Source: a virus (lineage: Duplodnaviria > Caudoviricetes). From it: a DNA stretch of 32,057 nucleotides. The notes under the pieces were generated by a model, which saw nothing but the letters and a program-made list of their open reading frames with translations, was not told the origin of the DNA and searched no databases. Made by a program: the position numbers and the translations under genes. The stretch lies in IMG/VR virus record IMGVR_UViG_3300048902_000295, positions 1 to 32,057 of that record; one strand, 5' to 3'. This document shows, one piece after another, positions 1-32,057 of this stretch; within the stretch, counting starts at the first letter, position 1, and each line of letters opens with the position of its first letter.

Positions 1-1002
1 ACCCGACGGGTTGAACTGACTTTGCGGCACGACGGCGATCGCGCCCTTCGCTACGGCGTCGAGCGTGACAACTTCCAAGCTCTCCTGCAGTGAGGTGTTG
101 GTCAGCGAAAGAGAAATCCACGGAGCCCAGTCGATCGCGTCTTGGCTCTCGAAGTCATCGTGATAAACGTACCGGCGCTTCCCGGCACGCATCTCGAACG
201 CTCCGGTTAAGAACTTATAAGCGTTCGGGTGAATCGGGCCCTTCGCCTTGGCGACGAGCCGCCGAGCCGGACCGGGCTTCTTCGTCTGCTCGTAGCCAAG
301 CGCGACGCCGAACTCCCAGAGCATCGACCAGGCGAGTGACGGCAGGCCGAAGGCGGTGATGCCCCAGACGTGAACGTCACCCTTTAAATCCGGTAGCAGT
401 TCTAGCGCGGTGTTCTGCCCCTTCGTCGTGGCGATGCGGCTCGTCATGATGAAGTCCTTCGTGCGCCGCCCGGTGAACGGCTTCCGGCTCGCGAAGTCAT
501 ACGGAAGGTACGGGTGGTAAACGAGCTTGAATCGTTTATCGTTCGGAAACCTTTCGCTCACCATCTTCGGCCGGGAGGTGATGATGGTGCCCGAGAAGCT
601 CTTCGTCGCCAGCATCGCCGCGATCGTCTCGTCGTGCTTCGAGTGATATGAGCCGTCGTGCAGCATCGTAGTCCACGGTGTGGAAGTCTGCTTCATCACC
701 TCAACGAAGTAAGGTTCGTGCCAATTCTTCTTCGATCGTCCGCCGCAGATCTGAGGCGCTTGGCAAATCAGGTCGGAAAGAACTATCAGGTCATAAGAGT
801 CGAGGACGTCTACCGCGTCCTTGATGCGATGGATTTGGTACCCGGCGGTCTGCCCCTCCCACGCGGAGAGCGCCTTACCGGAGTTGGAGAAGGTCACGAG
901 GTCGCCCTGGTACCCGAGCGGCTCCGCTCCCGTGACCCAGTGCTTCGCCACTTCGGTGACACCACAGATTCGCGGAAACCACTCGACGAACGCGATCTTC
1001 AT
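1..1002 (-). CDS. GT-B fold glycosyltransferase, possibly DNA-modifying (3' end runs off window)
   Basis: Not in the ORF track; translated by hand. ATG at 1002 overlaps the upstream stop (ATGA) and the frame is open to position 1. MKIAFVEWFPRICGV N-terminus, SRIATTKGQ, and ESLEVVTLDAVAKGAIAVVP resembling the GT-B E-x7-E/D motif. Confidence 0.75.
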   Translation of the reverse strand, partial: MKIAFVEWFPRICGVTEVAKHWVTGAEPLGYQGDLVTFSNSGKALSAWEGQTAGYQIHRIKDAVDVLDSYDLIVLSDLICQAPQICGGRSKKNWHEPYFVEVMKQTSTPWTTMLHDGSYHSKHDETIAAMLATKSFSGTIITSRPKMVSERFPNDKRFKLVYHPYLPYDFASRKPFTGRRTKDFIMTSRIATTKGQNTALELLPDLKGDVHVWGITAFGLPSLAWSMLWEFGVALGYEQTKKPGPARRLVAKAKGPIHPNAYKFLTGAFEMRAGKRRYVYHDDFESQDAIDWAPWISLSLTNTSLQESLEVVTLDAVAKGAIAVVPQSQFNPSG

Positions 1003-2816
1003 CCGACGCGCTCCACCAACCCACGCTCGTGCTCCAGGTGCCCGAGGTGCCAGCGCAAAATCCCCTCGGGGTTCGGACTGCTGGTCTGCCACCCGGCTTT
1101 CTTCACGTTCGCCACCATCTCGACGAACGTCAGCCCGGTCTTTCCGGCGGCGGCGAGCGCCCGGTAAACGTTCGCGTTGTGAGTCTTCTCGGTCGGCATC
1201 AGCAGCTGCTTCGCGTAGTCGGCGTTCGTCGCCGGCTTCGCTACGATGCGGAAGCGAGCGTTGGAGACGTCGGCGCGCTTCACGCGTGGTTTCTTCAAGA
1301 TGGCGGCTTTCTCTTGGTTGTAGGCTCCTGACTGAATGGCCATGTTGATCTTTCGGTTCTTTTCAGTTCTCTCTGTGACAATCGGAGTTGTGATGGCGAC
1401 CGGCCACTCGAGCTCGGTAGTTATTTCTTTCAATAGCTCCTGGGACTTCGCGTAAAGCTCTGAGAGCTTCTGAATGCGCTTCGCGATCTTTTCTTTGTTC
1501 ACTTTATCATCTCCATTTTTAGAAATAAAAATTTGAGCCTGTTCGTTTCCCTTTACGTGGCCAATGTTGACATACGTTTCTTCCGATCGGCGTGGCAATG
1601 GTCGCTGGTTGAAGCTGAAGTCACGCTGGGCCCAGTCGCCGCGACCGATCAGGAAGTTGGCCGTGTCGCCAGGCTGCAGCGCTTGCACCGAAGTCATGTT
1701 GATGGTCACCTCGCGCTGCCGGTCTTCGAGGTTCGCGATCACCTGTTCGAGCAGCCACTGCGCGACCGGCGGACAAACCCCTTGCGATCGCAGCGACAGG
1801 TGCGTCTCCATCGAGAACCAGTAGTCGAGCGGGTAGCCCATCAGCGCGTTGTACGCCGGGGCCGTCAGCGGCTTGCCGTTATACAGCCAGCAGGAAGTGG
1901 ACATCACGGTGGGAGCGTAGCCTTCCGGGTCGAGGACCACGGGGTTGTTCGAGACGAACAGCGAGTAGCACCACTTCTTCAAGAACTCGCGATCGTGGCC
2001 GGGCTTCACCGCCACCAAGCCGGCGCGAGGCAGGATGCGGTTCGTCGCGCCGTACCCGTGCTCACCGGAGAGGACTTCGTCGGCGACGCGCGGGGACATT
2101 CCGGCGGCGATCATCTTCTCCCGCTGGATGCGAATCGTTCGCTCGACGCCGCGAATCTGTTCGCCAGGCTTCACCTTCGCCAGCACTTCGGAGACGCAGC
2201 GCCGATTCGCGTCGTGGTGAAAGACGAACGGCAACGGGCAAACGTTCTTCCGCACCAGCACGGCCCAGAACCGAGGTCGCCACTGCGCGACGCCGAACGT
2301 GACGGAGTTTTGGAGGACTCGAAATACGTGGTAACCATGATGAGTTGCTAATTCATCATAGAATCTTTTCGTCGGCTCGTAGGCGTTTTTCACCGATTCG
2401 ACGAGAATGGCCAACGGTTTCTTTTCGAGCGAATACTCCAGCACCTTTCGAGTCTGCGCGAAGTACGTCCCATCGAGGCCGCGAGTCGTCGCTCGCGACG
2501 GCGCGTTGACGTTCTGAGCGCAGAAGCCGGCGCACGGCGGGTGGGCGATCACCAGCGCATCCTTCAGCTTTACGTCCGGCCACGGGTACGCTTCGACGTA
2601 GTTCAGGTCAGGAAAGTTGTGCCGCTGAATCTCGAGCCCGTGGCCAGAGTCCTCGAACGAGCCAATAACTTCTAAACCTAAGTTATTGGCAGCGACGGTC
2701 AGCGACCCGGCGTAACCGTTGATGACTAAGACAGGTGGCCCACCACTGCCACGCGATCGCGTGGCAGTCTTCGATGTGACACGAAGTTCTTTCAACCGCT
2801 GTTCAATTTTAGACAC
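999..2816 (-). CDS. C5-cytosine DNA methyltransferase-like protein with C-terminal coiled coil and winged-helix extension
   Basis: Motif I variant INGYAGS, catalytic HPPCAGF, motif VI variant VESV, motif VIII QWRPR, motif X-like QGVCPPVA. GGAGG lies 7 nt before the GTG. Confidence 0.8.
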   Translation of the reverse strand: MSKIEQRLKELRVTSKTATRSRGSGGPPVLVINGYAGSLTVAANNLGLEVIGSFEDSGHGLEIQRHNFPDLNYVEAYPWPDVKLKDALVIAHPPCAGFCAQNVNAPSRATTRGLDGTYFAQTRKVLEYSLEKKPLAILVESVKNAYEPTKRFYDELATHHGYHVFRVLQNSVTFGVAQWRPRFWAVLVRKNVCPLPFVFHHDANRRCVSEVLAKVKPGEQIRGVERTIRIQREKMIAAGMSPRVADEVLSGEHGYGATNRILPRAGLVAVKPGHDREFLKKWCYSLFVSNNPVVLDPEGYAPTVMSTSCWLYNGKPLTAPAYNALMGYPLDYWFSMETHLSLRSQGVCPPVAQWLLEQVIANLEDRQREVTINMTSVQALQPGDTANFLIGRGDWAQRDFSFNQRPLPRRSEETYVNIGHVKGNEQAQIFISKNGDDKVNKEKIAKRIQKLSELYAKSQELLKEITTELEWPVAITTPIVTERTEKNRKINMAIQSGAYNQEKAAILKKPRVKRADVSNARFRIVAKPATNADYAKQLLMPTEKTHNANVYRALAAAGKTGLTFVEMVANVKKAGWQTSSPNPEGILRWHLGHLEHERGLVERVG

Positions 2817-2819
2817 GAC

Positions 2820-3011
2820 TAAGCCTCCACCTGGTTTCTCGATCCGTCGTCATCGCTATTCGCCCGATTCGCCGCTTACCAGTTTAAAGTTCTTCAACCG
2901 TAAACTAACCACGTGTTACGCGACGCTCACTGTAAGTTGCAGTGATACTTTTACAGACATATCAGCCTCGGGCCGAACGGGCTTTGAACCGAGAAACCAG
3001 GAGGAGGCTTA
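2820..3011 (-). promoter_or_regulatory. Structured RNA leader sequestering the methyltransferase RBS
   Basis: Inverted repeat 2820-2841/2990-3011 with one mismatch includes the GGAGG (2824-2828) and encloses several nested hairpins. Confidence 0.6.
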
Positions 3012-3674
3012 CGCCGCCTCCACCACCTTTACCAACCCTTCTTTTTCCAACAGGTTCAGGTCGCCGCGCACGTTCGCTTCCGTGGGTGCGCCGCCGGACT
3101 TCGTCGAGTAGCGCTTGGTCGCTTTCACCGCGTCGAGGACATCCGCCAACGTCCAAGCCCGGTCGGACTTTCCCAGCAGGACCTGCGCGACCAGTGGAAC
3201 GTGGCTGGTCACCTTTTCGTCTTCGACCTTCTTCGCCAGCTTCGACTCGGCGACCTTCGACTTCAGGACCGAGTAGGTCACCGACTTCTTGCTGGCGACT
3301 TCCTTCGACTTCTTTACGGCTCGAGTGGCTTTTGCTTTCGTTGCCATGGTGGCTCCTTTTAGTTTTAAGTCTGCTACTTTGTTTCGGTAGTCCTTCAGCC
3401 GCGCTTCGTGATTTAGCGCAACGTTCGGCGGAACCGAACCAAGCTCTACGAACCACGCCAGCTGAAGTTCCCCGGCGACTACGAGAAGTAGTGGCAAGGT
3501 TTCGACGAGGCCGTGAACCGGCAAGCCGAGTTCGACGGCGATCACCTCCAGCTGATCGTGGGTTAAGGTTGAGACCGACGTGAAGAGTTTATTTTGCCCA
3601 CCGGCGGCGAGCGGCGCGTCGAGGTGAAACGAACCGACGTGGAGTAGACCGCCATCGAACGTTATCTTTGGCAA
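3009..3674 (-). CDS. DNA-binding protein with Lys-rich linker and C-terminal winged helix; strong internal start at 3347
   Basis: TTG start at 3674; AAAGGAGCCACC-ATG at 3347 gives MATKAKATRAVKKSK; C-terminal WTLADVLDAVK...EANVRGDLNLLEKEGLV. Confidence 0.65.
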   Translation of the reverse strand: MPKITFDGGLLHVGSFHLDAPLAAGGQNKLFTSVSTLTHDQLEVIAVELGLPVHGLVETLPLLLVVAGELQLAWFVELGSVPPNVALNHEARLKDYRNKVADLKLKGATMATKAKATRAVKKSKEVASKKSVTYSVLKSKVAESKLAKKVEDEKVTSHVPLVAQVLLGKSDRAWTLADVLDAVKATKRYSTKSGGAPTEANVRGDLNLLEKEGLVKVVEAA

Positions 3675-3868
3675 GGTGGTCTCTCTTTCTGGAAGCGACG
3701 CAGCGCCGCTTCCATGTTTTTGAGAGCCCGGTGGTCTGACGGGGTTCGCGGCACGACGAACGTCTGGCCCGACGGCAGCAGCCAGACATCGCTTTTGCTG
3801 TGACGCTTGAGGGTCGCGCCCAGGCTTCGAAGAGTTCGAGCCATGAGGCGGCCAACGGCATTCGACAT
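3662..3868 (-). CDS. HicA-like small basic protein
   Basis: 68 aa, LRSLGATLKR...WLLPSGQTFVVPRTPSDHRALKN pattern; AAGGGG RBS; own promoter upstream. Confidence 0.55.
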   Translation of the reverse strand: MSNAVGRLMARTLRSLGATLKRHSKSDVWLLPSGQTFVVPRTPSDHRALKNMEAALRRFQKERPPCQR

Positions 3869-3896
3869 TAGTTCCCCTTTCTTCGAGTGGTGAATG

Positions 3897-3934
3897 ATTA
3901 TATACCGCTCGAGGCTAAAGTAAATAGTTTATTT
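3897..3934 (-). promoter_or_regulatory. Sigma70-type promoter, copy 2
   Basis: AAATAAACTA-TTTACT-N16-TATAAT; same architecture as 9237-9274. Confidence 0.75.
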
Positions 3935-4120
3935 ATCATCCCAGTTCTGAGGGCCGCAGTCGAGATACCGGGCGTGCTGTTCCTCTCGCGTGGCCTGGCG
4001 TTCGCGGACCGCTCGGCCACGCCAGTAGGCGATTGGCTTCGCGTGAGCTTGGCGCGATCGGCGAGCCCCTTCCTTGACGCAGCGCTCGCAGCGGCAGTCG
4101 GTTCGGTACGCGTGTCTCAT
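3929..4120 (-). CDS. Hypothetical protein with CRCERC motif
   Basis: AAGGAG RBS, ATGA coupling to the upstream gene. Confidence 0.65.
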   Translation of the reverse strand: MRHAYRTDCRCERCVKEGARRSRQAHAKPIAYWRGRAVRERQATREEQHARYLDCGPQNWDDK

Positions 4121-4380
4121 GACTGCTCCTTCAAATAATCATTTAGGCTAAATTTCTTAATGTGGTACCCACTACCAAAGAAAGTTAATTGGTATGGGAT
4201 GCGATTGACTTCACAATGATGCAGCACGTATGGAAGCGTCACCTTTGAAGCACTATGGTTTGATGAACCTGTCGATTCAAACATGGCGATAATGGCTCGA
4301 ACCATCGCCACACTGATTCTTCCGCGTGGACGGAATAGTGGTGGGCACTTCGCTCGCCGCCGCCCATCTGTACGTTTCAT
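4117..4380 (-). CDS. Hypothetical protein
   Basis: GGAGG RBS, ATGA overlaps at both ends. Confidence 0.6.
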   Translation of the reverse strand: MKRTDGRRRAKCPPLFRPRGRISVAMVRAIIAMFESTGSSNHSASKVTLPYVLHHCEVNRIPYQLTFFGSGYHIKKFSLNDYLKEQS

Positions 4381-4814
4381 GACTTCCTCCGATACACCGT
4401 GGCGCGAAAGTCACGGTGGTGAATCCGGTAGCCGGCCAAGTCGTTCAGCTGCCAGCCCGAGAGCGCGAACGGCTTCAGCTCCCAAACCACGATCGTCTCC
4501 GCGCCGGACGCCGCGAGCCGCTTCCGCCAGTTTTCGACGGAGTGGCGCGGCGACGTGCGGACCGAAGCGTGGGCGGCCTTCGCGTGGTTCAGCGTCTTCA
4601 TGAACTCCGGCCTGGTGTGGAACACCGAGTGAACGATCACCGCGCCGTAGAGGTTTGATTCCTTGAGAAAGTCTCGACCGGCGCTTAAATTGATCACGTC
4701 AAGATCCTCGGGCCGATAATCCCGAACCCACCCGTGTTGAACGGCGACGTCTAACCGCATCCAATCGTCCAAGGTCAGTGGGGAATCGGCTCCAACCATC
4801 GCAATCGACTTCAT
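4377..4814 (-). CDS. Hypothetical protein
   Basis: 145-aa ORF with AAAGGA RBS, in operon orientation. Confidence 0.65.
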   Translation of the reverse strand: MKSIAMVGADSPLTLDDWMRLDVAVQHGWVRDYRPEDLDVINLSAGRDFLKESNLYGAVIVHSVFHTRPEFMKTLNHAKAAHASVRTSPRHSVENWRKRLAASGAETIVVWELKPFALSGWQLNDLAGYRIHHRDFRATVYRRKS

Positions 4815-4928
4815 AATTAAGGGTCCTTTCCGCCCCGTACGGGGCCGAACTACGTTAAGGAGTTGACATAAGAGGCACTATTCGGTCGCCGGACGGGGTT
4901 TCCCACGTCCGGCGAAGCCGCTTAAGGG

Positions 4929-6017
4929 TCAAGCCGCTTGGGCGATCGCCGTCCACTGGCCCTTCGCCAGGGTGATGACCTCGCCCCCGGCGCGCTCGAG
5001 CTCGGTCGCCTCCTCGTACGAGTCGACCTTCTGCGCGTAGGCGGTGATGGCGTTGGACAACCCCCACTGAGAAAGGTCATGTCCCTTGATGAGCTCGGTC
5101 AGGATGCCGGACTTATGCTTTTCGCCCAGCTTCAGCACTTCGATCGCGGCGTCGAGCGACTCCACCGGGTCCTTTTCTATCTTGTTGTTGGCGGTGACCG
5201 TCAGCAGCTTCGCCGTTTGGCGGAACGCCGCCTCGTCGAACGCGTGAGAAACTACGTCGCGCATCTTTAGCATCAAGGCGCGATCGTCCGCCGCGCGGGT
5301 TTCGTCGGCGAAGACTTCCTGGGCCGTTTCAATTTCTGCCGTGTGCCGACCGATGTGGTAGCGCTTCAACCCGGAGGCGGGAATGATGGCTCCGTTCAAG
5401 CAGTTGAGGATGTACACCAGCTCCTCGATGTTAAAAGCGCCGCAGCCGACTTCCGAGTTAGAGATGACCACCCCGGCTTGGACCGGCTCGCCCTTCTTTA
5501 CGTCCACGGTGAGCCGAGTGTTCACCGCCTTGATGTACAATCGCTTCTCGGTCACCTCGCACGACTCGACGCGCAGGCCTGAACCTTTCTCCAACAGCGT
5601 GGGCAGGATCGCCATCGCCATCATGTGGTTGCTGATCACCCGGTAGCGGTTCGAGAGCCAGCCCCGGACTCGCCCGTCGAGCGTGCGCACCAGCCGCTGG
5701 TCGTTGATTTCCGCAAGCCAGCTGTTGACGTTGTGCGCGAGGAGGCGCGGGTTGGTCGCCAGCATCCGGTCGTAGTAGTTCGCCGGAATTTTGAGGTACC
5801 CACCCAGCTGAGAGTGAGCGTGATCCTGAAGCGGGAAGTGGCCGAACTGCCCAACCTGCAGCTCGACGGCCGAAGGCGGCACGACCTTGCCGCGCTCGAA
5901 GTTTGGCTCAGTCACCGTCATCGACACCTGCTTTGCCGGCGATCGAAAGTCACGAGCTGATTCGTTCTGTCGTTCGAGTTCCTGCGCGAGTTCGGTTAGT
6001 GATCTGCCTGATTTCAT
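4929..6017 (-). CDS. DUF932/DUF945-like phage/plasmid protein
   Basis: RTLDGRVRGWLSNRYRVISN, GVVISNSEVGCG, CLNG, WGLSNAITAYAQ, ELERAGG motifs; AAAGGAG RBS. Confidence 0.75.
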   Translation of the reverse strand: MKSGRSLTELAQELERQNESARDFRSPAKQVSMTVTEPNFERGKVVPPSAVELQVGQFGHFPLQDHAHSQLGGYLKIPANYYDRMLATNPRLLAHNVNSWLAEINDQRLVRTLDGRVRGWLSNRYRVISNHMMAMAILPTLLEKGSGLRVESCEVTEKRLYIKAVNTRLTVDVKKGEPVQAGVVISNSEVGCGAFNIEELVYILNCLNGAIIPASGLKRYHIGRHTAEIETAQEVFADETRAADDRALMLKMRDVVSHAFDEAAFRQTAKLLTVTANNKIEKDPVESLDAAIEVLKLGEKHKSGILTELIKGHDLSQWGLSNAITAYAQKVDSYEEATELERAGGEVITLAKGQWTAIAQAA

Positions 6018-6043
6018 GGTAGTGCTCCTTTGTTTTTGAGACC

Positions 6044-6164
6044 CTCTGGGCCTCGCGGGACATAAGATGCGTAACGTGGGGAATCGAACCCCACACTCTT
6101 GGCCAAGAGCCGCTGAAGACGCCCACAGCGCCGCTACTAACCTTATGCCCCGCGAAGGCCAGAG
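6044..6164 (-). ncRNA. tRNA-like structured RNA lacking an anticodon loop, on a long stem
   Basis: T-arm UGGGG-UUCGAUU-CCCCA, acceptor-like GUAGCG/CGUUAC, two further arms, and an outer stem 6044-6066/6142-6164. Confidence 0.6.
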
Positions 6165-6184
6165 AAAAGCCTTCGCTTATTTCT

Positions 6185-6811
6185 CTACAGTTTCACCTCC
6201 TTAGTCTGCCGCTCATCTTCGCGAACGCCGCATGCCCACTGGTACACCGTGTTCTTCCGAACGTAGTTGCCGATGCGGTTGACCAGGTGCTGGTCCATGA
6301 GCTCCTGCACCAGCTGCCGAACCAGCTCCACGTGATATGTGGTCGCCTTCGCGATCTGCTTCTCCGTCTTATCACCAGTGCTTAACACAGATAGAATGAA
6401 GCTGAAGTTAGAGGTCAAGCTGGTGATGACTTCGGCGTAGCGCGCGTCCTGCTCCGCGCTTTCGCGGCGTCCCAGTTCCGAGTTCAGCTCGTCGTAGGCG
6501 GCGACGAACAGCGCGCAGTGAACGTCGAAGCGCGGCCCGGCGGACTGCAGCTCACCATACGAGCTGATGCCAGCATACCCAAGTTCTTTCTGCTCGAGCC
6601 GACGAGAAACTTCTACCATCTTTTCGGACATCCACCGAGTCTCTTCGAGCAGCCGTTCGCGGCGATCGCCGACGCGATCGGCGAGCGTCCCCAACCTGAC
6701 GTCGGCTTCGTCGTTCGACTCGAATCGGAGGCGAGCCAGCTTCTCGAGGACCTTCGCCATCGATTCGCCTTCAGCAACTATGGTGCGGATTTCTTTCATC
6801 GTGATCGACAT
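6185..6811 (-). CDS. Hypothetical protein, coiled coil plus C-terminal winged helix
   Basis: AAAGGAG RBS; ILSVLSTGDKTEKQIAKAT...LVQELMDQHLV resembles a wHTH. Confidence 0.7.
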   Translation of the reverse strand: MSITMKEIRTIVAEGESMAKVLEKLARLRFESNDEADVRLGTLADRVGDRRERLLEETRWMSEKMVEVSRRLEQKELGYAGISSYGELQSAGPRFDVHCALFVAAYDELNSELGRRESAEQDARYAEVITSLTSNFSFILSVLSTGDKTEKQIAKATTYHVELVRQLVQELMDQHLVNRIGNYVRKNTVYQWACGVREDERQTKEVKL

Positions 6812-6838
6812 GTCAATTCTCCTTTTTATTTCTAAGCG

Positions 6839-7399
6839 CTATGCGCTTTCGTTCCAGTGTTTATCCAGGCAGTCGGAAGAGCAGAACTCCCCGTCGCAGT
6901 GCTCGCAGCCAAGCGTCTTGCCACAGTCCGGGTCGAACTCCGCGCCGCAGGTCACGCAGATTCGCGGAACGTTGTTCTCGACCCACTCGATGATCGCCTG
7001 CCGCAACCCCTCGGTCAGCTGGTGAGTCCGTATCGGCGAGAGGTCACCGTGCTTCGCCTCGGGGAACACCTTCACCACCGCATCCCAAAGCGCGGTGTCG
7101 GCTTTTTCGATCGCCACGGCCGTTCGCGCGTCGCGGTTCTTCGTCAACACAGTGATGATCCACTCCGTGATGTTAGCCGGAGTCGGCAGCCCGTCGCCGG
7201 GCTCGGCGTTTTCCGGGTCAACGACAATTCTCGAGTCACCGCTGAACTCGCCCGTCGAGCTGTTCCAGCTCCACGTCGGGTTGTTGTCTCCGAACGCTAG
7301 CCCGTCTACCGAGATGTAACCGGGATACTCGACCGTGGCCGCGTATCCCTTTTCTTTGAGCGAGTCCACCGCGTTTTGCATGACGATTAAGTTATTCAT
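6839..7399 (-). CDS. Hypothetical protein with C-terminal Zn-finger
   Basis: CVTC...CEHC...FCSSDC...H; the ATG at 7399 fits the AAGGAG spacing better than the TTG at 7405. Confidence 0.7.
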   Translation of the reverse strand: MNNLIVMQNAVDSLKEKGYAATVEYPGYISVDGLAFGDNNPTWSWNSSTGEFSGDSRIVVDPENAEPGDGLPTPANITEWIITVLTKNRDARTAVAIEKADTALWDAVVKVFPEAKHGDLSPIRTHQLTEGLRQAIIEWVENNVPRICVTCGAEFDPDCGKTLGCEHCDGEFCSSDCLDKHWNESA

Positions 7400-7401
7400 T
7401 T

Positions 7402-7530
7402 TCAATTCTCCTTTGAAAGATTGACGACCACGAACCGAACGGCAGCGATGACGGCGAACAGAATGATCAGCCCACTGACTTCGAGGACCGCGCCCCAGAT
7501 TGTTTTGATGGCGAAGATTATGTTTTCCAT
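7402..7530 (-). CDS. Small membrane protein (42 aa)
   Basis: Hand-translated MENIIFAIKTIWGAVLEVSGLIILFAVIAAVRFVVVNLSKEN; GGAGG upstream; fills the gap between neighbours. Confidence 0.6.
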   Translation of the reverse strand: MENIIFAIKTIWGAVLEVSGLIILFAVIAAVRFVVVNLSKEN

Positions 7531-7531
7531 T

Positions 7532-7930
7532 TCACTTTCCTCCCATCGCCGCAACCACGGCGGCTGCCGCGAAGTTGAACGTGCGATCTCTTCCCGACTG
7601 GCAGACGACCGGATACTTCCGACGCTTACCGTCCAACCCGACGATCGTGTACGCCGTGCCGTGATCGATGAAAGACCGATCGAGCCACTCGGGCTTCAGG
7701 TCATACATCCGGCCCCAGTCCAAGTACTCTTTTCGCTCGCGGGTCATCACGGTGCCGTCGGCTGATCGCGCTGCGATGTCGATCACCAGCGAGCCGGTCG
7801 GCCCGTTCGAGAACTTCCCGCGCCCTCGTCTGAGCACCACCCCGTGCTTCAACCCCACCTGCTCGATCGCCATGTGAATGTCGTTGGCGATCGCTTCGAG
7901 CTTCCGGCGGTCGATCACTATCGTTTTCAT
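7532..7930 (-). CDS. Hypothetical phage protein
   Basis: AAGGAG RBS; 132-aa ORF. Confidence 0.7.
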   Translation of the reverse strand: MKTIVIDRRKLEAIANDIHMAIEQVGLKHGVVLRRGRGKFSNGPTGSLVIDIAARSADGTVMTRERKEYLDWGRMYDLKPEWLDRSFIDHGTAYTIVGLDGKRRKYPVVCQSGRDRTFNFAAAAVVAAMGGK

Positions 7931-8049
7931 TTTATTTTCTCCTTTTTGAATTGTTGTTTGTATTCCAGCTTCGCTTCGCGGTTCAACCGCTCGACCGGCC
8001 AGTTGTAATACTTTTTCATTTCACGTTTGATTTGCTTCAAAGTTTTCAT
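7927..8049 (-). CDS. Small basic hypothetical protein (40 aa)
   Basis: Hand-translated MKTLKQIKREMKKYYNWPVERLNREAKLEYKQQFKKEKIK; ATGA overlaps at both ends. Confidence 0.55.
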   Translation of the reverse strand: MKTLKQIKREMKKYYNWPVERLNREAKLEYKQQFKKEKIK

Positions 8050-8261
8050 GGCCGCACCCAGTTAGAAAAGTCTTCCGGTCTGAGCTCCTGCACGATCGTC
8101 GTCGGTCCGTCGACACACTTAATGTGCGCGTTCGTGAACCGGCAACCTTTGCCGTGGGCGATCTGCTCCGTGGCATTCTGAAAAGCGAACGTCGCCGCCG
8201 CTTCGCTTTCGGACTCGAACACCATGGTTGCGACGTACTTCTTTTTCTTTTTTATGATCAT
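8046..8261 (-). CDS. Hypothetical protein
   Basis: ATGA-coupled chain of small ORFs. Confidence 0.6.
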   Translation of the reverse strand: MIIKKKKKYVATMVFESESEAAATFAFQNATEQIAHGKGCRFTNAHIKCVDGPTTIVQELRPEDFSNWVRP

Positions 8262-8539
8262 AGGTATGTGCTCACGATGATCAACCCGTCACCGGTGTTG
8301 GGAAACACTTCCCAGCGCCATTCAGAACACATCGTTTTGAGGTTCGTTCTGATTTGCTTTCGGATTTCTTCGGTGTCATTTGGTTTAACCCAAATCATAA
8401 AAATGTATTGCGAGTCGTTATCCACTGACGGGTGAACTTCGTCCATGCGAATAACTCTGTGGGAGATGGCTGTTAAAAAGTCGAAGCGTTCAACATCGTA
8501 TACATCCTTTTGTGAAATGCGTTCGTGTAAGCTCATCAT
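8258..8539 (-). CDS. Hypothetical protein
   Basis: ATGA-coupled, AAGGA upstream. Confidence 0.6.
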   Translation of the reverse strand: MMSLHERISQKDVYDVERFDFLTAISHRVIRMDEVHPSVDNDSQYIFMIWVKPNDTEEIRKQIRTNLKTMCSEWRWEVFPNTGDGLIIVSTYL

Positions 8540-8727
8540 AGCAGCACGTCCTTCACCGCGATCGTCACCACCCGGTTGCCGTCAGTCGAGCTCACCCGAA
8601 CTTTCGGCTCGCCGGTCGTCTCGAGCTTCGCCCGGACGTACCCGGTCAGCAGCTGCCCGGAAGCGAGGCGAACGACCACCGCGTCATTCACGTTCACGTC
8701 GTTGATAGTTAGTGGAGTAAATTTCAT
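8536..8727 (-). CDS. Small beta-rich (SH3/KOW-like) hypothetical protein, first early gene
   Basis: GAGAGG RBS; VNVNDAVVVRL...GYV...KVRV pattern. Confidence 0.65.
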   Translation of the reverse strand: MKFTPLTINDVNVNDAVVVRLASGQLLTGYVRAKLETTGEPKVRVSSTDGNRVVTIAVKDVLL

Positions 8728-8732
8728 TTTAG

Positions 8733-8821
8733 TTAACCTCTCGTCATCAGTGCCGGTAGGTCAAGTCCGGCAGACGAGCGGCGCGAGAAATTGCTTCTCG
8801 GTAGGAGCCGCTCGTTTCGAG
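8733..8821 (-). ncRNA. Type II hammerhead ribozyme with pseudoknot
   Basis: CUC-GAAA-CGAGCGGC...GCCGCUCG-UC^-UGCCGG-(ACUUGACCUA)-CCGGCA-CUGAUGA-C-GAG-AGGUUAA. The core is complete, and loop I UUGACCU pairs with 3' AGGUUAA. Predicted cut between 8773 and 8772. Confidence 0.9.
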
Positions 8822-9230
8822 TGTCGGTCGCGGTAGGGCACCGCGACGGTCGTAAAATTCGACGGACGGTTAAACCGGGGGAAGGCCGTCCGCCATCATT
8901 GGCGGACGGGGTTTCCGGTAGCCCATCAAATTTCTGGTTATCGTTTATATACGCAGGTTTCGTTCGCTCTTCATTCGAGGCGTCGGGTCGTAACCGATAA
9001 CAGCGCCATTCGCCGAACGTCGAAACCGTTCGCTTCGTTTAGGCTAGGGAATCTCGTGGCGGCCTTTCGGCCCGTTTCCCCTCGGGGTGGCTTCCCCCGG
9101 TTTAACCTACGGCGCGGAACGTCCGCGCCGGTCGCCGCTACGCTCGCCGAAGATCACTAGCCGAGCGAACGGCCATGACGGCCCCGTGGTTCGCTCGGTT
9201 CGTGTACGTCCGGTCTGCGCTATTAAGCAT
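8773..9230 (-). ncRNA. Candidate large structured ncRNA (~460 nt)
   Basis: No credible long ORF; perfect 17-bp stem 8868-8884/9091-9107 and many hairpins; bounded by a promoter and the hammerhead cut site. Confidence 0.6.
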
Positions 9231-9236
9231 ATACGT

Positions 9237-9274
9237 ATTATATACGCTTGAAGGGTGGTGTAAATAGTTTATTT
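9237..9274 (-). promoter_or_regulatory. Sigma70-type promoter, copy 1 (early region)
   Basis: AAATAAACTA-TTTACA-N16-TATAAT; predicted transcription start near 9230. Confidence 0.8.
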
Positions 9275-9275
9275 C

Positions 9276-9300
9276 AAAAAAGGTACCCTAGGTACCTTTT
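9276..9300 (-). terminator. Intrinsic terminator ending the late/lysis operon
   Basis: AAAAGGTACC-TAG-GGTACC-TTTTTT just after the spanin-like gene. Confidence 0.65.
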
Positions 9301-9335
9301 ATGTTATCTTTCAAAGGTTGTTATATTTTGATTAA

Positions 9336-9971
9336 CTACTTGCAGTGTCCCGACCCGCAAGCCACGATCGCGATGATGCCGGCATCTACGACGAAGTGCC
9401 CGAGCCGCGTCGCCGCCCGTCGCTTCCACGAGCCGCCGGTCGCTGTCTTCTTCCACTGGTCGCGCTCGTCGGTTACCAACGAAAGCTTCGTTTCCGCCGC
9501 GACCCGGTTCTGGTCCGCGATCGCGGCAGCCTTTTGAGCGGCGGCGTAATTCACCTTGCAGTCTTCGCAGTCCTTAAAGTACGCACGCACCGGCGGCGAG
9601 TCCGGCAGCTCGACGACCGGCGTCGGTCGCGGATTGTCCGCCGTCGCGATCGGCGTCACGACGGTCGGCGTGGTTTTCAACCCGATGAGCTGCGCGAGCA
9701 GCGCCGCGAACTGCGGCGAGCTTTGCGCGGCCCCGAACTGCCGCCCCACCGTGGCCAACCCGTCGGCCTGATCCTTCTGAACTTGCTTCAGTTGGTCGGC
9801 GAGTTCTTTCTGTTGTGCTGTGAGCTTGTCGAACGCCGCTTGGTCCGCCGCCACCTTCGCCTCGGCGCGGAGCGCGGCGTCGTGAGCCTGCAGCCACTCG
9901 TAGCCGAGGAACGCGCCGAACAGCACGAGGCCAATCGCGATCGCGATCAGGATCTTATGGTATACGTCCAT
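9336..9971 (-). CDS. Spanin-like membrane protein
   Basis: N-terminal TM (ILIAIAIGLVLFGAFLGY), coiled coils, Pro-rich linker, directly after the endolysin; ATG 9971 preferred. Confidence 0.55.
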   Translation of the reverse strand: MDVYHKILIAIAIGLVLFGAFLGYEWLQAHDAALRAEAKVAADQAAFDKLTAQQKELADQLKQVQKDQADGLATVGRQFGAAQSSPQFAALLAQLIGLKTTPTVVTPIATADNPRPTPVVELPDSPPVRAYFKDCEDCKVNYAAAQKAAAIADQNRVAAETKLSLVTDERDQWKKTATGGSWKRRAATRLGHFVVDAGIIAIVACGSGHCK

Positions 9972-9973
9972 GG

Positions 9974-10525
9974 TTAGAACTTCCCTTCCCAGTCTCGCCA
10001 CACGGCGGCGAGCCCACCCTCGCGGTACAAATACCGCATGTTGTCATCCGGCGTCGCCGGCAGCTCGGGCAGATAGAGGTGCGGCGCGTCAGGAAACGTT
10101 CGCCACTCCGCACCTTCGGCGAAGCCGCACTCCTTCGCCGTCGCGAGGAACACCTTCCACCGCTCGTCGCCGCCCGACCAATCACCGTGCCAGTCGGGGA
10201 AGTCCGGGTCATTCGGAACGGCGTCGCCAGCGTAACCGAAGTTGTGCGCTGACTCGCCGCCCTTCGCCTTGGTCACGGGGAGGCCGAGCGGATGCTGCGG
10301 ACAGCTTCCGACGGGCCGCACCACGCCACCGTGCTTGCAGTCCACGCCGGGCGTCGTCCGGCCCTTCGCGTAGAGCTCGTCTTGCCCAGCCCACGTTCGT
10401 ATGCCTTGAGTGAGCCGCAGCTGGATGGCGAGCGAGGACTCCGCCAGTCGCTGGTCAAGCTGAGTGAACCTGGATTGAAACACCGGGTGCAGTTCACCAA
10501 CTCGAGTTGCGGTGATCGCCTCCAT
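9974..10525 (-). CDS. Endolysin, M15 family (L-Ala-D-Glu peptidase-like)
   Basis: QGIRTWAGQDELYAKGR, SAHNFGYAGD (SxHxxGxAxD), DAPH. Confidence 0.88.
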   Translation of the reverse strand: MEAITATRVGELHPVFQSRFTQLDQRLAESSLAIQLRLTQGIRTWAGQDELYAKGRTTPGVDCKHGGVVRPVGSCPQHPLGLPVTKAKGGESAHNFGYAGDAVPNDPDFPDWHGDWSGGDERWKVFLATAKECGFAEGAEWRTFPDAPHLYLPELPATPDDNMRYLYREGGLAAVWRDWEGKF

Positions 10526-10526
10526 G

Positions 10527-12158
10527 CTATTGCACCACCGCCGTCACGTTCGTCGGCGGCGAGAGCACCGGTGAGATCGAGCCACCAAACTGGAACGCCC
10601 CCGGACTCCACTTCGCGGGAGCCGCCGGACGCGCCACGCCGGCAAAGTCAGTGCAGAGATCGGTGAGGTTTCCGGTGCAAAGCGCCGAAAGGTTCGTGCC
10701 CTTCTCGAACAGCGTGGAGCCCACGCCCGGAATCCCGGTCGAGGTATTGACGGCGAAGTTCGACGGCGAGTCGACGATCGAGTTCGCTTCCTGTCCGCTG
10801 CCGGCGGCGAAGAAAGCTTTCCACTGCGTGAAGTTCGCGAACGAACAGTTGCTAACGCACGCGATGAAGTACGTGGCGTTCGACGGCGTGAAGCCGTAGA
10901 AGTTGTAGTCCAGTCCTCCGCCGACGAACGTCGGCGTGGTGCTGCCGATCGAGTTCACGCCGGGGCCGCCGCTGCCGGGGCTGCTGAGGACCGTGACGTT
11001 GTTCCTAAAGTCAGAGTTCGTCCCCTGCAGCTTGTTGAGCGGGTGGTCCTCGCCGCTGACGGTGACCAGCGTGTTGTTGTACGCCTTCGCCGCGCCGCCG
11101 TCTCCGACCGTCAGGCAGAGCATGCCATTGTTCCACGTCCGCGAAGCCGGCGAGAGGAACACGTTGTTGAACGCCGTCATGCTCGTGCCGACCGTCGCGC
11201 CCTCGTTGAAGATCCCCGCCGTGTTGTAGACGCCTTGGTCGCCGTAGAACTTGTTGTTACTGATGAAGACGTTTTTATAGATTCCGCCGACGTTCCCAAC
11301 TTGATAAAGGTGCACGCCGTCGTGGTGGTAGCAGGAGCTGCCGCCGCAGAGCGTGGCGGTCGTATCCCAGTTCGCCCAGTCGTGAAACAGGTCGTGGTTG
11401 ATCAGGACCGTGTCCGTCGTCTGGTTCGTCACGCCCACCGCCACGTTGTGATCCGCGTTGTAAATCTCGGTGTACGTCACCGAAACGTTCGACGAGCTCA
11501 GCCCCGTGTAGATCGCCCAAAGCACGTCGTGAATCTGGCTGTTCGTCACGGTCAGCGTCGAGACGCTCGTCGCGTGGATCGCCGATGGGTCGGGCGGAGA
11601 CGGCGCGTGGTCCGTGGCCACGGTGTGAACGTAGGCGTTCTGCAGCAACATGTTCTTGATGGTGATGCGGCTCGCGCCGTCGAAGTTCGCAAGCTCCGAC
11701 GCGCCCACCTGGTTGGCGAGCGTCGAGCCGTTGGCCGTCGACTCGATGGTGCCGTTAGGCACGAACGTGCCGAGGAACGGGTTGCCGGTGCCGCCGCCGT
11801 CGTAAACGAAGTCCGTCTTGCCGTTGCCGTTGAGGCAGCCCGTCGCGGGGCAGACCGGCTGGCTGAGCTTCGCGCCGGACTCCCAGATCACCGTGACCGG
11901 GTTTCCGATCGCGCCAGAGCCAGCGTTGACGACCGTCGTGCCGATCGTTCCGCAGAGATGGACGTGCGTGCCCGGCCCGATCTGCACGCCGGTCGGAGTG
12001 CCAGCGGTCCAGTTCGAGCCAGAATTGTAGTAGCTTACCGGCTTCGCGTTCGCGCAGTCCGCGCCGGTTTGCGCTCCGGCCCCGGCGTTCGAGATGTACG
12101 CATCGTTGGCGAAGACGGGTGCCGCTATCGCTAGAAAAAGAAACAGTAGCTTTCGCAT
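10527..12158 (-). CDS. Secreted right-handed beta-helix (pectin-lyase-like) protein, putative depolymerase
   Basis: Signal peptide MRKLLFLFLAIAAPVFA; IGPGTHVHLCGT, HHDGVHLY, Asn-ladder repeats (FNNVF, YNNTLV, FRNNV, LDYNFY), GAFQF tail. Confidence 0.8.
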   Translation of the reverse strand: MRKLLFLFLAIAAPVFANDAYISNAGAGAQTGADCANAKPVSYYNSGSNWTAGTPTGVQIGPGTHVHLCGTIGTTVVNAGSGAIGNPVTVIWESGAKLSQPVCPATGCLNGNGKTDFVYDGGGTGNPFLGTFVPNGTIESTANGSTLANQVGASELANFDGASRITIKNMLLQNAYVHTVATDHAPSPPDPSAIHATSVSTLTVTNSQIHDVLWAIYTGLSSSNVSVTYTEIYNADHNVAVGVTNQTTDTVLINHDLFHDWANWDTTATLCGGSSCYHHDGVHLYQVGNVGGIYKNVFISNNKFYGDQGVYNTAGIFNEGATVGTSMTAFNNVFLSPASRTWNNGMLCLTVGDGGAAKAYNNTLVTVSGEDHPLNKLQGTNSDFRNNVTVLSSPGSGGPGVNSIGSTTPTFVGGGLDYNFYGFTPSNATYFIACVSNCSFANFTQWKAFFAAGSGQEANSIVDSPSNFAVNTSTGIPGVGSTLFEKGTNLSALCTGNLTDLCTDFAGVARPAAPAKWSPGAFQFGGSISPVLSPPTNVTAVVQ

Positions 12159-12167
12159 GGGCTCTCC

Positions 12168-12770
12168 TTAAATGGTCCTGCTGTCGCATGAGTTGCTGGC
12201 GTCGCAAACTTGGAACACGACCGGGCTGCCTGGCTTCAGCTTCCCGGCCCACGACGCAACGTAGGCTCCGCTCGAGTTGACGTTCGATCCCGACGCGAGC
12301 ACGGTGGAGCCGTTGCGGAACGAGTAGGTGGTGCGCACGTTCGGCGTCGCCGTGTAGCTGGCGGACAGCGTGGTGTTCGAGCCGGTCGAGTTTCGCGACA
12401 CGGTGGTGATCGAAAGCCCGGTCGGCGGCAGCGGCGCGTCCTTCGGCACGATCGCGCCGACGTGGTTCGAGCCGACCGACTCGGTCTGGCTGCACGTCGG
12501 GCAGACCGCCGTCACGTAGTACGAGTAGAGGCCTCCGGCCTGCACCGTGGTGTCCGTGAAGCTCAGCGTGGTCGTGTTGCCGATGTTTTGGAACGTGCCC
12601 TCCGCGCTGCAGGTGTTCGCGGTGACCGAACCGGTGCACGGCGCACGGTACAAGTTATATCGGGTCACGCCCGTCGTCGGGCTCGCGCCGTAGCTAACCG
12701 ACACGCTGTGCTGCGCGGCGGCGAGCGGCGAGAGAATCAAAAGCGCTAAGGCTAAAAGTACGTTTTTCAT
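12168..12770 (-). CDS. Secreted FN3/Ig-like protein
   Basis: Signal peptide MKNVLLALALLILSPLAAA; YNLYR, FTDTTV, YSYYVTAV, ES..SN FN3 motifs; paired Cys. Confidence 0.8.
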   Translation of the reverse strand: MKNVLLALALLILSPLAAAQHSVSVSYGASPTTGVTRYNLYRAPCTGSVTANTCSAEGTFQNIGNTTTLSFTDTTVQAGGLYSYYVTAVCPTCSQTESVGSNHVGAIVPKDAPLPPTGLSITTVSRNSTGSNTTLSASYTATPNVRTTYSFRNGSTVLASGSNVNSSGAYVASWAGKLKPGSPVVFQVCDASNSCDSRTI

Positions 12771-13195
12771 GTTGCGTCCTCTTTCAAGAGATTTGCGATG
12801 GTCTTCTCCAACTTGGCCGGGGCCGCGATTAGGACCGCCTCCGTGATGTTGTGGTACCGCCGAGCGGCGTCCTTCTCGTTCTTGCTTACCTTGGTGCCGA
12901 TGCCGGAGAGCTGCGACACGATCTTCTCTTCCTTCTCTTTCAGCTTTCCGTCAAGGGTCGTAAACTTCTCCTCCACCTTCTTCTCCTGCGTCTCGAAGTT
13001 CTTGTCAATCTTGTGATCCAGCGCCACCCGGCGCTCGTTGCCGCGCTCCTCGGCCGCCTTCTCGACCCGGCTCAGCTCCACCCGCAAGCGGCCTAGCTCC
13101 GTCGGAACGTAGTAGTAGAAGCCACCGGCGGCGAACACGATGGCCCCCACGCTGAACGCGATCGCGATCACCTCCAAGATTAGCTTTGAGTCCAC
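12767..13195 (-). CDS. Holin-like single-TM protein with coiled coil
   Basis: GGAGG-GTG start; N-terminal hydrophobic helix; position upstream of the endolysin. Function inferred. Confidence 0.5.
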   Translation of the reverse strand: MDSKLILEVIAIAFSVGAIVFAAGGFYYYVPTELGRLRVELSRVEKAAEERGNERRVALDHKIDKNFETQEKKVEEKFTTLDGKLKEKEEKIVSQLSGIGTKVSKNEKDAARRYHNITEAVLIAAPAKLEKTIANLLKEDAT

Positions 13196-13205
13196 TTCGC
13201 CTCCG

Positions 13206-13499
13206 TTAAAGCTTATAAGAATCTGGCAACTTTCGAATGATCTCGTACAGCTTCTTCGTCAGCTCCTGCATCCGCGCTTCGACCACCGCCGAAGATGATT
13301 GTCGAACTTCGTCGATGCGTGCCTTGACAATCTCGAGCTCGACGAACGGCTCGAGCTTCGCCCGATAGTCCGCTAAGTCCGGAGCGACCGGCCCCGACCC
13401 AGTTTCCGATCGCTTCTCCGTGAACTGATGATTCAACGACGCTACGACTGCCGCCAACCGACCTGCGGCGGTTGGCTCCAACTCGATGCGCCCGTTCAT
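13206..13499 (-). CDS. Hypothetical helical protein
   Basis: GGAGG 6 nt before the ATG; protein-like composition, unlike the overlapping alternative frame. Confidence 0.7.
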   Translation of the reverse strand: MNGRIELEPTAAGRLAAVVASLNHQFTEKRSETGSGPVAPDLADYRAKLEPFVELEIVKARIDEVRQSSSAVVEARMQELTKKLYEIIRKLPDSYKL

Positions 13500-13533
13500 C
13501 CATATCCTCCCCCAGGACTAGGTTACCAAATTT

Positions 13534-16083
13534 TTAGATGCCGAGGCTCTCGAGCCTCGCGTGTATTTTATACTGCGGCGAGTTCGTTGTCGTCGTGCTG
13601 TAGGTGATCGCCGTGCCGGTCGCGGCGTAGAAGCTATAGGTCCACGTGATCGCCGTGCCGCTAGACGCGCACGACAAAGAGCCAGGGCCGCCAGCACCCG
13701 TGCTATTGGGCGTCTGCGCTTGTACCTCGTCGGTGAAGCCAAGGTTGACCTGCACCGTGCTCGAGCCAACGGACGCCGTGCAAACCACGTAGATGGTGGC
13801 GCGAAACATTTGGTTCGCGCTGCCCGGAAATGTCGCGCCCTGCAGCGTGGTCGAGCCAAGATTTCCGGTCGTCGTGCCTTGGTTGTCGAAGCCGACGCCG
13901 TACGCGCCACCGCGTACCTCGGCCCCGTACGTGATGTACTTCGCCGCGCTCGCCGCGCCGACGTTGGTCGCGTACGCTTGCCCGACGACCTGCCCCGCGA
14001 ACGGCCACGTGGCTCCGACCGGGTGCAGCTTGCCCCCCGTGGTGATCGACGGAATGAGGTAGTCACCGACGGTCTCAGTGGCATCCGTGTCGCCTCGCGC
14101 TCGACCCATCTGAGAGAAGACGATCGTCCAGCAGCCACGGTCGGCGACTCCGATCGCGCCAGGGTAAAGCACGCCAGAGGCGTCGGCAGCGGCGGTGGTG
14201 CTGTTGATCTTCTGCAGCCTCGCGTAGGTGCCGACGCTCGAGAACCCGAGCGCGCTGCTCCCCATGCCGCAGAACCCAGAGTTGAAGTCGTTGCTGATGT
14301 ACTCGAAGTTCGGGCCGATCAGACCTTCGCTAGCGTTAGTGCTGTCAAAGGCTTGGAAAATATACTGACCACCGATGCCACCAGCCGCCGACGTGAACTT
14401 GTGCGCGAAGCCGCTAGCAGACGATCCCGCCTTGATGAGCCACGTCGCGCCAGAATTGAAGAAGTCCGGGGTCGCGTCACGTGTCGCGGTAGCGAGAAAC
14501 TGATTTCCGAATGATCCGTAGTTCCACCAAAGCGCCGTGCCTGTCAGAGAGTTAACGCGGGTGTTACCACTCAGGGCCGCGCCATTCCACATCGCGAGTT
14601 GATTCGTCTGACCGCTGCCTGAGGAAATGCCGAAGCCGGTGGTCTGCGCTTGAATCCTGATGTTATACGTTCCGGCCCCGCCATTGGTAGTGAGAACGCT
14701 CCCGATTGCGCCGTAGTGCGTGGCGATACTCGCACCCAAGGTGGAACTTCCCGCGTCGTGACAATCACCGGTGGTGACAGACTGCACCACTAAATCATTG
14801 GCAGTGGTCGCACCATCAAACACGCAAGGGATTGAGTCGCCCTGCACGGTGATCGTCGCATCGCCCGTCGTGCCACAGTTCGCGGTGCAGATGCCGATGA
14901 TGGAGGCGAGATTACTAGAAACGCCTGGAAGGATCGCGGTGCCGTCGCCGTTGTACGCAGCGAACTTATTCAGCACCGTGCCGGTGACAGATTCGTTTTT
15001 GATCTTTACGAAGCCGCCGCCGCCCGTGCAGGTGACGACGAGGGTGCCTGAAGTAGTACAGTCTCCCGAGAGGTCGCCATTGGTGATGGAAGTGGGACCG
15101 GAGAACTTGCTGAGGTTGCCGCTCGCCGGTGACCCTGTCGTCGTAACCGTTCCCGAGCCTGATCCGCACGGCGTCCCCGTGTCCAGCAGCAGCACGACGC
15201 TCGCCGCGACACTCGCCTGGACGCAGTTTCCGTTGGTCGGAGTCGCGGACCAGATGCCGCGCAGCTTGTCCGCACCGTTGGTCCAATCGTGCCAGTTCTT
15301 GTTTGTAGTGTCGTAGCCCGAGTCACCATTGGTGGAGGTCGTGAGTCCGGCGGAGAACCTGGACTTGAACAGCGTGACGCCGGACAGGTCATAAGTGAAC
15401 GCGCCCCATGTCGATCCCTGATCGGTGCGAACGACGACGGACGGGAGCCTCGCCGCGCCGAGAGTGCCGCTGCCGATGTTAGTAGCGTTGGTCGTGTCCG
15501 TGGTCGCCGACGCCGCGAATGCCACGCCGCCTGTCTTGGTGCAGTTGATCGCGAGTGTGCCTGATGTGGTGCAGTCACCGCTGAGATCTCCGTTGGTGAT
15601 CGAACTTGAGCCGGAAAACTTTGTCATGTTCCCGTTCGCCGGAGATCCAGTGGTGGTGACCGTGCCGAGCGAGCTGCTCGCCGGGGTCGCGATGCCCAAC
15701 GTGCGATCGTCGGTGATCGTCGTGATGACGCCACTGGCGGTGACCACAGTGGCGATCGCGATGGTGGCCGACGTGTACCCGGAGGTGTTCGAGGCCGGCG
15801 CGCAGCTCGAGGCGGTGTCGAGGTAGACGTAGTTCGTCGTATTGTTCGCGAGGGTAAGCGTGCCGCCAGCGTAGTTCACCATCGCGTTCAGGCAGCGCAC
15901 GCGGCCAGCGCTGAGATTCAGCACCAGCCCGGCTCCGGCCTGTGGCCAGTACCCTGGACCAACACCTTGGACGTATTTGGAATTGGCCGAGTAGATCGGC
16001 GCGGTCTGCGTCTGCGGTTGCTGCGCGGACACCAACGAAGGCAGCAGCGCCAGTAGAACTACCAACAATTTTCTTATCCCCAT
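13534..16083 (-). CDS. Fibre/adhesin protein with N-terminal signal peptide
   Basis: GGGAG-ATG at 16083 gives MGIRKLLVVLLALLPSLVSAQ; Gly/Thr/Ser-rich with repeats; occupies the tail-fibre position after the tail tip gene. Confidence 0.75.
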   Translation of the reverse strand: MGIRKLLVVLLALLPSLVSAQQPQTQTAPIYSANSKYVQGVGPGYWPQAGAGLVLNLSAGRVRCLNAMVNYAGGTLTLANNTTNYVYLDTASSCAPASNTSGYTSATIAIATVVTASGVITTITDDRTLGIATPASSSLGTVTTTGSPANGNMTKFSGSSSITNGDLSGDCTTSGTLAINCTKTGGVAFAASATTDTTNATNIGSGTLGAARLPSVVVRTDQGSTWGAFTYDLSGVTLFKSRFSAGLTTSTNGDSGYDTTNKNWHDWTNGADKLRGIWSATPTNGNCVQASVAASVVLLLDTGTPCGSGSGTVTTTGSPASGNLSKFSGPTSITNGDLSGDCTTSGTLVVTCTGGGGFVKIKNESVTGTVLNKFAAYNGDGTAILPGVSSNLASIIGICTANCGTTGDATITVQGDSIPCVFDGATTANDLVVQSVTTGDCHDAGSSTLGASIATHYGAIGSVLTTNGGAGTYNIRIQAQTTGFGISSGSGQTNQLAMWNGAALSGNTRVNSLTGTALWWNYGSFGNQFLATATRDATPDFFNSGATWLIKAGSSASGFAHKFTSAAGGIGGQYIFQAFDSTNASEGLIGPNFEYISNDFNSGFCGMGSSALGFSSVGTYARLQKINSTTAAADASGVLYPGAIGVADRGCWTIVFSQMGRARGDTDATETVGDYLIPSITTGGKLHPVGATWPFAGQVVGQAYATNVGAASAAKYITYGAEVRGGAYGVGFDNQGTTTGNLGSTTLQGATFPGSANQMFRATIYVVCTASVGSSTVQVNLGFTDEVQAQTPNSTGAGGPGSLSCASSGTAITWTYSFYAATGTAITYSTTTTNSPQYKIHARLESLGI
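15025..15666 (-). repeat. Duplicated 43-codon module in the fibre (15025-15153 and 15538-15666)
   Basis: GTVTTTGSPAxGNxxKFSGxxSITNGDLSGDCTTSGTLxxxCT occurs twice, with many synonymous differences. Confidence 0.85.
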
Positions 16084-19000
16084 ACTCCCGCCTCTCCTGT
16101 GATTCCACCATCGCTCGCGGTCAAGAACAAGTTCGTGCCGTCGAAGGATGGTAGCTGTAACCAAATCTTTCCGCCGGTCGCTCCAGACATCCGCACGATC
16201 ACCAGCTTCGGCATCGCCAGCAGCCCGTGCGGCACGGTAAAGTTTCCAGGCGCTCCCGGAGCCAGCGCAACCGAGATGAAGCGAGTCAACGTCGGCGTGC
16301 GCGGCGCGGTGACCCAAGCGTAGTCCTTCCCAGTGATGCCGGCGTCGGACGCGATCAAGTTCAAGTCGGTTGACGTGTACGGCGGCGTACCCTTCCAGAT
16401 GTCGCCCGACGAATCCATCTGCACGAGGCCGAGCGTGGGCGTCGAGGCGAGCCCGTGCGGCACGACGTAAGCGCCGCCTGCGGACGGCGACAGCGGGACG
16501 GAAGCGTCAGCCGGGCCGTAAAAGAACGACACGTTCGCGGTCAACCCCGTGTCCGACGCCGTGAGGTACACGTTGGTGCCATCGACCGAGAGCGGACGCT
16601 GCAGCCAGATGTCGCCGCTCGAGGTCATCTGCACGATCGCGAAGAGCGGCGTGGCGAGCAGCCCGTGGGCCACGGTGAAGTTGCCCGGAGCCGGCGAGGT
16701 GACGGGGATGGTCACGATTTCCGGCGAGGGAATGATCGCGCAGTTGCCAGGCGCGTAGCTGTACGGCGTGCAGTCCGCGAGGTCTTGAACCGCCGCGCCG
16801 AAGATGTTGAACGCTTGAAACTTGAAGAACAAAGTCTGCCCGACCCACGTGGGCTGCAGCGCCAGCTTGGCGATGCCCGATCCGTCGCCGAACTGGTTTT
16901 GAACCGCGACGCTCGCCGCCCCGAGGAATGCGAACCGCTTCCCGGCGGCGTGCGAGACCGACCCAGACAGCGGCTGATGGTAGACGGCGCGGCGCAGCCC
17001 GTTCGGGCTCGCCGGCAGCGTGTAGTGATAGGCGCTCGTCAGTGTCGCTGTCGAGTACGTTCCGAGCTCGTAGCCGCACGTCGTCGAGCCCTCGACGTAG
17101 AACGGAAACACGAAATTGTTCTCGTCGGTGAGCGGGTACGAGGCGAGCGACCCAAGGCTCTCGCTGAGGTCCAGCACCAAATCGTTAACGAAGTCCGGGT
17201 CGAGCCCAGCAGGCCACGGGGAGGCGAGGATGCCGGTGACGGCCTTCCCGAAGATGGTGAAGATCGGGTTGGTTCCGTAGGACGCGCCGCCGTCAGTCGA
17301 CACGAACACGTTGCAGCCACCGTAGTTGGGGTTTGACGAGCTGACCGGAATCCAGAGCTGCTGAGCTTCGTTCACGGTCATCGCCGTCGGCGGCTCGAGG
17401 AAGATGGGGGTGTTCACGCTGCCTGGATCAGCGTTGATGTCGACCACGTTCGGCGTGACGATCGTCGCCGTCAAGTTGTTCGGGTAGTGCAGCCCGTAGA
17501 TAAAATTTTCGGCCTCGCACTCGAGGCCGCCGGACTTCGTCTCCTTCACGCTGGTGAGGCGCAGCGGAGTTTGATTCAGCCCGATGCGCGGCTCCGTCAC
17601 CGTGATTAGGTCCATCGCCTCGAGAAAGAGAAACTTCGGCTGGACCTTAAACTTGTACGTGTTGCGTAGGTAGACCTTCCGGCGAATCTGGATGGCGAGA
17701 ATTTTTCGCGCCACCGTCGGGTCCACGATCATGTTCAAGACGGTCGGCGGCAGCTTTCGCGGACCGTACAAGTAGATCGCGCCGGACTCCGGCTCGGACA
17801 CCGTCGCCTGGTTGTACTTGTTGTTGCGATCGAAGTGCTGAACTTGAAGAATGTTGTTCGCGTCAACCTGCGCCTTCCGGCCCACCACCACCGGGGGGTT
17901 CGAGCCATCTGCGATCAAGTCGTCATCCGTCAAGTCGGCCACCGGCCCGTTGGCCGTCGGCGAGAGGAAGCACGCGGCGAAGCCGCCCGTCGGCGCGGTG
18001 GAGTCGTCCGCCGCCGACCCGTCGCCGATCACCGACACCTCGCTGTACGCGATCGACTTTTGCCGGAAGCCGCCCCAGACCGGCGCGGCGTTCATGCACA
18101 TGTAGAGATCCTTCAGCCAATCGGAGGCCTTTCGCTGCGCGTCCATGCAAAGAGCTCCCTGCAGGTGGCCCGACCGGCACTGCAGGCGCACATTCATCAG
18201 CGTGTCGAAGTCCACGATGTCGCTCAGCGTCTTCGGGTACGGCACCACACCGCTGACCTGCTTCGACTTCACCGCGAACAGCACCAGCGTGTTCAAGTTC
18301 GCGTGGCCGTCATACGAGAAAGTATACGTGCCGGGCTTGTACGTCTTCCGCCCGTAGAGTGCGACGCCGTTGTGAATGAACGGAACGGGCAGCAGGTCCT
18401 TCCACTGCGGCGACGCCTTAATGTTCGTGTACGAGCTGTCCGTCAGCAGCACGGCGACGAGGTAGCCCGGATCACCCGTGGTCGTGATCGAGGCAGTGAG
18501 CGTGCCGCCCCCCGTGTTGTTCACCACCACCGGAGCGCCGTCAACCTGCTGTGAGCCTTGGTCGAACTCGAGGATGATGCCCTGCGCGCCGAACGGAAAG
18601 CCGCCGCCGCCCGAGGTCATGTCCACCAAATTGCCAGCGCCGCCGATCGCGCCGTCTACGTACCACACTGCTTGCTGCGACGCGCCGGTCGAGACGAACG
18701 CCGGCAGCCAGGTGTTGACCTGCGTGTCCACGATCGTCGGCGGCGTGCCAGCGCCAGGCCGGGACCAAAACCCAACGCCTAAAAGAACGCTGCCCGGATT
18801 GTTTGGCTGCGGGTAGAGCAGCGACGGGTTCGAGGGCTCGAGCGCCTGCGACCAATTTTTCTGCACGACGCCCGGCATGTCGAGGCAGTTCAACCCACGC
18901 TGAATCAAGCCGAGTCCGTCACCGGTCTGCAGCATGCCGCTCTTGAAGATGTCCTCGAGGATGTCCGCGTACTCCGCGTCACCACGGGGGTTGCCGGCAG

Positions 19001-19931
19001 GGTCGAACGTGGACGGGAGAAAGCTTCCGGTGCCGCAAACCTCCATGCGCCACGATGGAATCGAGGCGGTGGTGCCGAGATCCATGTCGGACGAGCCCAC
19101 GCCGGCATACGCTTTGTACAGCCGCTGCTGGCCGGGAAGCCCCGCGTCGGCGTACTCGGTGCCGTTGCCGAGCACGTTCTCGAAGACGAAGCGATTGTAC
19201 GTGAGCGGCGACTGCCGCTTGATCACCGCGCTGAGCTGCGCGTAATAAACGTAGATGAAGAAGTCCGCGCCGAACACGCCGTCATTCGGTCGCGTCGGGT
19301 TGTTCATCGGAAAGGTGTTAATTCTTCCGACGCTCGTGTTGTACGGAATCTGAAACGTGGGGCCGTCGCCTGGCTTCCAGAAGTAGTACGGAAAGCGAGA
19401 CAGGTTCGGGTCATTCAGGTCCGGGCCGTGCTGGTAACCATTCCACATCGGGAACTCGTACTTCGTGAGCGGCAAAGAAACATTGCGATACGACACCGGG
19501 CCGGGAGCACCGTAGTCATCAAACGTGATGTCGTAGTTGATGGAGCACTCGAGCGTCATCGCTATGATCGCGTAGAAGTAAGGGTCGGCGATGGTGATGG
19601 GGTTGTTCCACGACCCGCCTAGATTTCCATCAATCTTGAGGCGAACGAAGTTCAGCGGGTAGTAGTTGCTTTGATTCGACCAGATCTGAAGAACGTTTTG
19701 AATCGGGTTGGCTCCAAGGAGCATGTCGATGTTCTCGACGTAAGCCGGCGGCCCCTTCTTGCTCTTAAACTTTTTCGTGCTGTGGCCCGGTCGCAGGTTC
19801 GCGGCCCAGATCGCCAGCGGCGCTCCGCGTGCGCAGCCGTAGTAGTTCGGAATCGTCGCTCCGTAGGTCGCGGCCTGCAGCAGCGTGCCGAGCGCCGTTG
19901 GCCGATGAACGCTTTGCTTACCGAAGCCCAT
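16074..19931 (-). CDS. Tail tip / central fibre protein (host-specificity J/GTA-like)
   Basis: ATYGATIPNYYG start, RNTYKFKV..FLEAMDLITV, YGGCNVFVSTDGGASY, LRRAVY...HAAGKRFAFL, VGQTLFFKFQAFNIFG; follows NlpC/P60. Confidence 0.85.
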   Translation of the reverse strand: MGFGKQSVHRPTALGTLLQAATYGATIPNYYGCARGAPLAIWAANLRPGHSTKKFKSKKGPPAYVENIDMLLGANPIQNVLQIWSNQSNYYPLNFVRLKIDGNLGGSWNNPITIADPYFYAIIAMTLECSINYDITFDDYGAPGPVSYRNVSLPLTKYEFPMWNGYQHGPDLNDPNLSRFPYYFWKPGDGPTFQIPYNTSVGRINTFPMNNPTRPNDGVFGADFFIYVYYAQLSAVIKRQSPLTYNRFVFENVLGNGTEYADAGLPGQQRLYKAYAGVGSSDMDLGTTASIPSWRMEVCGTGSFLPSTFDPAGNPRGDAEYADILEDIFKSGMLQTGDGLGLIQRGLNCLDMPGVVQKNWSQALEPSNPSLLYPQPNNPGSVLLGVGFWSRPGAGTPPTIVDTQVNTWLPAFVSTGASQQAVWYVDGAIGGAGNLVDMTSGGGGFPFGAQGIILEFDQGSQQVDGAPVVVNNTGGGTLTASITTTGDPGYLVAVLLTDSSYTNIKASPQWKDLLPVPFIHNGVALYGRKTYKPGTYTFSYDGHANLNTLVLFAVKSKQVSGVVPYPKTLSDIVDFDTLMNVRLQCRSGHLQGALCMDAQRKASDWLKDLYMCMNAAPVWGGFRQKSIAYSEVSVIGDGSAADDSTAPTGGFAACFLSPTANGPVADLTDDDLIADGSNPPVVVGRKAQVDANNILQVQHFDRNNKYNQATVSEPESGAIYLYGPRKLPPTVLNMIVDPTVARKILAIQIRRKVYLRNTYKFKVQPKFLFLEAMDLITVTEPRIGLNQTPLRLTSVKETKSGGLECEAENFIYGLHYPNNLTATIVTPNVVDINADPGSVNTPIFLEPPTAMTVNEAQQLWIPVSSSNPNYGGCNVFVSTDGGASYGTNPIFTIFGKAVTGILASPWPAGLDPDFVNDLVLDLSESLGSLASYPLTDENNFVFPFYVEGSTTCGYELGTYSTATLTSAYHYTLPASPNGLRRAVYHQPLSGSVSHAAGKRFAFLGAASVAVQNQFGDGSGIAKLALQPTWVGQTLFFKFQAFNIFGAAVQDLADCTPYSYAPGNCAIIPSPEIVTIPVTSPAPGNFTVAHGLLATPLFAIVQMTSSGDIWLQRPLSVDGTNVYLTASDTGLTANVSFFYGPADASVPLSPSAGGAYVVPHGLASTPTLGLVQMDSSGDIWKGTPPYTSTDLNLIASDAGITGKDYAWVTAPRTPTLTRFISVALAPGAPGNFTVPHGLLAMPKLVIVRMSGATGGKIWLQLPSFDGTNLFLTASDGGITGEAGVWG

Positions 19932-20421
19932 TTCTCATTTTCTCCCACGGGTCGAAGATCTTTACCGTCTTGTGCGCCCACAGCCAGTGCGTCGAAGCGT
20001 CAACCTCTTTCACGTGCTCCGGCGCGGCGTGAAGAACCAGCGGCCACCTCACGACGATCGCCGCGTGGTCGAACGCGTGCCCAGCGTTCTTCTTCTCCGG
20101 ATCTGGCTCCACCGTGCGCACGAGGGCCACGTTTCCGGGCTCAGCCTTTAACGTCGGGTAGCTGACGCTCTCGAGAACTTTTACCGCGTGCCGCAGCATG
20201 CGAAAGACGTAGATCTCTTCCTTGACGTGGCACGACCAGTCGCCGCCGAAGATTCCGATCTGCTCCTCTTGAATTAATCCGCAGTGCCGGTACACGGCGT
20301 AAATGAAGCGCGCGCAGTCCACGCCAGCGCTCTTGCAGCATTGGTTCATCTCGTACGGTGTTCGCTCCCACGTTCGAGCTTCGGCGATCACGGCCTCGCG
20401 CCACTCGTGTTCGGGCATCAT
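19918..20421 (-). CDS. NlpC/P60 family tail assembly peptidase
   Basis: EARTWERTPY, GVDCARF, HAAIV...LHA. Confidence 0.9.
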   Translation of the reverse strand: MMPEHEWREAVIAEARTWERTPYEMNQCCKSAGVDCARFIYAVYRHCGLIQEEQIGIFGGDWSCHVKEEIYVFRMLRHAVKVLESVSYPTLKAEPGNVALVRTVEPDPEKKNAGHAFDHAAIVVRWPLVLHAAPEHVKEVDASTHWLWAHKTVKIFDPWEKMRNGLR

Positions 20422-21350
20422 AGCGCGGTCTCCGGGTCGGGCACGAAGTCAAAGCCTTGGTAGAGCGGGTCGGTGTTGTTCACCGGCGCTTGGGTCGACA
20501 CGTAGAACTCGTCGCCGGGAGTTGGGTCCCAAGGAAAGGGGCTGTACACTTGAAACTGGTTGCGGTGAATGCCACCCCCAGCGTTGAAGTCAAGGTTCGT
20601 TCCGATCGCGGACCACAGCCCGGCGAGCGTCGAGCCCGGCAGAAATACCATGAAGCCTCGAGCAAACTTATCTTTGCCATAGATCTTTCCAGCCGTTGGC
20701 TGAATGCACGTTCCCAAGATCACGACGCGGTCGGACGGCGCGTTCACCACGAAGGTTGGCACCGACGTCTCGCCGTCCGTAAGAACTGGCGACGCGCCGG
20801 TGTAGCCGGCCTGCGTGTTCTGCGACTCGATGACGTTCGGCGGAATCGGCTCGTTGATCACGTTTAAAAAGCTATTAACGTTAAACACGATCGAGTTTCG
20901 CTGCACCGTGGTTTCCGCAATCCAGCCGCCGAACCACTCGCACGCGCCGTAGGTGTTCGCGTCGCCTGGCGTCGGCATCACGGTGCGCCAGCACCGAACT
21001 CGCTTGTTGTCGTAGTACCCGAGCTGCGCAAGCTGATACGGGCTCGCCGTCGCGATGTCCGTCGTGAACAGAACGGCGGGTGGCGACCACTTCAACGTCA
21101 TGTTCGTAACTTCCAGCCCGACCTTCGAGACCACGTTCCGCTCGCGCTCGATCGCGGCTGGATAAAACGTGCCCCAGAATGGCCATGACAGTGGCGAAGG
21201 GTACTCGGTTAGAAACAAAGCCTTCGGGTCTTCCGCTTCGCCAATCAAGATCAGGTCGGCGCGGCCAAGCTGCAGCGCCGCTCGACTCTTTAAGAAGGCG
21301 ACGACCGTGCTAGTGACGTCAACACCCGCTCCGCTGATGAACGTTCTCAC
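20418..21350 (-). CDS. DUF2163-like tail hub protein
   Basis: GTG at 21350 (GTGA overlap); VGLEVTNMTL, GYYDNKRV, PTPGDEFYV, GFDFVPDPETAL terminus. Confidence 0.8.
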   Translation of the reverse strand: MRTFISGAGVDVTSTVVAFLKSRAALQLGRADLILIGEAEDPKALFLTEYPSPLSWPFWGTFYPAAIERERNVVSKVGLEVTNMTLKWSPPAVLFTTDIATASPYQLAQLGYYDNKRVRCWRTVMPTPGDANTYGACEWFGGWIAETTVQRNSIVFNVNSFLNVINEPIPPNVIESQNTQAGYTGASPVLTDGETSVPTFVVNAPSDRVVILGTCIQPTAGKIYGKDKFARGFMVFLPGSTLAGLWSAIGTNLDFNAGGGIHRNQFQVYSPFPWDPTPGDEFYVSTQAPVNNTDPLYQGFDFVPDPETAL

Positions 21351-22840
21351 GGTGTCACCTGATTCGAAGCCGCGATCGTCGACTCGGTGCCGGTAGCCCA
21401 AGCCGGCGGCCCACCCACCGTGGTCACGCCGTACACGTAGCTGGTGCCGGTGACCGCCGTGGTGTCGGTGTAAGAGGTGGTCGCGACCGGCGTGCCGCCG
21501 TTCAGCGGTGTCCCAGAAAAAGTTCCTCCGGCCACCGCCCGATAAACGTTGTAGCCCACGACGTTCGCCGCCATCGAAGCCGTCCAACTCACCAGCACCT
21601 GGTGTGTCGTCGCCGTGACGCCGGTTCCGGAGAGCGCGATGCTCACCGAGTTGTCCGCCGCGCTGTTGATAGCCAGCGTCGCCGTCTTCACCCCGATCGT
21701 GGTCGGCGTGAAGCTTACGATCACCCCGCAGCTTCCCAAGGTGAAACCGTTCGCGCACGACCCACCCGTCACGGTGAAGCTCGCGTCGCCGGTCAGCGTG
21801 TAGTAAGGCGTTCCCAGGGCGAACGAACCGAACGTAGCGGACAGCGTGGTGCTGTTCGTCGCGGTCTTCGTCGTGGCGACCGACCCGAACGAAAGCGAGG
21901 TGGCGCTGGTCGCGATCGTCTTCGCCGTCGAGCCGGTGCAAGATAGGTTACTAACCTGCGGCCCATTCGTCGCATCGCTGAGCACGGTGAGTGTCGCCGA
22001 CTTCGCCCCCGCCGAACCAGGCACGCAGCTGACGACGAAGCCACAGGTCAGGTTGGGACCGAGCACCAAGCCATCGCCGCAAGACGTGGCAGGCGGGTCC
22101 ACCGTCCCGACGGTGAACGAGCCTGGGTCTGAGCCGCCGAGGGTGAACCACGGAGTACCCAGTGTGACGGTGCCGGACGTGTCGCGGATGACCGAGCCGG
22201 CGAGCGAGTTCAGGTTGGGGGTGCTAACAGAGATGGTGCCGGGGTTGAACGTAACCGGGCGAACCTGCGTCACCGAGCCGCCGCGAAACGGCCCGTTGTA
22301 CACGTAGAGGTGGTGCGCGTTCGCCGTGACGATCGCGCCGGGAATCGTTCCCGTTAAAGTTCCGGTGTCAACGAATGTGGTCGTGATGGCCTGAAAGTCG
22401 AAGAGAATCGTCGAGGCCGGAGAGAAGTCTTGCCCGTGCACCGTGACCGTAGCGTTCTGCCCCGTCACGAAGTACGTCGGCGTGTAGCTGGTGATCACCG
22501 CCAGCGGGTTCAGCACGGGGAGGAAGACCGTGTTGGAGATGTGCGAAAAGCAAACCGTGTGAATCGACGCCGACCCGATCGCCTGAATCAAGTTTCCGGG
22601 CACCGTCGCGTAGATGATGCTCGACGTTTCGAAGATCGTCGTCAGCGTGACACCGTTAAACGAAACGTTATTTGTGTGGCAGCCCCCGGCTCCGAAGACT
22701 CCATTTAAAATCAAGGTGAAGCTGCCCGAGCCGGCGACCACGCTCGCCGGGGCGATCTTCGAGATGGTCGAGTCCAGCTGAGCGCGCGTCGAAGCGGAGA
22801 GCGCTACGAGCGCGATCAGGGCCAACAGAAATCGCTTCAT
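21347..22840 (-). CDS. Secreted multi-Ig protein (2 IPT/TIG-like, 2 ASH/choice-of-anchor-D-like, 1 FN3)
   Basis: ATG 22840 overlaps the upstream TGA; MKRFLLALIALVALSASTRA signal; LSFGSV, FTPTTIGVKTATL, IALSGTG, YNVYR motifs. Confidence 0.8.
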   Translation of the reverse strand: MKRFLLALIALVALSASTRAQLDSTISKIAPASVVAGSGSFTLILNGVFGAGGCHTNNVSFNGVTLTTIFETSSIIYATVPGNLIQAIGSASIHTVCFSHISNTVFLPVLNPLAVITSYTPTYFVTGQNATVTVHGQDFSPASTILFDFQAITTTFVDTGTLTGTIPGAIVTANAHHLYVYNGPFRGGSVTQVRPVTFNPGTISVSTPNLNSLAGSVIRDTSGTVTLGTPWFTLGGSDPGSFTVGTVDPPATSCGDGLVLGPNLTCGFVVSCVPGSAGAKSATLTVLSDATNGPQVSNLSCTGSTAKTIATSATSLSFGSVATTKTATNSTTLSATFGSFALGTPYYTLTGDASFTVTGGSCANGFTLGSCGVIVSFTPTTIGVKTATLAINSAADNSVSIALSGTGVTATTHQVLVSWTASMAANVVGYNVYRAVAGGTFSGTPLNGGTPVATTSYTDTTAVTGTSYVYGVTTVGGPPAWATGTESTIAASNQVTP

Positions 22841-23568
22841 AGGGTAGTCGTCCTCGCGGTGATCAAGCTGATGTTTGACGAGCTCTGCGCTTCCGCTCCG
22901 CCAATGCACCACAGGTTGTAAGTAAACTTTTCAAAGTCTTGCCCGTCCATGTCAAAGCGAACGCGGAAGTAATAATTGGCTTGCGCCGTAACCGGCCCAG
23001 TAGGAGCACCCGCTACCCAGCTCAGATACATTCCGGCGAACGAATAACCGGGAATCGCTAGCCCCGGTCCGGCCAACGTGTAGTCCGTGCCGCCGCCTAC
23101 CTGCGCGACGCCGTTCGCGAACACGCTGATGCCGCCATTCAGGTCAGTGATGTCTTCGTAAAACTCACCACCCATACTGCGCTGCACCGGCGAGTAGTAG
23201 TTTCCCGCGCCATCGTTTACCACCTGAAGCTGCGCTTGTAAGTTAGGGGACAGATCCGGCAGCAGAGCCGGACCGATGAAGTCATCATCCGGGTCGTCGA
23301 ACAGAAACGAATCGAACTTCCCCTGACGAGCGAGAAAGAAGCCCAGCAGGCGTTGAAAGTCCGGGTACGACTCGCCGCCGGCAATCCACCGCGAGTTGTT
23401 TCCTAGCACGTCGTAGGCGAGCGTCCACTTCCAGATCGGATTGTTCGTTTGGTACAGCCGGTTCTCGACGGAGCCAGCCGAGCTCTCGACGAGCGTACTG
23501 AAGGCCGCGTTCTTCACCACGGTGAAGGTGAGGCCGCGAAGGTTACCGGGATAGATGGCGTTGCTCAT
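22837..23568 (-). CDS. DUF2460-like distal tail protein
   Basis: FFLARQGKFDSFLFDDPDD, YYFRVRFDMD; follows the tape measure gene. Confidence 0.85.
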   Translation of the reverse strand: MSNAIYPGNLRGLTFTVVKNAAFSTLVESSAGSVENRLYQTNNPIWKWTLAYDVLGNNSRWIAGGESYPDFQRLLGFFLARQGKFDSFLFDDPDDDFIGPALLPDLSPNLQAQLQVVNDGAGNYYSPVQRSMGGEFYEDITDLNGGISVFANGVAQVGGGTDYTLAGPGLAIPGYSFAGMYLSWVAGAPTGPVTAQANYYFRVRFDMDGQDFEKFTYNLWCIGGAEAQSSSNISLITARTTTL

Positions 23569-26500
23569 GCGATTGTCGGAATCAGCCCTCTCCGAACTCC
23601 GACGCTGATGGCGTCCGCGAGCTCTTCGTGAGACATCCTTCCGTTCTCATCTCCATGCTGGTGAACGTGAATCTCCGGCTTGACGTTAACCGTCTTGTAG
23701 TTGTTCGTCGTTGCCCCACCCGTGTTGTTCGTCGTGGGCCCCGCCGGGTTGCTAAGCTCCGGCGGAACGTTCACCGACGGTGGCTGCAGGCCGCCAGCCG
23801 AGATCAAGTTTTGAAGACCTAAGCTGATCGGCGGCGGCAGAATGGTTTCGTTCTTGTGGGCGGCAATCAGCATATCTTCTTTCAGCACCGCGCCCTTTTC
23901 CGCCGCGCCCACCGCGAGAAAGCCCAACGTCTGCGCGACGGCGGCGGCGGCCACTTCCGGAGCAGTTGAAACGTTGATCGGAAACGGCAGCGCTTCCATC
24001 ACGGAGGCGAACGCCGCCGCTCCCGCCGCGCCGGCATCAGAACCGATCTTCAACTCGTTGCTCGAGATCACCGCCGCGACCGCCGCCGTCTGTCCTGCGG
24101 CTTCCGCCGTCGTCCTCGCCGCCGCGCCTGCCGTCGCCGCCGCCGTCCGAGCGGCCTCTCCCGTGGTGATCGCCGCCGTCTTCGCCGTCTCTTGCGCGAC
24201 GGTCGCTCCCGTTTCCGCCGTGTCAACCGCTTTCTGCGCCGTCGCTTCCGCCGTCGTCTGCGCCACGCGCTTGATTCCGAGCGCCGAGAGGAAAGCGTCG
24301 AAGAAAGTTTCCGTCGCCTTCTTCGCGCTAGTCGACTGCGTGTGGATGACGTTGATCTTTAAGGCCGTCAGCGCTTCCTGCAGCACGATCTGCGCGAGGG
24401 ACTGGACGTAGTTGCCGACGATCTGAATGCCCATTCGGCCCCAGCCCTCAACCATCTGGTTCCAGAAGGTTTGCATCACGGTGGAAAACTTCGTATGCTG
24501 CGTCAGCATCTGGTCGAATGCCGACGAGAACGAGCCGCTGACGACGTTCATCGTTTGCTGGAAGTTCGCGGCCACTCGCTCGTCGATGCGCTCGCGATCA
24601 TTCGCAAACTTCTGGTCGAGCAGCGACATCTCGTTAAGAGCTTTCCGATACTCCAACGAAGTTTCACCGAAAGTTTTTCTCGCGAACTCGGCCGCCGACT
24701 CCATCGTCACCCGCTGCGCGTCGTACCACCGGTTCAGCGCGATCGTCTCGGCCCCGGCCCACTGGGATAAAGTAATTTCATGAGCGCGAAGGCGAACCTC
24801 ATCCGAGCGCCGCGTTTGCTCTAAAACCAAGCTGGAAGTCTCTCGAGCGAATCGAAGCTCTTCTTCTTGTTCGCGCCGCGCCAGCTCTCGCTTTCGCGTC
24901 TCACCATCTTCGGTGATCGCGACTTCTTTATCAATCTGCTCTTTCTTTAAGTTCACCAACTGCTGGTTCAGTGTGATGATCTGCGCTTGGTTTTTGTTCG
25001 GATCTTGGTTTGCAATCCTCAGCTCTTCTTCCAGCAGCGCACGCTCGGCCGCGATTCGTTTCGCTAGCCCATCTTTCAAGATGACCGTTTCTTGGTCAAT
25101 CGTGATTTGCCGCAGCGACAGCTTTCGCCGCGCCGCCGCCTCGTCGTCGGTTACCTCGAGGTCCGTCGCGCTCTTCGAAGCTTGAGCGAGAGCACGGGAG
25201 ACGGCGTTCGCGTGGGACAACCTCTTCTCGTCCGCCGCCGCATCGATGTTCGCGATCGTCGTAGCGTGGGCCAGCTCCGCCACCTCGAGATTCGCGTTAA
25301 GCGTCGCCACCTCCGGCCCGATGTCTTTACCGGGGTGGATGACGGCTTCCTTCTGAGCCTCGGAGATTCGCTGCGCCGTGTACGTTTTGAAGTTTTCTAG
25401 CTTCTGGTCGGCGGCCAGCTTTTCGTTCACGACCTCTTCGTCAAGATTAAGTTGGTTCAAACTGAACAGCCGCTTCGTGCCGGCCGAGAAGTATTCCACA
25501 TACGAGTCGGCGATCTTCTTTCGAGTTTCCGTCGCCGAGACTTCGTCTTTCAGCTCACGGTCAAGCTCTTCGATTCGAGTGGTGACGGCTAGCTTCGGAA
25601 CGGTGATTTGGTTTATCTCTCGCTGCCGCGCCGCGTTCTTCGCCTGCGCCGCTTCCAGCTCGGTGTAACGGTTCTGCTGTTCCTTGATCTCCTCGTTCGC
25701 TCGCGTGATCCAGTTGATGATGTTCTGGCCGATCTGAGCTTCCGCCGCTCGCGACCCGAGACGATCATGCTCCTCCTGAGTTTGAGTCGCGTGAAGCTCC
25801 TCTAGCCGCCGCTTCGTCTCTTCGATCTGACCCTGACGAACTTTGTAGTCGTTCGCCAGCCCCAACTGCTCTTGACGAAGGTTCGCGGTCTCGATCGACT
25901 CGCGGCGAGAGCCCTCGGTTCCGATCACCGTGAGCTCGCGGCGTCCCTTCGCTAGCTCTAAGTTTTGGGCGATGACCTCGTCATTTAATTTTATTTGGTT
26001 TTGATAAGTCTTCTTCGCTTGCTCATCCCACTCGACGAGCTTGTCGACAATCTTTCCGATCGCTTCCGGCATCTCCAACAGCGTTTCAATAAAGATGCCG
26101 ACGATCGCGACGGAGAACGCCGCCGCCATCGCTTCCTGCACCAGCGGAATCCGGCCCAGCAGGTGGCCGAGCGCCCCCGGAATCCTCACGCCGACCGACT
26201 CGCCTAGCAGGTTCGCCTTCTCGGTCGTCTCCGCCGCTTCGAACCGAAGCGCTCGAAGTTCGGTCCGCGCCGCCGTCATCTCTTGAGTGGCTCGCCGCAG
26301 CTGAGTTTGAAGTTGGTCGAGCCGGGTTTGATCGTTCGTCTGCAAGATCTCGGCTCGCAGGCGAGCCACCTCGGCCGTCGTCTCGATTACTTTTCCGCGC
26401 AGCGCGTCGAAGGCGAGGATGCCGGACGTCTTAGTTTGAACGAAACCATTCAGCGTTTCAGTCGTTACACTCTGCACCGACTTCGACACGGCTACGTCCG

Positions 26501-26639
26501 CCGCCGCGACGGACTCAAAGCTAGTCTTGATCGCCCCGGTGCCGGACGCCGTTTCCTCGATCATCTTACTCAAGCCGGCTTCGTACGGCGCGATGTCGAT
26601 CGTAGCGCCGGCTTCTAAGATAACGTCTGAGTCCGCCAT
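23565..26639 (-). CDS. Tape measure protein
   Basis: 1024 aa, helical, Ala/Glu-rich; AHKNETILP near the C-terminus; follows the tail chaperones. Confidence 0.9.
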   Translation of the reverse strand: MADSDVILEAGATIDIAPYEAGLSKMIEETASGTGAIKTSFESVAAADVAVSKSVQSVTTETLNGFVQTKTSGILAFDALRGKVIETTAEVARLRAEILQTNDQTRLDQLQTQLRRATQEMTAARTELRALRFEAAETTEKANLLGESVGVRIPGALGHLLGRIPLVQEAMAAAFSVAIVGIFIETLLEMPEAIGKIVDKLVEWDEQAKKTYQNQIKLNDEVIAQNLELAKGRRELTVIGTEGSRRESIETANLRQEQLGLANDYKVRQGQIEETKRRLEELHATQTQEEHDRLGSRAAEAQIGQNIINWITRANEEIKEQQNRYTELEAAQAKNAARQREINQITVPKLAVTTRIEELDRELKDEVSATETRKKIADSYVEYFSAGTKRLFSLNQLNLDEEVVNEKLAADQKLENFKTYTAQRISEAQKEAVIHPGKDIGPEVATLNANLEVAELAHATTIANIDAAADEKRLSHANAVSRALAQASKSATDLEVTDDEAAARRKLSLRQITIDQETVILKDGLAKRIAAERALLEEELRIANQDPNKNQAQIITLNQQLVNLKKEQIDKEVAITEDGETRKRELARREQEEELRFARETSSLVLEQTRRSDEVRLRAHEITLSQWAGAETIALNRWYDAQRVTMESAAEFARKTFGETSLEYRKALNEMSLLDQKFANDRERIDERVAANFQQTMNVVSGSFSSAFDQMLTQHTKFSTVMQTFWNQMVEGWGRMGIQIVGNYVQSLAQIVLQEALTALKINVIHTQSTSAKKATETFFDAFLSALGIKRVAQTTAEATAQKAVDTAETGATVAQETAKTAAITTGEAARTAAATAGAAARTTAEAAGQTAAVAAVISSNELKIGSDAGAAGAAAFASVMEALPFPINVSTAPEVAAAAVAQTLGFLAVGAAEKGAVLKEDMLIAAHKNETILPPPISLGLQNLISAGGLQPPSVNVPPELSNPAGPTTNNTGGATTNNYKTVNVKPEIHVHQHGDENGRMSHEELADAISVGVRRGLIPTIA

Positions 26640-26995
26640 CAGTGAAGGCCTCGTTTTTCTTTTTCAAATTCTGCCCAGCGAATCGCTTCCCGATAATGCT
26701 CCGGAATCCGGGCTTCGCGACCCACTAGCCCAGGAGGTACCATCGCTTGCGTAAGAGCGAACTGGCTTTCAGCAATGGCTTCTGTCGGTGGTGTCCACGT
26801 GGTAGGAGGCGCTTCCTCCTGCTGCCCGGTCTCCGACTTGCTGCTTTTACCTTCGTTCTCTCGCCGTGCATAGGCTAGAAGCTCCAAGACTCTTTTCAGA
26901 TCGCAATCATCCACATACTCGAAGGTCCAGCCGGTGCGCGTGATGATTGACCCGTAAACACCGGGCCAATCTACTGGATTGGAAGTGGCTTTTCC
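26639..26995 (-). CDS. Tail assembly chaperone C-terminal (GT-like) part, reached by -1 frameshift
   Basis: The -1 frame reads VDWPGVYGSIITRTGWTFEYVDDCDL...; no good independent start; slippery candidates lie at the end of the upstream gene. Confidence 0.7.
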   Translation of the reverse strand, partial: GKATSNPVDWPGVYGSIITRTGWTFEYVDDCDLKRVLELLAYARRENEGKSSKSETGQQEEAPPTTWTPPTEAIAESQFALTQAMVPPGLVGREARIPEHYREAIRWAEFEKEKRGLH

Positions 26996-27336
26996 GCGTC
27001 CGGCTTTTCGTTTGGGACAACAACGGCAGGGACGCCCGAGTTGCCCATCACGATCATCATCAGTCGGCGAAGGTTCCCCAAGTCCACAAGCTCTTCCAGC
27101 TCTTCCTTCTTAAGCCCTGGATAATTCCTCGACATCGCGGCGTGAACGATGTCCATCCACTTTCCTTGCTTCTCCGGAAGATTCTGCTTCGTGATTCCTT
27201 CGTCCATCTCCAAGATCTCAGGCCACAGCGTGCGTGCCTGCTTGACGCTTAGGCAAGGAACGACAAACTCTTGCCCACCCAAAACAACTCGATTCCCCTC
27301 AAACTTAATTTGTTCGACCAGTTTTTCTTCCGACAT
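26971..27336 (-). CDS. Tail assembly chaperone (G-like)
   Basis: Lies between tail tube and tape measure; HAAMSRNYP...LVDLGN. Confidence 0.8.
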   Translation of the reverse strand: MSEEKLVEQIKFEGNRVVLGGQEFVVPCLSVKQARTLWPEILEMDEGITKQNLPEKQGKWMDIVHAAMSRNYPGLKKEELEELVDLGNLRRLMMIVMGNSGVPAVVVPNEKPDAEKPLPIQ

Positions 27337-27401
27337 CCGAACCCTGACCTTTCTTTTTAAAGTTCCGCGTTTGATGGATGCGCGGCCCCCGGTTTTAATC
27401 T

Positions 27402-28145
27402 TTAGAACAGATCGGCCATCAACGCGCCGATCACGTTCGAAGCATCCGCGTTCGCGCCGCCGTCAAAGTCCATGATCCAGAAGTCTTCGAGCTTCGTCGG
27501 AATCGAAATTGATCCCAGCGTCACGTCGTTTAGCTCCAGGGCCAAGTACTTGTTCCTGAACCTGTTGTACAGAAACATCGTCAGCTCCGGAGCGTAGCCC
27601 ATGAGCTGGTTGTTCAACGGGATGGTCACGCCCGAGTTCACGAAGTAGGTGTACGAGATCTTGACCGCCGTCCCGTTGTCCGCCGAGGCGAACGTATACA
27701 CGCCGGTGGTCAGGTTCACCGAGTACTGCCCGGAGATAAGCCCCGCCGTATTCGCGTTGTATGTGAAGTTCTGCCCTGTGAGCTTGTTGATGACGCCCCA
27801 GTCTTCGACGATCGGGGTGTTGGTCACGGTGGCTGCCGTCGCGTTAACCGTGTGCAGTTCGCCGTCCACGATCAAGTTGTATCCCGCCGTCTCGGTCTGC
27901 GCGAAGTACAGCTGGTTTAGCAAGCGGATGTCGAACACCGCGAGCTTTCCCTTGAGGTTGACTTCCAGCTTACCGCGTGCCGTCGCGACCGGCATCTGGT
28001 ACTGACCGAAAAGTTTCTTCAGGTCGCCCTTGAAGTCAACGCTGGCTTCCTGCAGGATGCCGAATTTCAAAGGTGTCGGCAGCGCAGGCAGATTTCCAAG
28101 CGTCGGCTTTCCGAAGAGCACGCCTGTCCCGAACTGAATGTTCAT
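27402..28145 (-). CDS. Major tail (tube) protein
   Basis: QFGTGVLFG, FGILQEASVDFKGDLKKLFGQ, TKLEDF; GAGGA RBS; synteny. Confidence 0.85.
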   Translation of the reverse strand: MNIQFGTGVLFGKPTLGNLPALPTPLKFGILQEASVDFKGDLKKLFGQYQMPVATARGKLEVNLKGKLAVFDIRLLNQLYFAQTETAGYNLIVDGELHTVNATAATVTNTPIVEDWGVINKLTGQNFTYNANTAGLISGQYSVNLTTGVYTFASADNGTAVKISYTYFVNSGVTIPLNNQLMGYAPELTMFLYNRFRNKYLALELNDVTLGSISIPTKLEDFWIMDFDGGANADASNVIGALMADLF

Positions 28146-28198
28146 TTCTCTTCCTCCTCAAATTGCTGCCTGCCGACCAGGAAGGCCACCAAAAATTT

Positions 28199-28681
28199 TT
28201 ATCCTACGTCTCCCGCTAACATATAAATAGGGATTGAAATGACCGCTTGCTCGCTCGCCGTCGACACGATCACTTCGCCCTCAATCCAACAGTGATAAAC
28301 TAATCCTCCTAGCGTTTGCTTACCATAAGGTGGGTCAACGTCTGCATACAGCGCGTTCACAAACCCCCAAAGCAAGTTGAACCCGCTCGTCTGCGGCAAT
28401 ACACTGGGCGGCATCGCCGAGTCGGTCCGAAGGTAAATCAACAGCACGGCGGTAAACGTCCACTTCGCGAGCGCAAAATTTTTCTCTTCCGTGTGCAGTG
28501 GACCAGGCACTAAGAACATAGCCGGTTGCGAACCAGCCGGCACCTCGTCGGGCGGAATCAAGACACGCCGCGCCTGCTGAATCTTCAGCCCACCCGGAAA
28601 CGTCGCCGTCTGAAGCTGAGCAAACAACGCGGCGTACACCGTCTCGACGTAAGAAGGGTCAAAGAAAGAAGTGGCCGGCAT
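28199..28681 (-). CDS. Tail terminator/completion protein
   Basis: QTLGGLVYHCWIEG motif, QPAMFL; directly upstream of the tail tube gene. Confidence 0.7.
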   Translation of the reverse strand: MPATSFFDPSYVETVYAALFAQLQTATFPGGLKIQQARRVLIPPDEVPAGSQPAMFLVPGPLHTEEKNFALAKWTFTAVLLIYLRTDSAMPPSVLPQTSGFNLLWGFVNALYADVDPPYGKQTLGGLVYHCWIEGEVIVSTASEQAVISIPIYMLAGDVG

Positions 28682-29295
28682 CACGCCACCTCCCTGGCGA
28701 GCGTCGCGCGCAGCCGCTCGAGAATCGTTTCGCGCATCTCAGCCAGCGAAGTGCTCATGAATGGTCGCGGCGGCAGCGGCGGGTGAACGACGTGACGCAC
28801 TACGATCCCACCGAGCTGGCCGAACTCCCCGATCTTCGACGGGCGATGCGATCCGCGTCGCTTCCCCAGCTTAAACGTAAGCGACCGGCCCTGCGTCGAC
28901 AACGCGCCAGCGCCGAGCGAGCCGCCCGGAAAGAAGGCCAAGGCACGCTTATCAGATTTCCCGGTAACGATTCCGGGGAAGATGTCGTAAGTCCGTGTGC
29001 CGCCCTTCTCCTGCACGGCTGGGTAGATCGAAGCGAGGCCGCCGCCTGCCGTCACGCGGCCTACCAACCGGTTGCCAATCTCCTTCGTCGCTTCCCGGTG
29101 GACCGAACCCAGCAGCCCTCCGCCACCACGACGTGTCTGCAGGACCTCGCCGGAAAGCTTCTGCTGGATGCGACGTTCGAGCTCGAGCATCAGCCGGTCC
29201 ATCTCGACCATCATCGCTTCGCGAATCTTCACGCGGCGAGTCGTAAGAGCTTTCTGAACTCTCTCGTCCGTTGACTTAAAAGATATGTTGATCAT
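28681..29295 (-). CDS. Neck protein, HK97 gp10-like
   Basis: ATG 29295 (ATGA overlap); KLSGEVLQTR, YPAVQEKGG, HPPLPPRPFM. Confidence 0.75.
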   Translation of the reverse strand: MINISFKSTDERVQKALTTRRVKIREAMMVEMDRLMLELERRIQQKLSGEVLQTRRGGGGLLGSVHREATKEIGNRLVGRVTAGGGLASIYPAVQEKGGTRTYDIFPGIVTGKSDKRALAFFPGGSLGAGALSTQGRSLTFKLGKRRGSHRPSKIGEFGQLGGIVVRHVVHPPLPPRPFMSTSLAEMRETILERLRATLAREVA

Positions 29296-30200
29296 GAGAT
29301 TGACGCCAGTCGCTTGTAGTATTCGAAGACGCAAGCGTACTCCGGCGGCCACTCCCAACTTTGATATGATGTTGTCGAAGATGAGGTGCCGGCGTTCACG
29401 CCTCTGGTCTTTTGATCTTGCCATGCCTTCCGCTTGTAGTTAATCGCGACCACGCAGCGAACGGCGTACTCGAGGTCCGACGGCGCGGCATTCACGTCGT
29501 AGGTAACCGCAACCTGCTGCCCCTCGTCGGCGACGTTGAAAACATAAAGCCCTTCAGACACCGCGTACTGTCCCGGCCCCGGCGTGTTGTCAACCTGCTC
29601 CAGCGGAAGCAACGTCGGATAGTACAACACGCCACCGTCCGCTACCCACGGCGCACGCTGAAGTGAAATTGTCTGCGCCAAGATGGTGTCGATCTCATTC
29701 GTGACCGTCTGCGGATCGTAGCCCACGTCAAGGCTAAGCAGAATGTTTCCAACTCCACGGGGGAATGCTGGGCCCTTCGTCGTGCCGCCGTAGGTGCTGT
29801 AGTTCGGGTAAGGAAACGTAGTGAAGTTTCCCTGACCGCCGCGCAGCGCGATCGAGTGCCCACCAGCATCAACGTAAGCTCCCCAAACCGTCGGCCCGGT
29901 CGAGACCGGAATCGGCGCACCGTTCGCGCTGACGGACCGCAGCGCCTTGATTGGCCAGCTCCTGGTCGGCATCCGCTGGTTTCCGTTTCCGTCATACACT
30001 TCGTCGATGACCGTCACCACCGAGTTCAAGCTCGCTTGCCCCGTGTAGTTCAACAGGTGCTTCGAGAAGCCAGTAATCGCCGCTTGAATCTCGTCGTCAT
30101 CAGCGATCGGGTCGATGCGATACGGGTCGTTGTTCAACCCGGCCTGCGCACGACGCTTCACGGCGTTCAGCCAAGTCAAATCGATGCTGTTCGGCGACAT
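29292..30200 (-). CDS. Head-tail adaptor/connector protein
   Basis: ATG 30200 (TGATG overlap); EVYDGNG, FPRGVGNI, PSDLEYA, YKR terminus. Confidence 0.75.
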   Translation of the reverse strand: MSPNSIDLTWLNAVKRRAQAGLNNDPYRIDPIADDDEIQAAITGFSKHLLNYTGQASLNSVVTVIDEVYDGNGNQRMPTRSWPIKALRSVSANGAPIPVSTGPTVWGAYVDAGGHSIALRGGQGNFTTFPYPNYSTYGGTTKGPAFPRGVGNILLSLDVGYDPQTVTNEIDTILAQTISLQRAPWVADGGVLYYPTLLPLEQVDNTPGPGQYAVSEGLYVFNVADEGQQVAVTYDVNAAPSDLEYAVRCVVAINYKRKAWQDQKTRGVNAGTSSSTTSYQSWEWPPEYACVFEYYKRLASIS

Positions 30201-30937
30201 CAAGGAACCACCACCAGTCCGCTGGCCGTTGGCAAACTTTCGCCGCAGGCCTTGCTGAAAGCTGTCACGCGATACCCATAAGAAGTCGAGCGCGTGATGC
30301 GCGAGTCTTTCCAATAGTTAGACCGAACGCCAACCGTCGCTCGCAACAAGAAGTTGATCGAGTCACTGCTGCGGTAAACGTTAAATGATTGAACCGAACA
30401 CGCAGCCAGCGGCGTCCCGGCCACCCACTGCACCGTGATGAACTTCGTTCCCTTTAACGTCACGGACACGAACGCTGGCGGCGTCGGCGTCGGGCCAATC
30501 GGCGGCACCGGCGGCGTCGGGATGCTAACGTTAGCGATGTTGGACAGCACGCTTTCGTGCCCTGCCCCGTCGAACGACGTGACCGCGTACCCATACGTCA
30601 ACCCGTCGACTACCGTGGTGTCGTCGTAACTCGTCGTCACCGCGTCAACGGTAGCGAGAATTGAAAAGCCAGATCCGGTCGAGCGATAAATGTTTTGCCC
30701 GGTGATTCCTGGGCTCGTCGAGACGGTCCAATTCACCAAGACATCGTGAGCCCACGCTGTGTTCGGAAAAAGAAACAGCATCAACAAAAGTAAAATAGTA
30801 CGAGGCGACCGCGCCGAGCGCTTCAGCCCTGCCGCCTCATCTCGCAGAGCAACGAGTCTGGTCGCTGCGAGCTGTTCACCCGCACCGCAACTACCTAATG
30901 GTGAGTTGCAAAACGTTGCTCCCCAAGCTCTTGTCAT
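30200..30937 (-). CDS. Secreted tandem FN3 protein (start codon uncertain)
   Basis: KRSARSPRTILLLLMLFLFPNTAWA signal-like segment; two FN3 domains (NIYRS...TYGYAVTSFD..ES..SN; FNVYRS...YGYRVTA..GES). Confidence 0.75.
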   Translation of the reverse strand: MTRAWGATFCNSPLGSCGAGEQLAATRLVALRDEAAGLKRSARSPRTILLLLMLFLFPNTAWAHDVLVNWTVSTSPGITGQNIYRSTGSGFSILATVDAVTTSYDDTTVVDGLTYGYAVTSFDGAGHESVLSNIANVSIPTPPVPPIGPTPTPPAFVSVTLKGTKFITVQWVAGTPLAACSVQSFNVYRSSDSINFLLRATVGVRSNYWKDSRITRSTSYGYRVTAFSKACGESLPTASGLVVVP

Positions 30938-31710
30938 CTAATCTCTCCCGTCAAAGCTTGCGACGCTCGCAAGTCGGCGACGTAAGAATAAGTTCCCATG
31001 TGAGTGGTGCACATCCATGGACAGATCCAAATCTTAAACCCAAGAGCTTTACAGTCTTGGCAAAACCAGTAATCTTCGGAATCATACTGGCGAGTTTCCG
31101 GGTTTACCGCCGACTTGAAAAAGTCGTGAATCGCGCCGGGCATGTCGTACTCATCCGCCTTGCCGGAATCATACCAGCGATCGGGATAAGCTTCGACGAA
31201 CTTCTCGAAGACGTTCTGGCGAATCATCATGATGCCCGTGCCGATGTGCTGCACCTCGACCGGCTCGGTCAGCGACATCTCGGTCGTGCCGGGCAACGGG
31301 TTAAACACGGGGAGGCCGCCGGCTCGCGCAATGTCCGCCGCCGAGTACTCGCGATGGTTCCGCGCGAACATGCGCTGCAGGCGCGGCCACGCAATCTGCT
31401 TCTTCGAGCACGGTGCCCCGACGATGTCCAGGTCGAGATCGAGCAGCCGCAGGATGTCCGTCGGCTCGAAGCCGATGTCCGCGTCAATGTACACTGCGTG
31501 CGTCAGGTCCAGCCGCTTCCGGTAAACATCGGCGAGCCGGTTCCGCGCTCGAGTCACGAGCGACTCGTTCACCGTGCTGATGAACGCGTGCTCCACTTCA
31601 TTCTTAAGCAGCAGTTCCTTCAGCGTCAGGCACGCATTCCAATAATTGTTTAAGCACGCGCCGCCGTACATCGGCGTTAAGACGGCGAGGCTCTTTCCCT
31701 TCAAGCTCAC
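30934..31710 (-). CDS. GT-A fold glycosyltransferase-like protein
   Basis: TPMYGG, ESLVTRARN, IDADI (DxD), GTGIMMIR, SEDYWFC. Confidence 0.8.
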   Translation of the reverse strand: MSLKGKSLAVLTPMYGGACLNNYWNACLTLKELLLKNEVEHAFISTVNESLVTRARNRLADVYRKRLDLTHAVYIDADIGFEPTDILRLLDLDLDIVGAPCSKKQIAWPRLQRMFARNHREYSAADIARAGGLPVFNPLPGTTEMSLTEPVEVQHIGTGIMMIRQNVFEKFVEAYPDRWYDSGKADEYDMPGAIHDFFKSAVNPETRQYDSEDYWFCQDCKALGFKIWICPWMCTTHMGTYSYVADLRASQALTGEIR

Positions 31711-32057
31711 GAAGCGACCTCCTGACTTAAGGTAAAGCGAGATACGTTGGCTTCGCCGGTCGGGTCGAGCACCAGCGTGGTCGTCGGCACCGTAATGTCC
31801 TTATACTCCGGGCACGAACACCCGACGATGATCGTCGGGCACGACAGAACTTCCTCGAGAGAGTGAGAGTGTGCGATGATCGGGTCGTGCGTCTTTACCA
31901 CTCGCCCTCGCGACCGCAGGACCTGCGCCCACCAGCCGCCGGGTGACTCGTCGGCGATCGCCGCGCCGGGCTTATAAGCAAGCCCGAGAATCCCCACGTC
32001 GCCTCGGTCGGGGATTTCATCCAGCATCGATCGCAGCATTCGCCGATTCATCACGAC
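31707..32057 (-). CDS. UDP-glucose/GDP-mannose dehydrogenase family, C-terminal domain (5' part outside window)
   Basis: VGILGLAYKPG..DESP, HDP motifs; frame is open to the window edge. Confidence 0.75.
   Translation of the reverse strand, partial: VVMNRRMLRSMLDEIPDRGDVGILGLAYKPGAAIADESPGGWWAQVLRSRGRVVKTHDPIIAHSHSLEEVLSCPTIIVGCSCPEYKDITVPTTTLVLDPTGEANVSRFTLSQEVAS

Follow-up and report, generated by a model that had tools for sequence, protein, structure and literature searches.

An uncatalogued folded leader RNA with a predicted hammerhead-defined end in the early operons of two related phages

Introduction

A hammerhead ribozyme before the first early ORF of a virus and phage leaders that can adopt two folds are both already known. 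In HHphage of haloviruses HF1 and HF2, the closest described case, the available text places a hammerhead a few bases 5' of the first ORF of the early transcript (PMC3088659). For IsrK of Gifsy-1 and CI/seqA/seqC of P4, a leader domain is described, in the accessible part of the source, as able to pair with a downstream complement at similar energies (PMC4825925). The role of hammerheads in phage operons is presented as an open question in the available portions of two reports (PMC6765202, PMC3088659).

We analyzed IMGVR_UViG_3300048902_000295, a linear virus record (61% complete) found in soil metagenomes, over its entire 32,057 nt (the window). The hammerhead of this record resembles HHphage in lying on an early polycistronic transcript and in having a pseudoknot between loop I and the 3' tail (PMC3088659, available text), but it closes a conserved folded leader of 460-535 nt and contains one extra base after A9; the HHphage descriptions, as far as they were accessible, mention no conserved upstream RNA (PMC3088659). 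As in IsrK and CI, a phage leader contains a folded domain and its downstream complement and can adopt two folds, with borderline support in the one relative found, and a short form, here predicted, is released from the leader (PMC4825925, accessible part). Whereas the short forms of IsrK and CI are reported there to arise by termination or processing and their output is a ribosome site or termination, a ribozyme would generate the end of the present RNA, which once freed would contain both core and complement, and no such output is evident.

The RNA also shares with GOLLD, ROOL and OLE the character of a large structured phage or bacterial RNA of uncertain function (PMC12286853, in part). GOLLD and ROOL are often found near tRNA islands, whereas none lies near the window RNA, which further differs from all three in its predicted ribozyme-defined end and in its two competing folds, where those RNAs have a single ornate one. 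Like the putRNA of HK022, it is a folded RNA in an early phage transcript (PMC9378689, available text), but its leader is much longer and predicted to be cut by a ribozyme, and no terminators that it might suppress were found.

Results

Setting of the structured region

The tail, lysis, DUF932 and methylase genes of the window are carried on the minus strand, on which a 458-nt structured region sits between the lysis genes and a series of short early-type ORFs (Table 1). Given that the phage genes and the surrounding ORFs share this strand, the RNA is read from 9230 down to 8773. The initial annotation had placed a promoter before this region and a ribozyme after it; both are present, and both are conserved in the homologous locus described below (L128), where the early promoter occupies the same position (424-451). 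The palindrome at the end of the lysis genes was given by the terminator scan on the plus strand only, and no such hairpin was seen in L128. No intrinsic terminator was listed on the minus strand within positions 1-11000 of the window.

Table 1 Features of the window. All lie on the minus strand; state A and state B denote the two alternative folds.
Feature	Position	Remark
Terminator-like hairpin with U tract, end of upstream lysis genes	9276..9300	seen in sequence
Sigma-70-type early promoter, 16-nt spacer	9237..9264	11/12 consensus bases
Predicted released RNA, ~458 nt	8773..9230	start inferred from promoter, end from hammerhead
30-codon ORF starting at predicted RNA start	9138..9230	peptide not conserved
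P1: helix of 10 bp with a one-sided bulge and a conserved hairpin at its tip	9161..9198	
P1 strands	9198-9189/9170-9161	in initial annotation
P2 hairpin, 9 bp	9110..9130	window form; L128 strand joins 14-bp helix around core
P2 strands	9130-9122/9118-9110	in initial annotation
Three-way-junction core, 70 nt (state A)	9040..9109	conserved in L128
17-bp perfect helix	9107-9091/8884-8868	encloses 206 nt
GGCC-GAAA-GGCC	9072-9061	in initial annotation
UAGCCU/GGGCUA	9046-9041/8924-8919	in initial annotation
CGAACG/CGUUCG	9032-9027/9019-9014	in initial annotation
Irregular arm of state B	8956..9027	p 0.93; not conserved as such
GUUAUCG/CGAUAAC	9001-8995/8943-8937	in initial annotation
Pq domain (state A)	8854..8934	holds 10-bp hairpin 8909-8886 and anti-core strand
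10-bp hairpin strands	8909-8900/8895-8886	in initial annotation
Anti-core strand, perfect complement of 9107-9091 (17-bp helix, state B)	8868..8884	
9-bp hairpin just 5' of ribozyme	8827..8847	strands 8847-8840/8834-8827; absent from L128
Type II hammerhead, RF02276	8822-8732 (element drawn 8733..8821)	Rfam E 3e-4, 31.5 bits
Shine-Dalgarno-like site of first early ORF	8742-8737	within hammerhead stem II and pseudoknot
First early ORF, 63 aa	8727-8536	unlike ORF at same place in L128
Second early ORF, 93 aa, no family	8258..8539	kept in L128, 46/93 identical
DUF932 gene, same early region	4929..6017	anchor for finding relatives

A protein-coding reading of the 458-nt region was rejected, the ORFs being short and unconserved. 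L128 also has a 30-codon ORF at 461-553; its stop aligns with that of the window ORF, and the peptides are unlike. Every score in an atlas search with the 93-aa ORF was below threshold. No integrase or repressor was found among the 35 ORFs scanned in this incomplete record, and ARAGORN called no tRNA gene in it. One named endolysin relative (46%), from Bryobacterales, gives a weak hint at the host.

Family and homologue searches

The region had been described from the sequence alone as unrecognised, and it indeed fits no known family: nothing in Rfam matched the body, including RNase P, tmRNA, SRP, 6S, group I and II introns and riboswitches, and the best matches in the body stayed below 20 bits, far below the cut-offs. 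The check that had been suggested against large motifs likewise gave no match to GOLLD, ROOL or OLE, either at gathering or at E<=10, and the C4 model RF01695 had no match at E<=10. A resemblance to the cobalamin, ZTP, pistol or VS motifs was rejected, no Rfam match being found. The RNA family may be new. In the literature covered, mostly non-subscription, no description of a two-state phage RNA released by a hammerhead was found, although motif lists in supplements could contain one.

Relatives were sought by aligning 14 close DUF932 proteins and retrieving 100 loci with the alignment. One homologue of the RNA was found, L128 (nhmmer E 2.4e-19), which spans approximately 458-992 (about 535 nt) and is syntenic with the window, with the same promoter and a hammerhead 5' of the first ORF. 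Divergence between the two phages is considerable, with identity at 63 of the 150 four-fold sites of DUF932 (42%). BLAST in phages and plasmids returned short chance matches only. Viral contigs were scanned five times by DNA pattern (9, 116, 89, 43 and 8 loci) and genomes once (0 loci), and protein-anchored scans were made with the spanin (0 loci) and DUF932 (1, 80, 20 and 10 loci); in these scans, which may miss very closely related records, L128 was the only homologue to emerge. A model of the core, run over the window and 376 loci, matched only its two training sequences; the best other match reached 18.9 bits (E 0.036), with its helices broken and in a locus preselected by a shared pattern. 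The model matched none of 10 whole records, and the close DUF932 loci L129, L130 and L136 showed no RNA match within their upstream sequence of at most 1.7 kb.

As to expression, no RNA data set was listed among those containing the record. Sequencing run X3 yielded one contig of depth 2 over 9144-9305, too thin to count, in which the P1 loop carries a single difference from the window and the promoter spacer carries two. Comparison of three sequencing runs with L128 gave two short unrelated pieces only.

Folding of the region and its conserved core

All the complementary strands listed in the initial annotation were found in the sequence, on the minus strand, and this strand is indeed structured beyond chance (z -6.55, 0/100 shuffles; plus strand, z -4.58). 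Helices of at least 9 bp number 23 on the minus strand versus 7.6 ± 2.9 in shuffles (0/200), and 22 on the plus strand versus 17.8 (35/200). The inner helices that had been proposed are likewise present, but two of them, CGAACG/CGUUCG and GUUAUCG/CGAUAAC, pair with a probability of 0.02 each on the transcribed strand, where a GGUUUCG/CGAAACC arm (p 0.93) takes their place. The region is not a single fold: a second, better conserved fold is incompatible with the 17-bp helix and with UAGCCU/GGGCUA. Nor was support found for the domain closed by the 17-bp helix as the conserved structure: the 5' strand of this helix is invariant in L128, and only 9 nt of the partner are kept.

The conserved structure consists of P1 and a three-way junction, and the compensatory changes that both show relative to L128 bear out the idea of structure at the RNA level. 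All 10 pairs of P1 are kept, five with compensatory changes and none broken. The junction is composed of a closing helix, a GAAG-loop hairpin, a GGGA/UCCC stem, a GGCC hairpin and an invariant GCCACG; its 20 pairs are all kept (three compensatory changes, one one-sided change), both phages give a like fold, confined to the transcribed strand, and RNAalifold finds the junction again when given the raw window/L128 alignment. Taken over the 33 pairs of the body helices, 17 substitutions amount to eight double changes and one single change, with no pair broken, a record equalled in 0 of 200000 random placements, although the helices were chosen from the same two sequences, which favors this result. 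Identity extends to 54 of the 77 columns of the core alignment, including a 17-nt invariant run at 9107-9091. Given that unpaired bases are also invariant (in this run and in GCCACG), the fixed junction bases suggest a binding surface or a tertiary fold.

The 3' half of the RNA aligns poorly between the two phages, and the stability of the entire L128 RNA is not out of the ordinary (z +0.25). L128 carries two copies of a 17-nt motif in its variable 3' half (774-790 and 829-845), each in a hairpin; the motif is absent from the window. On the comparison of these two full sequences, the locus specifies what we judge to be a real, conserved and uncatalogued phage RNA, with an end that the ribozyme is predicted to define.

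The hammerhead ribozyme

The hammerhead score is below the Rfam gathering cut-off for RF02276 (31.5 versus 37 bits), and the L128 hammerhead, which has a loop III of about 70 nt, was not listed under RF02276 at E<=10. The core bases and the cleavage triplet are nevertheless present, with L128 differing only at the variable position 7. In both phages stem I is closed, as is stem III, and stem II is open (6, 9 and 3 bp), with two compensatory changes, and the pseudoknot between loop I and the 3' tail comprises 7 bp in the window and 6 in L128, with two further compensatory changes. The whole comparison thus covers 25 pairs with four compensatory changes and one terminal pair broken. Fast type II hammerheads typically possess loop I/tail pseudoknots of this sort, according to the available parts of two reports (PMC3088659, PMC11300833). 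G10.1 does not directly follow A9: one extra base is inserted, which is C in the window but U in L128. Natural insertion here is known; in a viroid hammerhead, in the accessible text, U speeds cleavage and C is detrimental (PMC3705267). Cleavage is judged likely, and the predicted cut falls between 8773 and 8772, shortly 5' of the first early gene. Stem II and the pseudoknot overlap the ribosome site of this gene.

Stem III is predicted to form in both states of the window RNA (p 0.95 and 0.88), and release therefore need not depend on the state. In L128, a 14-bp pairing of 694-707 with 893-907 (p ~0.72) would block the 5' strand of the hammerhead. A conserved anti-ribozyme strand was rejected, since this pairing is strong in L128 and has a probability of 0.0 in the window.

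The related phage L130 carries two canonical type II hammerheads in its early region, at 895-960 and 3236-3300; the former lies directly 5' of a ribosome site, and L130 has no long leader. In this phage group, hammerhead and twister ribozymes occur within the same operon.

Two alternative folds

The 17-bp helix (state B) uses the 5' strand of the junction itself, and the long helix and the junction (state A) are therefore mutually exclusive. In state A, a 14-bp helix (8934-8921/8867-8854) occupies the flanks of the anti-core strand; L128 has an analogous helix at 765-775/878-888, for which the alignment is less certain. The 17-nt complement of the window was reached by none of 5000 shuffles, and the 9 nt kept in L128 were equalled by 259 of 5000, which is borderline. 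An alternative partner of the core 3' strand is kept in L128 with 6 of 6 pairs (547/50000 simulations), this partner being one of two copies and picked post hoc. Conservation of state B thus has modest, borderline support.

In an unforced two-state test, we compared the best fold with the best fold lacking the long-range pairs of the first. For window 9112-8850, the best fold was the long helix (z -3.8) and the rival was the junction fold (z -4.7, 0/100), the two differing by 126 pairs; on the plus strand, the rival reached only z -1.9. For L128 (556-892), the same pair of folds arose without forcing, separated by 0.7 kcal; both lay within the shuffle range. During transcription, the window junction helices are predicted to form with probabilities of ~0.55-0.9 until the anti-core strand (8884-8868) is transcribed and to fall to ~0 thereafter, whereas the L128 junction is predicted to persist at ~0.4-0.8. 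At equilibrium, the window prefers the long helix by ~7 kcal and L128 the junction by ~2 kcal, and a fixed timer is therefore not predicted for both phages. Blocking of the 5' ORF region flips L128 from the junction to the long helix and leaves the balance of the window unchanged. We regard the junction as solid and give a switch between the two folds about even odds.

Discussion

In the reading that we favor, with a probability of roughly 40%, the locus encodes an early non-coding RNA released by the ribozyme, with P1 and the junction as its working part and the anti-core strand as an off-switch. The evidence from sequence and comparison comprises the promoter, the covarying P1, junction and hammerhead, the invariant unpaired bases and the 17-nt complement. 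P1 and the three-way junction of the early-operon leader are predicted from folding to form first; they would bind a host factor until the downstream complement probably refolds the core into an off state, the long helix. The hammerhead would likely cut off a free 458-nt RNA, cleavage in the cell leaving a 2',3'-cyclic phosphate on this RNA and a 5'-OH on the message, and the freed RNA would survive, have a partner and act in the first minutes of infection. Its early position is what might speak for an anti-defence role. A timer, in which the conserved junction of a ribozyme-released RNA captures a host factor of defence or transcription just after infection and the RNA then turns itself off, or is switched by ligand binding, through refolding onto its own antisense strand, appears to us unlikely. 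Against the reading that we favor count the hammerheads of L130, which lie before early genes with no long leader and also speak against a special role of the cut; the extra base of the window, which is the C described as detrimental in a viroid hammerhead; the modeled 14-bp pairing in L128, which would block its hammerhead; and, also in L128, the ordinary stability of the RNA and the borderline anti-core strand.

Almost as likely as this released RNA is a leader switch acting in cis, in which the junction senses a ligand, a protein, a ribosome on the 30-codon ORF or another copy of the RNA, the choice of fold sets cleavage or early-gene expression, and the RNA cut off is a waste product or serves as a feedback copy, as in IsrK or P4 CI. 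The leader position would suit such a switch, as would an invariant, aptamer-like core with its complement lying 3' of it (an aptamer/anti-aptamer layout), the coverage of the first gene's ribosome site by stem II and the pseudoknot, the flip of the L128 fold on blocking of the 5' ORF region, and the precedent of IsrK in Gifsy-1, so far as its report was accessible (PMC4825925). However, the window states show no difference in output: stem III is present in either one, and the probability of the anti-ribozyme pairing is 0.0. Given that the hammerhead forms in either state and that no minus-strand terminator is listed in 1-11000, a cis output is not evident; the anti-core strand and the first start codon are also 140 nt apart, and blocking of the ORF did not move the balance in the window. 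The same missing terminators weigh on a nascent RNA that, like HK022 put, would bind RNA polymerase and prevent pausing or termination, with the hammerhead trimming the message later. The RNA would be the first made from the early promoter and its compact core is predicted to fold early, and put itself acts so in the available text (PMC9378689), but the window leader has no boxA-like match, the second early promoter has no such leader, and cleavage would sever the tether; we consider this improbable.

We assign still less weight to the idea of an undescribed self-cleaving ribozyme formed by the junction itself, alone or together with P1. The junction bases are invariant, the operon of this phage group contains hammerhead and twister ribozymes, and new classes have been discovered in such neighborhoods (PMC6765202, accessible part), but the body matches no Rfam ribozyme family and no cleavage site can be indicated. 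Pairing of core and anti-core between molecules might instead build an RNA oligomer of the GOLLD, ROOL or OLE kind, whose cages are held together by kissing loops, as the available text describes (PMC12286853). In favor of this analogy are the size of the RNA, its phage provenance and an exposed GAAG loop with complementarity to the anti-core strand; against it are the lack of any match to GOLLD, ROOL or OLE, the missing tRNA island and the poorly aligned 3' half, and its likelihood appears slightly lower again. A DNA-level origin, packaging or injection signal is the least probable of all: long perfect inverted repeats fold on both strands (DNA energies -120.7 and -118.9), yet the core folds on the transcribed strand only in both phages, 12 of 135 pairs (15 helices counted) are G-U on that strand, and a promoter and a ribozyme flank the region.

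Because the hammerhead defines the predicted end of a conserved uncatalogued RNA, the proposal that a ribozyme releases a functional RNA becomes directly testable at this locus. The invariant 70-nt junction is a candidate for a new aptamer, protein-binding module or ribozyme. If both folds are used, the locus would provide a natural example of a switch linked to a ribozyme as phage infection begins, and if the RNA is both released and fold-switching, it would be a new kind of early phage RNA.

The suggestion that the operon is RNA-programmed found no support, the RNA having no match longer than 14 nt elsewhere in the window; guide-like targeting was rejected on the same best match (14 nt, E 0.045). 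This 14-nt stretch is shared with a hairpin region 3' of DUF932 (4815-4925, minus strand; z -2.61). In L128, the slot after DUF932 holds a twister-P5 ribozyme (4617-4680, 39.8 bits), and none was found in the window slot. On the same strand at 6035-6180, the window has a tRNA-like cloverleaf (T-arm, UUCA loop) with a closing stem of ~20 bp (z -5.68), which matches tRNA-Sec weakly (20.3 bits, E 1.4) and was not called by ARAGORN; the corresponding slot of L128 contains a different long hairpin with only the 3' end in common. The non-coding slot 5' of the methylase gene (2820-3005, minus strand) has complementary ends, its part at 2860-3005 is of ordinary stability (z -0.23), and L128 and L130 carry different sequence there. 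A second copy of the early promoter is located at 3924-3897 in the window (slot 3897-3934, minus strand) and at 5281-5308 in L128; it precedes a short leader and no ribozyme.

Follow-up and report, generated by a model that had tools for sequence, protein, structure and literature searches.

A predicted tail fibre carrying an export signal, and its candidate docking site on the tail tip of a phage with a likely acidobacterial host

The late operon of a tailed soil virus (Caudoviricetes; IMG/VR record IMGVR_UViG_3300048902_000295, whose 32,057 nucleotides are the window analysed here) encodes five proteins with features of Sec-dependent export, and our analysis supports the view that one of them, protein C, is a tail fibre combining an export signal with a predicted virion-anchor (shoulder) fold. 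The accepted view places the whole assembly of tailed-phage particles in the cytoplasm, where their structural proteins normally fold without signal peptides, and no description of exported tailed-phage fibres was found in the literature searched. We lean slightly towards a model in which C is exported, folds in the periplasm and docks at lysis, by its freed N-terminal peptide, on a triple repeat (HGL) of the tail tip, the other four proteins (A, B, D and E) being accessory. If so, sending a receptor-binding protein (RBP) through Sec would split phage assembly across two compartments, would keep a depolymerase or lectin from premature assembly, and could let phages employ disulfide-rich host adhesin and glycan-lyase domains.

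The late operon and its export signals

All five open reading frames were found, on the minus strand, at the coordinates given here, as part of one co-oriented run of head-tail, tail and lysis genes.

30200..30937, minus strand: A, two FN3 domains, predicted to be exported; between a glycosyltransferase and the head-tail adaptor
22837..23568, minus strand: distal tail protein (DUF2460), context
21347..22840, minus strand: B, signal peptide, IPT/TIG, ASH (Cep192_D4) and FN3
20418..21350, minus strand: baseplate hub (PF09931), context; its GTG start overlaps the B stop codon
16074..19931, minus strand: tail tip protein (Phage-tail_3), without signal peptide
16077..16718, minus strand: three tandem HGL repeats of about 65 aa at the tail-tip C-terminus, proposed socket, predicted gp53/H-lectin-like fold
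13534..16083, minus strand: C, predicted exported tail fibre/RBP, 849 aa, 16 Cys
16024..16083, minus strand: C signal peptide, 20 aa, cleavage before Gln21 (heuristic)
15949..16023, minus strand: C plug (proposed), the conserved mature N-terminal peptide, residues 21-45
15694..15960, minus strand: C RBP shoulder domain (predicted from a model), residues 42-130, conserved Cys64/Cys94
12767..13195, minus strand: candidate one-TM lysis-type membrane protein (holin or spanin-like), context
12168..12770, minus strand: D, signal peptide, FN3 and a second beta domain, 6 Cys
10527..12158, minus strand: E, signal peptide and probable right-handed beta-helix, 11 Cys
9974..10525, minus strand: M15 peptidase endolysin, without signal peptide, context
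9336..9971, minus strand: Rz-like spanin candidate, context

As the initial annotation had described, four of the five genes are joined to neighbours by start/stop overlaps, A by 4 nt and 1 nt, B by 4 nt at each junction, C by 10 nt with the tail tip gene and D by 4 nt with a neighbouring gene, while E starts 9 nt past D and ends 1 nt ahead of the endolysin gene that it abuts. Its reading of the gene order also holds, B lying between the distal tail protein (Dit) and the hub, and C directly behind the tail tip gene, in the tail-fibre slot. Such overlaps leave too little space for each gene to have its own promoter and terminator. A scan of positions 8500-24000 for these elements gave chance-level results only, and in that interval no promoter-like site was found upstream of B to E on their own strand, with the sole exception of a weak site within the end of C. 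The overlaps and the lack, in that scan, of the promoter and terminator typical of morons agree with the proposal that these genes are not independent morons, but the exported genes share with morons a sporadic presence among relatives.

Signals were called with our own heuristic for tripartite Sec signals (positive n-region, hydrophobic h-region, small residues at -3/-1), not with SignalP. At the annotated start it is passed by four of the 36 minus-strand genes, those of B, C, D and E. A passes only with a long n-region and cleavage after residue 63; alternatively, a start at codon 38, a CTG preceded by GAGG, would give it a normal 26-residue signal. With this proviso for A, all five proteins have the Sec/SPI features (n-region, h-region and -3/-1 residues), as had been claimed. 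False positives of the heuristic amounted to 2 of 453 distinct core virion N-termini, rising to 8/453 under a relaxed rule that the spanin-like gene passes too. Homologues retain the signal, and a frame or GC artefact as its source was therefore ruled out. Lipoprotein signals were also rejected, since the only lipobox-like match (in A) comes without a hydrophobic core. Taken at the sequence level, the evidence supports export signals that are real and conserved.

Protein C and its conserved mature N-terminus

A QQP motif opens the mature part of the C family in 94 among 120 listed homologues, and a hydrophobic stretch stands right before it in 91 of these 94, so that the signal is conserved in presence and variable in sequence. 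Conservation of the signal, suggested earlier as a check, is found for the C family, the other four genes being sporadic among relatives. Conceivably, such leaders do not serve export of the virion form: fibres made from an internal start, or keeping the leader uncleaved, would be cytoplasmic or membrane-tethered and would assemble normally. In-frame TTG and GTG codons do lie just ahead of the cleavage site in C, an in-frame start codon occurs near that site in 21/94 loci of the family, and the leader of A is atypical. However, an SD-like motif accompanies such a codon in 0/94 loci, Met occurs within the first 25 mature residues of only 2/94 proteins, and 81/94 carry Ala or Gly as residue -1. 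Internal starts as a general route for the family were therefore rejected, true starts downstream of the hydrophobic segment, an objection foreseen in the initial annotation, are not favoured, and we regard unused leaders as very improbable.

Pfam and PDB sequence searches with C, D and E gave no match. A model of C residues 1-135 (pLDDT 77) had as its top match the shoulder of gp34, the long tail fibre of cyanophage A-1(L) (8kec; Z 11.8, rmsd 2.5, 88 residues aligned), and also matched the lactococcal p2 RBP (2wzp; Z 8.4) and Mtd (1yu0; Z 7.0). A-1(L) gp34, the p2 RBP and Mtd are like C 42-130 both in predicted fold and in their position after the tail tip. Shoulder-type RBPs are made in the cytoplasm without a signal peptide, whereas the C family has its hydrophobic leader. 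According to the cited part of PMC10966104, the shoulder of gp34 anchors the fibre to the baseplate and starts at Met1; C has a signal peptide and plug ahead of its shoulder. Position in the fibre slot and a mature N-terminus with a predicted virion-anchor fold support, for C, the receptor-binding role first proposed for the exported proteins.

The C family is confined to Acidobacteriota, which are also the likely hosts of this phage, in keeping with the affinity that the initial annotation had drawn from domain style. Tail genes precede the C-family gene in most of 20 sampled loci, some of which are host loci, and most close relatives carry signal-less post-tip proteins instead. Among 50,697 GenBank phages, no cultured member of the C family was found and no match to plug-shoulder, HGL, hub or A. 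The main text of the Tunturi paper (PMC11924767) does not contain the terms 'signal peptide', 'structural protein' or 'mass spectrometry'. Bdellovibrio MAT fibres, in the cited part of PMC10769870, resemble C in being phage-fibre-like with a signal peptide and then a conserved N-terminal domain; unlike C, they are cell-encoded, displayed on the predator surface and located outside a virion operon.

The tail-tip repeats as a candidate docking site

The first reading had overlooked the three repeats of the tail tip, on which docking likely takes place. The HGL model matches gp53/H-lectin-like fibre tips with middling scores (Z 7.0-7.5), and its 50 listed fold matches include no T4gp10-like entry. 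The number of repeats is exactly three in 37/53 multi-repeat HGL proteins, the signal heuristic is passed by 4/150 HGL proteins, and mean column identity is 48% across differing tail types. Carriers of HGL, which include a Pam3-gp18-like baseplate plug and a DUF4054 protein, form 21 scaffold clusters, 16 of them with the plug in the locus in a sample partly selected by C.

Under the model we favour, Sec would export C, which would fold in the periplasm with disulfides and, we infer, trimerise; signal removal would free its N-terminal plug, the tail tip with its three HGL repeats would be assembled in the cytoplasm, and lysis would mix the two compartments, letting the plug dock onto the repeats. 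HGL was found in 54/64 genome loci and 40/44 distinct viral loci fetched with C. In an independently chosen sample of 53 distinct loci, retrieved with core tail genes and having a complete tip, two had HGL and plug (the only two positives), 51 neither and none a single one; a close clade of 18 within it comprised the 2 with both and 16 with neither. Because the plug always travels with a non-exported tail-tip triple repeat there, C likely matures outside the cytoplasm and clips on at lysis. Conversely, of 100 distinct HGL loci extending for 600 nt or more downstream, 61 had the plug and 39 lacked it, and a looser plug motif was found within 600 nt of 45/81 C-terminal HGL loci (one spurious) vs 13/3000 background windows. 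These counts were taken over related loci without tree correction, and joint inheritance may be an alternative cause of the co-occurrence.

The plug was found on shoulder fibres, on tailspikes and, in locus L229, on another fibre domain. Known shoulders contact baseplate proteins directly (the cited part of PMC10966104), so C could also be an exported virion fibre anchored by its shoulder to Dit, hub or tip body, or its plug could be a trimerisation element, HGL being merely a linked module. Five HGL-coupled tailspikes without the plug agree with this, as do 10 of the 20 chromosomal HGL genes without an adjacent shoulder gene, which have no large gene behind them (5 others have one with a different start). 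It is countered by 11 HGL-coupled loci in which signal and plug sit directly on a tailspike-type start, without shoulder, and by the recurrence of the plug-HGL pair on unrelated scaffolds that have no evident shoulder partner in common; we judge it distinctly unlikely.

Docking through plug and HGL would resemble branched RBP systems (Klebsiella KP32/KP34, K1-5 and G7C; cited parts of PMC6872550 and PMC13352976), in which variable tailspikes begin with a short conserved peptide and a second virion protein provides a dedicated domain to pair with it. More tentatively, and with somewhat less confidence than would make it our expectation, sipho-, myo- and podo-type Acidobacteriota phages and a chromosomal phage-derived host particle might have a portable plug-and-socket in common, with a cytoplasmic HGL trimer grafted on any virion part and capturing Sec-exported, disulfide-bonded fibres by a peptide unmasked by signal peptidase. 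Completion of the virions would then wait until lysis, and arming in trans would be possible, even with plug-bearing fibres from host capsule loci. The idea of an RBP routed through Sec reduces to one question, whether a 25-residue peptide binds a 210-residue triple repeat; if it does, the two would be a small portable coupling pair for soil-phage host-range work. The finding also flags genes that annotation would drop as non-structural owing to their signal peptides.

Accessory proteins, envelope roles and cysteines

Proteins A, B, D and E are best explained as accessory proteins of host origin that are exported and made along with the other late products; they likely act in the envelope or lysate. 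A is missing between glycosyltransferase and adaptor in three loci (L219, L222 and L225), and signal-bearing genes of at least 300 aa occur in 7/29 distinct hub loci. One fixed five-gene system was rejected, four of the five being sporadic among relatives. The initial annotation had treated the five as one system unlike morons, and this part of it is not supported: four are sporadic insertions with host-like FN3, Ig or beta-helix domains, in which no plug or other virion anchor motif was found. Its interpretation otherwise has partial support, from the export signals, the host, the predicted fibre fold of C and an excess of even cysteine counts in the exported families.

All five, C included, might be exported and never become virion parts, acting as late envelope or lysate factors (receptor-masking decoys, soluble exopolysaccharide depolymerases at release, or surface remodellers), with HGL as the phage's own lectin-like tip. 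In favour of this, plug-shoulder genes also occur in host loci, some adjoining wza/wzc/wzy genes, and 10/64 genome loci are host loci with the plug and no adjacent HGL, polysaccharide-export clusters included. The likeness of HGL to lectin-like fibre tips means that it may itself bind sugar, the plug is missing from A, B, D and E, and homologues of B are mostly Terriglobia host 'choice-of-anchor D' proteins. These secreted ASH/FN3 proteins have the domain make-up of B, and FN3 as in A and D; they are host genes, whereas B is translationally coupled within the tail operon. Against it, the predicted shoulder of C is of the type that anchors fibres to baseplates, fibres and tailspikes that are otherwise unrelated retain the plug at the start of the mature chain, and HGL has a preference for three repeats and a conservation across tail types unlike that of variable receptor tips. 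We consider a purely envelope or lysate role unlikely, if the strongest competitor of the docking model.

Paired cysteines had been noted in most of the five, and mature counts (A 2, B 8, C 16, D 6, E 11) are indeed even in 4/5; the non-exported tail tip also contains 13, and even counts are also frequent in the cytoplasmic hub (21/30). They occur in 66/94 plug proteins vs 8/22 tail tips and 7/19 signal-less post-tip proteins. Paired cysteines were not accepted by themselves as proving export; many virion disulfides are described for phage Milano in the cited part of PMC10811340.

A mature N-terminal Gln is exposed in B, C and D. Signal peptides that expose an N-terminal Gln are likewise described, in the cited part of PMC10367356, for Q-rule proteins of Porphyromonas gingivalis prophages, which are proposed to alter the host envelope and which, unlike C, are presented there without a fibre fold or docking partner.

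The late operon and its export signals

The window, one entire 32-kb viral record, has on its minus strand, in order, a UDP-glucose dehydrogenase fragment, a glycosyltransferase, A, head-tail adaptor, neck, terminator-like protein, tail tube, chaperones, tape-measure-like protein, Dit (DUF2460), B, hub (PF09931), NlpC/P60, tail tip (Phage-tail_3), C, a 97-aa gene, a one-TM gene, D, E, M15 endolysin and an Rz-like gene; the tube, terminator and tape-measure labels come from position and size. Five of these genes have predicted Sec signal peptides:

30200-30937, minus strand: A, an FN3 protein
21347-22840, minus strand: B, an IPT, ASH and FN3 protein between Dit and hub
13534-16083, minus strand: C, a predicted tail fibre after the tail tip
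12168-12770, minus strand: D, after the one-TM gene
10527-12158, minus strand: E, between D and the M15 endolysin

In the late operon A is preceded by the glycosyltransferase-like gene and the dehydrogenase fragment (30934-32057). The downstream genes include a C5 DNA methylase (999-2816), and a near-consensus sigma-70 promoter (11/12) adjoins a 10-bp stem just past the lysis genes (9237-9300, minus strand). All 64 strong genome matches to the N-terminus of C are titled Acidobacteriota, from which we infer an Acidobacteriota host; three weak matches are planctomycetes without the leader motif.

Signals were detected with our own heuristic, a tripartite Sec rule, which flagged B, C, D and E among 36 genes and gave false positives at 2 of 453 distinct core virion N-termini. 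A is accepted only if a long n-region is allowed or if translation begins at the CTG of codon 38, which has GAGG upstream. With this proviso for A, the five signal peptides and the gene overlaps described in the initial annotation were found again, and the signals are kept in homologues of C, E and B. Among the best 120 of the 376 C homologues found, 94 have a QQP start, preceded by a hydrophobic stretch in 91 of the 94 and by Ala or Gly at residue -1 in 81. A relaxed signal rule is passed by 68 of 74 E homologues, and B homologues between Dit and hub retain the signal in four loci (L001, L012, L014, L015). Beside these counts, a cytoplasmic form of C seems very improbable. The mature proteins A to E have 2, 8, 16, 6 and 11 cysteines, respectively. 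Even cysteine counts are enriched in proteins bearing the plug (residues 21-45 of C, the start of the mature protein; 66/94) and in E homologues (47/68), and not in tail tips (8/22) or signal-less post-tip proteins with cysteines (7/19); the hub is enriched too (21/30), which counts against the comparison. Many virion disulfides are described for phage Milano (PMC10811340).

C and the candidate plug-HGL docking pair

The best structural match to the model of C residues 1-135 (27 sequences, pLDDT 77) is the tail fibre of A-1(L) (8kec; Z 11.8, rmsd 2.5, 88 aligned), followed by the p2 RBP (Z 8.4) and by Mtd and the 1358 RBP (Z 7.0). In the 379-residue A-1(L) fibre the shoulder, Met1-Ile155, anchors to the baseplate (PMC10966104). 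The C-terminal parts of the family are variable and include beta-helix, pectate-lyase and LamG domains, and in 20 sampled loci its members lie downstream of several tail-module types. By its modelled fold, C is a tail fibre. An independent case occurs in a distant phage group, where the post-tip protein has a signal peptide and a Pfam tail collar domain (PF07484), without plug or HGL (L003:16993-18201, L007:17048-18067); one of these tail operons also holds a cold-shock-protein-like gene, recognised by eye (L003:12700-12903).

The plug is highly conserved and modelled poorly on its own. In 11 loci signal and plug run straight onto a tailspike-type start, without the shoulder (the RBP fold predicted at residues 42-130), and in L229 they precede another fibre domain, so that the plug is, judged by its sequence contexts, a separable unit. 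The non-exported tail tip ends in three HGL repeats of ~65 residues (model pLDDT 96.8), which resemble gp53/H-lectin-like fibre tips with middling Z (7.5, 7.0). The proteins that carry HGL fall into 21 scaffold clusters, and for 16 of these the locus also contains a plug; a DUF4054 protein, a Pam3-gp18-like baseplate protein and tail tips are all represented. In the best 150 of 769 HGL representatives the repeat is single in 97, double in 14, triple in 37 and fourfold in 2. HGL is C-terminal in 133 of these proteins, and the Sec rule flags 4 of them.

Plug and HGL occur together in several samples. Of the loci fetched with C, 54 of the 64 from genomes and 40 of the 44 distinct viral ones contain HGL. 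Core tail genes fetched 120 loci, which after removal of duplicates and of those without a complete tip left 53 distinct ones, 2 with both HGL and plug and 51 with neither. HGL fetched 119 distinct loci (the metagenome part being the best 80 of 338 matches); after exclusion of 19 with <600 nt downstream, the plug was found in 61 of 100 and absent from 39. A looser plug motif was found no more than 600 nt from 45 of 81 C-terminal HGL genes, one of these hits being spurious; for comparison, 13 of 3000 background windows contained it. Among 301 genomes sampled across the class, with three unpublished ones left out, HGL was present in 41, plug-shoulder in 25 and both in 23, which are not 23 independent events because the genomes are related. 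Together, plug and HGL are a candidate docking pair.

Plug and HGL also occur apart, which counts against the pairing; anchoring of C to another part of the virion is a quite improbable alternative. In ten of the 64 genome loci the N-terminus of C occurs with no HGL close by, two of them adjoining polysaccharide-export genes; of five such genomes tested, 4 carry HGL at another site. For 20 chromosomal HGL genes that have no shoulder gene next to them, no large gene followed in 10 cases, one with a plug-like start in 5 (three recognised by regex and two by eye) and one with a different start in 5. HGL may itself be a lectin.

A possible route for C into the virion

In the docking model, C would probably be produced late and Sec-exported, signal cleavage would likely free Gln21 and the plug, and the fibre would probably trimerise with disulfides in the periplasm. 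Tails would assemble in the cytoplasm, the three HGL repeats of each tip subunit likely offering a pseudo-threefold socket. The M15 endolysin has no signal by the Sec rule, and lysis would therefore require an inner-membrane lesion, which would mix periplasm and cytoplasm before the outer membrane breaks. This order of membrane breaks follows the general lysis model. P22 tailspikes are reportedly the last parts added and able to join particles in vitro, a point on which the literature search gave no paper. A signal-masked plug would presumably also block premature docking.

Plug and HGL would work much as the conserved-peptide/branching-domain pair of Klebsiella phages does (PMC6872550, PMC13352976), except that the predicted fold of the socket appears to be different and that export is added. 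Bdellovibrio cells export phage-like fibres (PMC10769870), and P. gingivalis prophages encode Gln-start secreted proteins of unknown function (PMC10367356). No paper on a signal-bearing tailed-phage fibre was found in a search of mainly open-access literature; passages of PMC8951688 and PMC5723332 give an endolysin only and counts only, respectively, and the main text of PMC11924767 does not use the term signal peptide.

Accessory exported proteins and related loci

The initial annotation had seen in all five proteins one undescribed virion strategy or late host-surface remodelling. What stands is one exported fibre, C, with plug and HGL as its candidate docking pair, and four accessory exported proteins in A, B, D and E; a single five-member system was not borne out, presence among relatives being patchy. 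In the clade defined by the hub, only 7 of 29 distinct loci have a signal-bearing gene of at least 300 aa, and proteins after the tip are mostly signal-less. Three loci (L219, L222, L225) lack A between glycosyltransferase and adaptor, L205 has a different signal-FN3 gene ahead of the adaptor, and L208 has an E homologue between Dit and hub. Most of the named homologues of B are annotated as 'choice-of-anchor D' or ASH proteins from Acidobacteriota, some E homologues contain Beta_helix PF13229, and the plug, looked for in A, B, D and E, was found in none of the four. These four appear to derive from exported proteins of the host, to have been inserted into the late operon and to be translated along with it. 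Their likely place of action is the envelope or the lysate; their association with the virion is doubtful. That none of the five, C included, joins the virion is a rather improbable alternative. A hint of a virion link comes from L215, in which a TIG domain like that of B is fused to the head-tail adaptor.

In that locus the adaptor has an N-terminal IPT/TIG related to that of B, and the tail-tube gene is tandemly duplicated (L215:257-1126, L215:2162-3774). Across L205-L238, by inspection, Dit-hub insertions occur mostly where Dit is short (~240 aa), and relatives with an enlarged Dit (300-575 aa) mostly have none.

Signal-plug-shoulder genes also occur in host loci (L140, L142, L090, L177, L400:9839-12247, L401:7858-10521), two beside wza/wzc/wzy-type genes, and these fibres are possibly supplied in trans. 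In L402, L404, L406, L415 and L417, HGL genes are coupled to large proteins, 4 of them signal-bearing by the heuristic, and their conserved start differs from the plug, so that it may be a second plug type. Housekeeping genes flank a chromosomal cluster of ~30 kb (L396/L397, G070:C7:655000-694999; L398/L399, G036:C2:240000-279999) that has Mu-like terminase, portal and protease. Genes with signals stand between the last two, the tape-measure position is taken by a gene of 295 aa, and after HGL comes a fibre with signal and plug. The stretches read showed neither an integrase nor a replication gene, and the cluster, mostly one copy per genome, is a candidate gene-transfer-agent-like element. 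Finally, the tail-tube protein at L012:948-1934 has a glycine-rich insertion that by eye resembles one in an exported B homologue (L015:6517-8610).
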